From NCBI GenBank assembly GCA_965223755.1, contig CBDCXF010000001.1, positions 937,256 to 1,001,255 of the forward strand: 64,000 bases of DNA, written 5' to 3'. The stretch's first letter is position 1, and the number at the start of each line of letters is the position of its first letter. The DNA is from Candidatus Multivoradales bacterium (GTDB lineage Bacteria; Acidobacteriota; Thermoanaerobaculia; Multivoradales; JAHEKO01). The position numbers were made by a program, and so were the translations under genes. Below the pieces are notes generated by a model. It did not search any database, had not been told where the DNA came from, and was given only the letters and a program-made list of their open reading frames with translations. Shown one piece after another: positions 1 through 64,000 of the stretch.

Positions 1-1
1 C

Positions 2-445
2 AACCGTCTGGTGGCTTCGTTCCCGCGCCGCCGCCGCTTCCCCACTCCCAAGCAGGTCTTTGAAGCTCCCGAGCGGCTCTACCGCAGTGCCGGGGTTTCC
101 CAAGCCAAGGAACGCTATCTGCGCGACCTCGCGGCGCACTTTCTCGATGGGCGCATCCAGCCGCGGACTCTTTCCCGCCGGACACCCGAGGACATCCGCG
201 CCACTATCACTCAGGTTGCGGGGATTGGCGACTGGACCGCCGACATCTTCCTCATTTCGGCCCTAGGCCATGCCGACATCCTGCCGGCGCTCGATCTAGG
301 AATTCGCAAAGGAGTGCAGAGGCTCGATGACTTGGAAGAACTTCCCTCAGTCGACGACGTTGCAATCAGGGGAGAGGCCTGGAGCCCCTATAGATCGACC
401 GCAGCTTGGTATCTATGGAGAATCTTGGATAGTGGGAGGGGATAA
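2..445 (+). CDS. DNA-3-methyladenine glycosylase II family (AlkA-like HhH-GPD domain), 5'-truncated at the window edge
   Basis: Frame is open from nt 2. HhH motif ITQVAGIGDWTADIFLIS and AlkA-like C-terminus AWSPYRSTAAWYLWRI. Stop at 443-445. Confidence 0.6.
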   Translation, partial: NRLVASFPRRRRFPTPKQVFEAPERLYRSAGVSQAKERYLRDLAAHFLDGRIQPRTLSRRTPEDIRATITQVAGIGDWTADIFLISALGHADILPALDLGIRKGVQRLDDLEELPSVDDVAIRGEAWSPYRSTAAWYLWRILDSGRG

Positions 446-454
446 ACCCCTCCC
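434..454. other. GC hairpin GGGAGGGG-ATAAA-CCCCTCCC overlapping the alkA stop codon
   Basis: Perfect 8-bp inverted repeat. The GAGGGGA motif recurs in the MITE-like element TIRs elsewhere. No U-tract follows. Confidence 0.35.
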
Positions 455-502
455 CTCGCGCACGGCGACTCGCTTGGACGGAAGAGGAGGTAAACCCGTC
501 CC

Positions 503-1714
503 CTACGCGGCGGCTCGCTGCCGGTCGGCGGCCTCTTCAACCTGCAGCCACGCCCTCAGCAAGTTCTCCCCCGCCACCTTACGCACGTCCTCTTCTGAGT
601 AGCCGCGTTCGAGTAAAACCCTAAGTAGGTTGGGGTAGGCGCTGACATCCTTGAGACCCGTGGGCAGGGAGTCACCAACTCCGTCGTAGTCGGAGCCGAT
701 GCCGACGTGGTCGATGCCGACCAGTTGGACGACGTGATCGATATGGTCGGCGACATCCTCGACATCGGCGTAGATGCGCGCATTCTCCGCGAAGTAGGCC
801 TCGCGGAACTCGTCCAACTCTGGAGCGTCATCCTGATATCCGTTTTCTTCAGCGAAGGCCCGGCGCTTGGCCCAGAAATCTTGACTCTGGGTATTGGCTT
901 CAGGAGTGACAAAGGCCGATCCGAAGTTGATCTGAATCACCCCCCCGTTCGCCGCCAGCGCGCGAATCATGTCGTCGCTCATGTTGCGCTCCCACTCCGG
1001 CGTGAACTTGCGGCACGAGGAATGCGACGCGATCACCGGAGCGCGGCTGGTCGCAAGCACTTGCTCCGCGGCGGCATCGGACAGGTGGGAGATGTCGATC
1101 ATCATGCCGAGATCGTTCATTCCCGCCACAACTTCGTTACCGAAGTCGCTGAGACCATCCCATTGGGCCTCATCTGCATAAGAAGAGTCGCTCAACTGGT
1201 TGTTTTCGGAGTGGGTCAAAGTGATGTAGCGGATGCCGCGCTGGTAGAAATGAACCAGATCTTCCAGGCTCTCGATCGGCGCGCCGTTTTCCATGCCCAG
1301 AGCAAACAGCACTTTGCCTTGCCCCATCGCAGAGCGAACGGCCTCAACACTCGACACCACGCTGAACTTGTCGGGATGGTTGTTCGCGATCTCTTCGACC
1401 CCATCAATGAGCAAGTCTGCGTGTTCGCCGGCGGTGCCGGTTTCTTGATGCTCGGCTGGGACATAGATGGACATGAAGGCGACATCCAGGCCGCCGGCAC
1501 GGGCACGCGGAAAGTCGAAGTCGCCGCTGTCGGTGCGCTCGGAGATGTCCGCCGGCTCGTCGAACAGACGGTACGGAACGTCGATGTGGGTGTCGATGAG
1601 GATCGCTTCTTGGGCGATTCGCTCGGCGACCGGTCCGTAGTCGACGGCGGGAGGCGTCGCTTCCGTCGAACAGGCGGCGACGACAACTAAGGCGGTAAAT
1701 AGGATATTTCTCAT
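503..1714 (-). CDS. membrane dipeptidase (peptidase M19, renal dipeptidase family), secreted
   Basis: MRNILFTALVVVAACS signal peptide. M19 motifs IDTHIDVPY and HSENNQLSDSS. ATG at 1714 preceded by a GGGAG RBS. The longer ORF listed to 2224 is read-through of the upstream repeat. Confidence 0.85.
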   Translation of the reverse strand: MRNILFTALVVVAACSTEATPPAVDYGPVAERIAQEAILIDTHIDVPYRLFDEPADISERTDSGDFDFPRARAGGLDVAFMSIYVPAEHQETGTAGEHADLLIDGVEEIANNHPDKFSVVSSVEAVRSAMGQGKVLFALGMENGAPIESLEDLVHFYQRGIRYITLTHSENNQLSDSSYADEAQWDGLSDFGNEVVAGMNDLGMMIDISHLSDAAAEQVLATSRAPVIASHSSCRKFTPEWERNMSDDMIRALAANGGVIQINFGSAFVTPEANTQSQDFWAKRRAFAEENGYQDDAPELDEFREAYFAENARIYADVEDVADHIDHVVQLVGIDHVGIGSDYDGVGDSLPTGLKDVSAYPNLLRVLLERGYSEEDVRKVAGENLLRAWLQVEEAADRQRAAA

Positions 1715-1737
1715 TTCGTACTCCCAACCGTAACAAC

Positions 1738-1806
1738 CCGCTCGCTGGTTTTGCTTAACCGGGTTTTGTGCAACCGGGTTCTGCGCAACCGGTTTTTGTG
1801 CAACCG
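1738..1806. repeat. four tandem copies of a 15-bp unit (TTGTGCAACCGGGTT-like)
   Basis: Direct inspection: ttgcttaaccgggtt / ttgtgcaaccgggtt / ctgcgcaaccggttt / ttgtgcaaccgagtc. Located between the recJ stop and the dipeptidase start. Confidence 0.7.
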
Positions 1807-1808
1807 AG

Positions 1809-3524
1809 TCACGACTCCGCTTCCAGCGCCAGAACCTGCAACTGCAAGGTCTCCGGCTCGCGGTAGTCGTTGACCGACAGACGATAGACCACCCGCGCCG
1901 GGAATGGCGACTGCGGCCACCCATCATCGTTGGTGCGAAAGGCGATCGCCGACAACGGCCGATCAGAATCGGGGTGGCGCAATTGCAAGCGCAGATGTTT
2001 TTCACCGACAACCGACCGCCCCTCCACGACAAAAAGGCCGTCAAACGAGGGCTCCTCGAAAGCCCGGCCCCAAGGGCCTCCGCCTCGAATCGCGCGTGCC
2101 AATTCGAGGTCGAACTCCTGGGGCTGCAGTTCGCCGTCGGTGACCCATACGCCACGCAGGTCTTCAGGATCGACCAGGCGTTTCGCTTCAGCCTCAAACC
2201 GAGCCCGAAAATCGTCAAAGCCATTCGGCTGCAAGGTCAGGCCTGCGGCCATCGCGTGTCCCCCGTACCGAACCATCAAACCGGGGACCGCGAGATCGAT
2301 GGTCTCCAGCAGGTCGCGAGCGTGCACTCCGGGCACCGAACGCATGGACCCTCGCAACCCCTCGTCGCCGGCGGCGAACGCCACCACCGGGCGATGAAAC
2401 CGTTCGCGCAACCGCGAAGCGACGATGCCGAGCACTCCTTCGTGCCACTCGGACTCGTACACCGCCAGGCCACTCGGCAACCGCTCGGGATCGCCGAAGG
2501 AGATCTCGTCGAGAACCGCCAGGGCCTCCTCTTCCATCCCAGCCTCGACCCTTTTGCGTTCACGGTTGAGATGTTCGAGGCGCATGGCGCGGTCCAGAGC
2601 CCGCGGAAAGTCCTGTTCGAGCAAACATTCAATGCCCACCGACATGTCGTCCATGCGGCCGGCGGCGTTGAGACGGGGGCCGATGACGAAACCCAAATCG
2701 CTGGAATTGATCGCCTTGGCACGCCGCCCCCCAACCTCCAACAGAGCTCGCACTCCCGGGCGCGCGTGGCCGGAGCGCATCCGCGCCAGTCCGTTGGCGA
2801 CCAGCGTGCGGTTGACGTGATCGAGGGGCACTACATCGGCGACCGTACCGATCGCCACCAGGTCCAACAGCGGCCCCAGAGCCGGTTCGTTGCCGTCTGG
2901 AAAGAAATCACGGCGGCGCAACTCGGCGCGTACCGCCGAGATGACATAGAACGCCACCCCAACTCCGGCGAGACTCTTGGACGCAAAGGTGTCGTCGAGC
3001 CGATTGGGGTTGACGATGGCGTCGGCCTCCGGGAGTTCGGGCCCAGGAAGATGGTGATCGGTCACCACCACCGTGGCTCCAAGCTCCTTCGCAGCCTGCA
3101 CTCCTTCGAAACTGGCAACCCCGTTGTCGACGGTGATGACCAGCTTCGGCGCCAGATCGGCGAAGGTGGACACCAAACCAGGCCCCAACCCATAGCCGTC
3201 AACGAAGCGATTGGGAACGCGGTAGTCGACGCGTGACGCACCCATCGCCTGCAGCGCGCTGACCATCAGCACCGTCGCAGTGGCGCCGTCGGCGTCGTAG
3301 TCGCCGACGATGACGATTTGCTCGTCGGCGACGACGGTGTCAGCAATCAGAGAAGCCGCTCGATCGATATCGACCAGGGCATCGTAGGTTGGCAGACGTT
3401 TGAGATGGTAATCGAGCGCGCCCGTATCGGAAGCGCCGCGAGCATCGTAGATGCGCGCCAGCACCTCGCCCAGGTGTGATTGGAGATCTTCAGCGGGCGC
3501 CGACTCGCGCCGTCGAATCCTCAA
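1809..3524 (-). CDS. recJ: single-stranded-DNA-specific exonuclease RecJ
   Basis: DHH motifs IVIVGDYDADGATA and VVVTDHH, plus a DHHA1 region. 571 aa. Confidence 0.9.
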   Translation of the reverse strand: MRIRRRESAPAEDLQSHLGEVLARIYDARGASDTGALDYHLKRLPTYDALVDIDRAASLIADTVVADEQIVIVGDYDADGATATVLMVSALQAMGASRVDYRVPNRFVDGYGLGPGLVSTFADLAPKLVITVDNGVASFEGVQAAKELGATVVVTDHHLPGPELPEADAIVNPNRLDDTFASKSLAGVGVAFYVISAVRAELRRRDFFPDGNEPALGPLLDLVAIGTVADVVPLDHVNRTLVANGLARMRSGHARPGVRALLEVGGRRAKAINSSDLGFVIGPRLNAAGRMDDMSVGIECLLEQDFPRALDRAMRLEHLNRERKRVEAGMEEEALAVLDEISFGDPERLPSGLAVYESEWHEGVLGIVASRLRERFHRPVVAFAAGDEGLRGSMRSVPGVHARDLLETIDLAVPGLMVRYGGHAMAAGLTLQPNGFDDFRARFEAEAKRLVDPEDLRGVWVTDGELQPQEFDLELARAIRGGGPWGRAFEEPSFDGLFVVEGRSVVGEKHLRLQLRHPDSDRPLSAIAFRTNDDGWPQSPFPARVVYRLSVNDYREPETLQLQVLALEAES

Positions 3525-3578
3525 CGCCGCGCCAGCCTAACCGCAGCCGCTGCCGTAGCCGCAGCCGCAGCCGTGGTC

Positions 3579-4145
3579 CTACGCGCGTTCGAGGTACGAC
3601 CCATCTTCCGTTAGAACGCGAACGCGATCACCGGTCTTGATGAAGTTGGGCACTTGGATGGTGACGCCGGTTTCCAATGTCGCGTCCTTGGTGACGGCGG
3701 TTGCGGTGTTGCCCTTGGCAGCGTCATCGATGGTTTCCACGACCGTGAACTCCATCTTCTGCGGCAGTTGCACGCCGATCGCCTTGCCCTCATACATGGT
3801 GACCTGAACTTCCGCGTTCTCCGTCAGGAACTTGGCGCCCAGACCCAGAGTGTCCTCGTCGATCGAAACCTGCTCGTAGGACTCGAGGTCCATGAAGACA
3901 TAGCCGCTGCCGTCGTTGTACAAGTACTGCATCGATGTAGTGGTGACGTCGGCGGTCTCCATGGTCGTCCCCGCCCGCACGGTGTGGTCGATGACTTTGC
4001 CGGTAATGATGCCTTTGAGTTTGAACTTAACGAAGGCGCCGCCTTTTCCGGGCTTGTGGTGCGCGCGCTCCACCACCGTGTAGAGGTCGTTGTTGTGAAT
4101 CAGTTTCGTTCCAGGACGCGCCTGGTTGGCGTCAATCGATCCCAT
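3579..4145 (-). CDS. efp: elongation factor P
   Basis: MGSIDANQARPGTKLIHNNDLYTVVERAHHKPGKGGAFVKFKLK, 188 aa. ATG at 4145 with a GGAG RBS. The ORF extension to 4226 is unlikely. Confidence 0.9.
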   Translation of the reverse strand: MGSIDANQARPGTKLIHNNDLYTVVERAHHKPGKGGAFVKFKLKGIITGKVIDHTVRAGTTMETADVTTTSMQYLYNDGSGYVFMDLESYEQVSIDEDTLGLGAKFLTENAEVQVTMYEGKAIGVQLPQKMEFTVVETIDDAAKGNTATAVTKDATLETGVTIQVPNFIKTGDRVRVLTEDGSYLERA

Positions 4146-4345
4146 TTTTGGGTACTCCCAAGGAAAGTCGTATGGTGAATTTGTCGACGGACCGCGCGCA
4201 TCCTTGTAGACCAAGTCGTGCTGCAAGGTCGCGCCTCGAACTGCCGGGTCTATTGTTCCATGAACAGGCAGTGCTTGGCCCCCATCTCAGACCAATCACG
4301 GCAATCGATCTCAAGCAAACTCCGGTGGGCGAATAGAATCGGCCG

Positions 4346-6037
4346 ATGCGCAAACTCCTCATCTTTGCCGCCTTTGTCATCTTTGCAGCCATCGCCTCCA
4401 CACTCGGCTGCCAGAACACGGCGTCGACACCCGCCGATCTGGTCCTCACCGGCGGCGTCATCCGCACCATGGATGCCGATCGCACCGTCGCAGAAGCAAT
4501 CGCGGTGCAAGGCGACCGCATCATCGCGCTCGGCAGCAGCGAAGACGCCAAAGCCTGGATCGGCCGAGACACCGAGGTTGTCGAGCTCGCAGGCGCCACC
4601 GTGCTGCCCGGCCTGATCGAGAGCCACGGCCATTTTCTCGGCTTCGGCGAAACCCTCACCCAGGTCGACCTCACCGACGCAGTCGATTTCGAGGACGTCG
4701 TCGCACGCGTCGCAGCCGCGGCGGCCCAAGCCGAGCCAGGGTCCTGGATCCGTGGCTTCGGGTGGCATCAAGAGAAGTGGCGCGAAACCCCGGCGGACGC
4801 TGTCGGTGGATTTCCGGTGCACGACTCGCTCAGCGCTCGGACGCCGGATCACCCGGTGTTCCTGTCCCACGCTTCCGGCCACGCTGCCTTGGTTAATGCC
4901 AAAGCCATGGAGTTGGCTGCCATCACCGCCGACACTGCGGCACCCGAAGGCGGCGAAATCTTGCTCGGCGCCCATGGCGAACCCACCGGCCTGCTCAACG
5001 AATCGGCGGAAAACCTCGCCGTCGCCCGCATGGAAGTGGATTTGGGACGCGATGAGCACAGCTTGCGCGCCGCCGCAGAGGCCGCGGCGGCCGAAAGTCT
5101 GGCCCACGGGGTGACCACCTTTGTTGACGCCGGCACCACCCTGGCGACACTCCACGCCCTGGGCGCCGTCGCCGACGAGGGCGAACTAGGGGTCCGTCTG
5201 TGGGCAATGATCCGCGACTCCAACGACAACCTGTCCGGCGAACCCCCGCAACCGAGCGACTGGTTTCGGGTGGGAGGCATCAAGGTCTCTCTCGACGGCG
5301 CTTTGGGATCGCGAGGAGCGTGGCTGTTGGAGGACTACACCGACGCACCGGGCCAGACCGGCCTCCAGCAGGTCAGTCTCGAGAGCCTGCGCGAGACCGC
5401 AAACATCGCCCGCGACCGCGGCTTGCAACTGTGCGTGCACGCGATCGGCGACCGCGCCAACCGCGAGATCCTCGACCTCTACGAAGAGTTCTTAGACTCG
5501 CAGGACAGGTCGCCACGTTGGCGCGTCGAGCACGCCCAGCACCTCCACCCAGAAGACATCCCGCGGTTTGCAGCATTGGATGTCGTGGCGTCGGTGCAGG
5601 GGGTCCATTGCACCTCCGACGGACCTTGGGTGCCGACGCGTTTGGGTGAGCGGCGAGCGCGGGAGGGCGGCTACGTTTGGCGCCTACTCCTCGACTCCGG
5701 AGCGCTGGTCGTCAACGGCACCGATGTTCCCGTTGAAGCCATCGATCCGTTCGCCAACCTGGAATCGAGCGTCACCCGCGTGATGGGCAATGGCGAGGCG
5801 TTCTACCCCGATCAAGTGATGACCGTCGAGGAAGCCCTTCGTTCCTACACCATCGACGGCGCTTACGCGATCTTCGCCGAGGATGAGCTGGGGTCGTTAA
5901 CTCCCGGGAAGCTCGCCGACCTGATCGTCCTCGACCGCGACCCCGTCGCCGTGCCCAGCTCCCAGTTGTCCGAGCTCCGGGTACTGCGAACCGTGGTCGG
6001 CGGCCAGACCCGCTATCTGGCGGATCAATCCGAATAG
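4346..6037 (+). CDS. amidohydrolase family protein (Amidohydro_3), lipoprotein
   Basis: Signal plus lipobox LGC. Metal-binding LPGLIESHGHF motif. Shows C-terminal amidohydrolase homology. Confidence 0.85.
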   Translation: MRKLLIFAAFVIFAAIASTLGCQNTASTPADLVLTGGVIRTMDADRTVAEAIAVQGDRIIALGSSEDAKAWIGRDTEVVELAGATVLPGLIESHGHFLGFGETLTQVDLTDAVDFEDVVARVAAAAAQAEPGSWIRGFGWHQEKWRETPADAVGGFPVHDSLSARTPDHPVFLSHASGHAALVNAKAMELAAITADTAAPEGGEILLGAHGEPTGLLNESAENLAVARMEVDLGRDEHSLRAAAEAAAAESLAHGVTTFVDAGTTLATLHALGAVADEGELGVRLWAMIRDSNDNLSGEPPQPSDWFRVGGIKVSLDGALGSRGAWLLEDYTDAPGQTGLQQVSLESLRETANIARDRGLQLCVHAIGDRANREILDLYEEFLDSQDRSPRWRVEHAQHLHPEDIPRFAALDVVASVQGVHCTSDGPWVPTRLGERRAREGGYVWRLLLDSGALVVNGTDVPVEAIDPFANLESSVTRVMGNGEAFYPDQVMTVEEALRSYTIDGAYAIFAEDELGSLTPGKLADLIVLDRDPVAVPSSQLSELRVLRTVVGGQTRYLADQSE

Positions 6038-6061
6038 GGCACCCCCTCGTAACACCGACCG

Positions 6062-7039
6062 ATGCGCAATCGATTGACTTACCCGCGTTTCTTCTGCCTT
6101 CTGGCTCTGTGCCTCGCAGGTACTCCAGTAGCCTCGGACGAAGACGCTCCTGCCGGTGTCGAGATCCTGTTGCCGCGGGGTGCCATAGCGGCGGTCTTTG
6201 AGCCCCAATGGGTCACGGCCGAAGAAGCGACGATCCCAGACGAGGCATGGGTCCTCGGCATCGTCGTTGACGACGAGGCCCACGCCTACAGCCTCAACCT
6301 GCTCAACCGCCACGAAATCGTCAACGATCGCTTCGGCGACCTGCCGGTCGCCGCGGTCTGGTGACCTCTCGCCAATACGGCCGTGGTCTACGGCCGCCAG
6401 CACGGCGAACAAGAACTCAACTTTGAAGCCTCGGGGGGACTCCTCGACGCGTCTTTGGTGATGCGCGACCGCGAGACCGACAGTTGGTGGTCGATCATGA
6501 CCTCCGACGCCATCGGCGGCGAGCTACACGGCAAAGCGCTCGATCAACTCCCGATGGGCGAAAAACTTCCTTGGGGTGAATGGCGGCAGCGTCATCCGGA
6601 CACACTGGTCCTGTCGGTCGACGGCGTCGAGCACGACGACACCAATCCCTACGACAACTACTTCGCGTCCGACGGCACCTTTCGCGATATGCCGGTGGAC
6701 GACGATCGACTCCCGGCTAAAGCCCCTGTTTACAGCTTCTGGATCGACGGCCAGCCGCACGCCATCGCTCACTCGGCTCTTTCGGGAGCCACTCTTTTCG
6801 ATCTCGGCGACAGCGGCCGTGCGCTCCTCCACCGCGATTCAGACGCACCGATCTACGCCTCTTCCGACGCGTTTTTGATTCCCGCCGACTTCGATGCAGA
6901 GTTGACCGGGCCGGCGCTGCTCGCCGCGGCGCGGGAGGGAGCTCAAGGCATTACGCGCCTGTCCGGGTTTGACACCTTCTGGTACATCTGGACGTCGGTC
7001 AATCCACAGACCGAACTCCATACGCGCGCCGCCGAATAG
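6062..7039 (+). CDS. DUF3179 family secreted protein with an in-frame TGA at 6362-6364 (candidate selenocysteine codon, otherwise a pseudogene)
   Basis: ORFs 6062-6364 and 6383-7039 are in the same frame. Together they match DUF3179 across the TGA (…HEIVNDRFGDLPVAAVW-TGA-PLANTAVVYGR…SLVMRDRETDSWWS). The N-terminal signal peptide MRNRLTYPRFFCLLALCLAG is present. Confidence 0.6.
6378..6396 (+). promoter_or_regulatory. SECIS-like stem-loop 13 nt downstream of the in-frame UGA
   Basis: cggccgt-GGUCU-acggccg. A 7-bp stem with an apical loop GGUCU, the same loop sequence I recall for the E. coli fdhF SECIS. Confidence 0.35.
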
Positions 7040-7069
7040 CTACCGGCCGAGGCACACCGCCAAAGTGCG

Positions 7070-8380
7070 TTGACCGGCGCTGGGATTGCACGTATAACAG
7101 CCGCCATGGGCAGGTCCTCGACAGCGTGGCCGCTAGTTGCCGCTGCAACCACTCTCTGGGCTGTCGTTGCGACCTTTCTTTGGTTGCACCGGCGGCCGGA
7201 GGCGGCGCCCACGACCGTGGAAGAAGCTACCGAGGAAGTCGCCGACAGCGACGAGACCCCGGACACAGAAGGGAGTTGGGAGCTGGTGCCGGCGAGCTTT
7301 GATGACCTTCCGGGTTGGGTTGAGGACGACTTCACCGACGCTCAGCACGCCCTGTCACGGTCGTGCGCAACATTGCTCAAGTGGCCAGATAGCCGTGCCC
7401 TGAGCGCCCCTTGGGCCGGTACCGCTGCCGACTGGGACAGTTTTTGCCGGGCCGTCACCGAATCATCGGGGTCCGGTCTCAGTGAAGTTCTAACCGGCCA
7501 CTTGACCCCGGTCGAGGTCGTCGACCCGCAGGGCGACGGACTCTTTACCGGTTACTACGAGCCGACCTTGCAGGGCAGCCGAGCGCCATCGCAACGTTAC
7601 CGCTGGCCGCTCTACCAACGGCCTTCCGATCTCGTCGAACTGGATCTAGGGCGGTTTCGAGAACGCTTGCAAGGGGAGACCATTCTCGGCCGCGTCCACA
7701 ACCAGAGTTTTGAACCGTACCCCGAGCGCGCCGATCTCGACGCCGGCTATCTCCGCGATCGGGGCCTGGAACTAGCCTGGGTCGACGATCCGGTGGACGC
7801 CTTCTTTCTCCACATTCAAGGCTCGGGTCGAGTCGAACTTGATGACGGAACGACTTTGCGAGTGGGTTACGCCGGGCAAAACGGCCGCGCCTATTTCGCC
7901 ATTGGACGGGAACTCGTGCGTCGCGGGGCCCTGACGATGGAAGAAGTCTCCTTGCAGTCGATTCGCGCCTGGCTCAAGGACAACCCGGATCAAACCTTCG
8001 CCGTACTCCACACCAACCCTTCTTACATCTTCTTTCGCGAACTGAAAGGTCCGGGGCCCCTTGGCAGCCTGGGCGTACCTCTGACCACCAGGAGGTCCCT
8101 CGCGGTCGACCCCGATGTCGTACCCCTCGGCGCCCCGGTGTGGGTCGCAACCCAGGCGCCCACTCCCGAGGGCGGAGAGCGAGATTTACAGGCGCTGTTT
8201 TCGGCTCAGGACACTGGTGGCGCCATCCGCGGAGGCCAACGCGGCGATGTCTTTTGGGGCCCGGGGGCCGACGCCGCCGAGATCGCCGGCCGCATGAAAC
8301 ACCCGGGGCGCATGTGGGCGTTGGTCCCGCACGCTATAGCGCAGGGCCTCGAAGCGGACCCGCTGCAAGACGTCAAGTAA
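7070..8380 (+). CDS. mltA: membrane-bound lytic murein transglycosylase A (MltA)
   Basis: MltA domain (GYYEPTLQGS, WVDDPVDAFFLHIQGSGRV). C-terminal 3D domain motif DTGGAIRG. The start may instead be the ATG at 7106. Confidence 0.8.
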   Translation: MTGAGIARITAAMGRSSTAWPLVAAATTLWAVVATFLWLHRRPEAAPTTVEEATEEVADSDETPDTEGSWELVPASFDDLPGWVEDDFTDAQHALSRSCATLLKWPDSRALSAPWAGTAADWDSFCRAVTESSGSGLSEVLTGHLTPVEVVDPQGDGLFTGYYEPTLQGSRAPSQRYRWPLYQRPSDLVELDLGRFRERLQGETILGRVHNQSFEPYPERADLDAGYLRDRGLELAWVDDPVDAFFLHIQGSGRVELDDGTTLRVGYAGQNGRAYFAIGRELVRRGALTMEEVSLQSIRAWLKDNPDQTFAVLHTNPSYIFFRELKGPGPLGSLGVPLTTRRSLAVDPDVVPLGAPVWVATQAPTPEGGERDLQALFSAQDTGGAIRGGQRGDVFWGPGADAAEIAGRMKHPGRMWALVPHAIAQGLEADPLQDVK

Positions 8381-9245
8381 GCCAGTCGGCGTAGAGATCC
8401 GGTCGGCGATGGCGCAGAAACAGCCGCCGAGCGTGGGACGAAGCGGTCTCGTCGAGGTCGATATCGACCAGCAGCGTCTCTTCGGTTCCCGTCCCCGCTT
8501 CGGCGAGAACTTCGCCGGCCGGAGAACACACAAAAGACTCTCCGGCAAAATCCAAGGACTCCTCTTTGCCGACGCGGTTGCAAAGGGCGGTGAAGTAGCC
8601 GTTCTGAAAGGCGGCGACCTGCAACTCCGCCTGATAGAGACCATCCGGCCACTCGCCGGCTGTGCCGGCCTGGGGAATGACCACCAGTTCGGCGCCCTTC
8701 AGGGCCAACGCCCGCATGCACTCGGGATAGTGACGGTCGTAGCAGATCGCCACACCGACCTTGCCCACGGCGGTATCGAAGACCGGCATTCCGGCATCGC
8801 CAGGATCGTAGTAGTCCTGCTCGTGAAAGCCTTCGTAATCGGTTATGTGAACCATGCGAGTGGTTCCGAGCAAGCTGCCATCGGCGTCAATCACCGGTGA
8901 GCTGTCAAAGGTCCGCTCTCCTTCGCGTTCAAAGAAATTGAGAACCACGACCAAACCGAGTTCGGCGGCCAGTTCTCGAAAGGCCGTTACCGTGGGACCG
9001 GAGGTGGGTTCGGCGAGCTGCAATAGGTCGGCAGCCGGTCGAGAATCCGGCGCCCGATACTGTGGATAAAAGGGTGTAAAGGCCAACTCGGCGAACGCAA
9101 CCAGGCGAGCTCCCTGCGCCGCCGCACTGCGCGCCGCCGCCAAGCCGCGTTCCAGGTTCGACTCGATATCCTCATGCACGCGTTGCTGGACCAAGGCGAT
9201 TCGTTGAAAACGCACCCTCGAAGGATAACCGGTAGGCAACGACAA
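8373..9245 (-). CDS. carbon-nitrogen hydrolase family protein (nitrilase/amidase superfamily)
   Basis: Motifs AFAELAFTPF, GVAICYD and the glutamate/lysine/cysteine triad context. 290 aa. Its 3' end overlaps mltA by 8 nt (convergent). Confidence 0.85.
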   Translation of the reverse strand: MSLPTGYPSRVRFQRIALVQQRVHEDIESNLERGLAAARSAAAQGARLVAFAELAFTPFYPQYRAPDSRPAADLLQLAEPTSGPTVTAFRELAAELGLVVVLNFFEREGERTFDSSPVIDADGSLLGTTRMVHITDYEGFHEQDYYDPGDAGMPVFDTAVGKVGVAICYDRHYPECMRALALKGAELVVIPQAGTAGEWPDGLYQAELQVAAFQNGYFTALCNRVGKEESLDFAGESFVCSPAGEVLAEAGTGTEETLLVDIDLDETASSHARRLFLRHRRPDLYADWLT

Positions 9246-9292
9246 ATCCCGCCGGAGTTGCCTGTACGCTGTGCTACATTGCCGCCGCTGAT

Positions 9293-10756
9293 ATGTCGAA
9301 AGAGCGCTTTACGTCACGCTGGGGTTTGATTCTCGCGGCGTTGGGAATGGCCATCGGCACCGGCAATGTGTGGCGCTTTCCTCGCATTCTGGCGCTCAAC
9401 GGAGGCGGCACTTTCTTGCTGCCCTGGCTCTTCTTTCTCTTTTCCTGGTCGATCCCCCTGCTGATCATCGAGTCGGCAATGGGCAAGCGCTCGCGCAAAG
9501 GCACCATCGGCTCGTTTGCGCTTCTGACCGGCCCCGCCAACGCCTGGCGCGGTGCCTTCGTCGGTTTTTGCACCATGGCGATTTCGTTTTATTACTGCGT
9601 CGTCGCCGGCTGGTGCGGATACTACTTCGTGCTCACCATCAGCGGCCGCCTCGACGATCGTGCCGCGCGTCAGACCTGGGACCAATTGGCGGCCAGCGGT
9701 GGAGTCCAAGTGGCCTTTTTTGCGCTGGCTCTGGCGATCTGCACCGCAGTCGTCTGGCGCGGGGTCACGGCCGGCATCGAGCGAGTCAATCGGCTGTTGA
9801 TCCCGGCCTTGTTCGTCATCCTGGTGATCTCTGCGTTGCGCGCCGTGACCTTACCGGGTTCGGTGGCCGGCCTGCAGTTCATGTTTTCGTTCGAGCCCGA
9901 ACGCCTCACGGACTACCGCATCTGGCTCGAAGCGCTGTCGCAGTCGGCGTGGTCGACGGGGGCCGGTTGGGGTCTGCTGCTGACCTACGCCGTGTACATG
10001 AAGGAAAAGCAGAATCTGGTGTTCTCGTCGGTGATCACCGGCCTGGGCAACAACTCTGCTTCCCTGCTCGCGGCGATGGCCCTCATCCCGACCGTGTTTG
10101 CCGTCCTGCCACACGCGGACGCACTGGCAGCTTTGCAGGAATCCGGTCCCGCTTCGACCGGCATGACCTTCATCTACTTCCCCGAAGTCCTGGGCCGCAT
10201 CCCGGCCGGGAATACTGTGTTCGCTCCCCTGTTCTTCCTGGCCCTGTCCATCGCCGCGGTCAGCTCGATGATTTCGATGATCGAACTCGGCGTACGCAAC
10301 GTTGCTGACTTCGGCGTCAGCCGCAGTAAAGCACTCTCCCTCGTCGCCGCCTTGACGTTCTTTCTCGGTCTGCCCAGCGCGCTATCGCAGCAGTTTTTTC
10401 TCAACCAAGATTGGGTTTGGGGGCTCGGGCTTCTGGTCTCCGGTTTTTTCTTTGCCCTCGCCGCGCGTGGTGTCGGCGCCGAACGCCTCCTTGACCGCTG
10501 GGTCAACCGCGGCCCGCGCTGGCGGGTGGGCAAGTGGTTCGCGCACCTCGTCTTCTGGTGGATCCCACTGCAGTTCGTCGTCCTCTTAGGGTGGTGGTTA
10601 TACCAGGCGGCCTGGGTCTACGACCCAGAGCGCTGGTGGGACCCGTTCCGCACCTTCAGTTTGGGTACGGTTGTGGCGCAGTGGGCCCTCGTCATCGTCG
10701 TATTTCGACTTCTCAATCGCCGCATGTCGGCGGCCGGCGAGGACCACGGATCGTGA
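9293..10756 (+). CDS. sodium-dependent transporter, NSS (SNF) family
   Basis: N-terminal NSS signature WGLILAALGMAIGTGNVWRFP with 11-12 predicted TM segments. Confidence 0.9.
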   Translation: MSKERFTSRWGLILAALGMAIGTGNVWRFPRILALNGGGTFLLPWLFFLFSWSIPLLIIESAMGKRSRKGTIGSFALLTGPANAWRGAFVGFCTMAISFYYCVVAGWCGYYFVLTISGRLDDRAARQTWDQLAASGGVQVAFFALALAICTAVVWRGVTAGIERVNRLLIPALFVILVISALRAVTLPGSVAGLQFMFSFEPERLTDYRIWLEALSQSAWSTGAGWGLLLTYAVYMKEKQNLVFSSVITGLGNNSASLLAAMALIPTVFAVLPHADALAALQESGPASTGMTFIYFPEVLGRIPAGNTVFAPLFFLALSIAAVSSMISMIELGVRNVADFGVSRSKALSLVAALTFFLGLPSALSQQFFLNQDWVWGLGLLVSGFFFALAARGVGAERLLDRWVNRGPRWRVGKWFAHLVFWWIPLQFVVLLGWWLYQAAWVYDPERWWDPFRTFSLGTVVAQWALVIVVFRLLNRRMSAAGEDHGS

Positions 10757-10869
10757 CCGCCGCGCAAATTCTGTACATGCTGTTGATCTGCGGGATTCTG
10801 TGGGGTGGATTCGCCGCCTGCCTGGTCTACCTCTGGCGTGTGGACAAAGAAGACGGTTCCGACCCATAG
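10753..10869 (+). CDS. MetS-like small membrane subunit associated with the NSS transporter (methionine/alanine importer small-subunit family)
   Basis: GTG start overlaps the transporter stop (GTGA). Encodes a 38-aa single-TM peptide VTAAQILYMLLICGILWGGFAACLVYLWRVDKEDGSDP with the WGG motif typical of this small-subunit family. Confidence 0.45.
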   Translation: MTAAQILYMLLICGILWGGFAACLVYLWRVDKEDGSDP

Positions 10870-10963
10870 ACTCGGGTATGCGCCGTTCTCGTCATCCCGG
10901 CGGGAGGATGCGAGAGAAGCCGAGATTACGGCACAAAAACGGAAAGGTTCCCGCCCAGCACTC

Positions 10964-11026
10964 AGCACCCAGACCCCAGTCCCCAGACCTCAGACCCCAG
11001 ACCCCAGACCCCAGCACCCAAACACA
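10964..11026. repeat. heptanucleotide tandem array (CAGACCC-like, about 9 units)
   Basis: cagcacc cagaccc cagtccc cagacct cagaccc cagaccc cagaccc cagcacc caaacac. Confidence 0.7.
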
Positions 11027-11056
11027 CGACAACGACAAAACGGATACCTAGAAAAA

Positions 11057-11076
11057 AGGCCGCCCCTCAGGGCGGC
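11057..11076. terminator. bidirectional hairpin terminator between convergent genes
   Basis: ggccgcccc-tca-ggggcggcc, flanked by an A-run upstream and TTTG downstream. Sits between the NSS operon (+) and the M16 peptidase (-). Confidence 0.6.
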
Positions 11077-11119
11077 CTTTGAACGGTCCGGACCCGAAGC
11101 GGGATCCAAGAGCAAGCGT

Positions 11120-13276
11120 CTATTCGGCGGCTTCCTCCTCGGCGGCTTCAGATCCGGGCAGGTCGAAGGTTCCCTGCGGAATCTCCGGGTTGATTTCGAA
11201 CGCCTCCACCGTCGCCTCTAGGAATGGCTGTCCTTCGAAGGTCTGGCTCAGCGCGAATGGAATCGACAGCCCGGCCACCTCGCGAAAATCGCTGAAGGTC
11301 TGGATGATCTCGCCCGGCGCGCCTTGGAACTCGCCGCGGTAGCGGCTGCGTACGATCTGGCCGGCCTCGCTGATCCCTAGCTCCACCACTTCTCCGCCGA
11401 TTTCCAACTCCACCAGATCGACGGTGGCGCCATCGACGTCAAGTGAGCCGGAGGCGACGCCGCTCAACTCACCGCGCGCGACCGCACCCAAAATCATCAA
11501 GGTGTCTCGGTTGAGTTCCTCCAAAGCACTCGCTCGACCCTGGTCGCCAAGGTCCTGAACCGCCCCCGTCGGCGCCAGAGCCACAGCGTGCTCGGGCGTG
11601 ACCAGCAACGTTTGCTGGCCAAAGGGCAGGCTCAAGATCTGTTTGGTGTGATCCGGGAATTGCGTCCACGACTCCACGCCAATGGCAAAGGTGCCCGCCT
11701 GGGGTACGGTGATCGAGCCAGCAGCCTTCTGGTACCGCCCAGTGACCGCCAAAGCTGCGTCGGCACCACCCGATGCCTGCAAAGCCTTGGCGAGCAGAGC
11801 AGCCCCCTCCGCCAGGGTGTCTTCGCTGGCTTCGGCCCGCTCCTGCGTTAGTTCCGGAATACTGATGTCGCGCTCGACAACCTCACCGTACTCTGAAAGC
11901 GGTTTGTCCGTACCCTCCGACGGGCCAACCACCAAATAGACGAACTGTTCGGGATCGATATAGCGCTCGGCGACGGTCAAGACCTCGTCACGAGTAACCC
12001 CCTCGATGCCCGCCTGATAGCGAGCCAGATAGTCGGTGGGATAACCGAAGTACTCGTAGGTGAGCTGCTGCCCGAGAATTTTCGCAGTCGAGTCGGAGTT
12101 GAACACGAACGAATTCAAGATCGACGACTTGGCCAGTTCGATCTCATCATCGGTAATAGGATCGCTGTTCAAGCGCTCCACCTCCTCCATCAGGGCGTCG
12201 ATCCCAGCACCCGTGGTTTCGGTTTTGGTAGTCATCCACATCTGAAACAGACCTGGGTAGTCCCAGTTGCTGCCGACGCTGCCGCGCACCGAGTAGGCGA
12301 GCCCCTTCTTGGTACGCACGTTGGAGAACAAGCGAGACGTAAATCCGCCTGAGAACACCTCGTTGAATACCTGAATGGCATAGTAGTCAGGGCTATCTCG
12401 CGTTACACCGAGATGGCCGATGGCGATGTTGGATTGGGTCATGTCTTCCTTGGGCACGAAGTAGACGCCGGGCGTGGCCGTGCCGACTTCCGCACCGCCC
12501 AGCTCCACCGCCGTGCCGGCCTGCCAGTCGCCAAAAGCGCCTTCGATCGAGGACAGCATTTCATCGCGGTCAAAATCTCCGACCACGCCGAGGATGATGC
12601 GATCGGGGGCGAAATACGACTGATGCCATTCGATCAAGTCGTCGCGCGTCACTGCGGCGACCGAGTCGTAGGTCGTCGCCACGCCATAGGCGGAATCGTC
12701 GCCGTAGACCAACTCAGCAAACTCGCGGAAAAGAATTCCCTGCGGGTTGTCATTCTGGCGAGCAATGCCGGCGTTGACCTGCGTGCGCGCGACCTCGATC
12801 TTGTCTTCATCAAAGACCGGATTGCGCAAGATGTCGGCGACCACCGGAATCAACTCGTCGGCGTCCTCGCTGAGGAAGCTGGCGTTGAGCGAACCGCTCG
12901 CAGTTCCGATGCTGGCCTCGATGGTCGCGGCCTTGGAGTCCAAGTACTCGTCCAATTCGCTGCCATTCATCGATTCGGTGCCGCCGGTGCGCAGGACTTC
13001 GGCCAGAATCGCGGTTAACCCAGAGTTCTCAGAACTCTCCAACCGGGCCCCGATGCGAATCCGGGCGATGATATCGACCAGTGGCAACTCGTCATCCTGC
13101 AGCAACAAGACCACCAGGCCGTTGTCCAGTTCGACCCGCTCGGGAGCCGGCGGCTCGAAGGAACGCAGCGCAGGATACTCAATGTCGTCGACCGAGGAGA
13201 CCTGGGCGGCGACCGGAAAAGCGACCAACGCGGCCGCGATCAAAAACAAATATATTCTGCGTGCCATCTTAGGCAT
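11120..13276 (-). CDS. M16 family peptidase, non-catalytic (beta-type) subunit, secreted
   Basis: Signal peptide MPKMARRIYLFLIAAALVAFPVAAQ. Two M16 C-terminal-type domains and no HxxEH. Its start overlaps the upstream partner by 8 nt. Confidence 0.85.
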   Translation of the reverse strand: MPKMARRIYLFLIAAALVAFPVAAQVSSVDDIEYPALRSFEPPAPERVELDNGLVVLLLQDDELPLVDIIARIRIGARLESSENSGLTAILAEVLRTGGTESMNGSELDEYLDSKAATIEASIGTASGSLNASFLSEDADELIPVVADILRNPVFDEDKIEVARTQVNAGIARQNDNPQGILFREFAELVYGDDSAYGVATTYDSVAAVTRDDLIEWHQSYFAPDRIILGVVGDFDRDEMLSSIEGAFGDWQAGTAVELGGAEVGTATPGVYFVPKEDMTQSNIAIGHLGVTRDSPDYYAIQVFNEVFSGGFTSRLFSNVRTKKGLAYSVRGSVGSNWDYPGLFQMWMTTKTETTGAGIDALMEEVERLNSDPITDDEIELAKSSILNSFVFNSDSTAKILGQQLTYEYFGYPTDYLARYQAGIEGVTRDEVLTVAERYIDPEQFVYLVVGPSEGTDKPLSEYGEVVERDISIPELTQERAEASEDTLAEGAALLAKALQASGGADAALAVTGRYQKAAGSITVPQAGTFAIGVESWTQFPDHTKQILSLPFGQQTLLVTPEHAVALAPTGAVQDLGDQGRASALEELNRDTLMILGAVARGELSGVASGSLDVDGATVDLVELEIGGEVVELGISEAGQIVRSRYRGEFQGAPGEIIQTFSDFREVAGLSIPFALSQTFEGQPFLEATVEAFEINPEIPQGTFDLPGSEAAEEEAAE

Positions 13277-14834
13277 CCTCCCCAGTATTGGTACCAGTAT
13301 CAGTGCCAGTATCAGTCTCCGCTTCGGCTTCCTCTTCAGCGGTCTTGATCATCGCCACCGTACGGTTGGTCGGAGTCAATGTCTCGTTGACCACCCGCTG
13401 AATGTCTTCCGCCGTGACCTCGTCGATGCGGTCGACGTAGCGAAAGGCCTCGCGCCAGTCGCCGTACCAGGTTTGGTACTGAACTAGATTGAACGCCAGC
13501 CCTTGATTGTTGCGCAAGCCGCGCAACAGGTTGGCGCGGGCCTTGGTCTTGAACCGTTCAAGCTCATCGTCCGTCACCAATTCCGTCTTGAGGCGCTCGA
13601 TCTCTTCGCGAATCGCTGCCTGAACCTCTTCGTTTTCAACTCCCGGCGAGGGAATCGCAAAAGCGATCCACATGGTCGGGTACTTGCTGCCTGGGAAGGA
13701 GGCAAAGGAACCGGTCTGAGCGGCGATCTTCTTATCCTCGACCAAAGAACGGTAGAGACGTGAAGCGCGGCCACCGGAGAGGATGTCGTCGATGGCGTCC
13801 CAAACCGGTTGGTCGGCGTGGGTGGCCGCCGGCTTGTGGTAGCCCTCGACGTATACCGGCTGTGACGGATCTTCCAGTACGACGGTCTTTTCCGCGATCT
13901 GCGGAGGCTCGACCGTGCGCAGGGCTTCGGGCTTCGGCCGCGCCGGGATGCGCTCGAAGTAAGTCTTGAGAACGGGCAGCACCTCATCGGCGGTCACATC
14001 TCCGACGATCACCGTGGTCAGGTTGGAAGGCCCGTAGTACTTCTCGAAAAACTCCTGGGCATCGGTGGCGGTGAACGACTGCAAGTCGCTCATATAACCG
14101 ACCACCGGCTGCTTGTATGGATGGGCAACGAACGCGGTGGCGAGGAACTGCTCGATCATGCGGCCGATGGGCTGGCTCTCGGTGCGCAGCCGGCGCTCCT
14201 CCTGTACCACGTCGCGCTCCTTATAGAACTCGCGAAACACCGGATGGAAGAAACGCTCCGACTCCAGGAACGCGAACAGTTCAAATCGATTCGAAGGCAG
14301 GGAAAAGAAGTAGCCGGTGGCATCCGAATTGGTGAAGGCGTTGAGACCGGTGCCGCCCTGACGCGACAGCGCTTCGTCGAACTCGTTCGGAACCACGTAC
14401 TGTGCTGCCTCCTCCTGCTTGGCCTCGAACGCCGCGAGCAAGGTCTGCACTTCCTCTTCATCGGGATTCACCGCCGTACGCGCACGCTGGTAGGCGGCGT
14501 AGGCGTCCTCCAGCTCGGCAAGCGCGACCTTCTCGGCCTCATAGTCGGTGGTGCCGATGTTCGGCGTGCCTTTGAAGGCCATGTGCTCGAACATGTGCGC
14601 CAACCCCGTAATACCGGGGACCTCTTGGGCGCCGCCGACATCGGCGAACGTCGCATACGAGAACACCGGCGCGACGGGCCGGTTGACGATGACGAACGTC
14701 CAACCGTTGTCGAGTACATGGGTGCTCGTTTTTTCTTCGAACGAGGCCAAATCCTGAGCCGACACCGGCACCGCCACAAGCAGCACGGTGAGCGCGACCC
14801 AAGCAAACCTCCTCAATGAGAGCGTGTTGACCAT
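13269..14834 (-). CDS. M16 family zinc peptidase (pitrilysin-like, HxxEH), secreted
   Basis: Inverted zinc motif HMFEHMAFKGT. Signal peptide MVNTLSLRRFAWVALTVLLVAVPVSAQ. ATG at 14834 with a GGAG RBS. Confidence 0.85.
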   Translation of the reverse strand: MVNTLSLRRFAWVALTVLLVAVPVSAQDLASFEEKTSTHVLDNGWTFVIVNRPVAPVFSYATFADVGGAQEVPGITGLAHMFEHMAFKGTPNIGTTDYEAEKVALAELEDAYAAYQRARTAVNPDEEEVQTLLAAFEAKQEEAAQYVVPNEFDEALSRQGGTGLNAFTNSDATGYFFSLPSNRFELFAFLESERFFHPVFREFYKERDVVQEERRLRTESQPIGRMIEQFLATAFVAHPYKQPVVGYMSDLQSFTATDAQEFFEKYYGPSNLTTVIVGDVTADEVLPVLKTYFERIPARPKPEALRTVEPPQIAEKTVVLEDPSQPVYVEGYHKPAATHADQPVWDAIDDILSGGRASRLYRSLVEDKKIAAQTGSFASFPGSKYPTMWIAFAIPSPGVENEEVQAAIREEIERLKTELVTDDELERFKTKARANLLRGLRNNQGLAFNLVQYQTWYGDWREAFRYVDRIDEVTAEDIQRVVNETLTPTNRTVAMIKTAEEEAEAETDTGTDTGTNTGEDA

Positions 14835-15041
14835 CTTGACTCCTTTGGATTGTCGTGCGCTTCTTTTTATTGCGGGATACAAAAAAACCCCCAGCGCATA
14901 CCTATTTTACGTCGAGGAACCCGCAAAGGTTGTCCTCCTCACAACACCAGTGATAGCAAAGGCAATGCCGCATCAACCAGTACAACAACTCGTCATCCCC
15001 CGATGCGGGGGGCGCTCTCTCAACCGCGATAAAGTCTCGGC

Positions 15042-16517
15042 ATGTTGACCTGGGCCGCTCTCGCCTTTGTCGCGCTCTTGGCGCTCGCCGCGATCTACGA
15101 CCTCACCCAGCGCAAACACGCTATCCTGCGCAACTTCCCATTGATCGGCCACTTCCGCTATTGGCTGGAAAGCGTCGGCCCGGAATTGCGCCAATACATC
15201 GTCACTTCCAACGATGAAGAGCGTCCGTTCTCCCGCGATCAACGGGCCTGGGTTTACACCTCGGCCAAGAAGCAGAACAACTACTTCGGTTTCGGCACCG
15301 ACAACGACCTTTCGTTAACTCCCAACTACCTCATCATCCGCCACTCGCAGTTCCCCAAAACCTCGCCCCACCCCGGCGATGATGGCTACGACCCGCACTA
15401 TCCGGTCGCTTCGGCCAAGGTTCTTGGCGAGCACCGCAACCGCCGCAAAGCATTCCGGCCTCCCTCGATCGTCGGCATTTCGGCGATGAGTTACGGCTCA
15501 CTGAGCGCGCCCGCCGTGCAGGCCCTCAACCGCGGTGCGGCGACCGCCGGCTGCCTGCACAACACCGGAGAGGGCGGCGTTTCGCCCCATCACTTGCAGG
15601 GGGGAGACCTCATTTGGCAAATCGGCACCGGCTACTTCGGATGCCGAGCTGAGGATGGCGGCTTCAGTCGCGAGCGTTTCCGGGACACCAGTTCTCACGA
15701 CGCCATCAAAGCGATCGAAGTCAAGCTCTCTCAAGGAGCCAAACCGGGCCTCGGCGGCGTCCTGCCGGCCGAGAAAGTCACTCCAGAGATTGCCGCGATT
15801 CGTGGAATCCCGCTGGGCAAGTCCTGCCTCAGTCCCTCGCGCCACTCGGCCTTCTCCGACGTCGACTCCATGCTGGACTTCGTCGAGTCCCTGGCTGACG
15901 ACAGCGGCCTGCCGGTAGGGATCAAATCGGCCGTTGGCGATATGGCCTTCTGGCATGAATTGGCCCGCGAAATGGGGCGCGGAAACCGCGGCGTCGACTT
16001 CATCACCATTGATGGCGGCGAGGGAGGTACCGGGGCCGCTCCGTTGGTTTTCTCCGACCACGTTTCGCTGCCCTTCCTGCAAGGATTCTCGTCGGTGCAT
16101 CGCATCTTCGCCGACCATGGACTCACCGATCAGGTCGCGTTCATCGGCTCCGGCAAGCTCGGTTTTCCGCAACGAGGCCTGCTCGCCATGGCCATGGGAT
16201 GCGATTTGTTGTCGGTCGCGCGCGAAGCGATGTTGGCGATCGGCTGCATTCAAGCTCAGAGGTGCCACAGCGGACACTGCCCCACCGGCGTCGCCACACA
16301 GAACAAATGGCTGGTGCGCGGGCTCGACCCCACCGACAAGTCGGCGCGACTGGCCAACTACATAATCACTCTACGCAAAGAACTGCAGCAACTGGCGCGG
16401 GCTTGCGGCTACGACCATCCGGCAGAAGTACCGCTGGACCGCTTTGCCATTCTCGACGACCAACTCGGCCACCGCCCGGCGGTGGAGGTCTTTGGCTATT
16501 CCTCGGCGGCGGCCTAG
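15042..16517 (+). CDS. FMN-binding glutamate synthase family protein (GltS FMN-domain-like)
   Basis: N-terminal TM helix. Motifs GEGGVSPHH, ITIDGGEGGTGAAP and CHSGHCPTGVATQ. Confidence 0.85.
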   Translation: MLTWAALAFVALLALAAIYDLTQRKHAILRNFPLIGHFRYWLESVGPELRQYIVTSNDEERPFSRDQRAWVYTSAKKQNNYFGFGTDNDLSLTPNYLIIRHSQFPKTSPHPGDDGYDPHYPVASAKVLGEHRNRRKAFRPPSIVGISAMSYGSLSAPAVQALNRGAATAGCLHNTGEGGVSPHHLQGGDLIWQIGTGYFGCRAEDGGFSRERFRDTSSHDAIKAIEVKLSQGAKPGLGGVLPAEKVTPEIAAIRGIPLGKSCLSPSRHSAFSDVDSMLDFVESLADDSGLPVGIKSAVGDMAFWHELAREMGRGNRGVDFITIDGGEGGTGAAPLVFSDHVSLPFLQGFSSVHRIFADHGLTDQVAFIGSGKLGFPQRGLLAMAMGCDLLSVAREAMLAIGCIQAQRCHSGHCPTGVATQNKWLVRGLDPTDKSARLANYIITLRKELQQLARACGYDHPAEVPLDRFAILDDQLGHRPAVEVFGYSSAAA

Positions 16518-18396
16518 CCGACCAGCATCGATCGCGGCCCTGTCTCTGGCGCTGCTCGCGTCGGTCTTGACGACCTGTGGCCCGAACGACGACTCGAGCC
16601 TGCCACCCGGCGCCCAGCCCGAGCTGGTCGCCAACCTGCGCGCCAACGCTGAGGCCCAACGTCACCCCGCCGACGGCGGTGGGAATGCACGTCTCGTCAA
16701 TCCCGACCCGGTGCCAGCCGGCTCTCTCGCCATTTGGAGCATCGAATTCACGGTTGGCGAGCTGGGCATAGCGGATGGGGGCTCCATCCACTTTCAGCCT
16801 TCCCCATTTTGGGGTTGGAGCCCGCCACAGGTCGACTATCCCGATCTGCCCGGATATACCGTCGTCACGACAAACGACCCTGACATCGCCCTGACCACAA
16901 CCGCAGCTCCAGGAGGTCCGCTGATCATCACCGCTGGCGACGGGTTTCGACCGGGAGAGGAAATCACCATTCGCTATGGCGGTGAGGTCGGAGCCCGCGC
17001 CGATCGCTACCGGGACCGTGAGTCGCGACTGTGGATCGGAGTCGATGGCGACGGAGACGGGAGTCGTCAGTGGCTCGCCGGCAGCCCGGCGGTCGAAGTC
17101 GTCGCCGGCCCCGCGGCGGCCTGGCTGACTTCGCTTCCCGCAACCGCTCAACGCGGCGACACGGTGTTGCTGCGACTTGCAGCGGTCGATGCCATCGGCA
17201 ACCGCGCCGCGTATTCAGGCACGGCACAGCTCGAATTGCCCGCAGGGTTGATCGGGCCCGAGGAGGTCAAAGTCCAAGACGGCAGCGGAACGGTGCAAGT
17301 AACCGTCGACCGTGACGGGCTGCACGTCGCCACCGCGAGCGGCGCTGGGCTGCGCATCGGCGAGTCCAACCCGATGCTGGCGAGCCACAACTTTCCGCGT
17401 TTGCTGTGGGGCGACCTCCACGGCCACACCGGTCTTTCCGACGGAACCGGCACCCCGGAGGACTACTTCGCATACGCGCGCGAGATCGCCGCACTCGACT
17501 TCGCCGCCATCACCGACCACGACCACTGGGGCATCCAACCGCTCGATTCGTCGCCGGGCAACTGGCAGCGCATCCAAAAAGCGGTGGCTTCAGCACACGC
17601 CCCACCGAGCTTCGTCGCCCTCCTCGGCTACGAATGGACCAACTGGATTTACGGCCACAGACATGTCGTCCACTTCGCCGATGACGGCCCGCTGTTGTCG
17701 TCGCTCGATACTGAGCACGAGCACCCACGGCAGCTTTGGAACTCACTACGCGACCTCCCCAGTTTGACCTTCGCTCACCATTCCTCCGGAGACCCCATTC
17801 CGATCGATTGGTCGATCGCTCCAGATCCAGTGCTCGAACCGATTACCGAGATCGTTTCGGTGCATGGATCGAGTGAATCGCGCGACGGCGCTCGGCCGGT
17901 GGGCGGATCGCGGAGTGGCAACTTTGTGCGCGACGCGCTCGGTCGCGGCTATCGCCTCGGCTTTATCGGCAGCGGCGACAGCCACGACGGACATCCCGGT
18001 CTTGCCCACTTGGCCTCCCCCAGTGGTGGTCTGGCCGCGGTGTGGAGTGCGGAGAACACGAGGGAGGCAATCCTGGCGTCGCTGCGCTCGCGACGGGCTT
18101 ACGCCACCAACGGCCCCAAGATGTTGCTGCGCGCTCGGCTCGATGACCACGAAATGGGCTCGGTTTTGCCGAGGTTCGAGCGGTCGAATCTCAAGGTGTT
18201 TGCCGTAGGGACGACCCCGGTAACCCGGATCGAAGTGATCGTTGATGGGCAGATCGTGCATCGATTGAGTCCGACAGAAGGTCGTTTGGCCTCTTGGCAG
18301 ACGCATCTCGACACGTCCAAATCCGACTACGTCTACGTACGCGTCGCTCAGGAAGGCTATGGAATGGCCTGGTCGAGCCCGTTCTTTTTGCAGTGA
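16444..18396 (+). CDS. DUF3604 domain protein (PHP-like metal-dependent phosphoesterase fold), lipoprotein
   Basis: WGDLHGHTGLSDG and DHDHWG motifs. Signal/lipobox …ALLASVLTTCG. The ATG at 16444 overlaps the upstream gene by 74 nt. An in-frame TTG near 16495 is an alternative start. Confidence 0.7.
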   Translation: MPFSTTNSATARRWRSLAIPRRRPSRPASIAALSLALLASVLTTCGPNDDSSLPPGAQPELVANLRANAEAQRHPADGGGNARLVNPDPVPAGSLAIWSIEFTVGELGIADGGSIHFQPSPFWGWSPPQVDYPDLPGYTVVTTNDPDIALTTTAAPGGPLIITAGDGFRPGEEITIRYGGEVGARADRYRDRESRLWIGVDGDGDGSRQWLAGSPAVEVVAGPAAAWLTSLPATAQRGDTVLLRLAAVDAIGNRAAYSGTAQLELPAGLIGPEEVKVQDGSGTVQVTVDRDGLHVATASGAGLRIGESNPMLASHNFPRLLWGDLHGHTGLSDGTGTPEDYFAYAREIAALDFAAITDHDHWGIQPLDSSPGNWQRIQKAVASAHAPPSFVALLGYEWTNWIYGHRHVVHFADDGPLLSSLDTEHEHPRQLWNSLRDLPSLTFAHHSSGDPIPIDWSIAPDPVLEPITEIVSVHGSSESRDGARPVGGSRSGNFVRDALGRGYRLGFIGSGDSHDGHPGLAHLASPSGGLAAVWSAENTREAILASLRSRRAYATNGPKMLLRARLDDHEMGSVLPRFERSNLKVFAVGTTPVTRIEVIVDGQIVHRLSPTEGRLASWQTHLDTSKSDYVYVRVAQEGYGMAWSSPFFLQ

Positions 18397-18402
18397 GTGG
18401 GG

Positions 18403-18519
18403 GGGAGTGCTAGTGGCTAGTGGCTAATGGTCAGTGGTCAGTGGTCAGTGGTCAGTGGTCAGTGGTCAGTGGTCAGTGGTCAGTGGTCAGTGGTCAGTGG
18501 CCAGTGGCCAGTGGCCAGT
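18403..18519. repeat. heptanucleotide tandem array (GGTCAGT about x10, then GGCCAGT x3)
   Basis: Direct inspection. The ORF-track protein MVSGQWSVVSGQW… is a translation artefact of this array. Confidence 0.85.
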
Positions 18520-18526
18520 CATCGAC

Positions 18527-18600
18527 GTAGGGGAGCCCCTTGCGGGCTCCCGCGAGGAGACAAGCTTGCTCTGAGCGGCATCGAAGGGCCGGTCCCTTCC
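18527..18600. repeat. MITE-like palindromic element A (GTAGGGGAGCCCC…GCAAGCTTGC…TCGAAGGGCC)
   Basis: Homologous copies at 50973, 55452 (full length, both TIRs), 56573 (TIRs only) and 58402 (partial). Confidence 0.6.
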
Positions 18601-18647
18601 CTTGTCACTGTGGTTAGTGGCTGGTGGCTAGTGGCTAGCGGGATCCG

Positions 18648-19670
18648 TCATCCCCGCGTGCGGGGATCGGCGGGCGGATTCTGGCGAAAACGGGCCCGGA
18701 GCTTTGCGGTCGCCGCCCTCGTTCGTCGCAACTTGAACAGCCGGCGCTGCTCCTCGGCTTCCTCAAAGGTGTCGATGTCCTTGGCGAAGGAAAGCGCATT
18801 GACCAGCGGAATGCGGCCGCGGCGCTCGGGATGCGCTTTGCGGTGGCGCCAGCGAATCAAGATGGCGCGAATGCGATCGGCGAGCTCCTCGGTCGTCATC
18901 TCGCCGCCGCGCAGCCGGAGCGCAAGGCGGATGCTCTGCCACAGAGTCGGCAACGTCGCCACCGGAGGGCGCAGGCGCGCCAGATGCCGCAGATCCTGCC
19001 CGATCAGGAACCCGGCCAGGTGCATTGTGCCGTAGAACAGCCGGTACATCACCGATCGGTTGCGCGTACGGTACAGCAGGTCGAAGGCACGGTACACCAG
19101 CGGCAGGCGAAAGACGGCTGCGTCGACGATCATCAAGTGGCTTGGAAGAACCGCTCTCGACGCTTCGGCTTCTGAGGGTCGCAAGGTGTACTTCGGTTTC
19201 CACGCCGACTCGCCGAGCTCTTCGTCGGCGGCCAGGACCAGCGGATACCAAAAGTCCATCGGCACGTGGGCCCGGTAATCCGCCATCAGGGCGTCGAGTT
19301 CGTCGAGATCGGGGATGATGTCGTAGGTCGTGATGGCGAGAGGTTTGCCCGGATGAATCTCCGCCATCGCCTCAAGCACCGTGCGCACGTTGGCTCCCAA
19401 ACTGCGGTCGGTGTCAATGACCTGGGCGCCTTCTCGATTTTCGCCATAGACTGTTTTGGGGCCGGCGATGTAAGCCGGGGCGAAATGCCCCGAGCCAAGC
19501 ATGCGTTCGAGGACATGATCGATGAGCGGCCGTCCTTCGACCTGGACCTCGACGCCCTTTTTGCCTTGAATGGCGTGTTGACCCGAGCCCTCGGGCAGCG
19601 CCGCTGGCCGTTCATCGCTGCCAGCGAGTACCACCAAAGGTAACGGATGAAAATCGGCGCTCATCGCCAT
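18648..19670 (-). CDS. nucleotidyltransferase family protein (MobA-like NTP-transferase domain)
   Basis: N-terminal LVVLAGSDERP…GKKGVEVQVEGRPLIDHVLERM resembles the MobA/GlmU-type NTP_transf_3 family. The C-terminal half is uncharacterised. Confidence 0.5.
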   Translation of the reverse strand: MAMSADFHPLPLVVLAGSDERPAALPEGSGQHAIQGKKGVEVQVEGRPLIDHVLERMLGSGHFAPAYIAGPKTVYGENREGAQVIDTDRSLGANVRTVLEAMAEIHPGKPLAITTYDIIPDLDELDALMADYRAHVPMDFWYPLVLAADEELGESAWKPKYTLRPSEAEASRAVLPSHLMIVDAAVFRLPLVYRAFDLLYRTRNRSVMYRLFYGTMHLAGFLIGQDLRHLARLRPPVATLPTLWQSIRLALRLRGGEMTTEELADRIRAILIRWRHRKAHPERRGRIPLVNALSFAKDIDTFEEAEEQRRLFKLRRTRAATAKLRARFRQNPPADPRTRG

Positions 19671-19816
19671 TGATCATATTGGCCGAAGGTGTAGATGCAA
19701 AACCCGGGAACCGAAACAGCCTACGCGGCGTTGTAGGGGGCAGAAAGAGCGAATTCCGGCCGCGGAGGCCGGAGTCAACAGCCGAAACCACAATAACCAA
19801 GGAGATTCTTCCAATC

Positions 19817-20710
19817 ATGCTGACCAAAGCGATTGTAAGCGCGGCGATCGCCCTCGCCCTCGCGGCCACCGGTGCTCACGCGGACGAGGATGCGGCGCGC
19901 AAAGAAGTCAAGACCAAGAAGATCGTGATCGAGTGCGACGGTGAAAAATGTGACGACGAAAACCACAAGGTCTTCATCCACGGCGGTGGACCACTGGAGT
20001 GGCTGGGAGAAGATTGTGAGGGCGACGACTGCGATATCGAAGTCCTCGTCAAGAAGATCCAAGATGGCTCTTTCGTCAAGGAGATCTGCGAAGACGGCGA
20101 CTGCGACAAGCACAAGATCTTCGCGTTCCATTCCGACCACAGCGCGCCGATAGCGTGGACTACCGATGAAGGTCATGGTTTCCACTTTGGTATGGGCCCG
20201 CGCACCTACCTCGGCGTGCAATTCGTGCCCCTAACTTCCGAGCTTGCAGACCACTTCGGCGCCGCCTCCGATTCCGCGGTGATGGTTTCCAAGGTTGTCG
20301 ACGGCAGTCCCGCCGATCGCGCTGGCGTGCTGGTCGGCGACCTCATCACCTCGATCGACGGCGAGTCACTAGAAGACACGGGACTAGCTCGAGCGATTCG
20401 CGGTCGCGACGACGGCGACACGATCAGCCTCGGTGTCCTACGCAACAACCGCGAAGTGCTTCTCGACGCCACCCTCGAAACCCGTGAAAGCGACTTCAAA
20501 GCACTCACGATTCCCCATGGAGCCAAGCACATCGAAATCCACAAAATGAAGGGCGGCGAAGGGCCCCACAAGATGCGCTTTCTCAACACCGACGAACTTT
20601 GCGACGGTCTGGAGGAATGCGAAGTGCAGATTCGCTGTGAAGGCGACGACAAGGCCGACTGCAGTTGCGAGGTCAACGGCGAATCGGTCGATTGCCCGGA
20701 ACTCGAATAG
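19817..20710 (+). CDS. secreted PDZ-domain protein with four acidic Cys-x-Gly/Asp-x-x-Cys motifs
   Basis: ATG at 19817 with an AAGGAG RBS. Signal peptide MLTKAIVSAAIALALAATGAHA. Central PDZ domain (GVLVGDLITSIDGESL). Cys motifs CDGEKCD, CEGDDCD, CEDGDCD and CDGLEECE, plus a Cys-rich C-terminus. Confidence 0.6.
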   Translation: MLTKAIVSAAIALALAATGAHADEDAARKEVKTKKIVIECDGEKCDDENHKVFIHGGGPLEWLGEDCEGDDCDIEVLVKKIQDGSFVKEICEDGDCDKHKIFAFHSDHSAPIAWTTDEGHGFHFGMGPRTYLGVQFVPLTSELADHFGAASDSAVMVSKVVDGSPADRAGVLVGDLITSIDGESLEDTGLARAIRGRDDGDTISLGVLRNNREVLLDATLETRESDFKALTIPHGAKHIEIHKMKGGEGPHKMRFLNTDELCDGLEECEVQIRCEGDDKADCSCEVNGESVDCPELE

Positions 20711-20916
20711 AGCGGAAACGGCGATTGCAAGACATCACGGCACCGCGTTGAAACCAATCGCCGGCGTTTTCGTAATGTGACCTAGTGACCGCTGACACCT
20801 AAAAGGAACGCCACTCCTTTTTTGTAGCGAGCGGGGGCTCTTCGGGGCTCCCGCTCTCCTTATTTGGGGGCGGAGACGGCCTGCCTCATGCCGCGGGCGA
20901 TACACCTACCCCCGTT

Positions 20917-21033
20917 ACCGGTCACTCGTCACTGGTCACTCGTCACTGGTCACTCGTCACTGGTCACTCGTCACTGGTCATCCGTCACTGGTCACTCGTA
21001 CCTGGCCACTGCTCACTGGCCCCTGGCCACCCC
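20917..21033. repeat. tandem 14-bp array of alternating heptamers (GGTCACT CGTCACT)
   Basis: About eight 14-bp units, degenerating at the end (ggccact gctcact ggcccct). Confidence 0.85.
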
Positions 21034-21771
21034 TCAGGCCTCCTCGAACGGGCGATGCAGTTCCACCGGCTTCCCACCGCGCAAACGCAGATTCAACATC
21101 TCAACAAAGATCGAAAACGCCATTGCGAAGTAGATGTAGCCTTTGGGAATGTGCAACTCCCAGCCCTCGGCGACCAACGTCATCCCCACCAGCAGCAGGA
21201 ACGAGAGCGCGAGGATCTTGAGCGACGGATGCTGGTCGATGAACCTGGAGATGGAACTCGCCGACAGCATCATGACGCCGACCGCAATAACAATCGCCGC
21301 GACCATGACCCATATCTCATCGGCGAGACCGACCGCAGTAATCACAGAGTCCAACGAAAAGACGATGTCGAGAACCATGACTTGAACGATGACTCCGGCA
21401 AAGGACGCCGCGGCGCGCTTGTCTAGGTCACCGTGCTGACCTTCGAGGCTGTGATGGATCTCCAACGTGCTCTTGCCGAGCAAGAAGAGTCCTCCGCCAA
21501 TCAAGATCAAGTCACGTCCCGAGAATTCGAATCTAAACACCTCAAAGAGCGGTTCCGTCAGACCCATAACCCAGGTGATCGACAGCAGCAGCAGAATGCG
21601 CATGATCATTGCTGCAGCAAGCCCAAGAAAACGAGCGCGTGCTTGCTGCGATTCCGGAAGCCTGCCCACGAGAACGGCGATGAAAACGATGTTGTCAATG
21701 CCCAGGACGATCTCGATCGCCGTCAACGTAACCAATGCGATCCAGATTTCGGGGTTTGTCAGCCATTCCAT
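21034..21771 (-). CDS. TerC family integral membrane protein
   Basis: GIDNIVFIAVL and seven TM helices. 245 aa. Confidence 0.85.
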   Translation of the reverse strand: MEWLTNPEIWIALVTLTAIEIVLGIDNIVFIAVLVGRLPESQQARARFLGLAAAMIMRILLLLSITWVMGLTEPLFEVFRFEFSGRDLILIGGGLFLLGKSTLEIHHSLEGQHGDLDKRAAASFAGVIVQVMVLDIVFSLDSVITAVGLADEIWVMVAAIVIAVGVMMLSASSISRFIDQHPSLKILALSFLLLVGMTLVAEGWELHIPKGYIYFAMAFSIFVEMLNLRLRGGKPVELHRPFEEA

Positions 21772-21930
21772 GGTCGTTCCTCCGATGCGAAGTCTACCCG
21801 GTCTCCTTGCCCTTTCCCGCCGGTCTCAGAGACGAAGGAAGGCCTTCGCTGCGTCCCCCACCCCACTCCCACCCATCCGAAGTGCAGGCTGTTGGGATGA
21901 CGAAAAGAGGAGGAGTCGGGAAAAAGAAAA

Positions 21931-24900
21931 AGGCCGCTCCGAAAAGGAGCGGCCCATTTGAAAGAAAGCCTCTAGCTCTGGCTAGCTAGCTTGAGAAGGT
22001 GCCCTAGCGCACCTCCACCGCCGGGTCACCGAGCAAGTTGTAGATCTTGAGCATGAAGTCGAAGACCTCACCATTGGACTGATCCAAGGTAGTCTTCACG
22101 GCTTCACCCAGTTCCACCGGACCGTGGCCAAATGCCGCGTCCAGCAGCTTCTGGTTCATCACATGCGCCGGATGGCTGTAGGAAAGGCCCGAGGGAGACC
22201 ACAGCCCAATTGCTCCACCCGTCGGCTCCATCACCAATTGCTCACCCAAGGTCGTCAACGACGGCCACGAGAAGTTCCCAACCACGCAGGTCAGCGAAGC
22301 CACGATCGGCAGACGGTCTCCGTTGCCAAAGCCAGGCACATCGGTCGACATCACCATGCCCTCCGAGGCAAAGCGGTCGATCCCGCCGTGACCCTGGAAG
22401 TTCACCCAAGACGCACCCACATACCACTCGGTACTGATCTGGCTGCGAGCCGTGGCCGTGTCCAGATCGCCCAAGGAGATGTGCGAGGTCGTCTTGATCC
22501 CGGATAGCTGATCCACCAAGACATCGGTGTCCATCGGGTAGATACCGGCCTGGTCGGCGTTGTCCGAAAGGAAGATGGCGCTCGATTCCCAAGCACCACC
22601 GCCGTTCTCATAGGCGATCAGCTTGTCAACGTAACTCTGAGCTTCAAGCCCCGTCTCAGCCGGAATGCGGCTGAAGATCACCTCGGGCGATCCGTTGCCG
22701 GTGACATCACCCAGGCCGATGTCCGAGGCCGCAAGGCCATTCGGCGTCGGCACGAAGCGCGCCGGAATGAGGTGGTCGGTGCGACCCGTGTAGTTCTTCG
22801 GATCGTGAGAACCCGTGCCCATCAGCACCACGTACTTGAGCTTCTCGCTCCAGCCGCTGTAGCCGTGCTCGGCCAGGGAAGCCAGACTCTCGACATCCGA
22901 GAGACCGAAGGCAAACTCGTCATAAACCTCTTCCAGGTCCACCACCATGGTCGAGTACTTCGAAGAGCGCAGGTTGGCCAGAGCCTCGGCCGCAGAGCGC
23001 GTCTCCGGCGTCGCCACCACCACGTACTCAGCACCGTCCGAGGTCTTGATCTTGGAAGGCGCGTCGGTACGCAGGTCGGACAAACGCTTCGCTGACGAAA
23101 CCGTAGACAGATCGTAGGTCGCCCCAGCCACCGTCGGCACCGTCACCGAGAAGCTGCCGTCAGCTTCTTCGGTGATCCTCGTCTTGCCCAAGTGGACCAG
23201 GTCGCCACCGTCGGAAGCAAAGGCCTCCACAGCACCCGCACTGAAGCCCTCCACCGTCGCCACGCCGTCGGCAAGAGCCGTGAAGCGCAAGCGATCGCCG
23301 ATCGCCCGCAGCGCCCGCGGATAACTGAGCGTAAAGCCGTCCACGTACACCACCGAGCCCGAGCTGCCCTCAAACACCAACTCAATGGTGTTGGCGTTGC
23401 TCAGCAAGGAGGAGTCGAAAGTGAAGCTGCCCACAAACATCTCGCGGTCCAACCACGAAGCTGTACCCACCTGCGTGCCGTTCACCTTGACACCCATCCG
23501 ATGACCGCCGCTCGGAGTAAACGTCGCACCCTGGAGGCGCACCTCCAGAGAGGCCGTACCCGAAGCCGGATCATTGGCCGCGATGGCAAAGCTCTGGGTC
23601 GCCGCGCCGCTCCAGGAGATCGACCAGCGCCAGTAGTCCGCATTGGGGTCGTCCTCGAGCCACAGCATCCCGTACACCTGCTCCTCGGCCTCGGAGGTCT
23701 CACTGTAGAGACCGCCGTAAAAAGGCGCGGGAGCGGCGCCGCTCTTGAGCGAGCCGGCAAGCTTCCCTTCACCGCGGCCGATCCAGTAGACGTTCTCATC
23801 GGTCGTGGCAAGGTCAATCGCCTCGCCTTCGAAGTAGAGGCCTGCTCCACCCTTCGGCGCCCACCAACCGATGGCGTTGCCGCGGTTAGTTACCATCACC
23901 GCATTGTCGCGGATCGACTTTTGGGTGTCGCTCTCACTGATACCCCAGGCCGTAGCAAGTTCTTGCGCGGAGACATACACCACCCCATCCTCGGTCACCG
24001 TACCCTTGGCCCAAGAGGTGCTAGCACCTCGACCGCGGGGACGGCCGTTGCGGCTCGGAGCCGCCGAGGAAACCGCACCGCGAGCACTCGGACCCGCAGC
24101 CGCTCGGACCGAGCCAGCTGACTTGGAGCCAGTTGACTTGGAGCCAGCTAACTTGGAGCCAGTTGACTTGCGGGCAGCCTGGCGCGCCTGGTAGCGCTCC
24201 GCCGGCGAAGCATCCCAAGCCTCACCGCTTGCCGTGAACGGGCCGTGCACGATCTCTTGACCCAGAACTCCGATCTCAACCACCACGTAGCGATCCCCTG
24301 GCTTGCCGGCAGGATCGAGAATCTCGTAAGTCGTACCCGCGCCAGCGCCAGGATCAGCCATCACCAGCTCGCTGTTGACCAAACTGTATTCCTTGGTTGA
24401 GCTGTCCCAGCGGTAGACGTCATAGGCCATCACTGCAGCCTCTGAAGCCGTGCGGAAGCTCACCTTGCCGCCCTGGGCACGCACACCCACCACCGTCGCC
24501 GGGTTGGGAGTAATCGTGAAGCCGGCATCCACATCCGTCACTTGATCCCCACTCTCGAGCACGAACACGTTGGTCAAGAATTCGCCATCCGCCTCGCCGT
24601 CGATCGCTGCATCATCAACGTAGACATCGCTGTCATTGGCGATGTCCTGGCTGGTGTCCGTGGGGTCCGGATCACCCACATCCTGAGCCGTTGCCGTCGC
24701 CGTGTCATAGGAACCCGAAGTCGGATCGATGCCCACGATGTAGTTGCCGGGAGGCAGCGGTTGCTCACCGTCCACCAAGGTAAACAAGTAGGCACCTCCG
24801 ACCGTCGTCTGCTGATCCACAAAGGTCAGTTCGTCAGGATCAACCGTGCCGTCATTGTCGGTGTCATCCCAGCGATACAGCGTCGCCACTCCATCAACCG

Positions 24901-27900
24901 TGCCGTCGCCCGCGTCCTGCGTCCCGTTGACCGGATCGTCGGCAAACAACTCACCGGCAATCGACGTTGGACGGTAGAAACCGGCGTCGATCGAAAAGTC
25001 GGAAACTCCCTGAGTCAGCAGTACGTCGACATCGGTCTCTCCAGAGCCGGAGCGAGAAGCATCGTTGTCACCACCACCACCCTCAGGGTCAAACACCGAA
25101 CCGTCTCCGTCACCATCCGGGCCGGTTTCGTTGTCGACCACTGTCGCCTCCCAAGTGTCGGCCAGACCGGAAGTGTCAAAGGTGATCGTGTAAGGCGTCG
25201 TGCTGAACGGCACATTGTTGAAGATGTACGAACCGGCAGGATCGATCGTCCCGTCACCGTCCACATCAGTCGTACCGTCCGAAGTCGTCGTCGTCAGACT
25301 CACAGCGTTGCCAAAAAGGTCCGTGCCCGTGAGCGTTACGACTACGCCCGCGATCCCAGGCTCGCCGGCATCCTGGATACCGTCACCGTCCACGTCCTCC
25401 CACACGAAGTCGCCAAGCTGCGCCACGGATTGAACGCCGAAGTCGTTGGTGTCGTCGGTCGTTCCCTGCTCGGGGTAGGCCGAAGTCCCGGACACCATGT
25501 CGGCATCGCCGTCGACTCCCGATCCTTGAGTCTCGCTGCTGTCAGCAGTCGCCCCAGAACCATCTTCGGTCGAGGCGTAGCCGATAAGGGCGTCCTGGGT
25601 CATGTCAACCGAGACGGTGTAGGTCGGCTCAGTCGAACCATCTCCGGTGTTGCCGTTGTAGTCCTCGTCAGCCAGTAGATTGTCGAAGCTATAAACCCCG
25701 TTTGCATCTGTAACCGTCACAAGCGTGACCGTTGAACCATCCGGATAAGAGATCGTCATCTCAACGGTGACCCCGGAAATTCCCGGCTCGCCCGTATCTT
25801 GAACGCCGTCACCGTCGTAGTCGTAGAAAACTGTGTCCCCGACCGAGCCCGGATCCACGTAGTAGCCGAAGTCGCCGGTCGAGTCCGTCGTACCGCCTGA
25901 AACGTTGATCAGGTACGGATCGTCCTGACTGTTGTTGTCGGCGCCATCATTGGGGCCGTCCGAGTGCCACATACCACCCAGTACGTTGTTCTCATCGGTG
26001 ACATCGATGGCGTAGGTGCCGTCCGGCAGACCTTCAAATGAGTAGTCCCCGTTGGCGTCGGTGGTCGTCGTGCCAACCAGATCACCCAATAGGGTGCCGT
26101 CGTCGCTGCCGTCGATCGCACCGTCGCCGTTGTAGTCAACTTGCCCGTCGATGATGTCGTAGCCGTTGATCGAGCCGTCGTCGTTGGCGTCGATCACGCC
26201 GTCGCCGTTGACGTCGAAGGCGCCGTCGATCACCGCGATGCCACCAAAGGTGCCGTCGTCGTTGCCGTCCACCACCCCGTCGCCGTTGACATCGACTCCG
26301 CCGTCAATGATGCCCGCGGCCTCGTAGAGATCCACCGTCACGCCCTCAAGGCCGGCGCCGGTCTCGTCCAGAGTGCCGTTGCCGTCGGTGTCTTCCCACA
26401 CCGTGCCACCGATGGTGTTGGGCGTCGAGGCGACGTAGCCGAAGTCCTGATCGAGATCGATGCCGCCCGAAGCCCCCAGATCCACAGCAGAAGTCGAATC
26501 CCCGCCGCCGTCCGGATCGTCGGTGTTGGTCAGACCCGTCCCGCCGTTGGGAAGCGTCGACGTCTCGATCTCCACAATGTAGTGAGCATTCGGATCGAGA
26601 CCACCAAAATAGTAGCTGCCGTTTTCGTTCGTCGTCGCGGTCGCGATGATCGGCTCGCCAGGGTCCAAAACGCCGTCACCGTCCAGGTCATCGTAGAGAT
26701 TCACGGTGACCCCCTCGAGCCCGGCCTCGTCCGCGTCCTGCGTACCATCCCCGTCAGCGTCGAGATAGATGTTGTCGCCGATCAAACCGGTATCGCTGTT
26801 CTGGCCCGGCGGCGTGTAGCCGAAGTCCAAATCGGTGACATCCGTGCCCCCGACCGTGACCGAAGTCTGGTCATCGAGAACCGCATCGGGATCGCCGCTT
26901 TGGCTCAATCCCTCGAGGACATTGGCGGTGTCGCCCACCACCACGTTGTAGTCACCCGCAGGTACATCGGTGAAGGTGTAGTCGCCGTTTTCATCAGTTG
27001 TAGTTGTGGCAACAATGATCCCCAGCGTGCCGTCGTCCGTCGCATCGATGACGCCGTCGCCATTGATGTCGACTTCACCGTCGATCACCGTCACCCCGCC
27101 GACGCTGCCGTCATCATTGCCGTCGATGACGCCATCGCCGTTGACATCGAGCTGGCCGTCGATGACATTGATGCCATCGACCGTCCCGTCGTCGTTGCCG
27201 TCGATAACGCCGTCGCCGTTGACGTCGATTTGGCCGTCGATGATGTCGTAGGTCTCGACCAAGTTGACCGTGACCCCCTCAATGCCATCGTCGGAACCGG
27301 TACCGATGTCGTTGGCACCGTTGCCGTCGGCATCCAGATACACCGTTCCGGAAACATCCGCCAAACTGGTGTTCTGGTAGCCGAAGTCGGTGTTGACAAC
27401 CACATCACCAGGAGCCAAAACGATCGGTGAAGTTGTGGTGCCGTCGTTGGCCGCCGCACTGGTGTCGGTCGAACCGAAGTGATCGGGGTCACCGGTCTGG
27501 GTGTACCCGGTCAGCACGTTGTTGTCGTCCGTCACCGTCAAGGTGTACACCCCTGGATCGAGGTCGTCAAAAGCGTAGTTGCCGGTGCTATCCGTGGTAG
27601 TCGTCGCAATCGGAATCTCAGCCGTACCGTCGTCGCTGCCGTCGATGACTCCGTCACCGTTGACATCCAACTGGCCGTCGATCACCGTCACCCCATTGAG
27701 CGTGCCGTCATCGGCCGCCGTAATCGAACCGTCGCCATCGAGGTCGATTTGACCGTTGATGATGTCGAGCGGGTCACCGTTGTCGTCGAGCACCGTGCCG
27801 CTGTCGCTGGCGTCGATGACGCCGTCGCCGTTGAGGTCGATCGCACCGTCGATGACGGTCTCCACCTCGGCCAGCAAGACCGTGACCCCTTCAATGCCCA

Positions 27901-28338
27901 ACTCACCTTCGTCCTGGATGCCGTCGCCGTCGGCGTCGTTCCAGATCCGGTCGCCGATCGCGCCGGTGCCGGTGTTGGTGTCGGTCTCATCGGTAGTTGA
28001 GTAGTTGTAGCCAAAGTCGACAATGTCGATGTCCTCGCCGGCATTGAGAGTGATCGTGGACTGGCTGTCCAAGGTCGAATCCGGATCGCCGGTCTGGTTG
28101 GTGAGACCCGTCGGCAGGGTGCTGGTGTCGACCGCCACCGTGTAGTCGCCAGGAGGCACATCGTCAAAGATGTAGTCGCCATTGGCATCCGACGTCGTGG
28201 TCGCGATCGCGGTTGTCGCATCGCAAGGCGAAACACCGGCCTCACAGAGGTATACCGTGACATTGGCAATGCCGTCTTCACCGGCATCCTGAATACCATC
28301 GCCGTCCTCATCCAACCAGATCGAGTCGCCGATCGAGC
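21931..28338. repeat. 6.4-kb direct repeat, copy 1 (shared 3' cassette plus terminator)
   Basis: Near-identical to 33233-39640 at a constant offset of 11,302 nt. The six-frame ORF sets are duplicated with single-residue differences. About 9 aa substitutions across 2,111 shared codons. Confidence 0.9.
21932..21954 (-). terminator. rho-independent terminator of giant gene 1
   Basis: ggccgctcc-gaaaa-ggagcggcc. On the minus-strand transcript it is followed by UUUUUCUUUUUCCC. Duplicated at 33234-33256. Confidence 0.65.
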
Positions 28339-31300
28339 CGGTCTCCGGAACCAGGCCCGCGTCTAGCGTCGTGTTGCTCTCGCCCGAGCCGAGGAAGAAG
28401 GTCGTCGTTTGACCCGTCGATGGATCAGCGTCGGAGTCGAGCGTGTCATCGCCGCCCGCGTCCTGAGTCGTGAAATCCCAGCCAGCCGGAGCGGTGAACG
28501 TCACCGAGTAGTTGCCCGACACCAAGTTGTTGAAGAGATAGGAGCCGTCAGCGGCGGTCGTCGTCACCAAGGTCACCGAATTGCCGAAAATATCGACTCC
28601 GGTCAGCGTCACGGTCACACCTTCGATGCCCGCTTCTCCGCCATCCTGAATGCCGTCGCCATCGTCGTCCGACCACACGGAGTCGCCAACGGACGCCGGC
28701 TGCACCAGTCCAGCGTCTACGGTGTCGTTGACCTCGCCCTGGGCGAGAGTGATGGTCCCGGTCTGACCGAAGACATTGATGTCGCTGTCGACGCTGTCAT
28801 CACCGCCGGCATCTTGAACGGTCGGCAAATAGCCGCTGGGCGCGACGAAACCAAGCTGGTAGTCGCCAGCGACCAGATCGTCAAACTCGTAGGAACCCGC
28901 AGGATCGATGATTCCATCTCCATCTACATCGGTGGTGCCATCGGAAGTCACCGTGGTGTAAAGAGCGTTGGAGGCGTCACACGTCGTCACTGTCTCCTCG
29001 CACAGGTACACCGTGACTCCAGAGATCCCCGGCTCGCCCGAATCCTGGATGCCATCACCGTCCAGGTCTTCCCAAACGAGGTCGCCAATAACCGACGTAT
29101 TGGTGCTCGGCGGCATGCAGAACTCGTCGGAGGCGCTCTCTGGTCCGGTGGTCGCCGTCGCCGTGTTGCAGATCTCGTCGGGTGGAGCGGGTAGACTATC
29201 CACCACCACTTGGAAGGTTACGGTCGCCGTTTGTCCAACATTCAGGACGAACGGAATCAACGCTCCTCCCTCATCAAGCGGAAACACTGTCGTTCCCACT
29301 CCGTCGTCAGCCAACGGTGCAGGCCCAGAGCCATCGTTGGGATCGACCGTCGTCGTATTGGGCACGTAGCTCACGAACGAGGGCAAAAAGTCCTCTACCG
29401 AAAGCGAGTTGATGGGCACAAATCCAACGTTGGTGAGATCCAACTGGTAGGTGATGGTTTCGCCGACATTGGGCTGTCCGTCCCCGTTCGGATCGTCGGT
29501 CACCGACCCAGACTTAACCGTCGCAATCGAGGCCACATTGGGAATCGCGGTGCCGAGGTCGATGGCCGGGCTACCGCCTGTGGCGGTATCGGGATCCTGT
29601 CCCCAGGCAACCGCAATCGCGGTCGAATCCTGGTCGGCGGCATCGTCGTCGCAGACCCAAATGGCCATGCCAGTCTGGTCGCCGTCGGGATCGTAGAGGA
29701 TGGTGCTGTCGAGGGGATCAACCTCCAAGCGCAGGTCGTACTCCAACCCGGTGACGGGATCGATATTGGGAGTGGCGACAATCGTCTCCAACTCCAAGGT
29801 GGCTCCGAGAAATGTGCCATCGTCAGCAGAGGGAAAAACGTCGCAAATTGCCAATGTCCAAGTACCAGCGGAACTCTCCCCGTTGAACGAAGTGTCGGCC
29901 CATAAAACGCTGCGCTCGTAGTTGAAATCGTTCTCAACAGTATCGTTGTCGCCATCGTCGAGGGCTCCGCCACTGCCGGTCAGATAGATGTCGTAGTTAT
30001 CCAGGGAATCGGTCCCGCTCGACGCAATCACGGTTACCGTCGTTCCGTCCGGCGATGTCAGCGTCGCCTGGATATCCCCTCGATAAGCATGCGAGGCCTC
30101 AAATCCAAGGTTGACCTCAGAGACAGTGAAGATGCCGGCAACGTTAAACGTCCGCACTAACTCTCCGCCGCCACAGGTGGTTGTCCCATCGATGGCCCCA
30201 TCTGTGCCGTTGTTGACGGTCGTTTGGATCGTCGATGTGCCGCTGGTCGCATCCGTGCCGTCATTGTCATAGTCGACGCACAGAGTGATCTTGCCGTCGA
30301 CCAAAGCGCTGCCGTCGACCGAATCCGCGGTGACCCACACCGGGCTCGAGTTTTCCGAGCTGGTAACCAGAGGATCGTTGCCAAATCCGAGGCCTACAAG
30401 AGCTTGTTGTGTGAGCTGGGTCTCCGGCACAAGAGTGAAACCCCAATCGTGGGCATCGCTGCTGTTGGGGACAGTGTTGGTCGTATCGTTGGTGTTGGCG
30501 TCGATGTCGATCGAGGCAATCGCGTAAAAAGCCTCCCCTGCGGGATCACACGTCGTGTTGTCGGTAGTGGTGCAGAAATGGGCACCGCTGCCGTTCGGCA
30601 TGACATAACTGGCCGTACTTCCGGCGGGCACGACCACGGTCGCCGTGCCACCGCCCTGCAGCTCAACCAGCACCGTGATACCGCTGGCCGAGGGGTTGTA
30701 CAGAGTCACCGAGGTGGTGTCGTCACCGCCCGAACTGGTCGGGTTGTAGTAGCTGTTACTCCAATCTTCCACGGGGAAGAGGGTGTAGAAGCGCGACTCG
30801 TAGTTGTCACAAATATCGCCCGCAAGGAGCCCAACTTGCACCGGGGCCGAGGACTCCACCGTTGCTCCTAGCAAAACTCCACCGTCGGCGAAATATGTCT
30901 GGCCTTCATTCAAGATCACCGTGGTGTCAACCACACCATCGGCGTTCAAATCCACATCCACGACCGTACCGTCTTCCTGGGCCATAACCGTCATACCGAT
31001 GTACTGGAAGGGTTCGTTGGTTTCGCTAAAAACGTCTTCTCCAATGGGGGCCTCATAGGCGGTGCCCCAGTTGTCAGTGGAGTACATCTCAAACGCACCG
31101 GCGAGCAAGGTCGTAGTGCTGTCTGCCCAATTGGCCTTGGTCATCGAGATGGTGTCAGTTGCCGCCACCTTGTCGCCCCCGTCGAAGTCGATGACCGACT
31201 CGAGGGTGGTAGAAGTCACCTGATTCTCAAGCAGGATGACGCTGCCCTGATCGAGCACGTCGCAGGCGTCAGCAGCACATCCTGGGGGCGCGCCGTTGGA

Positions 31301-32971
31301 AGCGTCTCCGTCACCCCACACCTCCGTCGTTGCCTGCAACGGAGCATTGATCTCGTCCTCGAAACCGTCCTCCCAGTGGTCGTAATAGATGATGGTGTTA
31401 TCGCGCAACACCGCAATCGAGGTATAGGAACTGGTCGGGTCGACCGGCGCGGACACGCTCGGGCAGCTCTCTCCGCCGGTCGTCGCGTTGGGATAGATCG
31501 ACTGCAACGCTGCCAGCAGCTCGTCCTCGGGTAGAGGCATGTAATAGGTCGTGACCGGTGGCGGTCCCTGTGAAGGCGGAACATTAACGACCACGGTGTT
31601 GGAGTTGACTGGCGAAGTCTGGTCGCTGTCCACGCTCGCGGTGTTGGAGATCGAGCCGGCAGTCACATCGGCCGCCGTCACCGTGTAGGTTCCTGTCAGC
31701 ACACAGCTTTCGCCCGTATTCACCGAAGCACAGGTTTCACTACTGGGAGTCAGTGGAAGGCCGGTGTCGCTGACGACAACGTTGGTGAAAGTTGTCGCAG
31801 GGGCCGCATACACCTCCACCTCCCCAATATTGAGCGCGTCGCCTCCAGGGTTAGTCCCCGATTTTTGCAGACGGACATATCTACCCGTGACTCCGCCGAC
31901 CGGAACATTGAAGTCTTGACCTGTGGTCGTCGAAGGAAGCTGGAATTCGAACTCCGCGGTGGCGCGGGCGTCGGACAGGTTGATCGCCCCGCCGCCCGCC
32001 GTCGGAAACGGATCGTCGGAGACCAGCACGTAGACATTGCCAAGGCGATCCGAGCAGCAGTCATCGCGGTTGAAGATGGCGATGGAGTCGATGAACTGCA
32101 GTGAGCCCAAGTCGACCTGCCACCAATCGTTGACCTCTGTACCGGCAGTATGGGCCATGCCTTCAAAGGTGTTCGCGCCTGTCGTATCACCATCGATGGC
32201 ATTGGCGGCCACGAGGTTGTTGCCGTTACTGAGAGTCGTCCACTGGCTCGCCGTCCCCGATAACGCCACGTTGGTTGGAGACCCACTAAATCCAGCGGTG
32301 GCCGTAACCGTGTAGGTCAATACATCGCCCTCGGAGACACGCCCGTCGCCGTCTCCATCTGCATTGGTCGGCGTTGACTTGACGATCTGTAGCTCGCTAG
32401 TCGACGGCGGCGTGCCATCAAACTCGAGAGTCAACGACTGGTAGGAAGGTTGGGTGCCCGACGGCCCCGCCGTCCAGGTCATGGTCAGGGTCCAAATCCC
32501 CATTGCTTGCTCGCCGTCAAACGCTGACAAAGCGTTTTCGGGAATGCGATCGCGTCCGGTTGCTGGAGCTGTATGGTTGGTGGTATCCGATTCGAGCGTC
32601 GTCACCGCTTCGTCATCGAGACGCGCGAACAGGTTCTCGCCCAGAGCCGCAAGTTGGTTGCCCACGTGAAGCAAAACTGAAGTGCCGATCGGAGACTGCA
32701 ACGATACGTCGATCCCGCCACGGTTGATCGTCGTCAGACTGACGACCGCGTTGAGGTCGTTGACGGTAAAGTCATCGGTAACGTTGATGGTCGCCGTCAC
32801 CGTCCCTGCCGGGCCGCTGGCGGTGCTGTCGGTGTAGTTGAATGGATCGGCCGCCGATGGGCCGGCTGCCAAAGCCAAGACGCCAACGACCAACGCGAAT
32901 CGCCGAAAAGTGGATCGGCAATGTCGTCCATGCAAAAGAGACCCTTTTAGGGCCTTGGCTGGTTCTTTCAT
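22004..32971 (-). CDS. giant secreted Ca-binding surface protein 1, about 3,655 aa. Order: signal peptide, P-domain, DUF11, discoidin, P-domain, SdrD-B-like repeats with dockerin-like Ca loops, C-terminal peptidase C25 (gingipain-like) domain
   Basis: ATG at 32971 with a GGGGAG RBS and signal FRRFALVVGVLALAAGPSAADP (the ORF is open to 33082). Proprotein-convertase P-domain-like segments (DVSLQSPIGTSVLL and GDIQATLTSPDGTTVTVI). F5/8-C discoidin (WWQVDLG). About 10 SdrD-B-like modules (IGDxIWxDxDGDGIQDxGE). Three blocks of DxNGDGxIDxxDDG triplets. C-terminal C25 motifs YVVLMGTGSHD, NFQGHGG, LTCVVGNF and LLGDPAVEVR. The 3' 6.4 kb is more than 99% identical to 33233-39640. Confidence 0.8.
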   Translation of the reverse strand: MKEPAKALKGSLLHGRHCRSTFRRFALVVGVLALAAGPSAADPFNYTDSTASGPAGTVTATINVTDDFTVNDLNAVVSLTTINRGGIDVSLQSPIGTSVLLHVGNQLAALGENLFARLDDEAVTTLESDTTNHTAPATGRDRIPENALSAFDGEQAMGIWTLTMTWTAGPSGTQPSYQSLTLEFDGTPPSTSELQIVKSTPTNADGDGDGRVSEGDVLTYTVTATAGFSGSPTNVALSGTASQWTTLSNGNNLVAANAIDGDTTGANTFEGMAHTAGTEVNDWWQVDLGSLQFIDSIAIFNRDDCCSDRLGNVYVLVSDDPFPTAGGGAINLSDARATAEFEFQLPSTTTGQDFNVPVGGVTGRYVRLQKSGTNPGGDALNIGEVEVYAAPATTFTNVVVSDTGLPLTPSSETCASVNTGESCVLTGTYTVTAADVTAGSISNTASVDSDQTSPVNSNTVVVNVPPSQGPPPVTTYYMPLPEDELLAALQSIYPNATTGGESCPSVSAPVDPTSSYTSIAVLRDNTIIYYDHWEDGFEDEINAPLQATTEVWGDGDASNGAPPGCAADACDVLDQGSVILLENQVTSTTLESVIDFDGGDKVAATDTISMTKANWADSTTTLLAGAFEMYSTDNWGTAYEAPIGEDVFSETNEPFQYIGMTVMAQEDGTVVDVDLNADGVVDTTVILNEGQTYFADGGVLLGATVESSAPVQVGLLAGDICDNYESRFYTLFPVEDWSNSYYNPTSSGGDDTTSVTLYNPSASGITVLVELQGGGTATVVVPAGSTASYVMPNGSGAHFCTTTDNTTCDPAGEAFYAIASIDIDANTNDTTNTVPNSSDAHDWGFTLVPETQLTQQALVGLGFGNDPLVTSSENSSPVWVTADSVDGSALVDGKITLCVDYDNDGTDATSGTSTIQTTVNNGTDGAIDGTTTCGGGELVRTFNVAGIFTVSEVNLGFEASHAYRGDIQATLTSPDGTTVTVIASSGTDSLDNYDIYLTGSGGALDDGDNDTVENDFNYERSVLWADTSFNGESSAGTWTLAICDVFPSADDGTFLGATLELETIVATPNIDPVTGLEYDLRLEVDPLDSTILYDPDGDQTGMAIWVCDDDAADQDSTAIAVAWGQDPDTATGGSPAIDLGTAIPNVASIATVKSGSVTDDPNGDGQPNVGETITYQLDLTNVGFVPINSLSVEDFLPSFVSYVPNTTTVDPNDGSGPAPLADDGVGTTVFPLDEGGALIPFVLNVGQTATVTFQVVVDSLPAPPDEICNTATATTGPESASDEFCMPPSTNTSVIGDLVWEDLDGDGIQDSGEPGISGVTVYLCEETVTTCDASNALYTTVTSDGTTDVDGDGIIDPAGSYEFDDLVAGDYQLGFVAPSGYLPTVQDAGGDDSVDSDINVFGQTGTITLAQGEVNDTVDAGLVQPASVGDSVWSDDDGDGIQDGGEAGIEGVTVTLTGVDIFGNSVTLVTTTAADGSYLFNNLVSGNYSVTFTAPAGWDFTTQDAGGDDTLDSDADPSTGQTTTFFLGSGESNTTLDAGLVPETGSIGDSIWLDEDGDGIQDAGEDGIANVTVYLCEAGVSPCDATTAIATTTSDANGDYIFDDVPPGDYTVAVDTSTLPTGLTNQTGDPDSTLDSQSTITLNAGEDIDIVDFGYNYSTTDETDTNTGTGAIGDRIWNDADGDGIQDEGELGIEGVTVLLAEVETVIDGAIDLNGDGVIDASDSGTVLDDNGDPLDIINGQIDLDGDGSITAADDGTLNGVTVIDGQLDVNGDGVIDGSDDGTAEIPIATTTTDSTGNYAFDDLDPGVYTLTVTDDNNVLTGYTQTGDPDHFGSTDTSAAANDGTTTSPIVLAPGDVVVNTDFGYQNTSLADVSGTVYLDADGNGANDIGTGSDDGIEGVTVNLVETYDIIDGQIDVNGDGVIDGNDDGTVDGINVIDGQLDVNGDGVIDGNDDGSVGGVTVIDGEVDINGDGVIDATDDGTLGIIVATTTTDENGDYTFTDVPAGDYNVVVGDTANVLEGLSQSGDPDAVLDDQTSVTVGGTDVTDLDFGYTPPGQNSDTGLIGDNIYLDADGDGTQDADEAGLEGVTVNLYDDLDGDGVLDPGEPIIATATTNENGSYYFGGLDPNAHYIVEIETSTLPNGGTGLTNTDDPDGGGDSTSAVDLGASGGIDLDQDFGYVASTPNTIGGTVWEDTDGNGTLDETGAGLEGVTVDLYEAAGIIDGGVDVNGDGVVDGNDDGTFGGIAVIDGAFDVNGDGVIDANDDGSINGYDIIDGQVDYNGDGAIDGSDDGTLLGDLVGTTTTDANGDYSFEGLPDGTYAIDVTDENNVLGGMWHSDGPNDGADNNSQDDPYLINVSGGTTDSTGDFGYYVDPGSVGDTVFYDYDGDGVQDTGEPGISGVTVEMTISYPDGSTVTLVTVTDANGVYSFDNLLADEDYNGNTGDGSTEPTYTVSVDMTQDALIGYASTEDGSGATADSSETQGSGVDGDADMVSGTSAYPEQGTTDDTNDFGVQSVAQLGDFVWEDVDGDGIQDAGEPGIAGVVVTLTGTDLFGNAVSLTTTTSDGTTDVDGDGTIDPAGSYIFNNVPFSTTPYTITFDTSGLADTWEATVVDNETGPDGDGDGSVFDPEGGGGDNDASRSGSGETDVDVLLTQGVSDFSIDAGFYRPTSIAGELFADDPVNGTQDAGDGTVDGVATLYRWDDTDNDGTVDPDELTFVDQQTTVGGAYLFTLVDGEQPLPPGNYIVGIDPTSGSYDTATATAQDVGDPDPTDTSQDIANDSDVYVDDAAIDGEADGEFLTNVFVLESGDQVTDVDAGFTITPNPATVVGVRAQGGKVSFRTASEAAVMAYDVYRWDSSTKEYSLVNSELVMADPGAGAGTTYEILDPAGKPGDRYVVVEIGVLGQEIVHGPFTASGEAWDASPAERYQARQAARKSTGSKLAGSKSTGSKSAGSVRAAAGPSARGAVSSAAPSRNGRPRGRGASTSWAKGTVTEDGVVYVSAQELATAWGISESDTQKSIRDNAVMVTNRGNAIGWWAPKGGAGLYFEGEAIDLATTDENVYWIGRGEGKLAGSLKSGAAPAPFYGGLYSETSEAEEQVYGMLWLEDDPNADYWRWSISWSGAATQSFAIAANDPASGTASLEVRLQGATFTPSGGHRMGVKVNGTQVGTASWLDREMFVGSFTFDSSLLSNANTIELVFEGSSGSVVYVDGFTLSYPRALRAIGDRLRFTALADGVATVEGFSAGAVEAFASDGGDLVHLGKTRITEEADGSFSVTVPTVAGATYDLSTVSSAKRLSDLRTDAPSKIKTSDGAEYVVVATPETRSAAEALANLRSSKYSTMVVDLEEVYDEFAFGLSDVESLASLAEHGYSGWSEKLKYVVLMGTGSHDPKNYTGRTDHLIPARFVPTPNGLAASDIGLGDVTGNGSPEVIFSRIPAETGLEAQSYVDKLIAYENGGGAWESSAIFLSDNADQAGIYPMDTDVLVDQLSGIKTTSHISLGDLDTATARSQISTEWYVGASWVNFQGHGGIDRFASEGMVMSTDVPGFGNGDRLPIVASLTCVVGNFSWPSLTTLGEQLVMEPTGGAIGLWSPSGLSYSHPAHVMNQKLLDAAFGHGPVELGEAVKTTLDQSNGEVFDFMLKIYNLLGDPAVEVR

Positions 32972-33232
32972 GAACTCCCCGGCGAGTGCCACCCGACTGA
33001 AGATGACTGCGGAGTGGTCTAATGACTCACGCCAGTCACTACCGTCAAGTCCTTTGTTCGGCAGTAAGCGTCCCCCAAACACTTACTAGGGTGGGGCGAT
33101 CACGGGATCGCCCGTGGATCATGTTGGCCGAACAGGCGGCCAACAAGTGCGCAAATTGTCACCGTCTGGCGATAATGTCAACTGTTGTAGCCATGCAGTA
33201 CGGAGGGGTTGGGGAACGGGCACACAAGAAAT

Positions 33233-36200
33233 AGGCCGCTCCAAAAAGGAGCGGCCCATTTGAAAGAAAGCCTCTAGCTCTGGCTAGCTAGCTTGAGAAG
33301 GTGCCCTAGCGCACCTCCACCGCCGGGTCACCTAGCAAGTTGTAGATCTTGAGCATGAAGTCGAAGACCTCACCATTGGACTGATCCAAGGTGGTCTTCA
33401 CGGCTTCACCCAGTTCCACCGGACCGTGGCCAAATGCCGCGTTCAGCAGCTTCTGGTTCATCACATGCGCCGGATGGCTGTAGGAAAGGCCCGAGGGAGA
33501 CCACAGCCCAATTGCTCCACCCGTCGGCTCCATCACCAATTGCTCACCCAAGGTCGTCAACGACGGCCACGAGAAGTTCCCAACCACGCAGGTCAGCGAA
33601 GCCACGATCGGCAGACGGTCTCCGTTGCCAAAGCCAGGTACATCGGTCGACATCACCATGCCCTCCGAGGCAAAGCGGTCGATCCCGCCGTGACCCTGGA
33701 AGTTCACCCAAGACGCACCCACATACCACTCGGTGCTGATCTGGCTGCGAGCCGTGGCCGTGTCCAGATCGCCCAAGGAGATGTGCGAGGTCGTCTTGAT
33801 CCCGGATAGCTGATCCACCAAGACGTCGGTGTCCATCGGGTAGATACCGGCCTGGTCGGCGTTGTCCGAAAGGAAGATGGCGCTCGATTCCCAAGCACCA
33901 CCGCCGTTCTCATAGGCGATCAGCTTGTCAACGTAACTCTGAGCTTCAAGCCCCGTCTCAGCCGGGATGCGGCTGAAGATCACCTCGGGCGATCCGTTGC
34001 CGGTGACATCACCCAGGCCGATGTCCGAGGCCGCAAGGCCATTCGGCGTCGGCACGAAGCGCGCCGGAATGAGGTGGTCGGTGCGACCCGTGTAGTTCTT
34101 CGGATCGTGAGAACCCGTGCCCATCAGCACCACGTACTTGAGCTTCTCGCTCCAGCCGCTGTAGCCGTGCTCGGCCAGAGAAGCCAGACTCTCGACATCC
34201 GAGAGACCGAAGGCAAACTCGTCATAAACCTCTTCCAGGTCCACCACCATGGTCGAGTACTTCGAAGAGCGCAGGTTGGCCAGAGCCTCGGCCGCAGAGC
34301 GCGTCTCCGGCGTCGCCACCACCACGTACTCAGCACCGTCCGAGGTCTTGATCTTGGAAGGCGCGTCGGTACGCAGGTCGGACAAACGCTTCGCTGACGA
34401 AACCGTAGACAGATCGTAGGTCGCCCCAGCCACCGTCGGCACCGTCACCGAGAAGCTGCCGTCAGCTTCTTCGGTGATCCTCGTCTTGCCCAAGTGGACC
34501 AGGTCGCCACCGTCGGAAGCAAAGGCCTCCACAGCACCCGCACTGAAGCCCTCCACCGTCGCCACGCCGTCGGCAAGAGCCGTGAAGCGCAAGCGATCGC
34601 CGATCGCCCGCAGCGCCCGCGGATAACTGAGCGTAAAGCCGTCCACGTACACCACCGAGCCCGAGCTGCCCTCAAACACCAACTCAATGGTGTTGGCGTT
34701 GCTCAGCAAGGAGGAGTCGAAAGTGAAGCTGCCCACAAACATCTCGCGGTCCAACCACGAAGCTGTACCCACCTGCGTGCCGTTCACCTTGACACCCATC
34801 CGATGACCGCCGCTCGGAGTAAACGTCGCACCCTGGAGGCGCACCTCCAGAGAGGCCGTACCCGAAGCCGGATCATTGGCCGCGATGGCAAAGCTCTGGG
34901 TCGCCGCGCCGCTCCAGGAGATCGACCAGCGCCAGTAGTCCGCATTGGGGTCGTCCTCGAGCCACAGCATCCCGTACACCTGCTCCTCGGCCTCGGAGGT
35001 CTCACTGTAGAGACCGCCGTAAAAAGGCGCGGGAGCGGCGCCGCTCTTGAGCGAGCCGGCAAGCTTCCCTTCACCGCGGCCGATCCAGTAGACGTTCTCA
35101 TCGGTCGTGGCAAGGTCAATCGCCTCGCCCTCGAAGTAGAGGCCTGCTCCACCCTTCGGCGCCCACCAACCGATGGCGTTGCCGCGGTTAGTTACCATCA
35201 CCGCATTGTCGCGGATCGACTTTTGGGTGTCGCTCTCACTGATACCCCAGGCCGTAGCAAGTTCTTGCGCGGAGACATACACCACCCCATCCTCGGTCAC
35301 CGTACCCTTGGCCCAAGAGGTGCTAGCACCTCGACCGCGGGGACGGCCGTTGCGGCTCGGAGCCGCCGAGGAAACCGCACCGCGAGCACTCGGGCCCGCA
35401 GCCGCTCGGACCGAGCCAGCTGACTTGGAGCCAGTTGACTTGGAGTCAGTTAACTTGGAGCCAGTTGACTTGCGGGCAGCCTGGCGCGCCTGGTAGCGCT
35501 CCGCCGGCGAAGCATCCCAAGCCTCACCGCTTGCCGTGAACGGGCCGTGCACGATCTCTTGACCCAGAACTCCGATCTCAACCACCACGTAGCGATCCCC
35601 TGGCTTGCCGGCAGGATCGAGAATCTCGTAAGTCGTACCCGCGCCAGCGCCAGGATCAGCCATCACCAGCTCGCTGTTGACCAAACTGTATTCCTTGGTT
35701 GAGCTGTCCCAGCGGTAGACGTCATAGGCCATCACTGCAGCCTCTGAAGCCGTGCGGAAGCTCACCTTGCCGCCCTGGGCACGCACACCCACCACCGTCG
35801 CCGGGTTGGGAGTAATCGTGAAGCCGGCATCCACATCCGTCACTTGATCCCCACTCTCGAGCACGAACACGTTGGTCAAGAATTCGCCATCCGCCTCGCC
35901 GTCGATCGCTGCATCATCAACGTAGACATCGCTGTCATTGGCGATGTCCTGGCTGGTGTCCGTGGGGTCCGGATCACCCACATCCTGAGCCGTTGCCGTC
36001 GCCGTGTCATAGGAACCCGAAGTCGGATCGATGCCCACGATGTAGTTGCCGGGAGGCAGCGGTTGCTCACCGTCCACCAAGGTAAACAAGTAGGCACCTC
36101 CGACCGTCGTCTGCTGATCCACAAAGGTCAGTTCGTCAGGATCAACCGTGCCGTCATTGTTGGTGTCATCCCAGCGATACAGCGTCGCCACTCCATCAAC

Positions 36201-39200
36201 CGTGCCGTCGCCCGCGTCCTGCGTTCCGTTGACCGGATCGTCGGCAAACAACTCACCGGCAATCGACGTTGGACGGTAGAAACCGGCGTCGATCGAAAAG
36301 TCGGAAACTCCCTGAGTCAGCAGCACGTCGACATCGGTCTCTCCAGAGCCGGAGCGAGAAGCATCGTTGTCACCACCACCACCCTCAGGGTCAAACACCG
36401 AACCGTCTCCGTCACCATCCGGGCCGGTTTCGTTGTCGACCACTGTCGCCTCCCAAGTGTCGGCCAGACCGGAAGTGTCAAAGGTGATCGTGTAAGGCGT
36501 CGTGCTGAACGGCACATTGTTGAAGATGTACGAACCGGCAGGATCGATCGTCCCGTCACCGTCCACATCAGTCGTACCGTCCGAAGTCGTCGTCGTCAGA
36601 CTCACAGCGTTGCCAAAAAGGTCCGTGCCCGTGAGCGTTACGACTACGCCCGCGATCCCAGGCTCGCCGGCATCCTGGATACCGTCACCGTCCACGTCCT
36701 CCCACACGAAGTCGCCAAGCTGCACCACGGATTGAACGCCGAAGTCGTTGGTGTCGTCGGTCGTTCCCTGCTCGGGGTAGGCCGAAGTCCCGGACACCAT
36801 GTCGGCATCGCCGTCGACTCCCGATCCTTGAGTCTCGCTGCTGTCAGCAGTCGCCCCAGAACCATCTTCGGTCGAGGCGTAGCCGATAAGGGCGTCCTGG
36901 GTCATGTCAACCGAGACGGTGTAGGTCGGCTCAGTCGAACCATCTCCGGTGTTGCCGTTGTAGTCCTCGTCAGCCAGTAGATTGTCGAAGCTATAAACCC
37001 CGTTTGCATCTGTAACCGTCACAAGCGTGACCGTTGAACCATCCGGATAAGAGATCGTCATCTCAACGGTGACCCCGGAAATTCCCGGCTCGCCCGTATC
37101 TTGAACGCCGTCACCGTCGTAGTCGTAGAAAACTGTGTCCCCGACCGAGCCCGGATCCACGTAGTAGCCGAAGTCGCCGGTCGAGTCCGTCGTACCGCCT
37201 GAAACGTTGATCAGGTACGGATCGTCCTGACTGTTGTTGTCGGCGCCATCATTGGGGCCGTCCGAGTGCCACATACCACCCAGTACGTTGTTCTCATCGG
37301 TGACATCGATGGCGTAGGTGCCGTCCGGCAGACCTTCAAATGAGTAGTCCCCGTTGGCGTCGGTGGTCGTCGTGCCAACCAGATCACCCAATAGGGTGCC
37401 GTCGTCGCTGCCGTCGATCGCACCGTCGCCGTTGTAGTCAACTTGCCCGTCGATGATGTCGTAGCCGTTGATCGAGCCGTCGTCGTTGGCGTCGATCACG
37501 CCGTCGCCGTTGACGTCGAAGGCGCCGTCGATCACCGCGATGCCACCAAAGGTGCCGTCGTCGTTGCCGTCCACCACCCCGTCGCCGTTGACATCGACTC
37601 CGCCGTCAATGATGCCCGCGGCCTCGTAGAGATCCACCGTCACGCCCTCAAGGCCGGCGCCGGTCTCGTCCAGAGTGCCGTTGCCGTCGGTGTCTTCCCA
37701 CACCGTGCCACCGATGGTGTTGGGCGTCGAGGCGACGTAGCCGAAGTCCTGATCGAGATCGATGCCGCCCGAAGCCCCCAGATCCACAGCAGAAGTCGAA
37801 TCCCCGCCGCCGTCCGGATCGTCGGTGTTGGTCAGACCCGTCCCGCCGTTGGGAAGCGTCGACGTCTCGATCTCCACAATGTAGTGAGCATTCGGATCGA
37901 GACCACCAAAATAGTAGCTGCCGTTTTCGTTCGTCGTCGCAGTCGCGATGATCGGCTCACCAGGGTCCAAAACGCCGTCACCGTCCAGGTCATCGTAGAG
38001 ATTCACGGTGACCCCCTCAAGCCCGGCCTCGTCCGCGTCCTGCGTACCATCCCCGTCAGCGTCGAGATAGATGTTGTCGCCGATCAAACCGGTATCGCTG
38101 TTCTGGCCCGGCGGCGTATAGCCGAAGTCCAAATCGGTGACATCCGTGCCCCCGACCGTGACCGAAGTCTGGTCATCGAGAACCGCATCGGGATCGCCGC
38201 TTTGGCTCAATCCCTCGAGGACATTGGCGGTGTCGCCCACCACCACGTTGTAGTCACCCGCAGGTACATCGGTGAAGGTGTAGTCGCCGTTTTCATCAGT
38301 TGTAGTCGTGGCAACAATGATCCCCAGCGTGCCGTCGTCCGTCGCATCGATGACGCCGTCGCCATTGATGTCGACTTCACCGTCGATCACCGTCACCCCA
38401 CCGACGCTGCCGTCATCATTGCCGTCGATAACGCCGTCGCCGTTGACATCAAGCTGGCCGTCGATGACGTTGATGCCATCGACCGTCCCGTCGTCGTTGC
38501 CGTCGATAACGCCGTCGCCGTTGACGTCGATTTGGCCGTCGATGATGTCGTAGGTCTCGACCAAGTTGACCGTGACCCCCTCAACGCCAGCGTCGGAACC
38601 GGTACCGATGTCGTTGGTACCGTCGCCGTCGGCATCCAGGTACACCGTTCCGGAAACATCCGCCAAACTGGTGTTCTGGTAGCCGAAGTCGGTGTTGACA
38701 ACCACATCACCAGGAGCCAAAACGATCGGTGAAGTTGTGGTGCCGTCGTTGGCCGCCGCACTGGTGTCGGTCGAACCGAAGTGATCGGGGTCACCGGTCT
38801 GGGTGTACCCGGTCAGCACGTTGTTGTCGTCCGTCACCGTCAAGGTGTACACCCCTGGATCGAGGTCGTCAAAAGCGTAGTTGCCGGTGCTATCCGTGGT
38901 AGTCGTCGCAATCGGAATCTCAGCCGTACCGTCGTCGCTGCCGTCGATGACTCCGTCACCGTTGACATCCAACTGGCCGTCGATCACCGTCACCCCATTG
39001 AGCGTGCCGTCATCGGCCGCCGTAATCGAACCGTCGCCATCGAGGTCGATTTGACCGTTGATGATGTCGAGCGGGTCACCGTTGTCGTCGAGCACCGTGC
39101 CGCTGTCGCTGGCGTCGATGACGCCGTCGCCGTTGAGGTCGATCGCACCGTCGATGACGGTCTCCACCTCGGCCAGCAAGACCGTGACCCCTTCAATGCC

Positions 39201-39640
39201 CAACTCACCTTCGTCCTGGATGCCGTCGCCGTCGGCGTCGTTCCAGATCCGGTCGCCGATCGCGCCGGTGCCGGTGTTGGTGTCGGTCTCATCGGTAGTT
39301 GAGTAGTTGTAGCCAAAGTCGACAATGTCGATGTCCTCGCCGGCATTGAGAGTGATCGTGGACTGGCTGTCCAAGGTCGAATCCGGATCGCCGGTCTGGT
39401 TGGTGAGACCCGTCGGCAGGGTGCTGGTGTCGACCGCCACCGTGTAGTCGCCAGGAGGCACATCGTCAAAGATGTAGTCGCCATTGGCATCCGACGTCGT
39501 GGTCGCGATCGCGGTCGTCGCATCGCAAGGCGAAACACCGGCCTCACAGAGGTATACCGTGACATTGGCAATGCCGTCTTCACCAGCATCCTGAATGCCA
39601 TCGCCGTCCTCATCCAACCAGATCGAGTCGCCGATCGAGC
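33233..39640. repeat. 6.4-kb direct repeat, copy 2
   Basis: See copy 1. Divergence begins immediately 5' of the codons for IGDSIW (39640 versus 28338). Confidence 0.9.
33234..33256 (-). terminator. terminator of giant gene 2 (duplicated hairpin)
   Basis: ggccgctcc-aaaaa-ggagcggcc. Lies inside the duplicated segment. Its U-tract is weaker than in copy 1. Confidence 0.5.
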
Positions 39641-40976
39641 TGGGTATATCGTCATTGACGATGGTGCAGGTCACTTCGTCGCCCGGATTCAACTGAACCG
39701 ATCCAGCGTCAAAGGAAGTTCCCTGCATGGGGACCGCTAGGCCTGCGTTCGTACCGCTGTCGTAGACGCAGGACCAGGTGCCTTCCGCATAACCGGCAAC
39801 ATCGATCTCGCTCATGGTGAACGGAATCGGGTTGCCGTTTTCGTCCTCAACGACAGGGGCGAACTGTTGGGAGGTATAGGTCGTCGTGGAGCCGGATACC
39901 GTGGATGTCCAAATCGGAGCATCGGGTTCCGAAGAAGTGATCCCAAAGGCGTCGACGCCAGCGGTTCCGCCGTTGTCGTTGATGACCTGCTTGACCAGGG
40001 TCACGCCAGCATTGTCGGCGCAGGCCTCTTGAACAATTGCCGTGAGATCGGCCTCGAAGTTCTCAAACGACCCCGCCACGATGTCGGCGGTCTCGATACT
40101 CGGGTTGGCTGGGTCGTAATACTCGGGTCCCGCGATCAACTCGAACTCGGCCGTCCTCCAGGTCCCGCTGGTACTGAGGGCATAACCTATTAACTTGGTG
40201 CTGGTGGCCTTGATCAGGTTGGCCTCTTCAATGTTGTGATCCCGCATTTCGTCGTCAAGAACATTAGGAATCGGCTCGTGGGAAGTCCAGACTTGCTGGT
40301 AGAAGCCGGGATTTTGATAAGGCTCGTGATGATGGCTCGCGTTGGGGGCACCATCGGAAACAAACACCACCAGCTCCACCTTGCCGTCAGCCAACTGGCT
40401 CTCGCGCGGAAGCATCGTATGGTAGGTCTCGTAGAGGGCATCATCCCAGTTGGTAGCAACGCGATAGTCGCCGACGTGATCGCGAGGGTCGTAGGCAGCG
40501 ATAAAATCATCGATTATCGGTTGATTGCCGGCGCCGTTTGCCTCGAAGAAGTTGCTGTAGCTCGCGGTGGCCTCGCCGGCGTCGACCCACGCGCCGAACA
40601 TCATCAACGCCATCGAACTCTCGCCCACTGCGGCGCTGAGGGCGTCGTACAACCCTTGAACGCCAGCTTCTACTAAGGGCATCCCTGTCAAGCCGATCGA
40701 CCCCGTCTCGTCGACGACCACGATCATGTCTATGGCGCAGGCCTCGACAAGATCCGGATTGTCGGTCACTGCCAGGTCTTGGCCGCAAGTGGCCCCCACG
40801 CATGGACTGGTATCGGTCGCAACGTTGGGATCCGGATTGGCCCACACCGCTGTCGGCGTAATCGCGATCAGGTTAATCACCATCGCAAACAGTGCCATCG
40901 AAAGCACATTCACGATGTCCGTCAATCTGCCCCACTGGCGAAAGACTCCGCCCGAAACACCAAATATCACACTCAT
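33306..40976 (-). CDS. giant secreted Ca-binding surface protein 2, 2,556 aa. Order: N-terminal VWA domain, then the same SdrD-B/dockerin-like stalk and C-terminal peptidase C25 domain
   Basis: VWA MIDAS motif VVVDETGSIG in the unique 445-aa N-terminus. From IGDSIWLDEDGDG onward it is identical to protein 1 except for scattered substitutions (DGTNDIGTGSDAGVEG, VVQLGDF, DTNNDGT, KLTDSKS, LLNAAFGHG). Confidence 0.8.
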   Translation of the reverse strand: MSVIFGVSGGVFRQWGRLTDIVNVLSMALFAMVINLIAITPTAVWANPDPNVATDTSPCVGATCGQDLAVTDNPDLVEACAIDMIVVVDETGSIGLTGMPLVEAGVQGLYDALSAAVGESSMALMMFGAWVDAGEATASYSNFFEANGAGNQPIIDDFIAAYDPRDHVGDYRVATNWDDALYETYHTMLPRESQLADGKVELVVFVSDGAPNASHHHEPYQNPGFYQQVWTSHEPIPNVLDDEMRDHNIEEANLIKATSTKLIGYALSTSGTWRTAEFELIAGPEYYDPANPSIETADIVAGSFENFEADLTAIVQEACADNAGVTLVKQVINDNGGTAGVDAFGITSSEPDAPIWTSTVSGSTTTYTSQQFAPVVEDENGNPIPFTMSEIDVAGYAEGTWSCVYDSGTNAGLAVPMQGTSFDAGSVQLNPGDEVTCTIVNDDIPSSIGDSIWLDEDGDGIQDAGEDGIANVTVYLCEAGVSPCDATTAIATTTSDANGDYIFDDVPPGDYTVAVDTSTLPTGLTNQTGDPDSTLDSQSTITLNAGEDIDIVDFGYNYSTTDETDTNTGTGAIGDRIWNDADGDGIQDEGELGIEGVTVLLAEVETVIDGAIDLNGDGVIDASDSGTVLDDNGDPLDIINGQIDLDGDGSITAADDGTLNGVTVIDGQLDVNGDGVIDGSDDGTAEIPIATTTTDSTGNYAFDDLDPGVYTLTVTDDNNVLTGYTQTGDPDHFGSTDTSAAANDGTTTSPIVLAPGDVVVNTDFGYQNTSLADVSGTVYLDADGDGTNDIGTGSDAGVEGVTVNLVETYDIIDGQIDVNGDGVIDGNDDGTVDGINVIDGQLDVNGDGVIDGNDDGSVGGVTVIDGEVDINGDGVIDATDDGTLGIIVATTTTDENGDYTFTDVPAGDYNVVVGDTANVLEGLSQSGDPDAVLDDQTSVTVGGTDVTDLDFGYTPPGQNSDTGLIGDNIYLDADGDGTQDADEAGLEGVTVNLYDDLDGDGVLDPGEPIIATATTNENGSYYFGGLDPNAHYIVEIETSTLPNGGTGLTNTDDPDGGGDSTSAVDLGASGGIDLDQDFGYVASTPNTIGGTVWEDTDGNGTLDETGAGLEGVTVDLYEAAGIIDGGVDVNGDGVVDGNDDGTFGGIAVIDGAFDVNGDGVIDANDDGSINGYDIIDGQVDYNGDGAIDGSDDGTLLGDLVGTTTTDANGDYSFEGLPDGTYAIDVTDENNVLGGMWHSDGPNDGADNNSQDDPYLINVSGGTTDSTGDFGYYVDPGSVGDTVFYDYDGDGVQDTGEPGISGVTVEMTISYPDGSTVTLVTVTDANGVYSFDNLLADEDYNGNTGDGSTEPTYTVSVDMTQDALIGYASTEDGSGATADSSETQGSGVDGDADMVSGTSAYPEQGTTDDTNDFGVQSVVQLGDFVWEDVDGDGIQDAGEPGIAGVVVTLTGTDLFGNAVSLTTTTSDGTTDVDGDGTIDPAGSYIFNNVPFSTTPYTITFDTSGLADTWEATVVDNETGPDGDGDGSVFDPEGGGGDNDASRSGSGETDVDVLLTQGVSDFSIDAGFYRPTSIAGELFADDPVNGTQDAGDGTVDGVATLYRWDDTNNDGTVDPDELTFVDQQTTVGGAYLFTLVDGEQPLPPGNYIVGIDPTSGSYDTATATAQDVGDPDPTDTSQDIANDSDVYVDDAAIDGEADGEFLTNVFVLESGDQVTDVDAGFTITPNPATVVGVRAQGGKVSFRTASEAAVMAYDVYRWDSSTKEYSLVNSELVMADPGAGAGTTYEILDPAGKPGDRYVVVEIGVLGQEIVHGPFTASGEAWDASPAERYQARQAARKSTGSKLTDSKSTGSKSAGSVRAAAGPSARGAVSSAAPSRNGRPRGRGASTSWAKGTVTEDGVVYVSAQELATAWGISESDTQKSIRDNAVMVTNRGNAIGWWAPKGGAGLYFEGEAIDLATTDENVYWIGRGEGKLAGSLKSGAAPAPFYGGLYSETSEAEEQVYGMLWLEDDPNADYWRWSISWSGAATQSFAIAANDPASGTASLEVRLQGATFTPSGGHRMGVKVNGTQVGTASWLDREMFVGSFTFDSSLLSNANTIELVFEGSSGSVVYVDGFTLSYPRALRAIGDRLRFTALADGVATVEGFSAGAVEAFASDGGDLVHLGKTRITEEADGSFSVTVPTVAGATYDLSTVSSAKRLSDLRTDAPSKIKTSDGAEYVVVATPETRSAAEALANLRSSKYSTMVVDLEEVYDEFAFGLSDVESLASLAEHGYSGWSEKLKYVVLMGTGSHDPKNYTGRTDHLIPARFVPTPNGLAASDIGLGDVTGNGSPEVIFSRIPAETGLEAQSYVDKLIAYENGGGAWESSAIFLSDNADQAGIYPMDTDVLVDQLSGIKTTSHISLGDLDTATARSQISTEWYVGASWVNFQGHGGIDRFASEGMVMSTDVPGFGNGDRLPIVASLTCVVGNFSWPSLTTLGEQLVMEPTGGAIGLWSPSGLSYSHPAHVMNQKLLNAAFGHGPVELGEAVKTTLDQSNGEVFDFMLKIYNLLGDPAVEVR

Positions 40977-41093
40977 GTTCGCGATTCCCCGCTACAGCTA
41001 CCGTGCTGCAATTTACTCAACCCCTAGAGAACTAATCCGAATCAAACTAATCCGAATCAAAAACAAGTACAGGACAACTGTCGCCCCAACTCT

Positions 41094-41107
41094 GTGACGT
41101 ACGTCAC
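41094..41107. promoter_or_regulatory. perfect 14-bp palindrome GTGACGTACGTCAC, about 118 bp upstream of the giant gene 2 start
   Basis: Seen directly. Lies in the only AT-richer stretch of the locus, next to a 2x direct repeat ACTAATCCGAATCAAA at 41026-41062. Confidence 0.3.
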
Positions 41108-41224
41108 GCCGCCGGATCTTACACAAACACTTCGGCACGGTCCAGACGGCGCGTTCGTCAACGAACCCTGGAGCAAAGCTCAGGCCAAAAAACTAAATGC
41201 TCTTATCAAGAAACTTAGGCCGTT

Positions 41225-42010
41225 TCAGGTGGCTCGACGTGATGTTGCCCGTGGAAGTAAGGGAGGGAAATTTTCCCTGGTTGAAGGGGCGGAAACGACC
41301 AGATATTCATTTTCCCGATTCTCACGACCGTCATCTCGAAACCGAAAAGCGGCCCCCCAACCCATCTCCCGTTCGATCTGGTCCAACTCGCCATCGGAGA
41401 AAAAATGGCAGTAGCGCATGGCGTCCTCGGTTGCGGTGGCCTCATTTCCCCAGGGGAGAAGGACATCGCCTGCTTCGCCTCCCCCGGCCGACTGCGACTC
41501 GATCTCGAACGCCCGACTCCGTCGCTTTTCATCCGCAAACCAAAACGTCAATACGATCCATCCCCCTGGTACAACCAATGACTGCAAGTGTCGAATGAAC
41601 GCGAGCCGCCTTTCGCGACCCGGTATGTGGTGCAGCAATCCGAAAGCGACCACCAAGTCAAAGGACTCCGCCAAAGGAAGCGCGACGTTGACATCGGCAC
41701 CAACCAACTGCAATTCGCGAGATCCGTTCGGTAGTCCGCGCCGCGCTTCGACCAAAAGGGGCAGACTGAAATCAACACCAACGTATCGAGGCCTGAGCGC
41801 TTCTGCGTGCAAGTGTCGGAGAAATCGTCCGTGGCCGCAGCCGACGTCCAACACTCGCGGAGCCTCGGACAAACCCCGTTCGCGCAGATATGGGAGCAAA
41901 TGAGTCCAGCCGGGCCAGGGCCGCGGGCGGCGGGAGGCGAAGTCGAGGCCGTGGCGGTCGTAGAAGCGGCGGTTGACGTCAGACAATCGAGCGCGAGTGG
42001 GGTCGTCCAC
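41225..42010 (-). CDS. class I SAM-dependent methyltransferase
   Basis: Motif I VLDVGCGHGRF, post-I DFS and motif II FDLVVAFGLLHH. Confidence 0.7.
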   Translation of the reverse strand: MDDPTRARLSDVNRRFYDRHGLDFASRRPRPWPGWTHLLPYLRERGLSEAPRVLDVGCGHGRFLRHLHAEALRPRYVGVDFSLPLLVEARRGLPNGSRELQLVGADVNVALPLAESFDLVVAFGLLHHIPGRERRLAFIRHLQSLVVPGGWIVLTFWFADEKRRSRAFEIESQSAGGGEAGDVLLPWGNEATATEDAMRYCHFFSDGELDQIEREMGWGAAFRFRDDGRENRENEYLVVSAPSTRENFPPLLPRATSRRAT

Positions 42011-42109
42011 CTGGCGACGTTACCCGATCCCCGCCCCGAGGGGAGGGGATAAACGGCTCCTTCGGCGCGATACCAATGTGGCGCGGGCATACGCCCGCCC
42101 GAAGAAAAC

Positions 42110-42541
42110 TCACTGCAGATCGTGTGGGGAACGCGCGAACGGGTTAACAACCTCCAAAGAACCAAGAGTCTGACTATCTTGAAGGTCTTCCGTGAGTAAC
42201 CAGCCGCAACCCGCGACCTGAGCGGCAGCCACGATCAGAGCGTCCCAAAACGACAGTGCAAATTCGTCTTGCAGCGACCAACCGAGACGCAGCAGCCCCG
42301 GGTCCGCGCTGACCGGCTGCCACTGCATCAGGTCTTCTACTTCGACTTGTGCCTGCTCACGAGTCAGCCCCGGACGCAGCTCCTGGGTCACCGTGACGAA
42401 GTACTCTTGCAAGACCTGGAAGCTCAGGCACCCTCTACGGCTAGTCCACAGAAACCGCATCCATTCTTGAGCTCGTCGATGCTTCTCCCTCTCCGACCGG
42501 TCTCGGGCGTAGACAAGGACGTTGGTATCGACGAAAACGCG
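42110..42541 (-). CDS. PIN-domain toxin (VapC-like) with no canonical in-frame start codon
   Basis: The PIN signature …ARVFVDTNVLVYARD is encoded upstream of the only ATG (42460). The conserved C-terminal FWDALIVAAAQVAGCGWLLTED is also present. The frame is closed by a stop at 42605-42607, and no ATG/GTG/TTG lies between. Confidence 0.5.
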   Translation of the reverse strand, partial: RVFVDTNVLVYARDRSEREKHRRAQEWMRFLWTSRRGCLSFQVLQEYFVTVTQELRPGLTREQAQVEVEDLMQWQPVSADPGLLRLGWSLQDEFALSFWDALIVAAAQVAGCGWLLTEDLQDSQTLGSLEVVNPFARSPHDLQ

Positions 42542-42548
42542 GGCGGGC

Positions 42549-42851
42549 TCAGCGCTCGTGGAGCTCGTCTTGCTTGGGATAGGTGTCTCCCTTTCCTTTG
42601 AGAATCACCCCAGTTCCTTTGAGAATCACCCCAGTTCCTTTGAGAATCACCCCAGGCCGCTGCAGGTACCTCTCCATTGCAGACTGATAGGCGCTCTCTT
42701 GCTCCATCTGTCCTTCCAGCATCAACCTAAGAAGACGCGAAACACTCATGTCTTCCTGCGCCGCGCGGATGCGTGCCCAACGGGCGACCGGGCGCACTCG
42801 CCCGTCACTCTCCCTGGCGGGCGGACTGGGGACCGGAACGACATAATCCAC
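42549..42851 (-). CDS. putative RHH/CopG-type antitoxin (VapB-like) with a C-terminal 7-aa tandem repeat
   Basis: Helix …RIRAAQEDMSVSRLLRLMLEGQ is typical of RHH antitoxins. The C-terminus GVILKGT x3 is encoded by a 21-bp tandem repeat. The start is uncertain: the 5' end abuts the divergent Elp3-like gene with a 2-nt gap. Confidence 0.4.
   Translation of the reverse strand: MDYVVPVPSPPARESDGRVRPVARWARIRAAQEDMSVSRLLRLMLEGQMEQESAYQSAMERYLQRPGVILKGTGVILKGTGVILKGKGDTYPKQDELHER
42595..42657. repeat. 21-bp tandem repeat x3 (TTTGAGAATCACCCCAGTTCC)
   Basis: In frame (7 aa GVILKGT) within the antitoxin ORF. It places stop codons in the vapC reading frame. Confidence 0.8.
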
Positions 42852-42853
42852 CC

Positions 42854-44599
42854 ATGGCGCCCTACGCCTTCAACCCCGAGCAGCACCACGAAGCACTCAG
42901 CGCCATCGTCGATGCGGTGGTCGAAACGCCTTCGTTCGACAACGCCGCCTGGGCTCGGCTGTTGCGCGCCCATCCCAAGCCAGCGGGCGGCTTCTTCTCT
43001 AAATCAGAGATCATTCAGGGATTTCGCTATCTCAACCGGCGCCGCGGCGGCCCGTGGGATGAAGCTCGATTCTTGGACAAAGTACGCCTGAAACCGGTGC
43101 GGACGTTGTCCGGGGTCGCTCCGGTGACGGTTTTGACTCCACCCTACCCGTGCCCCGGCAAGTGCATCTTTTGCCCCAGCGACGTGCGCATGCCCAAGAG
43201 TTATCTATCGGATGAGCCCGGCGCCCAACGCGCCGCCGAGCACCGCTTCGATCCTTACCGGCAGACTGCGTCACGCCTGCAGGCGCTTTACAACAACGGT
43301 CATTCGGTCAACAAGGTCGAATTGATCGTGTTGGGCGGCACCTGGTCCTATTATCCCGAGGACTATCAGATTTGGTTTGTGGCGCGTTGCGTCGAGGCGC
43401 TCAACGACTTCTCCGGGCCGCGCCCTTGGTTGCCGGACTTACCCAAGGTCGACTACTCACAGACCACCGAAACTGTCGACGGCGACGACTTAAGGCAGGG
43501 CACCTACAACCAAGCGCTGCGGCGAATGGGCTGGAACGAGCGCGCCGAGTCAGCGTCTTGGCTTGCTCTGCAAGCTCTCCAAAAAACCAACGAATCGGCC
43601 GACTGCCGCTGCGTCGGTTTGGTGCTGGAAACCCGACCCGACCACCTCGACGATGAGGAAGTCGTGCGACTGCGGCGGCTGGGAACCACCAAGGTTCAAA
43701 TCGGCTTTCAGAGTCTCGACGACACGGTGCTCGCGGCCAACCAACGTGGCCATGACGTCGCCGCGACGCGGCGCGCGGTGCGGCGGCTGCGCGGCGCCGG
43801 CTTCAAGATCCACGCGCACTGGATGCCCAATCTCCACGGGTCGACACCCGACGCCGACATCGCCGACTACCGGCGCATATTCGAAGAGCTGGATTTTCGC
43901 CCCGATGAACTCAAGATCTATCCCTGCAGCCTAATCGAGAGCGCGGAGTTGATGCAGTACTACCGGGATGGGCGCTGGCGACCCTATGCGGAACGAGAAC
44001 TGCTGCAGGTTCTCACCGCGTGCATGGAGGCCACGCCGCGGTATTGCCGTCTGACCCGCGTCATCCGCGACATCCCTGGCACCGACATCGTTGATGGCAA
44101 CCGAACGACCAATTTGCGCGAGGTGGCCGAGGCGAAGCTGGCGGAAGCCGGGAAACGGAGTGTTGAAATCCGCAGCCGGGAAACCCGCGGCGTCCCGGTC
44201 GAGCGCGCCGCGCTACGCCTGCGGGAAACTTCCTACGCGTCATCGGTCGGGCCGCAGCACTTTCTCGAGTACGTCACCGAGGATGACCGCATCGCCGGCT
44301 TCTTACGGCTCAGCCTGCCCGACGATCCGGTGGCAATCGACGAGATCGAGACCAGCGCCATGATCCGGGAGGTTCACGTCTACGGTCAGGTCGTGGATTG
44401 GCAGTCGAACCCTGGATCCAAAGCCCAACACCGAGGTCTCGGCACCGCCCTCACCGAACGCGCCGCCGACATCGCCCGCCGAGCCGGCTTCGACGACCTG
44501 GCGGTCATCTCGGCGGTCGGCACCCGGGAGTACTACCGTAAGTTGGGGTTTGAGGATGGGGAGTTGTATCAGCATCTGCGGTTAGTGGATAGTGGGTAG
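42854..44599 (+). CDS. Elp3-like radical SAM plus GNAT acetyltransferase family protein
   Basis: ATG at 42854 (MAPYAFNPEQ). Radical-SAM Cys cluster CPGKCIFCPSD. C-terminal GNAT motif QHRGLGTALTERAADIARRAGF. Confidence 0.8.
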   Translation: MAPYAFNPEQHHEALSAIVDAVVETPSFDNAAWARLLRAHPKPAGGFFSKSEIIQGFRYLNRRRGGPWDEARFLDKVRLKPVRTLSGVAPVTVLTPPYPCPGKCIFCPSDVRMPKSYLSDEPGAQRAAEHRFDPYRQTASRLQALYNNGHSVNKVELIVLGGTWSYYPEDYQIWFVARCVEALNDFSGPRPWLPDLPKVDYSQTTETVDGDDLRQGTYNQALRRMGWNERAESASWLALQALQKTNESADCRCVGLVLETRPDHLDDEEVVRLRRLGTTKVQIGFQSLDDTVLAANQRGHDVAATRRAVRRLRGAGFKIHAHWMPNLHGSTPDADIADYRRIFEELDFRPDELKIYPCSLIESAELMQYYRDGRWRPYAERELLQVLTACMEATPRYCRLTRVIRDIPGTDIVDGNRTTNLREVAEAKLAEAGKRSVEIRSRETRGVPVERAALRLRETSYASSVGPQHFLEYVTEDDRIAGFLRLSLPDDPVAIDEIETSAMIREVHVYGQVVDWQSNPGSKAQHRGLGTALTERAADIARRAGFDDLAVISAVGTREYYRKLGFEDGELYQHLRLVDSG

Positions 44600-45016
44600 T
44601 GCTGGTGCCGGAGTGACGGGTGACGGGCGAAATTTTCCTTTGTCGTCCTGAGCGACCCTGAGCGAAGGCGAAGGGAAGTCGAAAGACCTGGGCGGGGGTC
44701 CACCTCACCAGGAGGCCGCCCCCAGATCCCTCGACTCGTGCTACGCACTCGCTCGGGATGACAGAGTGCTGTTGTCATCTCGACGGGGGTTTGAACTGGG
44801 CGGCCGGGATCCCCGGCCACCGACCGCCCGCCCCAGGGATGACGTAGCAACCTGTCACTTGCCACTCGTCACTAGCCACTCACCACTAGCTACTAGCCAC
44901 TAGCCCACTAGCTACTAGCCACTAGCCCACTAGCACTAACCACTACCCCGCCACGGAATACACCTACGCCTTCCCCTTGTTCCGCAAATACCGTCACGCA
45001 CCGAGGTCACTCCACC
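44600..45016. repeat. composite intergenic repeat region: MITE-like elements B and C plus a CTAGCCA heptamer array
   Basis: Element B: cctgggcgggggt…cccccagatccctcgactcgtgctacgcactcgctcgggatgacag (also at 51035-51125). Element C: tgtcatctcgacggggg…gggatccccggcc…cccagggatgacg (also at 45853-45932). Heptamers occupy 44855-44945. Confidence 0.7.
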
Positions 45017-45850
45017 ATGCCAACACTCAAAAAACTCAGCGCCTTCACCACCGACCCTAACGGCGGCAATCCCGCCGGTGTCTGGATCGGCGACGCCCTG
45101 CCCGAACCGCAAGAGATGCAGCGCATCGCCGCCGAGATCGGGTTCTCGGAGACCGCCTTCGTCGCCCCCGCTGAAGGGAACCAGAGGACCGTCCGTTACT
45201 ACAGCCCAGAGGCTGAGGTTTCTTTTTGCGGCCATGCCACCATCGCCACAGGGGTGCTCCTCGGCGCCACCGCCGGCGTCGGCCGCTACGAGCTGAGTAC
45301 TGCGGTCGGCGCTGTGCCTCTGGCGGTGGAAAGCCAAGACGGACGGCTAACGGCGGCGCTCACTTCGGTTGTACCGCGGCATGAGTCGGTCTCGCAGCAG
45401 CTCTTGAGCGGCGCATTGTCCGCGCTGGATTGGCAACTCGAGGAACTGGACTCGGCGATCTCACCCACCCGTGCTTATGCCGGCGCCTGGCACTTGGTCC
45501 TCGCCGCCGCTACACGCGAACGCCTCGACGATCTCGACTACGACTTCGAGGCACTCAAAGAACTCATGCTCGCCGACGGCCTCACCACCGTGCAACTGGT
45601 TTGGCGCCAAGACGACGAGACTTTTCATGCCCGCGATCCATTCCCAGTGGGTGGGGTGGTCGAAGACCCCGCCACCGGTGCCGCGGCGGCGGCGCTGGGC
45701 GGTTACCTGCGGGATGCTGGACTTATCTCGGCACCAGCTTCGATCCTCATCCGCCAAGGCGAAGCGATGGGCCGCCCCAGTCGTCTATTTGTGGATATCC
45801 CGGCGGAGGGTGGGATTGTGGTGAGTGGTCACGCGGTGGAGATCGATTGA
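45017..45850 (+). CDS. PhzF family phenazine-biosynthesis-like isomerase
   Basis: TAFTTDPNGGNPAGV and SPEAEVSFCGHATIA. 277 aa. Confidence 0.85.
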   Translation: MPTLKKLSAFTTDPNGGNPAGVWIGDALPEPQEMQRIAAEIGFSETAFVAPAEGNQRTVRYYSPEAEVSFCGHATIATGVLLGATAGVGRYELSTAVGAVPLAVESQDGRLTAALTSVVPRHESVSQQLLSGALSALDWQLEELDSAISPTRAYAGAWHLVLAAATRERLDDLDYDFEALKELMLADGLTTVQLVWRQDDETFHARDPFPVGGVVEDPATGAAAAALGGYLRDAGLISAPASILIRQGEAMGRPSRLFVDIPAEGGIVVSGHAVEID

Positions 45851-45990
45851 TGTCATCCCGGCGGGGGTTCGGGCTGGGGGACCGGGATCCCCGGCCCACT
45901 CCCGGCCGCGCCCGCGGGGATGACGTTTCCGCTGTCACACGTCGCTAGTCACTCCTCACACACCACCAGCCACTAGCACTAGCACTAGCA
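45851..45990. repeat. MITE-like element C copy plus a CTAGCAC heptamer array
   Basis: tgtcatcccggcgggggttcgggctgggggaccgggatccccggcc…cccgcggggatgacg, then cactagcactagcactagcac. Confidence 0.7.
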
Positions 45991-46602
45991 CTATTCACTA
46001 CCTCCGCTGGGATCGAAGGTGAACTCGCCCTCGATCGAGATCGTCACCTCTTCCCCGACGAACAGCCCGCCGGTTTCCATGGTGCGGTTCCAGGCCACGC
46101 CGAATTCCTTGCGGTCGATGGTCAGCTCGCCGCTGACGCCCATGCGTTGCAGACCCAACGGGTCGGTGATCGGGCCCAGCACCTCAACCGGCAGGACGAC
46201 CTCCTTGGTGACGCCGCGGATGGTGAGATCGCCGGTGACATCGAAGCCACCGTCGGTCTCGGCGACCGACGTGCTGGAAAAAGTGATCTCGGGGTGATTT
46301 TCAGCGTCCAAGAAATCCTCGCTGCGCAGGTGGTCGTCACGCCGCTGGTGGCGGGTATCGATGCTCGCCGCCTGAATGGTGACTTCAACGCTGGATTCGG
46401 CTGGATCTTCGGCATCGTAGTCGACGGTCGCTTGGTAGTCGTTGAAAACGCCCCGCACGGTGGAAACGGTGAAGTGTTTGACACCGAATCCGACGTGGGC
46501 GTGGGAGGTGTCCATGACAAATTCCTGGGCTGCGGCATTACCCGAGGAAGCGATGACCGCCATCAAACCCAAAACGCCAGCTAATAAACTCTTACACCTC
46601 AT
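45991..46602 (-). CDS. YceI family periplasmic protein
   Basis: Signal peptide plus the YceI-like fold signature (HFTVSTVRGVF…VTGDLTIRGVTKEV). Confidence 0.85.
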   Translation of the reverse strand: MRCKSLLAGVLGLMAVIASSGNAAAQEFVMDTSHAHVGFGVKHFTVSTVRGVFNDYQATVDYDAEDPAESSVEVTIQAASIDTRHQRRDDHLRSEDFLDAENHPEITFSSTSVAETDGGFDVTGDLTIRGVTKEVVLPVEVLGPITDPLGLQRMGVSGELTIDRKEFGVAWNRTMETGGLFVGEEVTISIEGEFTFDPSGGSE

Positions 46603-46733
46603 GTGTTGATCCTCTTTCGAACTTTGATCGCTTGCTTACTTTCGAACTGGCTGCCGCGGCCGCCTTCTCCATTCCAATTAGCCCGAAGGCTCGAACGCGA
46701 ACTATACGCGCTCCATGGCTCGGCGCTTGTCTC

Positions 46734-47231
46734 TTATTTCAACATGTCGCTGACCGCCGCACTCATCGAGGCAGGAAAAGCGACGATAATCGCCCGTTTG
46801 AGCGCCACGCCGGGGTCGGCCAAGGGGAGTTGCTGCACCAGGTACAGGATCGCGCCGACGCAAAGCAGAGACAGAAGATAGATAGCGGCAACCCGCTTCA
46901 CGAACTCGAAAGCGTAGCGGCGCAGGAACCCGCGATAGAAGTTGAAGTAGACAAACAAACCCACAAAGACGATCGACAGCAACATCAAGCCGCCGATATT
47001 GCGGTTCGGAAGCCGCTCACCCAGGTTCCACACTTCTTCGGTGAACGCGACCGGAACCGCCAGAATGGACGCTCCCACAACGATCTGTACCAGATCGCGC
47101 AGCTTGAGTTCGACCATTAGCGGTTTCACCGCGTACTGAACGATCTCGCCGGCACTGTCGAGCAGCGGAATCACCTTGTGGAGCGTCTCCCCCAGGCGTT
47201 TGACACGGATTTCAGTTCGGTTCGGCGGCAT
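46734..47231 (-). CDS. small integral membrane protein (DUF2391-like)
   Basis: 165 aa with 4 predicted TM helices. The family assignment is from memory and is uncertain. Confidence 0.4.
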   Translation of the reverse strand: MPPNRTEIRVKRLGETLHKVIPLLDSAGEIVQYAVKPLMVELKLRDLVQIVVGASILAVPVAFTEEVWNLGERLPNRNIGGLMLLSIVFVGLFVYFNFYRGFLRRYAFEFVKRVAAIYLLSLLCVGAILYLVQQLPLADPGVALKRAIIVAFPASMSAAVSDMLK

Positions 47232-47300
47232 GGGCGTATGTTAAACAATCAACCTAGACCGTTCGACACCAAGATCGGTCTACGAGACTCTAGGAGCGCC

Positions 47301-49064
47301 ATGAGAACCAAGATTTTATTCTGCGCGGTTGTCTTGACGATCGCATTCTCTGCCGCCGGCAGAGGAGATGAAGCCCCACTCGACGACATCTTGCAGCGCG
47401 GCTGGGCCTTCCGCCTGCAGGAGAGCCCACTCCTTGCCACTTCCGTCGGCGAGCATTCTTTCAATGACCGCTTGGCGGATGTCTCGCGGCCGGCGCATCT
47501 GCGCCGCGCGGAGTTTTGGAAAGCGATCCTCGCCGAACTGGATCGAGTCAACCGCGATCAACTGAGCGCCGACGACCGCACCAATTACGATGTTTTTCGT
47601 CGCCAGGTAGAAGACGAAATCGCCACGGTGCATTTCGGTGGGTTCGAGATCCCCTTCAACGCAGATTCAGGTTTCCACTCCGGCATCGCCAGTCTTCCCA
47701 ACCGGGTACCTCTCAACAACACCGCCGACTACGAAAACTATCTGGCGCGCCTGGCGGCGATTCCCGGCTACTTCGATCAGCACATCGCCAACATGCGTGC
47801 GGGATTGGCGCGCGGCATGACCCAGCCGGCGGAAGTGCTGCACGGCATCGCCGAATCCGCCAGCGCCCACGCCGTCGACGACCCCGAGGAGAGTGTCTTC
47901 TTTGCGCCCTTCAAGTCCTTTCCCGTGGGGGTGCCGCAAAGCGATCGCGACGCCTTGAAAGCCCAAGGCCGAGCGGTGATCGCCGACGCGGTGGCGCCGG
48001 CATACGGCGGACTTGCGACCTTCTTTGCCGACGAGTACCTACCCGGTACGCGGGCGACCGGGGGGGCCAGCAACCTCCCCGACGGCGCCGCCTACTATCA
48101 ACAGCGCATCCGCTACTACACCACTCTCGATCTCAGCGCCGAAGAGATCCACCAGATCGGGCTCGACGAGGTCGCCCGCATCCGCGGCGAAATGAACGAG
48201 GTCATCGACGAAGTCGGATTCGAGGGCACCTTCGACGAGTTTCTGGAGTTTCTGCGCACCGATCCGCGTTTCTACGCCGAGTCCGCGGAAGAGTTGCTCA
48301 AGCAGGCCGCATATCTATCCAAGAAGATGGACGGTCAGTTGCCGGCCTTGTTCGGCAAACTGCCCCGCTTGCCCTACGGGATCGAGCCGGTTCCCGAGCA
48401 CATCGCCCCGAAGTACACCGCCGGCCGCTACATCAGCGCCCCGGAAGGCAGCACCCGGCCGGGCTACTACTGGGTCAACACCTACGCTCTCGACACGCGC
48501 TCGCTCTACAACCTCGAGGCCCTGACTCTCCATGAAGCCGTCCCCGGCCACCATTTGCAGATCTCGCTGGCGTCCGAGATTGAGGACGTTCCGCCGTTCC
48601 GCAAGTACGAATACATCTCCGCTTTCGGCGAGGGCTGGGGTCTCTATTCCGAGCGGCTTGGACTGGAGGCGGGCTTTTATACCGACCCCTACAGCAACTT
48701 TGGCCGCCTGACCTACGAGATGTGGCGCGCCTGCCGCCTGGTGGTGGACACCGGAGTTCACGCCTTCGGCTGGACGCGCGATCGAGTCAAGGACTTTCTC
48801 GCCAGCAACACAGCACTTTCTCTTCACGAGGTCGAAACCGAGACCGATCGCTACATTTCCTGGCCGGCTCAGGCCCTGTCGTACAAACTGGGTGAGTTGG
48901 AGATTCGCCGCTTGCGAGCTGAGGCCGAGGAAGCCTTGGGAACCGATTTCGACATCCGTGAATTCCACGACGTGGTGCTCTCTCAGGGTTCGGTGCCGCT
49001 GGGAACGTTGAGGTCGATGGTTGAGGCGTACATTGTGGAGAAAGTGGGTGGTGCTAGTGGTTAG
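47301..49064 (+). CDS. DUF885 family secreted protein
   Basis: ATG at 47301 with a GGAG RBS. Signal peptide MRTKILFCAVVLTIAFSAAG. Conserved HEAVPGHHLQ motif. Confidence 0.8.
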   Translation: MRTKILFCAVVLTIAFSAAGRGDEAPLDDILQRGWAFRLQESPLLATSVGEHSFNDRLADVSRPAHLRRAEFWKAILAELDRVNRDQLSADDRTNYDVFRRQVEDEIATVHFGGFEIPFNADSGFHSGIASLPNRVPLNNTADYENYLARLAAIPGYFDQHIANMRAGLARGMTQPAEVLHGIAESASAHAVDDPEESVFFAPFKSFPVGVPQSDRDALKAQGRAVIADAVAPAYGGLATFFADEYLPGTRATGGASNLPDGAAYYQQRIRYYTTLDLSAEEIHQIGLDEVARIRGEMNEVIDEVGFEGTFDEFLEFLRTDPRFYAESAEELLKQAAYLSKKMDGQLPALFGKLPRLPYGIEPVPEHIAPKYTAGRYISAPEGSTRPGYYWVNTYALDTRSLYNLEALTLHEAVPGHHLQISLASEIEDVPPFRKYEYISAFGEGWGLYSERLGLEAGFYTDPYSNFGRLTYEMWRACRLVVDTGVHAFGWTRDRVKDFLASNTALSLHEVETETDRYISWPAQALSYKLGELEIRRLRAEAEEALGTDFDIREFHDVVLSQGSVPLGTLRSMVEAYIVEKVGGASG

Positions 49065-49275
49065 TGCGAGTGGTTAGTGCTGGTGGCTAGTTGTCAGTAG
49101 GGGCGGGCCCCGGGATTGCGTTCCTGCTGTCACCCGTCACTTCGTCACTCGTCACTGTTGGTCAGTAGGCAGTTTTCAGTTGTCAGCTCTCACAGTCCAC
49201 TGTCCACTGTCCACTATCCACTGTCCACTATTCACTATCCACTGTCCACTATCCACTATCCACTATCCACTATCT
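49048..49275. repeat. heptamer tandem arrays (GGTTAGT/GCTAGTG variants, GTCACTC variants, then CCACTGT/CCACTAT x about 13)
   Basis: Direct inspection. The CCACTAT array reads as HYPLSTI repeats in the ORF-track frame upstream of the real start at 49335. Confidence 0.85.
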
Positions 49276-49334
49276 GGCATCGCCCTTGCTCACTAGCCCT
49301 ATCCGGAGCGAAACGCCCTATCCGGAGCGAAACG

Positions 49335-50414
49335 ATGAGCCAGAAATCCATTACCGTAGCGCTGAAACTCACCATCCTCACGGCCCTTGGGGCCGTCGCG
49401 ATCGCCTGCGGCGGCAACCCCAAGGACTCGGAAGTGGCGGCTCAATCCGAAGCCCAGGAGCGGCAACTGCAGCCGATGGCGGAGACCGACGTGGTGGCCA
49501 ACGATCCGCGCGAACGCGTGGCAGTGGACGATGCCTTAGCGGGCCGTGAGGTAACAGATGGCAGCGCCGCGAGCGAGAACCCGGCAATCGACACGGTCGC
49601 CCAACCCACGCTGGAGCCCTCCTCGCCAACCGAACCCATCGAGGAAGGCTCGCCGCAAGCACCGTCGCCTTTGCCTCCGAGGAGAGATGAACCTCAGCTC
49701 GAGGTGGTCGAGGTGAGCGTTGACGAGACCGGTCCAACCGCACCGGAGTCAACCGTGGCCGAACCGCCGCGAGGTCGATCCGCATCCGCCGAGCCTGAGA
49801 TCGACGAAACATCGGAGGCTGCTTCCAGCCAACCTCAGCCACCCGAGCGCCGCGAGCTCGAAGAGCGGATCGAAACGCGCCTGGTGTCGCTGCCGGCGAC
49901 GACCGAACTGGAATTCGAACTCGTCGACTCCGCCTCCAGCGAGTGGAGTCAGCTTGGAGACGAAGTTCGCGCGCGCATCACCCGGACGGTGCTGTCGGAC
50001 GGCCTGTTCGCGGTGCCATCGGGCAGTTTCCTCATCGGTGAAGTTGTCGAAGTCAGACCTACCAAACGCTTCGGCGGTCGCGCTCTGCTGGCGGTCGAGT
50101 TCGATTCGCTGGTCATCGGAGAGGACACCATCGAAGACCTTGGGTTGCTGTGGCAGGAAGTCGACGGAGGCCAAAAGAAGAAGGACGCCAAACGGATCGG
50201 CGGCGGTGCCGCAGCCGGAGCGGTTCTGGGAAGTGTGGCCAAGGACTCTGATGGTGCCAAAGTCGGAGCGTTGATCGGAGCTGCGATCGGAGCGGCGCGA
50301 GCCGCCAAGGATCGCGGCCAAGCGATCGAGCTGACAGAGGGAGCTGTGCGTACGATCGCTCTCGAACGCGATCTGGAGGTTCCCGTTCGCGTTCGCACCC
50401 TCGAAGCTCGCTAA
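49335..50414 (+). CDS. lipoprotein with a Pro/Glu-rich disordered region and a C-terminal glycine-zipper domain
   Basis: ATG at 49335. Lipobox AIACGG. C-terminal GGGAAAGAVLGSVAKDSDGAKVGALIGAAIGAARAA. Confidence 0.6.
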   Translation: MSQKSITVALKLTILTALGAVAIACGGNPKDSEVAAQSEAQERQLQPMAETDVVANDPRERVAVDDALAGREVTDGSAASENPAIDTVAQPTLEPSSPTEPIEEGSPQAPSPLPPRRDEPQLEVVEVSVDETGPTAPESTVAEPPRGRSASAEPEIDETSEAASSQPQPPERRELEERIETRLVSLPATTELEFELVDSASSEWSQLGDEVRARITRTVLSDGLFAVPSGSFLIGEVVEVRPTKRFGGRALLAVEFDSLVIGEDTIEDLGLLWQEVDGGQKKKDAKRIGGGAAAGAVLGSVAKDSDGAKVGALIGAAIGAARAAKDRGQAIELTEGAVRTIALERDLEVPVRVRTLEAR

Positions 50415-50563
50415 CGACAGAAACCCTCATTTGCGCAGTCGCGCCTTGGCAAAACTGCAGTTCCCTGCTATGTTTCTATGCCGTCAGAAGATTGGACCAC
50501 GGTGGTCCATGTTCAACTGAGCAACGTTTTCCCAAACACCCCGCACGAGGGAGGAGACAGCGA

Positions 50564-50857
50564 ATGACCAAATCGGAAATGGCAGCGAAGCTCGCCGGAA
50601 AGACTGACCTCAGCCAGGCCAAGGCTCTTGAGGTGATCAACTGTATTTTTTCCACCACTCCCGGCGAAGGCATCATTGCCGTCGAACTCGACGCTGGCCG
50701 CAAGGTCCAGATCACCGGCTTCGGCACTTTCGGGACCAAGAGCCGTTCGGCGCGTCAGGGCCGCAACCCTGCCACCGGTGAGACGATCACCATCGCCGCC
50801 AAGAAGTACGCTTACTTCAAGGCCGGCAAGGGTCTCAAAGACCGCGTCGCCGAGTAA
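50564..50857 (+). CDS. hup: HU family DNA-binding protein
   Basis: 97 aa MTKSEMAAKLAGKTDLSQAKA…GFGTFGTKSRSARQGRNPATGETITIAAKK. Strong RBS GAGGGAGGAG. Confidence 0.9.
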   Translation: MTKSEMAAKLAGKTDLSQAKALEVINCIFSTTPGEGIIAVELDAGRKVQITGFGTFGTKSRSARQGRNPATGETITIAAKKYAYFKAGKGLKDRVAE

Positions 50858-50883
50858 GTCTCTCCCCTCTGACGAAATCAAAA

Positions 50884-50915
50884 CGGCCCGCTGGCGAGCG
50901 GGTCGTTTTTTTTTT
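50884..50915 (+). terminator. rho-independent terminator after hup
   Basis: ggcccgc-tggcga-gcgggtc followed by T10. Confidence 0.8.
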
Positions 50916-50972
50916 GCCCAGTAGATTCCCGCCCCCCTTGCACACCCTCCCGTGGGGAGGACGAGCGTGGAT

Positions 50973-51125
50973 GTAGGGGAGCCCCTTGCGGGCTCCCCGG
51001 AGGGGCAAGCTTGCCCTGAGCAGCGTCGAAGGGCCTGGGCGGGGGTTTCAACTTAACAAGAAGGCCATCCCCCAGATCCCTCGACTCGAGCTGCGCACTC
51101 GCTCGGGATGACAGATAGCTATTCT
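50973..51125. repeat. MITE-like element A copy fused to element B copy
   Basis: gtaggggagccccttgcgggctcccc…ggcaagcttgccctgagcagcgtcgaagggcc / tgggcgggggtttcaactt…cccccagatccctcgactcgagctgcgcactcgctcgggatgacag. Confidence 0.7.
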
Positions 51126-51174
51126 CGTCACCGCGTCACCCGTCACCCCACTACCCCTTTGGTAGCCTGCCGCG

Positions 51175-52941
51175 GTGTCGGTTCTCGACTACGCGATCAT
51201 TCTCGGCTATATGGCCTTTGCAGTCGGCGTCGGCGCGTTGCTGTCTCGCCGAGCCGGAAAGGGGCTCGATGAGTACTTTCTTTCGGGTAGGAGCTTGCCC
51301 TGGTGGCTGGCCGGCACCTCGATGGTGGCGACGACCTTCGCTGCCGACACCCCCTTGGCCATCACCGGATTGGTCGCCGAAGACGGCATCGCCGGAAACT
51401 GGTTCTGGTGGAGCCTCGCCATCGCGCATATAGCCGCGACGCTGTTCTACGCTCCGTTGTGGCGTCGGGCGGGCGTTCTCACCGATATCGAACTGATCCC
51501 GCTGCGCTACTCCGGTCGACCGGCACGGTTTCTGCGCTCATTTCGCGCCCTGTGGGACGGCGTGGTCATCAACTCCATCGTGCTCGGTTGGGTGATCTTG
51601 GCGATGGTCAAGATTCTCGACGCCTTCTTCGATCTCGACAGTTGGGTCGCCGCAATCGGACTCTCCGGCATCGACGGCCGGTGGGCCGGCATCGCCTTGT
51701 GTCTGACCGTGGCTATTGTCTATACCGTTCTCGCTGGTTTCTGGGGTGTGGTGGTCACCGATTTGGTGCAGTTCGCGATGGCCATGGCGGGATCGATCGC
51801 CCTCGCCTTCTTTACTTGGCGAGCGGTCGGAGGAGCGACCGGCATGCGCGCGGGACTGTTCGAGCGGTTCGGCGACGCCGGAGGGGAGTACTTGCGGTTC
51901 TTTCCCAGCGGCGATTCTGCTGGCTTGCCATGGATCACTTTCGCCGCCTTTTTGAGCGTCCAATGGTGGGCGAGTCGCAACTCGGACTGTGGAAACTATT
52001 TGGCGCAGCGCCTGCTGGCCGTGAAAAGTCCTCGCCAAGGCGTTCTTGCATCGTTGTGGTTCACGATCGCGCTCTATGTCGTCCGATCGTGGCCCTGGAT
52101 CGTGGTCGCTCTGGGCTCGTTAATCGTCTTTCCCGACCTCGCCGACCCCGAGCTCGGCTACCCCAAGATGGCTCTCGCCTACCTGCCCGCGGGTTGGCTG
52201 GGGCTGATGGCGGCCAGCCTGGCGGCGGCTTTCATGTCGACGGTAGATACCCACATCAACTGGGGCGCCTCCCTAGTCGTCAATGACTTTCTCAAGCCCC
52301 GCCTGGGCGCGGGATGGTCCGACCGTCGGTTGGTTTCTCTCTCGCGCTGGATCTCGGTGTTGTTGATGGCAATCGCCGGCCTCGTCGCCTATTCAATGGA
52401 TTCGGTCGCCGGGGCCTGGAGATTGCTCTATGGACTGTCGGCCGGTGTCGGCGGTGTCTACATCGGCCGCTGGCTGTGGTGGCGGGTCAACGCCTGGAGC
52501 GAGATCGCGGCTTGGACCGCCTCGGCAACCACCTATTTCCTCTCAACCCGCCTGGCTCCAGACCTCATTTTCGGCAGCCGCCTCTTTCTCGTTGCGGGGA
52601 TTTCAACCGCCGCCTGGGTCACCGTTACTCTGCTCACGCCCGCGGTCGACTCGGCCGCACTCGATCGCTTCTACCGGCGCGTCCAACCTGGCAGCCCGTG
52701 GTGGGGTCCGGTGGCCAAACGAAACGACCGCCAGTCACGCTGGTGGTCGTGGGGCGATGTGGTTGCCTGGGTTGCTGGAGTCATCATGGTTTTCGCGGTT
52801 CTAGCCGGCATTGGTGGATTGCTATTCGACGGCTGGGTAAGGGCGCTACCCAAGCTCCTGCTCGGAGCTTTTGCCGGCGCGGTTTTTTGGCGCCACCTCC
52901 GGAGCGCCTATCCACACGCTTCCGAATCGGAGGCGGTGTGA
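51175..52941 (+). CDS. sodium:solute symporter (SSS) family transporter
   Basis: GTG start. 13-14 TM segments. SSS N-terminal signature (YFLSGRSLPWWLAGTSMVATTFAADTPL). Confidence 0.85.
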   Translation: MSVLDYAIILGYMAFAVGVGALLSRRAGKGLDEYFLSGRSLPWWLAGTSMVATTFAADTPLAITGLVAEDGIAGNWFWWSLAIAHIAATLFYAPLWRRAGVLTDIELIPLRYSGRPARFLRSFRALWDGVVINSIVLGWVILAMVKILDAFFDLDSWVAAIGLSGIDGRWAGIALCLTVAIVYTVLAGFWGVVVTDLVQFAMAMAGSIALAFFTWRAVGGATGMRAGLFERFGDAGGEYLRFFPSGDSAGLPWITFAAFLSVQWWASRNSDCGNYLAQRLLAVKSPRQGVLASLWFTIALYVVRSWPWIVVALGSLIVFPDLADPELGYPKMALAYLPAGWLGLMAASLAAAFMSTVDTHINWGASLVVNDFLKPRLGAGWSDRRLVSLSRWISVLLMAIAGLVAYSMDSVAGAWRLLYGLSAGVGGVYIGRWLWWRVNAWSEIAAWTASATTYFLSTRLAPDLIFGSRLFLVAGISTAAWVTVTLLTPAVDSAALDRFYRRVQPGSPWWGPVAKRNDRQSRWWSWGDVVAWVAGVIMVFAVLAGIGGLLFDGWVRALPKLLLGAFAGAVFWRHLRSAYPHASESEAV

Positions 52942-53600
52942 AGGACACGCAAGGCCGATGGGCGGCAATAGCTACCTGGGGTTCCCTCGCGGCCGCGCTG
53001 CTCTACTGGTGCGGCGACCGGGGTCTGGGCCTTTTTTGCAACAGCCTGGGTCTGCCACCGCCACTGCTGCTCGCCGGCAAAGCCGCGGCAATCCTGTTAT
53101 TGCTCGTTAGCGTCGTCCTGCGCCGGCGCCCGTACAGGTCGCTGCTCGCGGCCGGGCTTGTGGCTCACAGTGCCGGTGACGTGGTGCTCGACGCCGTGGC
53201 AACGTCCATTCTGCCCGCCATGGGCTTTTTCCTGGTCGGGCATCTGGCGTATCTCGCGCTGTTCTCCAGAAGCAAGAATCGTCAAGCCTGGGGGCGAGGG
53301 CGGATTGCGGCTGCAGCCGGGATCGCGCTCATCGCCATCGGCGCTCTGGCGGTCTTGCTTCCAGAGGTGTCGGGGGCGCTTACCCTAGCGGTGCCGGTGT
53401 ACGTTGCCGCCATCGGCGCCATGGCGGTCAGCGCCCAGCGCATTCCCGGGAGCGTCGCCATCGGCGCCTGGGCCTACCTCATATCCGACGCTTTGATTGG
53501 ATGGAGCCGGTTTGTCGGCCCCATCGGCTGGGCTGCAGCGTTGACTTGGCCTCTCTACTACCTGGCACAGTTCCTCATCACCCGCAATTGGCGATCGTAG
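52938..53600 (+). CDS. YhhN family lysoplasmalogenase-like membrane protein
   Basis: GTG overlaps the SSS stop (GTGTGA). About 220 aa with 7-8 TM helices. YhhN-like C-terminus. Confidence 0.65.
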   Translation: MKDTQGRWAAIATWGSLAAALLYWCGDRGLGLFCNSLGLPPPLLLAGKAAAILLLLVSVVLRRRPYRSLLAAGLVAHSAGDVVLDAVATSILPAMGFFLVGHLAYLALFSRSKNRQAWGRGRIAAAAGIALIAIGALAVLLPEVSGALTLAVPVYVAAIGAMAVSAQRIPGSVAIGAWAYLISDALIGWSRFVGPIGWAAALTWPLYYLAQFLITRNWRS

Positions 53601-53756
53601 TTTCCACACGGCGTGCAACCGTGTGGCAGGCGGTTTCGGTCTCGGTTCTTCCGCGGACTGGCTCGCGAGACTGGCTCGCGTCGCTTATACTCATCTTGTT
53701 CAATACTTCGCCGCGAGGCGGAGTGACTTTTTTTCTATCTCCTTGGAGGAGGATCT

Positions 53757-54779
53757 ATGGGACGAAGAACCCTTCTAGGGCTGCTGGCTCTGGCAGCTCT
53801 TGTGGTGCTGTGCCTCTACTGTGGCGCGCCACGCATTCAACAAGACATTCATGATCGCTCGGTCGCCGCGGTAGAGGGCGCCGGCTATGACGCGTCTTTG
53901 GTGTCGGTTGACGGCCGCGATGTGACTCTCACGGGCACGGTACCGTCCGAAGCCGAGCGCGAGCGATTGGTCAATTTGCTCTCCGGCTTGGAGGGCGTAC
54001 GCGCGGTCGACGATCAGCTTACCGTCGGCGCGTTCGCCGGAATCGCCGACCCGCTACAACTACTCAAGCAGCGCCAAGCCATCACCCTGCGCGGTCGCAT
54101 GACACAGCAGGCCCACGATGATCTGCTCGCCAAAGCGCACGAGATCTGGGGCGTAGACAACGTCATCGACGAGATTGAAATCGATAGTTCCGCCCCCGGC
54201 TGGAATTTGGATGTACTCGGCAACCTCTTGGACATTCTCAAGGGGCGACGCGGCGCTCTCAACCTGGACTTCTTCGGCGATCGCCTCGAGGTCAACGGCG
54301 AATTGCTCAGTGACTTGCGCAAGCGCCGTCTGCTGGGCCGGCTGCAGACTGCGTTTCCAGGCCTGGACATCCTCGGCGAGGGACTCGTCCTGCGCGCGGC
54401 GGCAAGCCCGCTGGAAGAACTGCAACTGCAACTGGACACCGAGCTCGCTGACAAGATCATCGAGTTCGAGACCGACAGCGACAATCTGACGGCAGCGGGT
54501 CAAGCAGTGCTCGACTCGGTGGTGGCTATGCTGACTGGAAACGAAGCTCGCATCGCCATTTCTGGTCACACCGATTCAACCGGTGACTTCGACCACAACA
54601 TGGACCTCAGCCGACGGCGAGCGGAAGCGGTCAAAAACTATCTCGTGGGGAACGGACTCGCGGCGTCTAGGTTCGAGACCTCCTGGTTTGGCTCGACGCG
54701 CCCCATTGCTAACAACGACACTCCCGAAGGGAGGAGTCGCAACCGCCGCACTGAACTAGACGTTCTGGAGGAGAACTAA
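53757..54779 (+). CDS. OmpA family protein with N-terminal BON domain(s)
   Basis: BON: RDVTLTGTVPSEAERERLVNLLSGLEGVRAVDDQLTV. OmpA-C: ISGHTDSTGDFDHNMDLSRRRAEAV…RNRRTEL. Confidence 0.8.
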   Translation: MGRRTLLGLLALAALVVLCLYCGAPRIQQDIHDRSVAAVEGAGYDASLVSVDGRDVTLTGTVPSEAERERLVNLLSGLEGVRAVDDQLTVGAFAGIADPLQLLKQRQAITLRGRMTQQAHDDLLAKAHEIWGVDNVIDEIEIDSSAPGWNLDVLGNLLDILKGRRGALNLDFFGDRLEVNGELLSDLRKRRLLGRLQTAFPGLDILGEGLVLRAAASPLEELQLQLDTELADKIIEFETDSDNLTAAGQAVLDSVVAMLTGNEARIAISGHTDSTGDFDHNMDLSRRRAEAVKNYLVGNGLAASRFETSWFGSTRPIANNDTPEGRSRNRRTELDVLEEN

Positions 54780-54781
54780 TC

Positions 54782-55381
54782 ATGGGTTACCTGATCGCAC
54801 AGATGTTGTTGTGTTTACTGGCTGCGGCACTGCTCGGCTTCCTGCTCGGATGGTGGCTGCGCGGAGCGCGCTGTCGCAAATCTCTGGATGATCTAGAGGC
54901 CTCGTGGAGAGGCCGCTTGGACGATTGCCAGGCGGAGCTCAAGTCGGCGCGTGAGTCGGTTGCCGACGGCGACGAGGTCGAGACCCTGCGCGCGGATTTC
55001 GATCGCGTACGGAGCGAACTCGAAGTCGCCGAAGGTCGAGTGGAACGGCGTTCGTCCGAAATCGAGGATCTCAAATCGCAATTGGCCGCCATCGTTCCCG
55101 CCGCTGGAAGCGTCGCGGTAGGCGATCCCGACGATCTGACCAAGATCGAGGGCATCGGGCCGAAGATTTCTAGTTTGTTGCACGCGGCCGGCTACTCCAC
55201 TTTCGCCGCAGTCGCTGAAGCTACAGTCGAAGCGCTCCAGGGAGTGCTCAACGACGCCGGCGACCGCTTCCAAATGCACGATCCAACGACCTGGCCCCAG
55301 CAGGCACAGTTGGCAGCAGAAGGGCGCTGGAACGAGCTGGAACAGTTTCAGGATCTGCTCGAGGGAGGCAAAATCGATTAA
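54782..55381 (+). CDS. membrane-anchored coiled-coil protein with a C-terminal helix-hairpin-helix (DUF4332-like)
   Basis: N-terminal TM helix, a coiled-coil region, and an HhH DLTKIEGIGPKISSLLHAAGY. Starts 3 nt after the ompA-family stop. Confidence 0.5.
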   Translation: MGYLIAQMLLCLLAAALLGFLLGWWLRGARCRKSLDDLEASWRGRLDDCQAELKSARESVADGDEVETLRADFDRVRSELEVAEGRVERRSSEIEDLKSQLAAIVPAAGSVAVGDPDDLTKIEGIGPKISSLLHAAGYSTFAAVAEATVEALQGVLNDAGDRFQMHDPTTWPQQAQLAAEGRWNELEQFQDLLEGGKID

Positions 55382-55451
55382 GAGTCGACAACCGATAATT
55401 CACGAAAGGGAGCCCGAGTGGCTCCCTTTTTGTTGGCTAGGGGCTAGACGT

Positions 55452-55620
55452 GTAGGGGAGGGGCTTGTCCCCTCCCTGGAGCCCTTCGACGCTGCTCAGG
55501 GCAAGCTTGCCTCCTCCCGGGAGCCCGCAAGGGGCTCCCCTACAGTGAACAGTGAACAGTGAACAGTGAACAGTGAAAAAGATACGACTACTGCCGTCAC
55601 CAATCACCAGTCACCAACCA
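55452..55620. repeat. full-length MITE-like element A (92 bp, both TIRs), then a CAGTGAA x5 heptamer array and GTCACCA variants
   Basis: gtaggggaggggcttgtcccctccc…gcaagcttgcc…gggagcccgcaaggggctcccctac. Heptamers occupy 55543-55577. Confidence 0.8.
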
Positions 55621-56409
55621 CTAATCACCATCCGGCAAATCCATCCCCATAGCATGGTAGCCGGCGTCAACGTAAACCGTTTCGCCGGTGATGCCGGCCG
55701 CCAACGGCGATAGCAAGTAGGCGCCCAGGTTGCCGACATCGCGCGGTTCGATCCCGCTCTTGAGTGGCGCCATGTCGGCGAACTTGCCGTACATCTGCAT
55801 AAAGCCCGGGATGCTGCGAGCAGCCACGGTCTTGACCGGACCGGCGGAAACCGCGTTGACGCGCACTGAGTTCTTGCCCAGATCGTAAGCGAGGTAGCGC
55901 ACCGTAGATTCGAGGGCGCTCTTGGCGATCCCCATGACGTTGTACTTGGGCACCACCTTCTCCGCCGCGTAGTAGGTCAAAGTCACCAGGCCGGCCCCGG
56001 CATTGAGTTGGGTCTCGGCCTCGCGCGCCACCGCCAGCAAGGAGTAGGCCGAAACCTCCAACGCCAGGAGCCAGTCTTCCTTGGAGGTCTCGATGTAGCG
56101 CCCGTCCATGGCGGGACGGGGTGCAAAAGCAATGGCGTGCACAATGCCGTCGATGCCGTCCCACGCCTGGCCCAGATCGGCCATCATCGAGCGCAATTCA
56201 TCCTCGTTGGTGACATCACATTGGTACAAACGGGCACCATCGTTATCGGCGGTGAGCTTTTCGAGCCCCGCTTGCTGCCGCTCAGCTTGGTAGCTGAAGG
56301 CGAGATTGGCTCCGGCATCGCGCGCCGCTTCCGCGATCGCCCAGCCGAGGCTGAACTTGTTCGTCACCCCCATGACGAGGATGTTCTTATTTTTGAGTCC
56401 GATGTCCAT
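55621..56409 (-). CDS. fabI: enoyl-[acyl-carrier-protein] reductase (NADH), FabI
   Basis: ILVMGVTNKFSLGWAIA and YNVMGIAKSALESTVRYLA. 262 aa. Confidence 0.9.
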   Translation of the reverse strand: MDIGLKNKNILVMGVTNKFSLGWAIAEAARDAGANLAFSYQAERQQAGLEKLTADNDGARLYQCDVTNEDELRSMMADLGQAWDGIDGIVHAIAFAPRPAMDGRYIETSKEDWLLALEVSAYSLLAVAREAETQLNAGAGLVTLTYYAAEKVVPKYNVMGIAKSALESTVRYLAYDLGKNSVRVNAVSAGPVKTVAARSIPGFMQMYGKFADMAPLKSGIEPRDVGNLGAYLLSPLAAGITGETVYVDAGYHAMGMDLPDGD

Positions 56410-56424
56410 GGGTGGATGATACAG

Positions 56425-56711
56425 CGGGGAGAGTGGCCAGTGATCAGTGGTCAGTGATCAGTGGTCAGTGGTCAGTGATCAGTGATCAGTGGTCAGTGGT
56501 CAGTGGTCAGTGGTCAGTGATCAGTGGTCAGTGGTCAGTGGTCAGTGGTCAGTGATCAGGACAGAGTGACGTGTAGGGGGAGGGGCTTGTCCCCTCCCGG
56601 GAGCCCACAAGGGGCTCCCCTACATAGACAGTGAGCAGTGAGCAGTGAGCAGTGAGCAGTGAGCAGTGAGCAGTGAGCAGTGAGCAGTGAGCAGTGAGCA
56701 GTGAGCAGTGA
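56425..56711. repeat. GGTCAGT/GATCAGT heptamer array (about 18 units), a short element A (TIRs only, 56573-56624), then a CAGTGAG x11 array
   Basis: Direct inspection. Confidence 0.85.
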
Positions 56712-56827
56712 AGAAGATACGCTGGCCGTCGTCAACCGTCACAATCGTCACTCCGTCACATGTCACTCCGTCACCGGTCTCCGTGACAGAATTCTTCGAC
56801 TCGCCGAGCTGGCGGCATACCCTTTCA

Positions 56828-57538
56828 ATGAAGAAGTACTTCATCTTCCTCGTCCTCCTCAAGGCCAAACTTTTCGCACGCCTCTTCTACCGCTTCTCGA
56901 TGCGGCGTGTGGGGAAGGTTCCTGCGGATCCTTGGGATCACGTGCGGCTGATCGTGTTCCTCAATCACACCAGCCTTTTCGAGTGGCTTTATATCGGCAT
57001 TGTGCCGGTCAAGATGTGTTGGCAGATTGCCAAGCATGGCGTCGTGCCGGCGGCCGACAAGACTCTCAGACGACCGATCGTAGGCAAATTTTTCTCCCTT
57101 CTGGCGCAACACGTAGTCCCGATCACCCGCCGCCCCGACGAAACCTGGAAACAGGTTCTCGACCGCATCAACGACCCGGAATCGATGATGCTGATCCTGC
57201 CCGAAGGTCGCATGAAACGTGCTGACGGCCTCGACTCGCACGGGCGTCCGATGTCGGTGCGAGGAGGCGTCGCCGATGTCATCCGCGGCTTCGACAACGG
57301 CCGCATGCTGTTTGGCTACGCCGCCGGGCTGCACCACGTCCAAGTGCCTGGGCAACACTTCCCGCGCTTGTTCAAGCGCCTTGAGATGACCGTCGAAGTG
57401 GTCGATCTAGTCGACTACGAGGGGAGCATCGACGCCGACAAGGCGTCGCGGACTTTTAAAGAAGCGGTCAAGCGAGATCTCGAAGAGCGCAAAGCGAAAT
57501 GGTGCCATTCTTTTGTCAGTGACGGAGTGACACAGTGA
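56828..57538 (+). CDS. phospholipid/glycerol acyltransferase family protein (PlsC-like)
   Basis: ATG at 56828. FLNHTSLFEW (HxxxxD-like region) and ILPEGRMKR motif. N-terminal TM helix. Confidence 0.55.
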   Translation: MKKYFIFLVLLKAKLFARLFYRFSMRRVGKVPADPWDHVRLIVFLNHTSLFEWLYIGIVPVKMCWQIAKHGVVPAADKTLRRPIVGKFFSLLAQHVVPITRRPDETWKQVLDRINDPESMMLILPEGRMKRADGLDSHGRPMSVRGGVADVIRGFDNGRMLFGYAAGLHHVQVPGQHFPRLFKRLEMTVEVVDLVDYEGSIDADKASRTFKEAVKRDLEERKAKWCHSFVSDGVTQ

Positions 57539-57601
57539 TGGAGTGACGGGTCGTCACAACTGCCACTTGTCACCCATCACTTCGTCACCCGTCACTTCCC
57601 G

Positions 57602-58357
57602 TCACCTGACTGCAGAGATCTTCACCTTCGGCCGGCTCTCGCCCAAAACCCAGCTCGGCCGTGGCGCCCAGCGCTCCTCGATGCCGTGGCGCTGTTTGGC
57701 CACCGTCAGGATGTGTTCGGCCGCTTCCTCTGGGGAGTCGGTGCGAAATAGCAGGTTGGGGTCGTCTGGGCTGATCGTTCCCTGCGGCACCATACGGCGA
57801 GCGATGAAGTCGTGGAGTTCATCCCAGTAGTGCTCCCCCATCACCACAATCGGGAAATCGGCGATCTTGCCGGTCTGGATCAAAGTGGCGGTTTCGAAAA
57901 TCTCATCCAAGGTGCCGAAGCCGCCGGGCAAGACGATGAAGCCGTAGGAGTATTTGACCAGCATCACTTTGCGAACAAAGAAGTAGTTGAAGTCGACCGA
58001 GATATCCACCCAAGGATTGCCGCTCTGTTCAAACGGCAGTTCAATGTTGCATCCGACGGAGGCTCCGCCGGCCTCCTTGGCGCCGCGGTTGGCCGCCTCC
58101 ATGATGCCCGGGCCACCGCCGGTCATGGTGGTGAAGCCGCGCGCCGCGAGTTCCGTCCCCACCTGCATGGCCATTTCGTAGTGAGGGTGATCCGGTTTGG
58201 CGCGGGCCGAGCCAAAAACGGTCACACACGGACCCACAAAATGGAGCTTGCGTACGCCGCGCATGAATTCGCGAAAGATGCGGATCCCTCGCATCAGCTC
58301 AGAGCCACGTCGCTGCGGTCCCGAGAGCAGTCGTCGATCTTGCGTTCCATTCAACAT
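57602..58357 (-). CDS. LOG family protein (cytokinin riboside 5'-monophosphate phosphoribohydrolase-like, TIGR00730)
   Basis: TVFGSARAK, GGGPGIMEAANRGA and PGGFGTLDEIFE motifs. The start could instead be the internal Met at 58294. Confidence 0.85.
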   Translation of the reverse strand: MLNGTQDRRLLSGPQRRGSELMRGIRIFREFMRGVRKLHFVGPCVTVFGSARAKPDHPHYEMAMQVGTELAARGFTTMTGGGPGIMEAANRGAKEAGGASVGCNIELPFEQSGNPWVDISVDFNYFFVRKVMLVKYSYGFIVLPGGFGTLDEIFETATLIQTGKIADFPIVVMGEHYWDELHDFIARRMVPQGTISPDDPNLLFRTDSPEEAAEHILTVAKQRHGIEERWAPRPSWVLGESRPKVKISAVR

Positions 58358-58399
58358 CTGTTCTTCCTCGTGCTCTGCGCGCCTCCTCCGTCATGCACC

Positions 58400-58528
58400 G
58401 CGGGAGGGGACCAGCTTGCCCTGAGCAGCGTCGAAGGGCCCCTCTCATACATCTCACCGCTAGCCGCTAGCCACTAATCACTAGCCACTAACCACTCGAT
58501 AACAAAGCGCCCCGCCGAAGCGGGGCGC
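58400..58528. repeat. partial element A, then a CTAGCCA heptamer array, then a hairpin terminator for the TonB-dependent receptor gene
   Basis: gggaggggaccagcttgccctgagcagcgtcgaagggcc. ccgctagccgctagccactaatcactagccactaacc. Hairpin gcgccccgc-cgaa-gcggggcgc at 58507-58528. Confidence 0.7.
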
Positions 58529-58558
58529 CCATTATCTCCGCTACGGTGTAAACAGGCC

Positions 58559-61500
58559 CTAGTTCCAGCGCAAGCGGACGCCGAGTTGCGCTTGGCGTGG
58601 ATCGCCGAGTCCACTCTGCACTGTACCGTCGAAGTTGAAGATCAGATTGGTGACCTCCGGTGAGCGCGGGTTGCGCGAATTGAAAAGATTGAAGACCTCG
58701 AAGATACCCTCGATCGAAAGCCCCTCGTTGAGTTGGAACCAACGCGAGACGCGCAGATCGAAGCGCGAAATCTTGTTGTCCTTGCGCCCGAGATTGCGCT
58801 GCGTCACCGAACCATCGGGGTTGATGCGGGCTTGCGGTGTCGGAGCGTCAGCGCCGCTGGCGGTAATCGACTTGGGTTGCGGCGAACGGTACTGATAGAG
58901 AAAGCTGACGTTGACGTCCTTCGGAGCCAGCCATTGTGCCCACAGGTTGAGCCGATCGCGCTGGTCGCGGTCGGAGTAACCGTATTCCGCGTCCAGGTCG
59001 GTGATCTTGGCGTAACGAAAGGAGAACGGGTCGCGCTCGTTGTCGTCGTCCGAGCGGTCCTTGGAGTAGGTATAGAAACCCTCGATTTGGAAACGCTCTC
59101 CTTGATGGTTGGCGCCCACCGTGATGCCGTTGTATTCGCTCCTGGCGCTCGATTCGACCACCGTCAACGTGTTGATGCCGTTGGCGCCACCCGGGGGCAG
59201 GCCACTGCCCCACGGCGACCCCAGGAGGGGGTCGTTGCGGTTGGTGAAGCGGGTTAGGTTGTCACCGTCGGCGTAGTTGTATTTCGCCAGCACGGTGGTG
59301 TTGGGAGCCACCTGACGCTCGTAAGCGAGCGCGAAGGTCGTCGTCTCCGGCAACTCGAAGTCCTTGTCGAAAACAAATACATCGGGAAAGAAAGGATCGC
59401 CGACCGTCAACGGATCTATGATCTCGCCATACGCCGGAACCGGGCCCAAGAACGGCGCCGCGCCGCTGCTGCGGAACAGCGTCTGGCCGATGCTGCCGTT
59501 GGTGCTGCGTGAGGACGCCAGGGCCAGTCCCGGAATGCGCGCGGTGTAGACCCCGGCGCTCGCCCGTACCACCTGGCTGCCGTCACCCTTGGGGTCCCAG
59601 GCGATCGAGATCCGCGGTTGGAAGTTGTCCATGTCGTCGGGGATCGTCCCGTCCGAGGGGAACTCCTGCGGCCCAGCGGCGGTGGTCACCGTCTGACCGA
59701 TGAACGGGGCAAAGAACACCTGCTCCGGCGGCGTCAGCACGTCGGGCATGATCATGCCTTCCCAGCGCAGGCCCCACTCGACGGTCAGGTCTCCTCGCGG
59801 TTGCCAGGTGTCTTGAATGAACAGGGCCGGCTCTTTCTGGGGAATGCTCTGGGTCCCGGCCTCTTCCACCGTGCGCCCGCCGACACCGACTTGCTGCAGG
59901 TAGAGCAACACCGGTCCGACCGGATCGGTGCCGGGCGGGCAGACTCCAGTCTGCGAAGTGCTGCCGTCGGAACACTCGACGTAGTCAGGATTGTCGATGT
60001 AGTTGAGGAATCCCTCGGTCGAACCGAAGATGACCCGGCCGTTGGCAAAACCGATAAAAGTCTGCACCGAATCGGTGTGGTTGTATTCGGCTCCAAACTT
60101 CCAGGTGTGGTCGCCCCGCAGCAGCGTCAAGTTCTCATTGAGCTGCAAGCGGGTGTCGTAGTACTCCACGGGAATGAAGAACGGCATGCCGAAGCGGTAG
60201 CCGTTGACGAAGTCAAAGGCGGTGTCCGGCAACGGACGGTTGGTGGCCGGGTTGATCGGTCCGTTGTAGGGACGCGGCCGCTCCTCACGCGCCCACTGGA
60301 ATCGAAATTCGTTGAGCTTCGAGGACGACAGCGTCGAGATCAACGAGCCGTTGAGAGCGCGCGACTCGTCCGCTTCGATTGCGTTGGCCGATCGCCCCCA
60401 AGAGTCGACATCGAAGGTGCCATTGACTTGCTCGGAATCGGTGAAGTTGAGCTTGGCGGTAAATAGCTGTGAAGGATTGATGCGCCAGTCGATCTTGCCC
60501 AAGGCCACCACGGCGTCATCGGTGCGCGTGATCGGACCGTTCTCGCCCGGCGAGCCAAAGCGGGCCAAAGCGTCGACGACCCGCTGCTCGATGCGAGAGG
60601 GATCGTTTTGTTTGGTCTGTTCGGCCCCCTGGGTATCAACGGCGAGGAAGTAAAACACTTCGTTCTCGCGGATCGGACCACCCAAAGTGAATCCAACTTG
60701 GAGCCGGTCGGAGTCGAATTCGGGCTCCTTGCTGCCGTCGGCGCGTTCGGCCTGCGTCGACATACTGTCGTTGAAGAACGACAGGTTGGCGGTTCCCTGG
60801 GTGTTGTTAGTTCCGGACTTGGTGATGACGTTGACGAATCCGCCGGACGAACGTCCGAACTCCGCCGTAGCACCATCGGCCACGACGACAAACTCCTGGA
60901 TGGCGTCCATGTTGAAGGTGAAGGCCGGGCGTTGACCGCCCCGCTGCTCGCCGAAGAAGGGGTTGTTGAAATCGGCCCCGTCGACCGAGACGTTGTTCTG
61001 AATTCCCTTCTGGCCGTTGATGGTCAGTTCTTCACCGTCCGGCCCCTGCACGATCGAGACGCCGGGAGTCAGGCGCGTGTAGTTGAGGAAATCGCGCCCG
61101 AGATTGGGCAGCCCCTCCAGCTCTTCCTGCCCGAACAAGACGCGGTTTTGGCCGCGGCTGGTTTCGAGTAGCGGGGCCTCCGTGGTGACGACGATCTCCT
61201 CCGAGACGCCCGGCGTCAGGCTCATACTGAGCGACACCGTGGCACCGACCGTCACCTGGATGCCCTCCTGGGCGGCGCCGGTATAGCCGTCGAGGCTGGC
61301 CTCGACGCGGTAGGGGCCAAGCGGCAAGAGCGGGGCGCGGAAGCGCCCATCCGATCCGGTCACGCGGCTCACCTGATAATTGGTTTCGACCTGGGTCAAC
61401 GCGACGGTAGCGCCGGGTAAAGCGGCGCCGTCATTGTCGGTAACGGTTCCCTCGATCACACCAGTCGTCGCTTGCGATTGCGCGACAAGCCCGTTCGCGC

Positions 61501-61561
61501 ACAACAGCGCAACGAGCGTAAACAACACTTTGCCCTTAGCCCTTGCTAAACCGGCCTTCAT
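58559..61561 (-). CDS. TonB-dependent receptor with N-terminal carboxypeptidase-regulatory-like domain
   Basis: ATG at 61561 with an AAGGGGG RBS. Signal peptide MKAGLARAKGKVLFTLVALLCANGLVAQS. CarbopepD_reg (GVIEGTVTDNDGAALPGATV). Plug and beta-barrel homology. Confidence 0.8.
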   Translation of the reverse strand: MKAGLARAKGKVLFTLVALLCANGLVAQSQATTGVIEGTVTDNDGAALPGATVALTQVETNYQVSRVTGSDGRFRAPLLPLGPYRVEASLDGYTGAAQEGIQVTVGATVSLSMSLTPGVSEEIVVTTEAPLLETSRGQNRVLFGQEELEGLPNLGRDFLNYTRLTPGVSIVQGPDGEELTINGQKGIQNNVSVDGADFNNPFFGEQRGGQRPAFTFNMDAIQEFVVVADGATAEFGRSSGGFVNVITKSGTNNTQGTANLSFFNDSMSTQAERADGSKEPEFDSDRLQVGFTLGGPIRENEVFYFLAVDTQGAEQTKQNDPSRIEQRVVDALARFGSPGENGPITRTDDAVVALGKIDWRINPSQLFTAKLNFTDSEQVNGTFDVDSWGRSANAIEADESRALNGSLISTLSSSKLNEFRFQWAREERPRPYNGPINPATNRPLPDTAFDFVNGYRFGMPFFIPVEYYDTRLQLNENLTLLRGDHTWKFGAEYNHTDSVQTFIGFANGRVIFGSTEGFLNYIDNPDYVECSDGSTSQTGVCPPGTDPVGPVLLYLQQVGVGGRTVEEAGTQSIPQKEPALFIQDTWQPRGDLTVEWGLRWEGMIMPDVLTPPEQVFFAPFIGQTVTTAAGPQEFPSDGTIPDDMDNFQPRISIAWDPKGDGSQVVRASAGVYTARIPGLALASSRSTNGSIGQTLFRSSGAAPFLGPVPAYGEIIDPLTVGDPFFPDVFVFDKDFELPETTTFALAYERQVAPNTTVLAKYNYADGDNLTRFTNRNDPLLGSPWGSGLPPGGANGINTLTVVESSARSEYNGITVGANHQGERFQIEGFYTYSKDRSDDDNERDPFSFRYAKITDLDAEYGYSDRDQRDRLNLWAQWLAPKDVNVSFLYQYRSPQPKSITASGADAPTPQARINPDGSVTQRNLGRKDNKISRFDLRVSRWFQLNEGLSIEGIFEVFNLFNSRNPRSPEVTNLIFNFDGTVQSGLGDPRQAQLGVRLRWN

Positions 61562-61763
61562 TGAAAACCCCCTTCTGAGTCGTGGGTTGGTGTTAACACG
61601 CAGCTTCGCAGCAAGAAAGTGAACCTGCGCCGACTGAACATTGCGTTCCATTGCTGCAGCGATCTTAAACTATTCTTGTTACAGCTCAACCCAGTCCGCG
61701 CCCAGGTCTTTCCTTCCAAAAGAAGACGGGGCTTTGCTTCCAAAAGAGGAAAGGCGACGCCGA

Positions 61764-64000
61764 CTACCAGGCAACCGGAATCCGGCTCGTGCCTTCGTCT
61801 TGGATGGCTAGTTTGAGATGAGCTCTTTGCCTGCCAAACAAATACAAATCTCTCAGCACCTCGACATCCCGCTTGCAGTACTCGATCACCTTGTCGATCT
61901 TCCCTTCCGCTACCCATCTGAGGCTGGTGAGGCCGTCGGCCGACTTGCCCTCCCCCAGGGTCGCTTGTGCCAAAGCGTTCATCGACACGCGCAGGCCGGA
62001 GGAACGATAGACCTCCTGGTAGAGGTCAAGAGTCGGCCATTGGGCGACGTAGTCGACCCCGGTGTAGCCAGAGAGCACCGGGTAGTCGAAGCGTTCGATG
62101 TTGTAGCCAACCACGAGGTCGGCTGCGGCCAACTGGTCGATGAGATCCTGAACCCGATCCTCAAGAAAAACGCGGAACTCACCACTTTGCAGGTGCAAAC
62201 TCACGCCCACGGCGACCCGCATGCGGTGGGTGTTGTGCCAACCGCCGACGTCGGCCGCCGATAGTTGGGTTTCGAGGTCAAAGAGAACCGCGTTCTGTGG
62301 ATTCTCCGGGCGGGGCGGGCGGGGCCGTTTTTGAGAGTAGGACCGTTGCCCGTTCGGTTGCTCTTCCGTCCCCTCGCTGTCGAGGCCCGACAGCCAGCCA
62401 CCTGTCCCCCGCCGTTCCTGTGGCTCGGGACCGTCGAACTCGTACTTGCCGCTGGCGCGAGCGTCCTCCGGTGGAGGTGGCGGCGTCCAACCTGGCTCTT
62501 CCCACTCCGGCCGCACTTCGACCAGATCTTCCATTCCCTCAGGTGACTCGGTCCCAAGTCGTTCGGCCAAGAGCAACTCCAAGAACGCCCGCGCCCCCGC
62601 TTTGTCGAGCGGGCGGTTGCCATTGCCACACTTGGGGCTGTGCACGCAGGAGGGGCAGCCGTCCTCGCAATCGCACCGTTCGAGATGTTCACCCACCCGG
62701 TGCAGGAGGTCACGTAGCGAGCCGAAGGTCGTCGCCGTGATCCCGGCGCCGCCGGCGTGTCCGTCGTAAACGAACACCGCTCCAGTGCGCACCTGCGGGT
62801 GCAGCGGAATCGAGATACCGCCCAGGTCCGAGCGATCGCAGACGCCGAAAAGCGGCAGCAAGCCGATCGCCGCGTGTTCGGCGGCGTGCAGAGAACCCAT
62901 GAAGTGAAATCCCTCGCCCACCAAGCGGGCTTGGACCTCAAGCGGCGCCGCCCACCACAGGCCCTCGGTCTCGCCGACCATCGGCGGCAGATCCAGCTCG
63001 TGCCGATCCAGAACTTCGCGGCTAGAGATCTTGCGCCGCTCGAAACCCACCACGCGCTCCGTCACCCGCAGGCGCCCCCGCCAGGCTTCCAACCCGCCGT
63101 CAACCGTATGCCCTTGGACCTCCAGAATGTCGGTGCGCTTGTCGGTGAGCGGCTGGGTGAAGTAGTTGACCGAAACCCGCTCGCACAGCACCTTGCGGGC
63201 GTCGAAATCAAGTTGCTTGACCTGATACTGGCGCCCACCGTGCAGGTAGATGGCGCCCGGATGCCCTTCGCGCAACAACCGAATGCCGTCAAGAGTACCG
63301 ATGGTCTGCTTGCGCTCGCGATCGAGAACTAAAAAGGTATCGCCGCCGCCCCGCAGATGGACGCGGTTGTGCGGCCTGCCCTCGGTGGCTCTGAGATTGC
63401 CGCCGTCGTCGCCGCGCAAGCGGCCATCTTGCAAAGCCGCGTCAACGACCGCGCGGTGGCGTTCGAGATGATCGCCGTCGCGACTGGCTGTGAGCGGCTC
63501 TTCACTGGCTGCGCAGCACAGGTGGGCTTCGACGACGAGCCGATTCTCGGGGTCGACGATCAACGGTTCGAACTCGCGCGAGGTGAGTTCGTCGGGGTGG
63601 TCGACCAGGTAGCGGTCGAGCGCATCCGGGAGAGGCACCAATGCGGTGAGCGAATCCCGCCCCTGGCGGCCGACCCGGCCCGAACGCTGCCAGGTCGCCA
63701 TGACGCTGCCTGGGAATCCGACCAAGACGCAGGCATCGAGACCGCCGACATCGATGCCCATCTCCAGCGCCGAGGTCGACACCACCCCGTCGATCTTTCC
63801 CTCGAAGAGGTCGGCCTCGATCTGGCGGCGCTCGGCGGCCAAGAAGCCCGAACGGTAGTTGGCGATGCGCGGCGCCAGATCCGGCCTCTGCCTCGTCAAC
63901 CAGGTGTAGATCAGTTCGGTGACCCGCCGCGCCTTGGTGAAGACAATGGTCTTCAAACCCCGATCGAGGAGAAAGGTAGTGAGGTCGACCGCAGCCGTGT
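61764..64000 (-). CDS. MrfA-like DEAD/DEAH helicase fused to a C-terminal MrfB-like DEDDh 3'-5' exonuclease, with DUF1998 Zn-ribbon. The N-terminus lies beyond the window.
   Basis: Helicase C-terminal motifs (TIVFTKARR, QRSGRVGRQG). DUF1998 Cys cluster CDCEDGCPSCVHSPKCGNGN. A Pro-rich linker. Exonuclease motifs VLFDLETQ, YNIERFDYPVL and H-x4-D near the C-terminus. The frame is open through 64000. Confidence 0.7.
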   Translation of the reverse strand, partial: TAAVDLTTFLLDRGLKTIVFTKARRVTELIYTWLTRQRPDLAPRIANYRSGFLAAERRQIEADLFEGKIDGVVSTSALEMGIDVGGLDACVLVGFPGSVMATWQRSGRVGRQGRDSLTALVPLPDALDRYLVDHPDELTSREFEPLIVDPENRLVVEAHLCCAASEEPLTASRDGDHLERHRAVVDAALQDGRLRGDDGGNLRATEGRPHNRVHLRGGGDTFLVLDRERKQTIGTLDGIRLLREGHPGAIYLHGGRQYQVKQLDFDARKVLCERVSVNYFTQPLTDKRTDILEVQGHTVDGGLEAWRGRLRVTERVVGFERRKISSREVLDRHELDLPPMVGETEGLWWAAPLEVQARLVGEGFHFMGSLHAAEHAAIGLLPLFGVCDRSDLGGISIPLHPQVRTGAVFVYDGHAGGAGITATTFGSLRDLLHRVGEHLERCDCEDGCPSCVHSPKCGNGNRPLDKAGARAFLELLLAERLGTESPEGMEDLVEVRPEWEEPGWTPPPPPEDARASGKYEFDGPEPQERRGTGGWLSGLDSEGTEEQPNGQRSYSQKRPRPPRPENPQNAVLFDLETQLSAADVGGWHNTHRMRVAVGVSLHLQSGEFRVFLEDRVQDLIDQLAAADLVVGYNIERFDYPVLSGYTGVDYVAQWPTLDLYQEVYRSSGLRVSMNALAQATLGEGKSADGLTSLRWVAEGKIDKVIEYCKRDVEVLRDLYLFGRQRAHLKLAIQDEGTSRIPVAW

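Follow-up and report, generated by a model that had tools for sequence, protein, structure and literature searches.

A DUF3179 gene of a Thermoanaerobaculia bacterium with an in-frame UGA that is probably decoded as selenocysteine

An interrupted DUF3179 reading frame

The 64-kb stretch of DNA analyzed here (the window) contains a gene of the DUF3179 family with an in-frame TGA at positions 6362-6364, and the question raised by this locus is whether the codon ends a short peptide or is translated as selenocysteine (Sec) within one functional gene. From the comparison of sequences set out below, we consider genuine Sec decoding of this UGA in a functional DUF3179 gene to be the best explanation, with a probability of roughly 0.9.

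We identified a single plus-strand frame of 325 codons at 6062-7039, opening with ATG at 6062 and closing with TAG at 7037-7039, with the TGA as its sole internal stop. A mechanical ORF list divides it into two ORFs sharing this frame, one of 100 aa (6062-6364) and one of 218 aa with a GTG start (6383-7039). When the stop was translated as Cys, the joined 325-residue product matched the Pfam family PF11376 (DUF3179) above the gathering threshold (E = 6e-55, 187.2 bits, cutoff 27), the match spanning protein residues 41-317 and profile positions 3-292 of 292. The coordinates and this match agree with the original prediction that two same-frame ORFs rebuild a complete DUF3179 protein, and the translation, with its one internal stop, bears out the claim that the TGA is the only interruption. 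Matches obtained by tblastn in related loci also continue across the TGA, covering query residues from about 1 to 319, and a scan of the joined protein against NCBIfam matched no family.

In databases, the gene is stored only as the 218-aa ORF (P0001; 6383-7039, plus strand), which is 100% identical to the joined protein over 67% of the latter. Its GTG at 6383 is the first Val codon within the hairpin described below, and the matching codon in most relatives is GUC or GUA, neither of which is a start codon. Because the relatives carry a non-start codon at this point, ORF callers begin their proteins at varying places (MVYGR, MYGR, and MGDEE), and the GTG "start" of P0001 is an annotation artefact.

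The N-terminal end of the translation carries a predicted signal peptide, MRNRLTYPRFFCLLALCLAGTPVAS (6062-6136, plus strand), recognized by eye from a basic N-terminus, a hydrophobic core, and small residues ahead of DEDAP; the N-termini of homologues are comparable. The product would be a 325-residue precursor that is probably exported, with Sec at residue 101 in the motif W-U-P-L-A-N, at the place where the C-P-L-C motif of the family has its first Cys. The precursor has two Cys residues, both inside the predicted signal peptide, and once that peptide is removed the predicted Sec is the sole Cys-like residue.

As an ordinary stop, TGA ends another 15 of the predicted genes of the window, and the codon has therefore not been globally reassigned. 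Further TGA-split genes were sought in the window, and besides the DUF3179 gene only off-frame or antisense artefacts were found. The neighbors of the gene are an Amidohydro_3 gene upstream and an MltA gene downstream; a conserved neighborhood was rejected as a clue to function, these neighbors being common only to the closest Multivoradales relatives. By its gene order, the window belongs in or near Candidatus Multivoradales (Thermoanaerobaculia), and two closed chromosomes of Multivoradales, OZ245024.1 and OZ243123.1, have the orthologue.

Conservation of the UGA column and of the hairpin behind it

A protein search with the gene product returned many matches of ~215 residues covering the C-terminal two thirds only and fewer full-length matches of ~330 residues. 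The short ones start with MVYGR..., right after the TGA position, and the full-length ones read ...VWCPLAN... across it. In the DNA of 80 loci from GTDB species representatives, TGA was present at the exact column in 79, in the context AAVW*PLANTAVVY[GD]R (the asterisk being the TGA), and TGC in 1 (L043). A metagenome scan with a query built from Cys forms yielded 78 parsed loci, with 65 TGA, 12 TGC, and 1 TGT at the column. Altogether, 144 TGA sequences (138 distinct 57-mers, window included) stood against 14 with TGC or TGT, and at least 25 full-length database proteins had Cys at the column ("VWCPLAN").

The UGA and its flanking sequence are conserved in orthologues and not private to one lineage. 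Across the species representatives and metagenomes, TGA-form records were labelled with at least 10 phyla. Their titles included, within Acidobacteriota, Thermoanaerobaculia, Multivoradales, Holophagae, and Vicinamibacteria, and elsewhere Myxococcota (Polyangiaceae), Krumholzibacteriota, Latescibacterota, Gemmatimonadota, Calditrichota (Calditrichia), KSB1, Planctomycetota (Pirellulaceae), Nitrospira, Cytophagia, and Pseudomonadales.

The UGA column is aligned with Cys in homologues, forming a Sec/Cys pair. The original prediction had placed the TGA at the conserved Cys column of the family and suggested a homologue alignment as a check; Cys was found there in the 14 loci and in the at least 25 proteins, and close homologues lacking TGA had Cys in all cases bar 2 Ser forms and never Trp. 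The motif TYCPLC is present in full-length members (ATYCPLCGTG in P0167). The window gene agrees with the CxxC/UxxC pattern at the first position, where the Sec would stand, and departs from it at the second motif Cys, which is Ala here (U-x-x-A). Ser occupied the column in a few full-length homologues, namely P0007 (AAVWSPLA...), P0055 (AAVWSPIA...), and P0188 (ISWSPLA...), which may be inactive or functionally shifted members of the family.

The N-terminal ORF was detected by tblastn in 159 of 160 loci. When searched alone against 1.84 billion cluster representatives (50% identity), it had 1585 relatives, and among the best 150 of these, 109 were short ORFs whose last residue is precisely the Trp preceding the column, and 29 were proteins of at least 250 aa. 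At the motif, 21 of the 29 could be parsed, and most were CxxC (14) or CxxA (4). Within the same best 150 representatives, 63 (P0143-P0197 and others) were short ORFs ending in ...[VTA]TW directly before the column; they probably represent the U-P-L-C branch of DUF3179 known from the literature.

Locus L161, the closest relative, shows 79% identity over the C-terminal part, shares the gene order and the TGA, and has an identical hairpin. Between the window and this locus, synonymous and non-synonymous codon differences numbered 40:25 upstream of the TGA and 82:45 downstream, a pattern indicating that both halves of the gene are under purifying selection.

Behind the TGA, after a spacer of 13 nt (6365-6377), the window has a SECIS-type hairpin at 6378-6396 (plus strand), consisting of a 5' arm at 6378-6384 (CGGCCGU), a loop at 6385-6389 (GGUCU), and a 3' arm at 6390-6396 (ACGGCCG). 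The stem is a perfect 7-bp helix lying inside codons Thr106-Arg112. These coordinates and the predicted fold match the original description of a 7-bp stem with a GGUCU loop 13 nt after the TGA. With ViennaRNA, the hairpin was part of the minimum free energy (MFE) structure of a 66-nt segment (-25.3 kcal/mol, z = -2.39), and 2 of 200 shuffles were as good; when the peptide was recoded with the codon usage of the window, an equal or lower MFE arose in 23% of 2000 trials. Taken alone, the window hairpin is weak evidence because the peptide T-A-V-V-Y-G-R, through its first and second codon positions, already dictates most stem pairs, and it is the comparative data that lead us to judge it more than chance. 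A reading of the hairpin as a terminator was rejected, as it has no T-run and no terminator was predicted there.

For the comparison, hairpin positions were counted with the U of UGA as 1, which gives the stem pairs 17-35, 18-34, 19-33, 20-32, 21-31, 22-30, and 23-29. Folding energy was rejected as a discriminator between TGA and Cys forms (mean MFE -8.6 and -8.7 kcal/mol, respectively), and RNAalifold retained no more than the three top pairs; the comparison relied instead on covariation and on pair counts specific to the register. The original prediction had also proposed looking for the TGA with a conserved hairpin in other genomes. A stem-loop is conserved directly 3' of the UGA: the register was kept in 138 of 138 distinct TGA forms, each with 5-7 of the 7 pairs (49 with seven, 81 with six), whereas the 14 Cys forms kept 3-6 pairs, mostly 4-5. 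Third-codon bases in the stem were 85-99% conserved versus about 50-70% in flanking codons, and the lowest synonymous entropy in the gene was found at codons +5, +6, and +9. Specifically, Ala +6 was GCC in 95% (normalized synonymous entropy 0.13 versus 0.61-0.88 at other conserved Ala columns), Thr +5 was ACG in 83%, whereas ACC is preferred elsewhere, and Tyr +9 was UAC in 99%.

Individual pairs pointed the same way. G18, which pairs with C34, occurred in 117 of 138 TGA forms versus 2 of 14 Cys forms (Fisher p = 1e-7). Where position 18 was U (6 sequences), position 34 was A in 6 of 6, through an AGR Arg codon (Fisher p = 1e-8, relatedness ignored), and where position 21 was U (8 sequences), position 31 was A in 8 of 8, through GCU Ala and AGC Ser codons (Fisher p = 3e-12, relatedness ignored). 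With Gly at residue +10, which is the case in the window, the pair 20-32 is C-G; with Asp there, it is a C.A or G.A mismatch. We conclude from these comparisons that the hairpin is selected as RNA, and specifically so in TGA-bearing genes.

The loop was always N-G-U-N-U in the 138 distinct sequences, with CGUGU in 80, GGUCU in 25, AGUCU in 25, AGUUU in 7, and AGUAU in 1. GGUCU, a minority variant limited to 25 of 138, is not the signature of the family, and the constant part is N-G-U-N-U. The dinucleotide G25 U26 (6386-6387 in the window) was invariant in 138 of 138; it is inseparable from protein-level constraint because two conserved Val codons force G-U. The positions flanking it, 24 and 27, which stand 2 nt apart in the loop, were Watson-Crick complementary (C/G, G/C, or A/U) in 112 of 138, and this covariation may reflect a loop conformation bound by SelB. 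The Val-Val codon pairs GUC-GUC and GUG-GUG were absent from TGA forms, whereas GUC-GUC was the commonest pair in Cys forms.

The hairpin was also compared with the SECIS element of E. coli fdhF. For an fdhF segment with GGTCT at its apex (TGACACGGCCCATCGGTTGCAGGTCTGCACC...), 5420 of 5426 E. coli genomes gave a 100% match in fdhF, and the apex of the segment reads GCA-GGUC-UGC. The resemblance to the fdhF loop named in the original prediction is therefore literal, GGUCU being present at the fdhF apex. Like the fdhF element, the window hairpin lies inside the coding sequence directly after the UGA and has G-U in its apical loop, the same dinucleotide that the Val-Val codons force; the complementarity of the loop positions flanking G-U in the DUF3179 clade parallels that of G22/C25 in fdhF. 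The E. coli element is 40 nt long, with a 17-nt upper stem-loop starting 11 nt after the UGA; its essential bases are U17, G23, and U24, and SelB recognizes the loop G-U (PMC8659212). In contrast, the window and all orthologues begin the stem 13 nt after the UGA, their loop G-U stands at 25/26 instead of 23/24, and the window stem has no bulged U (U17) on its 5' side. Many orthologues, though not the window, further differ from fdhF by the C.A or G.A mismatch at 20.32, and the usual loop of the clade is CGUGU. By analogy, the hairpin would work like a bacterial SECIS element, yet it lacks two E. coli-specific features, the 11-nt spacing and the bulged U.

Decoding machinery and rival readings

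We searched the 64-kb window for the components of Sec decoding. ARAGORN identified no tRNA at all in the window, hence no tRNA-Sec, Rfam at gathering thresholds gave no match in it, and Pfam scans of 34 of its 36 predicted ORFs gave no SelA, SelB, or SelD. In 40 related loci, ARAGORN likewise identified no tRNA-Sec. In one of the loci, from a Thermoanaerobaculia MAG (L011), ARAGORN predicted a tRNA-Pro (cgg) at 5125-5222 (plus strand), ~1.2 kb downstream of the DUF3179 gene; at 98 nt, the predicted element is unusually long for a tRNA. Selenoproteins have been reported in Acidobacteria (PMC1794560), and a literature search for selenocysteine in Thermoanaerobaculia found no paper. The competence of this organism to decode Sec is assumed from its relatives.

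In the reading that we favor, 6062-7039 would be one functional gene of a Thermoanaerobaculia (Acidobacteriota) bacterium encoding an exported DUF3179 selenoprotein, in which UGA 6362-6364 is translated as Sec and not read as a stop. The hairpin at 6378-6396, displaying its invariant loop G-U, would bring SelB-GTP-Sec-tRNA(Sec) to a ribosome that has paused on this codon; this dependence on SelB and tRNA-Sec is proposed by analogy with E. coli fdhF.

Three other explanations of the interrupted frame were weighed against Sec decoding. A fresh pseudogene, or an assembly or sequencing error, could have turned TGC into TGA and so broken a Cys-type DUF3179 gene; a single base change suffices for this, and the same peptide context also occurs with Cys. 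Both alternatives had been raised with the original prediction, and they are excluded because the TGA is conserved and a synonymous excess is found on both sides of it. The same TGA recurs in the 144 sequences (138 distinct) from independent assemblies and many phyla, the two gene halves are each under purifying selection against the closest relative, and the hairpin shows an RNA-level constraint that is absent from the Cys forms, which together leave this explanation a probability close to nil. Alternatively, the TGA may be real but belong to a genome from which Sec decoding has disappeared or was always absent; the gene would then be a recently stranded relic, or would yield a truncated 100-residue peptide and possibly, in addition, a 218-residue protein from GTG 6383. 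The window shows no Sec machinery and gene callers predict exactly this 218-aa ORF; however, sel genes are hardly to be expected in as little as 64 kb when one contig of the genome alone reaches at least 1.6 Mb. Moreover, the hairpin is intact and has the same sequence in the 79%-identical relative, from which the window gene departs at many synonymous sites elsewhere. In most orthologues the internal "start" is GUC or GUA, and reinitiation is therefore not a conserved design; a split at this point would also break the N-terminal Rieske-like beta-sandwich of a homologue model (P0003, below) in the middle of a strand. We regard loss or absence of Sec decoding as quite unlikely.

The UGA might also be recoded, only not to Sec, by near-cognate read-through with Trp or Cys, the hairpin then being a generic stimulator or a translational pause. 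Downstream hairpins can stimulate read-through in general. The residue at the column, however, is Cys in close non-TGA homologues apart from the 2 Ser forms and is never Trp, which is the signature of Sec/Cys exchange, the loop retains the G-U dinucleotide recognized by E. coli SelB, and DUF3179 already counts as a selenoprotein family by these same criteria. Read-through with another amino acid is, in our assessment, highly improbable, and Sec decoding is the reading kept in what follows.

Place in the DUF3179 family and a possible Rieske-like fold

DUF3179 (PF11376), with the motif UxxC/T, is tabulated as a prokaryotic selenoprotein family in a review in Biomolecules 2022 (PMC9312934), and the same listing appears in Appl Environ Microbiol 2026 (PMC13188914). 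Both credit Zhang and Gladyshev, NAR 2007 (PMC1976440), on the symbionts of Olavius algarvensis, where three genes from one worm symbiont were reported under the name "hypothetical protein" with a predicted SECIS. By elimination, the DUF3179 family is probably the "OS_HP1" of that paper. The listing rests on computational grounds (PMC9312934, PMC13188914, PMC1976440). Further, the NCBI name of a 52%-identical Cys form is "DUF3179 domain-containing (seleno)protein". The statement accompanying the original prediction, that DUF3179 is not known to be listed among selenoprotein families, was mistaken in view of the two reviews and the NCBI name. The gene is a member of a selenoprotein family published since 2007; the finding is correct and ordinary, and, the family having been catalogued before, it offers little novelty.

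The window gene resembles the known DUF3179 selenoproteins in matching the Pfam family over its whole length, in having the proposed Sec at the first position of a CxxC-type motif, in the hairpin directly after the UGA, and in having Cys homologues at the same column. Canonical members read W/Y-C-P-L-C at the motif. Unlike the UxxC/T of the reviews, all 144 TGA forms identified here are U-P-L-A, with neither a second Cys nor a Thr, and in contrast to the 2007 report from one worm symbiont, this clade spans many phyla and has Sec as its prevailing form. Both the U-P-L-A motif and the predominance of Sec over Cys in the clade are absent from the tables of the reviews.

The value of the analysis lies chiefly in annotation correction, for the window gene and for more than 100 mis-split orthologues, which are stored in public MAGs as two fragments or as a 215-220-residue "DUF3179 protein". 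As a consequence of this storage, selenoprotein counts for Acidobacteriota and several candidate phyla are too low. The conserved hairpin with its covariation provides a clean SECIS model for these lineages. The scientific gain is small, as the use of Sec in DUF3179 was already known, and the only lead obtained here toward the question of function is a Rieske-like fold with the Sec position in it.

The reviews describe DUF3179 by its UxxC/T motif and as of unknown function (PMC9312934, PMC13188914). We modelled the structure of the 52%-identical Cys form (P0003), and the model has a Rieske-like N-terminal beta-sandwich, a resemblance at the level of the fold only (for example, to 2qpz_A). In 2qpz_A, the naphthalene dioxygenase ferredoxin, the cluster ligands are arranged as C44-x-H46-x16-C63-P-L-H66, and the counterpart in the window is N82-x-H84-x16-U101-P-L-A104, which shares the spacing and the P-L. 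The His84 codon, 17 residues ahead of the Sec codon, is at 6311-6313 (plus strand), and among TGA forms His was found at column -17 in 77 of 80 sequences and Asn at -19 in 79 of 80. From the spacing, the Sec and His84 may be equivalent to Rieske ligand positions, and we treat this as a lead. Comparisons of profiles, sequences, and structures gave no support for the resemblance: hhalign of DUF3179 against Rieske returned a probability of 0.35%, Foldseek with the model had no significant match, a PDB sequence search with the family profile had none, and an HMM search of the joined protein matched no Rieske domain. Unlike in Rieske [2Fe-2S] proteins, two of the four ligands are replaced (Cys by Asn, His by Ala) and the CxH...CxxH pattern is absent; with two ligands missing, a Rieske cluster cannot be bound.

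As to chemistry, our best guess is that the Sec belongs to a redox or metal-binding centre on a Rieske-like beta-sandwich. The fuller proposal would make the W-U-P-L-A-N clade a distinct exported selenoprotein of very wide occurrence whose scaffold is a Rieske-derived beta-sandwich, with Sec at a former cluster-ligand position and with Sec and the His 17 residues upstream forming a metal-binding or single-selenol redox site that has no resolving Cys. We consider it rather doubtful in this complete form; if true, it would point to a periplasmic protein that binds metal or carries out single-selenol redox chemistry. The fold relationship and the single-Sec chemistry of DUF3179 appear to have been previously unremarked.

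Some other genes of the window were also noted. Two giant tandem ORFs on the minus strand, at 22004-33082 (3692 residues) and 33306-40976 (2556 residues), both have many SdrD B-like or prealbumin-like repeats and a C-terminal Peptidase_C25 domain (gingipain-type), and the 3692-residue ORF also has F5/8 type C and P-proprotein domains. A 650-aa protein at 16444-18396 (plus strand) had a marginal Pfam match, a short DUF3604 stretch, and minus-strand ORFs of 340 aa (18648-19670), 205 aa (41548-42165), and 190 aa (49749-50321) had no Pfam match. At 42773-44599 (plus strand), a 608-residue protein combines radical SAM and Radical_SAM_C domains with a C-terminal GNAT acetyltransferase, an Elp3-like architecture in a bacterium.

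Follow-up and report, generated by a model that had tools for sequence, protein, structure and literature searches.

Two giant genes, g1 and g2, lie in tandem on the reverse strand of the window, which is the whole 64-kb stretch of DNA analysed in this work. The features of the locus are listed in Table 1. The open reading frame of g1 spans 22004..33082 and reaches a GTG at 33082, which gives a protein of 3,692 aa, and the database version of the protein (P0162) likewise has 3,692 aa. The real start is likely the ATG at 32971, which has GGGGAG just before it and would give a protein of 3,655 aa. The product of g2 and database protein P0012 have the same sequence, and the database places the g1 and g2 proteins together on one NCBI/ENA contig (1,606,433 bp). 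Both genes have their own upstream region and their own terminator. The two upstream regions showed no similarity in blastn, and no usable promoter was identified upstream of either gene by a consensus promoter scan.

Table 1. Positions of the features of the g1-g2 locus in the window, with their description and basis.
Feature	Position	Strand	Description and basis
TerC gene	21034..21771	(-)	Immediately downstream of g1; Pfam TerC
g1	22004..32971	(-)	About 3,655 aa from the probable start, ATG at 32971; canonical family architecture with extra N-terminal binding domains
g1 intrinsic terminator	21931..21955	(-)	10-bp stem, T-tract; the repeat stops just past the terminator
Repeat copy A	21931..28338	(-)	g1 tail, 3' UTR, and terminator, 6,408 nt; fixed-offset comparison
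g1-specific head	28337..32971	(-)	aa 38-1582; Pfam and local SdrD_B HMM
g1 head, first P-domain (P_proprotein)	32477-32758	(-)	Pfam
g1 head, F5/8 type C	31820-32236	(-)	Pfam
g1 head, DUF7507/CLIPPER_2	31616-31795	(-)	Pfam
g1 head, conserved family N-terminal core with IgGFc_binding-like stretch	30233-31585	(-)	Pfam, family comparison
g1 head, second P-domain	29810-30121	(-)	Pfam
g1 head, DUF11/CLIPPER	29147-29479	(-)	Pfam
g1 head, two SdrD_B	28412-29089	(-)	Pfam, local SdrD_B HMM
Shared stalk	24632..28336 (g1 aa 1583-2817); g2 copy 35934-39638	(-)	About ten SdrD_B domains
78-nt repeat units (26-aa DxNGDG)	26018-26329, 27029-27262, 27626-27781	(-)	g1 copy of the stalk
Module beta-sandwich, signature VxWxT..E..GF.LYR	24197..24499 (g1 aa 2862-2962); g2 copy 35499-35801	(-)	Family consensus
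Lys/Arg-rich low-complexity linker	23996..24196 (g1 aa 2963-3029); g2 copy 35298-35498	(-)	K+R 21%
PorU-like N-terminal beta-domains	23027..23995 (g1 aa 3030-3352); g2 copy 34329-35297	(-)	NCBIfam, AlphaFold, PDB
Peptidase_C25 catalytic domain	22013..23026 (g1 aa 3353-3690); g2 copy 33315-34328	(-)	Extreme C-terminus; PF01364
g1 catalytic residues	His3565 22388-22390; Cys3599 22286-22288	(-)	RgpB alignment
g2-g1 intergenic region	32972..33232	(-)	Own upstream region of g1 with a TTGACA-containing stretch and a GGGGAG ribosome-binding site; read directly
g2	33306..40976	(-)	2,556 aa; signal peptide, orphan alpha/beta (possibly VWA-like) region, SpaA_2, shared tail; ORF list, Pfam
g2 copied terminator hairpin	33233..33257	(-)	One loop change; T-tract degraded to TATTTCTTGTGTG
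Repeat copy B	33233..39640	(-)	g2 tail, 3' UTR, and terminator, 6,408 nt
g2-specific head	39639..40976	(-)	aa 1-446; without similarity to the g1 head
g2 head orphan region	about 40017-40838	(-)	MIDAS-like motifs, read from sequence
g2 head SpaA_2 prealbumin-like domain	39660-40013	(-)	aa 322-439; Pfam E=2.6e-9

Both genes share their 3' part. In a fixed-offset comparison, positions 21931-28338 and 33233-39640 of the window were aligned without gaps at a constant offset of 11,302 nt, and copies A and B differ at 35 of 6,408 nt (99.45% identity). The 35 differences consist of 25 synonymous differences, nine nonsynonymous differences, and a single difference in the 3' UTR that is located in the terminator loop (position 21941). 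The 2,110 codons common to g1 and g2 contain 34 single-nucleotide differences, and 2,101 of the 2,110 amino acids are identical. The coding part of the repeat has a dS of 0.016 and a dN/dS of 0.115 (25 synonymous against nine nonsynonymous differences, binomial p=2e-9). An initial annotation of this DNA had described a collinear 3' part of 6.4 kb that is more than 99% identical and includes the 3' UTR and the terminator hairpin, and this description was borne out, with both elements present in both copies. It had also counted about nine codon substitutions. This number is correct for the amino acid changes and too low for all changes (34 nucleotide differences, 25 of them synonymous), because the amino acid changes alone had been counted.

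The edges of the repeat are sharp, and background identity is reached within a few bases on both sides. One limit is the start of an SdrD_B domain and the other is a point just past the terminator hairpin. The copied unit takes in the stop codon, the 3' UTR, and the terminator hairpin (GGGCCGCTCC-TTTTC/T-GGAGCGGCC). No decayed homology past the repeat ends was found by blastn, blastp, and flank comparison, and no microhomology or mobile-element signatures were found at the repeat junctions. The spacing of the differences is not perfectly uniform. Ten of them are clustered in 27098-27338 (scan p=5e-5), within the internal 78-nt repeats, and a stretch of 1,217 nt is without any difference (p=0.02). 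The uneven spacing hints at some conversion activity, and intragenic conversion in the 78-nt repeats would be sufficient for the cluster. Outside the cluster, the differences are fairly even and do not form a mosaic of old and young blocks.

The heads of g1 and g2 exhibit no similarity in blastp and blastn, as expected from their initial description as completely different. The annotated contents of the g1 head were recovered by Pfam, which identified two P_proprotein domains, F5/8 type C, DUF7507, DUF11, and two extra SdrD_B domains. The core of the g1 head (aa ~500-950) and its DUF11 region have homologous counterparts in the N-terminal parts of P0014, P0024, P0082, P0033, P0060, and other family proteins. 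The SdrD_B array continues across the breakpoint in g1 and not in g2, as determined with a local HMM.

Among the 162 retrieved family proteins, the g2 head had no match other than g2 itself. Its database relatives are limited to the SpaA_2 part, and its N-terminal 264 aa had no homologue in 5.8 billion proteins. No VWA family was matched in Pfam at E<=1, no sequence match was found in PDB, and the single-sequence AlphaFold model, which was built without a homologue alignment, has a pLDDT of 34. The stretches DETGS, ATNWDDAL, and VSDGAPN, as read from the sequence, stand in the order expected of a MIDAS. The likeness of the g2 head to VWA/MIDAS is at the level of motifs only. The SpaA_2 prealbumin-like domain of the g2 head was absent from the initial annotation.

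The shared tail holds ten SdrD_B domains by the local HMM. SdrD_B (PF17210) was matched with 459 bits in 11 stretches of g1 and with 279 bits in nine stretches of g2. Three SdrD_B domains of the stalk are interrupted by 26-aa DxNGDG Ca-loop repeats, for which the EF-hand/dockerin loop matches were all sub-threshold.

The tail ends with a C-terminal module of ~826 aa that consists of a beta-sandwich, a Lys/Arg-rich linker, PorU-like beta-domains, and a C25 cysteine peptidase. The beta-sandwich at the module start matched no Pfam family. Both the module start in family representatives and the start of the shared region in other tandem pairs map to this beta-sandwich. The equivalent linker has a mean K+R of 19.7% across the family compared to 6.6% for whole proteins, and it is richer in K+R than the whole protein in 141 of 143 proteins. 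The NCBIfam model T9SS_sortase (NF033707) was matched at positions 170-731 of 1095 with E=1e-55, which is below its cut-off. The AlphaFold model of a 665-aa part of the module has a pLDDT of 91.4, and its best PDB match is PorU (6za2, E=8e-27, TMq 0.57), followed by RgpB and Kgp. PF01364 (clan CD) was matched in both proteins with 205 bits (E ~1e-60, cut-off 23) over profile positions 1-373 of 374. In the alignment with RgpB, NFQGHGG and SLTCVVG are paired with its motifs GHG and ACV (His211/Cys244). The corresponding dyad in g2 is His2429/Cys2463, and the catalytic His and Cys are invariant among 27 family members. The RgpB alignment is too weak around the S1 specificity residue for this residue to be read. 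Judged from its sequence, the C-terminal domain is a member of the C25 family with an intact His/Cys dyad and is predicted to be an active peptidase. The overall arrangement that had been annotated, with a near-identical stalk and C-terminal enzymatic domain under unrelated heads in two intact tandem genes, was thereby recovered.

The module belongs to a family that is large and uncharacterised. In the exhaustive HMMER search, the number of cluster representatives was 11,488 with a threshold of E<=1e-3 and 3,206 with E<=1e-30. A word-indexed search with the tail under-reported the family in comparison and gave only 11 distant matches with at most 29% identity. In 141 of 160 family representatives (the retrieved proteins that were matched, with g1 and g2 left out), no more than 15 aa separate the end of the module from the C-terminus, and the representatives are 640-4,096 aa long. 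Their N-terminal parts are highly variable, and the initially proposed constant C-terminal module with a variable N-terminal part thus holds across the family. The family occurs in many diderm phyla, including Acidobacteriota, Desulfobacterota, Nitrospirota, Lentisphaerota, Planctomycetota, Verrucomicrobiota, and others, with thousands of clusters at 50% identity. To our knowledge, the host phyla of the family are largely without T9SS. No T9SS genes were seen within the 64-kb window. We found no description of C-terminal C25 modules of giant adhesin-like proteins outside Bacteroidota in the literature that was searched.

GTDB and metagenomes were scanned for close relatives of the tail. The scan of GTDB gave 271 relatives that are all at most 36% identical, and the scan of metagenomes gave a single distant locus (23% identity). 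Tandem pairs with different heads were identified in other lineages, namely L008 (tails 63% identical in aa), L082 (44%), and L005. The initial annotation had called for a search for shared tails under different heads. Tandem pairs with different heads occur in other phyla, with tails that have diverged to 44-63% aa identity. The locus itself can be compared with the syntenic locus L081 (HU 88%, DUF885 73%, YceI 69%, and TerC 77% identical), where one family gene of 1,061 aa lies directly upstream of TerC as the single family gene.

No tRNA genes and no Rfam families were found in the 64-kb window. No silent or promoterless head cassettes, orphan head fragments, or small immunity-like genes were found between or beside g1 and g2, and no recombinase genes, inverted repeats, or mobile elements were found at the repeat boundaries.

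The products of g1 and g2 exhibit the characteristics of fibrillar adhesins, with hydrophobic signal-like N-termini, repeated stalk domains, and, in g1, F5/8 type C and P-domains. DUF11/CLIPPER, DUF7507, SdrD_B, and SpaA_2 have been reported as stalk domains of fibrillar adhesins (PMC12617251). No cell-surface anchor or sorting signal (LPXTG, CTD, or other) was identified in either protein by Pfam or NCBIfam.

The initial annotation knew of no described equivalent of this arrangement. The same logic is shared by sdrC-sdrD-sdrE of S. aureus, by babA/babB/babC of H. pylori, and by rgpA/kgp/hagA of P. gingivalis. The sdr genes are in tandem and encode A regions that are 20-30% identical, SdrD_B Ca-binding repeats, and a common C-terminal part (PMC3098876). 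The g1-g2 locus is similar in that tandem surface-protein genes carry SdrD_B repeats under differing N-terminal regions. However, the Sdr proteins belong to a monoderm and terminate with SD repeats and an LPXTG wall anchor, whereas g1 and g2 belong to a diderm, end in the PorU-like C25 module, and share 6.4 kb at 99.5% identity. Scores for the NCBIfam Sdr models were far below the cut-offs (NF012181, 213 against 2500; NF000535, 176 against 1700), and in place of a Ser-Asp repeat R region or LPXTG both proteins have the C25 domain at the C-terminus.

The genes rgpA/kgp/hagA share identical or near-identical blocks while their other modules differ, which has been termed combinatorial modularity, and these repeats confound assembly (PMC5266723). 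The catalytic domains of RgpA and RgpB are 97% identical (PMC10319874). The peptidase of g1 and g2 is similar to gingipains in its C25 membership, its aligned His/Cys, and its matching fold. Gingipains have the catalytic domain at the N-terminal side after a propeptide, followed by shared C-terminal adhesin domains and the T9SS CTD, and their genes are dispersed. In contrast, the peptidase of g1 and g2 is the last domain, has no CTD, and is encoded by adjacent genes.

The best structural match over the whole of the 665-aa part of the module is PorU, the T9SS C-terminal signal peptidase/sortase, which has the same catalytic dyad. The module differs from PorU in its score (186-188 bits against the cut-off of 420 bits), in the missing first ~170 and last ~360 model positions, in its sequence identity of ~14%, and in its fusion to the C-terminus of a giant passenger where PorU is free-standing. 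The products of g1 and g2 do not qualify as PorU proper: the module ends proteins of 2,556 aa and 3,655 aa and stops two residues past C25, and the whole-protein score is below the cut-off.

Gene conversion between the paralogues babA/babB/babC yields chimeras (PMC5483490), and the FLO adhesin paralogues of yeast recombine into chimeric combinations of heads and tails (PMC3512402). These genes are similar to g1 and g2 in being paralogous adhesin genes with extensive shared sequence and new head/tail combinations. They differ in that the families are unrelated, the H. pylori loci are not in tandem, and the recombination was observed directly, while that of g1 and g2 is deduced.

We consider that the locus probably arose when part of a chromosomal gene, which encodes a secreted and fibrillar protein resembling adhesins, was recently duplicated. 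The parent would be g1, which adjoins TerC, is the positional orthologue, and carries the canonical family head. The last 6.4 kb of g1, comprising ten SdrD_B domains, the C-terminal module, the stop codon, the 3' UTR, and the terminator, would have been copied. The copy would then have been joined in frame, exactly at the inter-domain linker, to a 446-aa head, and the product of this join would be g2, directly upstream of g1. Afterwards the copies would have acquired ~1.6% synonymous divergence under purifying selection, and both would therefore be functional genes. It is most likely, from the sequences compared here, that g2 is a young chimera made from the copied 3' end of g1, because g1 has the canonical head and the position next to TerC while the g2 head is nearly without relatives. 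The order head2-tail-head1-tail is not given by a simple tandem duplication alone but takes one more event, either a head replacement or an insertion. A recent duplication or conversion had been suggested initially, and the identity of 99.45% and the dS of 0.016 support this origin. The differences within the repeat are compatible with one event and purifying selection since then. One whole-length gene conversion between older paralogues would be expected to give a pattern no different from that of a duplication.

The initial annotation had also proposed that the tail is kept homogeneous. In that case g1 and g2 would be older paralogues whose 3' regions have been repeatedly homogenised by RecA-dependent gene conversion under two heads, and we regard this as unlikely, though by no means negligible. 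The patchy differences (ten in 240 nt and an identical stretch of 1,217 nt) are consistent with it, a repeat of 6.4 kb with such identity is highly suited to recombination, tandem pairs recur in the family and are old there, and gene conversion between paralogous adhesin genes such as the bab genes is documented (PMC5483490). However, the identity drops from 99.5% to nothing at both ends without lower-identity homology outside, the differences apart from the internal-repeat cluster show no old and young mosaic, and the g2 head is not of the family type. Sustained homogenisation is also not a family trait, because the tails of tandem pairs elsewhere are 44-63% identical in aa. A single event with purifying selection fits the observations, and the claim of a homogenised tail was not upheld. 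It is very unlikely that the tandem duplication is an assembly artefact, in which two strain variants of one locus, or a repeat that had been collapsed or expanded, ended up as two genes in tandem. Near-identical repeats of 6.4 kb are a classic assembly hazard, the identical rgpA/kgp/hagA blocks broke automated assemblies (PMC5266723), and 0.55% divergence is within the range of strain variation. Against this, both heads are fused in frame with a complete tail at exactly the same codon, and the stretch that leads from the g2 terminator into the g1 upstream region is unique and has to be present in reads. The recorded contig is 1.6 Mb long, the substitutions follow the pattern of two genes under selection, and the same tandem arrangement, with diverged tails, was assembled independently in other phyla.

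A dedicated head-swap or cassette system, in which interchangeable ligand-binding heads on a constant module provide programmed variation in a mirror image of polymorphic-toxin loci, had been proposed as well and is extremely improbable. The N-terminal parts of the family do vary enormously on a constant C-terminal module, and recombination between the tails would remove g1 and leave a gene with the g2 head. Such a deletion is an irreversible loss and not switching. The locus consists of just two genes, both complete and both provided with a start region and a terminator of their own, and has no silent or promoterless head cassettes, site-specific recombinase, inverted repeats, mobile element, or boundary tRNA. 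The resemblance to polymorphic-toxin loci is an analogy only, as orphan head fragments, immunity-like genes, and a recombinase are absent. On the reading that we prefer, the heads differ through ordinary shuffling of domains above a conserved module and not through a dedicated switching mechanism.

Under the partial duplication that we prefer, the cell would export two long calcium-stiffened stalks with different N-terminal binding domains. The predicted heads are discoidin, P-domains, and CLIPPER on g1, and a possibly VWA-like region and SpaA on g2. Both stalks would carry the same C-terminal gingipain/PorU-type peptidase, which would degrade bound substrates or process its own protein at the basic linker. 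We infer outer-membrane secretion, cell attachment, and peptidase activity for the products of both genes. A more specific proposal, which we hold to be rather doubtful, is that the tail is a built-in, cis-acting PorU-type sortase/peptidase that replaces an anchor signal. It would cut its own Lys/Arg-rich linker after export and then release the stalk or transfer it to a cell-surface acceptor. If so, giant surface proteins that anchor or process themselves would form a widespread class in diderm phyla without type IX secretion, and the conserved module would explain why any head can be attached.

The partial duplication is best read as a familiar route of surface-protein diversification. It is neither conceptually new nor a new genetic system. 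It gives a clean and datable snapshot (dS ~0.016) of how a new binding head is gained while a complete stalk-plus-enzyme unit is re-used. Deletion and misassembly can also be predicted at this locus. The initial annotation had pointed to this hazard rightly, as direct repeats of 6.4 kb are an obvious substrate for RecA-mediated deletion. The more valuable by-product of this work is the PorU/gingipain-like cysteine peptidase that stands with a conserved basic linker at the usual anchor position of fibrillar adhesins. The function of this module, whether in substrate degradation, self-processing, or self-anchoring, could explain how giant extracellular proteins are displayed or deployed in many environmental diderms.

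Two giant tandem genes for surface proteins (g1 and g2) share a long 3' part, which is referred to here as the tail, while the head denotes the N-terminal part of each protein. The segments 21931-28338 and 33233-39640 were aligned without gaps at a fixed offset of 11,302 nt, with 35 mismatches in 6,408 nt (99.45% identity). The same offset was also picked up by the repeat finder. Both ends of the repeat are sharp and identity is lost within a few bases. In gene orientation, the 5' end splits codon 1582 of g1 and codon 446 of g2, just ahead of SIGDSIWLDEDGDG, the first strand of an SdrD_B domain. The 3' end lies a few bases beyond the terminator hairpin. The 2,110 shared codons contain 34 differences (25 synonymous and nine nonsynonymous) and the 35th difference is in the terminator loop. 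Both are complete genes with their own upstream region and their own terminator copy. The 14-nt unit TGATTCGGATTAGT is present twice in tandem upstream of g2 (about 41035-41065). The fixed-offset comparison agrees with the initial annotation on the coordinates, the offset, the identity, and the inclusion of the 3' UTR and terminator. The annotated figure of about nine codon substitutions is right for amino-acid changes but not for all codon changes (34 in 2,110 codons). The heads had been described as unrelated, and indeed no similarity between them was detected at the protein or DNA level. The coordinates of the genes and of two features of the tail are listed in the table.

Coordinates of g1 and g2 and of features within their shared tail (positions in the window)
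Feature	Position	Strand	Remark
g1 ORF	22004..33082	minus	ORF list
g2 ORF	33306..40976	minus	ORF list
78-nt tandem units	26018-26329, 27029-27262, 27626-27781 (and +11302)		encode 26-aa repeats inserted into SdrD_B domains
Lys/Arg-rich low-complexity linker	23996-24196 (g1), 35298-35498 (g2)		67 aa, between beta-sandwich and PorU-like part

Both proteins start with signal-like sequences and end in an identical C25 module whose dyad is intact, and they differ in their N-terminal domains. Translation of g1 is likely to start at the ATG at 32971, which follows a GGGGAG ribosome-binding site. The signal region of g1 (32860-32971) carries a twin-arginine-like motif, STFRRFALVV. A calcium-binding protein of 3,655 aa seems an unlikely Tat substrate, so the region is probably a Sec signal whose n-region is long. 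According to Pfam and a locally built SdrD_B profile, the g1 head opens with the signal peptide and a P-domain, followed by an F5/8 type C (discoidin) domain, DUF7507/CLIPPER_2, and a region of ~450 aa that includes an IgGFc_binding-like stretch; a second P-domain comes next, then DUF11/CLIPPER, and finally two SdrD_B domains ahead of the shared part. The g2 head begins with a signal-peptide-like N-terminus; about 270 aa of orphan sequence and a SpaA_2 prealbumin-like domain make up the rest. The VWA/MIDAS domain that had been assigned to this head is plausible because DETGS, ATNWDDAL, and VSDGAPN occur in the right order for a MIDAS; no information on it came from Pfam (E<=1), from the PDB, from either of two homologue searches, or from a single-sequence model (pLDDT 34).

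The shared part of 2,110 aa begins with a stalk of about ten SdrD_B domains, which were mapped with a locally built profile besides Pfam. Three of them carry tandem 26-aa DxNGDG loops of the form xxxGxxVIDGxxDVNGDGVIDxxDDG. By motif these repeats look like EF-hand/dockerin calcium loops, with Pfam matches below threshold. The domain kinds of the stalk are those found in fibrillar adhesins (PMC12617251). The stalk is followed by a beta-sandwich with the signature VxWxT..E..GF.LYR, the Lys/Arg-rich linker, and a terminal block of 660 aa. The linker accounts for two of the nine amino-acid changes that separate the g1 and g2 tails (KLAGSK vs KLTDSK). The middle of the T9SS sortase PorU was matched in the block by NCBIfam, below the cut-off, and Pfam places Peptidase_C25 at its end, two residues before the end of the protein. 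In an alignment with gingipain R, the GHG and TC motifs fall on its catalytic His211 and Cys244. With a 27-sequence family alignment as input, AlphaFold modelled the last 665 aa at a mean pLDDT of 91.4. Of all solved structures, PorU resembles this model most closely (6za2, E=8e-27, TM 0.57 relative to the query); RgpB and Kgp come next, matching its catalytic half.

Proteins with this module are numerous. When the last 665 aa were compared exhaustively with 1.84 billion cluster representatives by HMMER, 11,488 proteins scored at E<=1e-3, of which 3,206 reached E<=1e-30; the nearest non-self match has only 47% identity. The retrieved family proteins are 638-4,096 aa long, and in 141 of 160 no more than 15 residues follow the module. 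Conservation starts at the beta-sandwich, and the constant unit is therefore about 826 aa (g1 2866-3692). The catalytic His and Cys are invariant in the 27-sequence alignment. The linker (about 55-67 aa) is enriched in Lys/Arg in 141 of 143 proteins (19.7% vs 6.6% overall), which are otherwise acidic. The GTDB species representatives contain 271 loci, all at 30-36% identity, from Acidobacteriota (Thermoanaerobaculia, Aminicenantes, and Vicinamibacteria), Desulfobacterota, Nitrospirota, Lentisphaerota, Planctomycetota, Verrucomicrobiota, Anaerolineales, and some Gammaproteobacteria. Three loci (L037 14354-16219, L048 3880-5215, and L059 3173-5330) have internal repeats in tandem (530-700 nt, 87-97% identity) in or near the large N-terminal regions of their family genes, indicating that repeat expansion inside family genes is common.

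Three observations point to g1 as the probable parent gene. The core of the g1 head (aa ~500-950) and its DUF11 region (~1110-1316) have homologues at the extreme N-termini of many family members (P0014, P0024, P0082, P0033, P0060, P0025, and others), which continue from there into SdrD_B repeats and the C25 module; the g2 head matched none of the 162 retrieved family proteins except itself. The SdrD_B array crosses the breakpoint in g1, with two more domains upstream, and abuts the SpaA_2 domain in g2. The syntenic locus of a related organism (L081; GCA_040777565.1, JBEVUX010469100.1) has the order HU-DUF885-YceI-[one 1,061-aa family gene]-TerC-PDZ, with flanking proteins 63-88% identical to those of the window except PDZ (44%). 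This evidence suggests an ancestral state with one family gene directly upstream of TerC, at the position of g1. Similarity between the L081 family gene and the tail is confined to the last ~806 aa (43% identity). Because even this orthologue has a different and short head, head turnover on a constant module is the rule in the family. Compared with window 17104-50854, L081 has a single gene between YceI and TerC where the window has about 24 kb that contain PhzF-like, ELP3-like radical SAM/GNAT, and methyltransferase genes besides g2 and g1. These three extra genes (41225-45850) may have arrived together with the g2 head or independently of it. One of them (42773-44599, plus strand) encodes a 608-aa protein with Radical_SAM, Radical_SAM_C, and GNAT acetyltransferase domains, an ELP3-like architecture in a bacterium.

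The repeat probably arose by a recent partial duplication and fusion to a new head. This origin is favoured by the sharp repeat ends, a signal of selection, mostly evenly spread differences, and diverged tandem tails elsewhere. Over the shared codons, dS is 0.016 and dN is 0.0019 (ratio 0.115, Nei-Gojobori). The synonymous excess is highly significant (p=2e-9) and indicates that selection has maintained both copies since their last common sequence. Two regions depart from the mostly even spread of the differences: 27098-27338, where ten changes are clustered (scan p=5e-5), and a run of 1,217 nt in which the copies are identical (p=0.02). The ten changes lie in, next to, and just downstream of the internal 78-nt repeats, and at least two g2 variants are identical to the adjacent repeat-unit sequence, so intragenic conversion would be a sufficient explanation of the cluster. 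Concerted evolution of older paralogues by conversion is unlikely, since a conversion tract in older paralogues usually lies within a wider zone of lower identity and no weaker homology was found beyond the repeat ends here, which is the trace left by a copy-and-join event.

Tandem family pairs with different heads, a search for which had been proposed, were found in other phyla, with tails that have diverged to 44-63% identity. In Lentisphaerae (L008, 3338-18960), proteins of 2,916 aa (DUF11) and 1,915 aa (LTD) are 63% identical over the last ~865 aa. In a metagenome (L082, 10001-27517), proteins of 2,662 aa and 3,114 aa are 44% identical over the last ~871 aa. L005 (9806-17995) has two copies, the second apparently interrupted and split into two ORFs. 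Long near-identical repeats are absent from all three pairs, and sustained homogenisation is therefore not a property of the family. Adjacent pairs were observed in Lentisphaerae, an uncultured deltaproteobacterium, and a metagenome scaffold, and L050 has two adjacent convergent members. An assembly artefact is improbable, as both heads are fused in frame at the same codon, the junction of the terminator and the g1 upstream region is unique sequence, both proteins are recorded on one 1.6-Mb contig, and the substitution pattern is that of selected genes. Under duplication and fusion, the order head2-tail-head1-tail is not the product of a simple tandem duplication and a second event must be assumed, either a further rearrangement or insertion of the copy behind a sequence that already encoded a head.

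The initial annotation is therefore retained for recent duplication or conversion, modular heads, and the recombination and assembly hazard. Its cassette system lacking a known equivalent over-reaches, because comparable loci have been described and the proteins do not fit polymorphic-toxin or cassette systems. The adjacent sdrC-sdrD-sdrE genes of S. aureus carry different heads on a common stalk and anchor, with the same B-repeat domain as here (PMC3098876). Paralogue chimeras by gene conversion have been documented for babA/B/C (PMC5483490) and FLO genes (PMC3512402). In family C25 itself, rgpA, kgp, and hagA have identical blocks in common ('combinatorial modularity') that have broken assemblies (PMC5266723). 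By domain score and dyad, both proteins are members of Pfam family C25. They were rejected as MSCRAMM Sdr proteins because the SD region and LPXTG are absent and NCBIfam scores are far below the cut-offs. PorU orthology was also rejected because the score does not reach the cut-off, the terminal regions are absent, and the module is fused instead of free-standing.

The window encodes a TonB-dependent receptor with an N-terminal CarboxypepD_reg domain, OmpA/BON, MltA, two M16 peptidases, an M19 dipeptidase, an amidohydrolase, and SNF and SSF symporters. Its organism is a diderm with many peptidase and peptide-uptake genes. The scavenging genes (503-2224, 11120-14882, 4346-6037, 9293-10756, 51175-52941, and 58559-61651) form a peptide and amino-acid scavenging neighbourhood that fits a proteolytic lifestyle of the diderm host. 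Both proteins would be exported, the SdrD_B and DxNGDG array would form a calcium-stiffened stalk, and the two heads would differ in binding specificity. The C25 peptidase may act on head-bound material or cut its own basic linker. Autoprocessing by an Arg/Lys-type C25 peptidase may take place in the linker, or the linker may serve as a tether that binds polyanions. No recognisable anchor signal was found in either protein. The position of the module, the family-wide Lys/Arg-rich linker, and the PorU fold match would be consistent with a self-processing or self-anchoring module, a cis-acting PorU-like sortase at the usual place of an adhesin sorting signal, an attractive but unlikely reading. 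Among the papers searched, none describes a C-terminal C25 module on such giant proteins. The main interest of the locus lies in this widespread and uncharacterised C-terminal PorU-like module with its conserved basic linker.

Follow-up and report, generated by a model that had tools for sequence, protein, structure and literature searches.

The window, a 64,000-nt stretch of DNA, carries two giant genes on the minus strand, here called copy 1 and copy 2. Copy 1 (22004-33082) is an open reading frame of 3692 aa from a GTG at 33082, with its stop codon at 22004-22006. Its true start is likely the ATG at 32971, which would yield 3655 aa; this start was read by eye, and a Shine-Dalgarno-like sequence, GGGGAG, stands 4 nt upstream of it. 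Copy 2 (33306-40976) encodes 2556 aa. Copy 1 has a Sec-type signal peptide (…FALVVGVLALAAGPSAA/DP) and copy 2 has a hydrophobic, signal-like N-terminus (…MALFAMVINLIAITPTAVWA/NP), both as read by eye, and no lipobox Cys was seen by eye in either signal peptide. An intrinsic-terminator-like hairpin (GGGCCGCTCC-TTTTC-GGAGCGGCC followed by a T-run) lies at 21931-21955 on the minus strand, 49 nt past the copy 1 stop, and a near-identical hairpin with the loop TTTTT lies at 33234-33257 on the same strand, downstream of copy 2. Because each copy is followed by such a hairpin, each paralogue looks like a separate transcription unit.

The two copies have a 6,336-nt region in common, at 99.45% identity. 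Its 35 differences are scattered over the length of the repeat, 25 of them synonymous versus 10 non-synonymous, and both copies are under purifying selection. Tandem 6.3-kb segments with such an identity are of a kind that assemblers collapse or duplicate, and the locus could be read as a mis-assembled repeat or as decaying pseudogenes with non-functional C25 ends. We rejected this reading as extremely improbable because both ORFs, 7.7 and 11.1 kb long, are uninterrupted, the differences are scattered and mostly synonymous, and the copies have separate terminators and distinct 5′ regions. Both proteins are also on record from one same contig, and tandem C25 paralogues were found in two other loci (L016 and L043) too. 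It is nearly certain that the two genes are tandem, recent duplicates encoding Sec-exported giant fibrillar surface proteins.

The paralogues are set apart by their N-terminal tips, as the stalk and the C-terminal cassette are common to both. The tip of copy 1 (28337-32971, minus strand) extends to aa 1582, and Pfam finds in it two proprotein-convertase P-domain-like modules, an F5/8 type C (galactose-binding-like) lectin domain, DUF7507, DUF11 and the first SdrD_B repeats. The N-terminal region proper to copy 2 (39639-40976, minus strand; aa 1-446) has a SpaA_2 prealbumin-like domain at aa 322-439, and its first ~320 aa have no counterpart in Pfam or among PDB sequences. The common stalk lies at 24518-28336 in copy 1 (aa 1583-2855), within the 6,336-nt common region, and at 35820-39638 in copy 2 (aa 447-1719), both on the minus strand. 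It is made up of SdrD B-like, CarboxypepD_reg and SpaA-type beta-sandwich repeats with Asp/Gly-rich inserts. The Pfam SdrD_B family matches 11 stretches of copy 1 (E = 3e-140) and 9 stretches of copy 2 (E = 4e-84), and a stalk of the Ca-binding beta-sandwich type is nearly certain. A repeated stalk with a distal binding domain, as expected of fibrillar adhesins, is thus present in the form of SdrD_B, F5/8 type C, P-domains, DUF11 and SpaA. Pfam and NCBIfam scans of both copies detected no LPXTG motif, CTD, beta-barrel or T1SS retention module.

Behind the stalk comes the conserved unit, a cassette of ~840 aa that runs from an FN3-like domain through a basic disordered linker to a PorU core. 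We hold these domain identities, including a PorU-type core with a C25 clan CD catalytic domain, with very high confidence. The FN3-like beta-sandwich, named the TASE domain, opens the cassette (copy 1: 24209-24517, minus strand; module residues 1-103, aa 2856-2958). It is conserved as strongly as the catalytic domain, with T23, E26, R36, G61, Y64, D68, Y77, E81 and G92 retained in at least 96%. The linker of ~65 aa (copy 1: 24014-24208, minus strand; module residues 104-168) contains a short predicted helix (SPAERYQARQAARK) and then a low-complexity stretch rich in Ser, Gly, Lys and Arg, and is a candidate processing or recognition region. The accessory domains of the core (copy 1: 23033-24013, minus strand; module residues 169-495) are three: a small alpha/beta domain, a CBM-like jelly-roll beta-sandwich and an Ig-like beta-sandwich. 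None of the individual non-catalytic cassette domains matched a significant family in Pfam scans.

The C25 catalytic domain itself occupies 22007-23032 of copy 1 on the minus strand (module residues 496-837; Pfam match 22013-23026), with the dyad codons for His3565 at 22388-22390 and for Cys3599 at 22286-22288. The whole cassette of copy 2 lies at 33309-35819, also on the minus strand, with the FN3-like domain at 35511-35819, the linker at 35316-35510, the accessory domains at 34335-35315 and the catalytic domain at 33309-34334, where the His and Cys codons are 33690-33692 and 33588-33590. The two cassettes differ in 12 codons, 9 synonymously and 3 non-synonymously.

A sequence-only reading of this DNA had placed a gingipain-like C25 peptidase domain at the extreme C-terminus of both giants, and this placement holds, as each protein stops 2 aa past the Pfam match of the catalytic domain. 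Pfam PF01364 scores 204.7 and 205.2 bits against a cut-off of 23 bits, covering profile positions 1-373 of 374. The catalytic dyad, said to be intact in both copies, is so: the His of the GHG motif and the Cys are in register with RgpB His211 and Cys244, and they are conserved in 155 of 155 relatives. The predicted fold of the catalytic domain is caspase-like alpha/beta, very near that of gingipains, and this domain is indeed followed by neither an Ig-like, adhesin or CTD module nor a sorting signal. Adhesin-type modules do come first, with ~1,700-2,850 aa of them ahead of the conserved cassette.

The kinship and architecture, on the other hand, have to be redrawn. By profile comparison, the T9SS sortase PorU is the closest relative, and the gingipains are not. 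With the family profile, the last ~670 aa align with PorU from its N-terminus through its catalytic domain (6za2_A residues 13-793, E = 7.8e-78), while the RgpB match (E = 5e-24) is limited to the catalytic domain. In PorU the C25 domain had been called N-terminal, but ~370 aa of accessory domains precede it there, and they occur here too. What had been described as a reversed architecture is instead a PorU core that lacks the C-terminal third of PorU (residues ~794-1158, with the Ig-like domains and the T9SS CTD through which PorU is exported and docked to PorV) and has gained the FN3-like domain, the basic linker and a variable N-terminal passenger of 1,700-2,850 aa. The PorU equivalog NF033707 gives 185.8 and 188 bits, below its curated cut-off of 420 bits; PorU-type relatives from Bacteroidota, Ignavibacteria and Poribacteria give 282-381 bits.

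In the gingipains RgpB and Kgp (C25.001 and C25.002), a prodomain stands before the catalytic domain, and IgSF, haemagglutinin/adhesin domains and a CTD follow it. None of these is found here, and the domains upstream of C25 are of the PorU type, not a gingipain prodomain. In the profile alignment, which is uncertain in that loop, the position of RgpB Asp163 (Arg-specificity, S1) is Pro or Tyr, Asp655 aligns with RgpB Glu152, and Asp163 has no clear equivalent. The hosts probably differ as well. The PorU host has a T9SS, whereas the close relatives of the present proteins, and probably their host too, are Acidobacteriota-type or other diderms not known for T9SS; Pfam scans found no T9SS genes among 22 window ORFs. 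Matches of a housekeeping protein at about 70% identity had mixed labels, largely Acidobacteriota with some Planctomycetes and Polyangia, and the assignment of the host to Acidobacteriota is tentative.

The C-terminal position of C25 is not an oddity of these two proteins but the norm in a very large family, as 150 of the 165 relatives examined have the end of the cassette no more than 30 aa from their C-terminus. Their N-terminal extensions are highly variable, from 49 to 2,406 aa, and 35 of the best 150 relatives are at least 2,000 aa long. The closest relatives come from Acidobacteriota, Gammaproteobacteria, Desulfobacterota and Verrucomicrobiota. Of 53 loci, drawn from genomes of at least 5 phyla, 51 have the ORF end on the contig; in these, C25 ends 0-101 aa before the stop, and within 30 aa of it in 47. 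By comparison, 540-950 aa follow C25 in 23 of the 26 PorU-type relatives with a complete end. Sequence clusters at E = 1e-30 or better number 3,209, an upper bound because PorU-type relatives may be counted in. We are nearly certain that a large family outside Bacteroidota has this cassette as its constant part, joined to highly variable N-terminal passengers. No significant Pfam family was detected in the passengers of seven shorter relatives.

Both the FN3-like domain and the linker are invariable features of this clade and specific to it. The linker was found in 155 of 155 representatives, 39-165 aa long, with an R+K content of 19% versus 7% in the catalytic domain. A motif, [FYW]x[RK]x[PA][RKH], occurs in the linkers of 51 of the 155, versus 3.9 expected (13-fold over shuffles), and is positionally constrained; the window copies have it in degenerate form only, in the segment ERYQARQAARK, and are not in this strict count. 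In 81 fetched loci and the window, the FN3-like domain was confined to C25 proteins and never occurred as a cargo tag on other proteins, and a database-wide search with it returned four short fragments. One apparently complete protein, P0068 (885 aa), has little beyond a signal peptide and the cassette. Most of the supposed minimal members (~820-900 aa) turned out to be N-terminally truncated fragments, and P0068 alone looks complete. A literature search for this C25 clade or the radical-SAM cassette that adjoins some of its genes found nothing relevant; no member is characterised.

The window neighbours of the giants are housekeeping genes, syntenic with a relative. The syntenic orthologue in relative L081 has the same cassette with a wholly different N-terminus of 240 aa. 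Cassette identity to the syntenic relative is 43%, versus 63-88% for the neighbours, so the cassette evolves faster. Downstream of copy 1, the terminator is followed by a TerC gene, which is syntenic in the relative. The host is a diderm, as OmpA and TonB-type outer-membrane proteins are encoded in the window. In ~18-21 of 53 related loci, a gene cassette with radical-SAM/SPASM, PqqD, HprK-like and S26-like genes abuts the C25 gene. It is absent from the 64-kb window, and none of its genes appears among the Pfam labels of called genes in the relative's 10.7-kb syntenic locus. The linker motif is not correlated with this gene cassette, occurring in 5 of 21 loci with it and 5 of 14 without it.

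We propose, with a probability of about 0.4, that the linker is where the C25 enzyme processes or anchors the protein it belongs to. The self-processing, release or transpeptidation that the sequence-only reading had suggested is consistent with the anatomy. The enzyme sits at the C-terminus, where surface proteins usually have a signal for sorting or anchoring, and would act on its own polypeptide, either intramolecularly or between adjacent copies. After export, the Cys would attack a peptide bond of the linker, past the FN3-like domain, leaving the passenger as the acyl group of a thioester in the manner of T9SS cargo on PorU. This intermediate could then be resolved by an amine of a cell-surface glycan or lipid, anchoring the passenger covalently, or alternatively by water, releasing it. 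In either case the peptidase module would be the enzyme and the leaving group at once.

Several features would suit such cis-processing. A constant C-terminus with a variable N-terminus is a pattern familiar from devices for secretion and anchoring, among them autotransporters, T9SS CTD cargo and LPXTG proteins. One would expect a recognition or cleavage region to look like an invariant FN3-like domain with a linker that carries an enriched, positioned motif. If the chemistry is that of PorU, in which the cargo donates the acyl group and the C-terminal piece leaves (PMC10202324), cis transfer could be possible only for a passenger N-terminal to the enzyme. We count against cis-processing that neither an acceptor nor a partner gene for the C25 module is encoded in the 64-kb window, and that the linker motif is merely degenerate in the window proteins. 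The composition of the linker also speaks against it, being rich in Arg, Lys, Ala and Ser, whereas PorU cuts after T/E/D/N. So does the AF2 model, which docks nothing confidently in the active site because the linker pLDDT is only 26-50. P0068 fits an autonomous enzyme equally well as a self-sorting device. A broader version is tentative and rather unlikely as a whole: the cassette may be a self-contained single-polypeptide sorting device that cuts at the linker, transfers or releases the passenger and discards itself. This would be a sortase-like route for T9SS-less diderms, possibly the ancestral context of PorU recruitment, coupled in many lineages to the radical-SAM/SPASM, PqqD, HprK-like and S26-like gene cassette.

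The main rival, possible though on the unlikely side, is a surface or secreted protease that acts in trans on external proteins, with the stalk and the lectin-type tips binding substrates, particles or cells, so that no self-processing is needed. The strictly conserved dyad in a fold very near gingipains, the CBM-like domain beside the catalytic domain, the near-minimal P0068 and the fast evolution of the cassette, which is like that of exposed enzymes and adhesins, all agree with this. However, it leaves unexplained why the enzyme is constantly last and why an invariant FN3-like domain and a basic disordered linker precede the PorU core, and the closest homologue is a sortase and not a degradative gingipain (8e-78 versus 5e-24). 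Fibrillar adhesins usually vary at their distal, ligand-binding end; since the N-terminus is the variable end here, the protease would be at the base.

It is doubtful that the module works in trans on other cargo, as a sortase or signal peptidase, with a PorU-like role in non-T9SS export or attachment and a passenger that merely positions it. Homology over the full PorU core would suit this, and the radical-SAM gene cassette adjoining part of the loci suggests a multi-gene maturation pathway, but that gene cassette is missing from the window and the relative's locus as described, and no candidate cargo family with a common recognition domain turned up in the fetched loci, the FN3-like domain being confined to C25 proteins. 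Nor would a housekeeping sortase be expected with hypervariable passengers of up to 2,400 aa, or in duplicates with different tips. Caspase-like domains placed C-terminal-most in large secreted proteins can also be toxins (Zhang et al. 2012, PMC3482391), and a polymorphic toxin or an effector with such a toxin domain was considered. We rejected it as very improbable because the polarity is opposite, with the C-terminus constant and the N-terminus variable, because the terminator and the syntenic TerC gene, not an immunity-type gene, lie downstream, and because Pfam finds no RHS, PAAR or pre-toxin modules in either giant.

The locus belongs to a large, widely distributed and uncharacterised sister group that keeps the PorU core without the T9SS export domain and has C25 as the C-terminal end of variable, often giant surface proteins. 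To our knowledge, PorU is the sole C25 enzyme with a known sortase role, and it is considered specific to the Bacteroidota T9SS. Should the module process or anchor the protein that carries it, this would be a new Gram-negative way to attach or shed adhesins. It would then explain the working of thousands of proteins annotated merely as C25 family cysteine peptidases and have implications for how the T9SS attachment machinery arose. If the module is merely a tethered protease, the proteins are still better named PorU-like than gingipain-like, and the arrangement that looked reversed is characteristic of the family.

Cis-processing by the C25 module would have functional analogies in other self-cutting domains. 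The CPDs of MARTX and large clostridial toxins (family C80, clan CD) are likewise clan CD peptidases inside very large secreted proteins, and they autoprocess. The CPDs are C80, internal and release C-terminal or flanking effectors in the host cell, whereas the present module is C25 and terminal, with its cargo on the N-terminal side. The caspase-like releasing peptidases of large surface proteins also cut their own polypeptide (Zhang et al. 2012, PMC3482391). The legumain-type ligases (OaAEP1) and the GPI transamidase GPI8 are clan CD transpeptidases as well, but distant ones of family C13 rather than C25, which work in trans on separate substrates. MSCRAMM-like fibrillar adhesins have SdrD_B/CnaB-type stalks, as the giants do, whose lectin-type tips are N-terminal. 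MSCRAMMs, however, end in LPXTG and depend on a separate sortase in Gram-positive hosts, whereas here the C-terminus is itself a sortase-like enzyme in a diderm.

Both giant proteins end in a full-length C25 peptidase domain. In copy 1 (3692 aa; 22004-33082, minus strand), the Pfam Peptidase_C25 match covers aa 3353-3690 (22013-23026, minus) with E = 3e-60, and in copy 2 (2556 aa; 33306-40976, minus), it covers aa 2217-2554 (33315-34328, minus) with E = 2e-60. Profile positions 1-373 of 374 are covered in both, with 2 aa remaining, so the HMM check against Pfam C25 bears out the extreme C-terminal placement made in the sequence-only reading. That reading had also correctly located the catalytic codons, His at 22388-22390 and Cys at 22286-22288 (minus) in copy 1 and 11,302 nt further on in copy 2. 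Its motif equivalences with the gingipain catalytic domain hold as well: direct comparison with solved structures pairs NFQGHGG with NYTGH211GS and LTCVVGNF with VAC244VNGDF of RgpB, and the family profile alignment pairs the terminal LLGDPA with FGDPS of RgpB. Every feature that could be tested for C25 family membership was found, and by its sequence, the C-terminal module is an intact clan-CD enzyme related to PorU.

When the last 837 aa and their homologues were made into a family profile, it matched the T9SS sortase PorU (PDB 6ZA2) with E = 7.8e-78 over PorU residues 13 to 793, comprising the N-terminal accessory domains and the catalytic domain, whereas RgpB (E = 5e-24 and 1e-21) and Kgp (E ~7e-15) were matched in the catalytic domain only. 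Foldseek likewise ranks PorU ahead of the gingipains (E = 2e-28, ~800 aligned columns). The earlier description as gingipain-like with a reversed architecture thus stands for the terminal position of C25, but not for the nearest relative, and the gingipain architecture is missing from the window proteins. They are not PorU proper either, as the curated PorU model scores 186-188 bits over aa 3161-3690, well short of its 420-bit cut-off, and no T9SS genes were found among the 22 window ORFs scanned with Pfam. PorU residues 794-1156, made of Ig-like domains and the CTD for export through the T9SS and docking of PorU, have no counterpart here, while the FN3-like domain and disordered linker upstream of the PorU core are absent from PorU. 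Judged from sequence, the region is better described as a PorU core minus the T9SS tail, plus an FN3-like domain, a basic linker, and a giant N-terminal passenger.

Across an alignment of 155 family sequences, the catalytic His and Cys never vary, and conservation of the FN3-like domain equals that of the catalytic domain. In the window and 81 related loci, an FN3-like HMM matches solely C25 proteins of the C-terminal-C25 clade, with no match in PorU-type loci. The linker is present in all 155 sequences (39-165 aa), with an R+K content of 19% versus 7% in the catalytic domain. A motif, [FYW]x[RK]x[PA][RKH], occurs in linkers of 51 of the 155 sequences, where shuffles predict 3.9; its position is constrained, and it often reads F/Y-x-R-x-P-H/R, ~13-37 aa past the conserved 'HGPF' that closes the FN3-like domain. 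By eye, a basic amphipathic helix follows the motif in many linkers. The window linkers (24014-24208 in copy 1 and 35316-35510 in copy 2, minus) are ~65 aa long, rich in Arg/Lys/Ala/Ser, and modeled with pLDDT of 26-50; they contain only a degenerate version of the motif, ERYQARQAARK.

The C-terminal arrangement is widespread. When 1.84 billion cluster representatives were searched exhaustively with HMMER, 11,216 matched at E <= 1e-3, of which 3,209 reached E <= 1e-30. Among the best 150, almost every protein has the complete ~820-aa cassette (query ~19-836) at its extreme C-terminus; lengths run from 673 to 3,222 aa (at least 2,000 aa in 35/150). No more than 30 aa lie beyond the catalytic domain in 150 of 165 relatives, and among relatives with a plausible signal peptide, the region before the cassette spans 49 to 2,406 aa (median 656). 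Among the best 80 of 143 loci confirmed in genome assemblies, two groups were seen. The closer group (53 loci, 31-41% identity) comes from Thermoanaerobaculia, Holophagales, Aminicenantes, Vicinamibacteria, Competibacteraceae, Chromatiaceae, Sedimenticola, Desulfobulbus, Polyangiales, and Verrucomicrobiota; where the 3′ end is complete (n = 51), the stop lies 0-101 aa past the C25 domain, and within 30 aa in 47. The distant group (25-30% identity) is mostly from Bacteroidota, Ignavibacteria, and Poribacteria, with 540-950 aa after the C25 domain in 23 of the 26 loci with a complete end, and T9SS/FlgD-like CTDs terminate 4/4 inspected. A minority of proteins, such as P0103, P0129, P0108, and P0161, have a ~150-aa tail after C25 with the motif …F[TS]xx[EQ]LA[DN]…[DN]xDPDxDG…N…EYAxGxxP…, which may be a different localisation domain.

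The closest homologue, P0001 (1,061 aa, 44% identity), lies in locus L081, which is syntenic with the window (DUF885, YceI, C25, TerC, PDZ, a 348-aa gene, DUF3604). Its neighbors share 63-88% identity with the window genes (PDZ gene 44%), versus only 43% for the cassette. Because P0001 bears the same cassette behind a 240-aa N-terminus unrelated to the window passengers, the cassette in the window lineage has gained much longer, different passengers and then undergone duplication. YceI directly precedes C25 in L081, whereas three extra genes separate YceI from the giants in the window, encoding a PhzF-family protein (45017-45850), an Elp3-like radical-SAM + GNAT protein (42773-44599), and a SAM-dependent methyltransferase (41225-42010). 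The giants are surrounded by housekeeping genes (M16 peptidases, TerC, methyltransferase, Elp3-like radical-SAM/GNAT, PhzF, OmpA, TonB-type outer-membrane protein), and no secretion system is linked to the giant genes among their window neighbors. An OmpA/BON protein (53757-54779) and a 1,030-aa outer-membrane protein with N-terminal CarboxypepD_reg, Plug, and OMP_b-brl_4 barrel (58559-61651) indicate a diderm host. The host probably belongs to the Acidobacteriota. Elsewhere in the window, a short tandem DNA repeat at 18427-18520, translating to (VVSGQWS)x4, opens an ORF (18427-19035) that is probably spurious and lies opposite the gene at 18648-19670.

The two window genes share their last 6,336 nt (22004-28336 and 33306-39638, minus) with 99.45% identity. 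The 35 differences are 25 synonymous and 10 non-synonymous, of which 9 and 3 fall in the cassette, and this pattern contradicts an assembly artefact. The shared region has a sharp upstream edge where an SdrD_B repeat begins (copy 1 aa 1583, copy 2 aa 447) and extends beyond the stop codon through a strong terminator hairpin (21931-21955 after copy 1, 33234-33257 after copy 2). The most likely start of copy 1 is ATG 32971, preceded by a Shine-Dalgarno-like GGGGAG. With this start signal, the terminators, and the difference pattern, each copy appears to be an independent gene under selection. Tandem C25 paralogues are also seen at two related loci, L016 and L043. Upstream of the boundary, copy 1 has P-domain-like modules, an F5/8 type C lectin domain, DUF7507, and DUF11 (Pfam), and copy 2 (aa 1-446; 39639-40976, minus) has ~320 aa without Pfam or PDB sequence match, followed by a SpaA_2 domain. 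By eye, those ~320 aa include a vWA/MIDAS-motif-like stretch, DMIVVVDETGSIG. In the stalk (~24518-28336), several SdrD_B-type repeats are broken by Asp/Gly-rich inserts, read by eye as two or three repeats each of IDGQ(I/L)DVNGDGVIDGxDDG, which look like EF-hand or dockerin-type Ca-binding loops.

In several phyla, ~18-21 of the 53 closer loci have a conserved four-gene cassette directly adjoining the C25 gene, encoding a radical-SAM/SPASM maturase, a ~93-aa PqqD-like protein, an HprK-related-kinase-like protein weakly matching ScmC of the SynChlorMet cassette, and an S26 signal-peptidase-I-like protein (L027:3624-6265, L042:11605-15494, L049:11469-13949, L045:11596-14230, and L002:8113-10902, for example). 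At L027, the order is S26, HprK, PqqD, rSAM, and C25, and the 43-nt gap between rSAM and C25 leaves no room for a separate precursor gene, a hint that modification may act on the C25 protein itself. No correlation is seen between presence of these genes and the strict linker motif, and tblastn finds none of them in the 64-kb window.

C25 is always the last domain, always with the conserved FN3-like domain and basic disordered linker ahead, and the N-terminal passenger is what varies, across the family and between copies 1 and 2. An invariant C-terminal part joined to changeable N-terminal passengers would mark a device for secretion or anchoring. PorU cuts the linker ahead of its cargo's C-terminal domain, holding the cargo as a thioester and passing it to an A-LPS amine, small amines, or water (review PMC10202324). 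By such chemistry, we infer, a transferable passenger must be N-terminal to the scissile bond. The device-like C-terminus and the thioester chemistry together suggest that the enzyme's substrate is its own linker, in cis or between adjacent molecules, whereby the passenger would be anchored to an envelope acceptor or else released, and the enzyme itself would be the leaving group. We consider this the most economical reading, at a probability of roughly 0.4. Against it, the linker does not dock confidently in the structure model, and its composition is unlike that of known PorU cleavage sites.

The main rival, a tethered protease working in trans with the stalk as its targeting device, is somewhat less likely. 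A sortase acting in trans on other cargo is improbable, as no candidate cargo tag was found in the window or the 81 related loci. Two observations contradict a polymorphic toxin: variation has the inverted polarity, and there is no immunity gene.

The window genes are ordinary members of the C-terminal-C25 family, notable mainly for size and recent duplication. Largely explained, they point to a large, coherent family whose mechanism could be tested directly. No paper on this clade was found in the literature, and public records give such proteins no more specific name than 'C25 family cysteine peptidase' or 'hypothetical protein'. The concept of clan-CD autoprocessing modules in very large secreted proteins is already known, the CPDs of MARTX and clostridial toxins being such modules, and Zhang et al. 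[quoted passage not shown]
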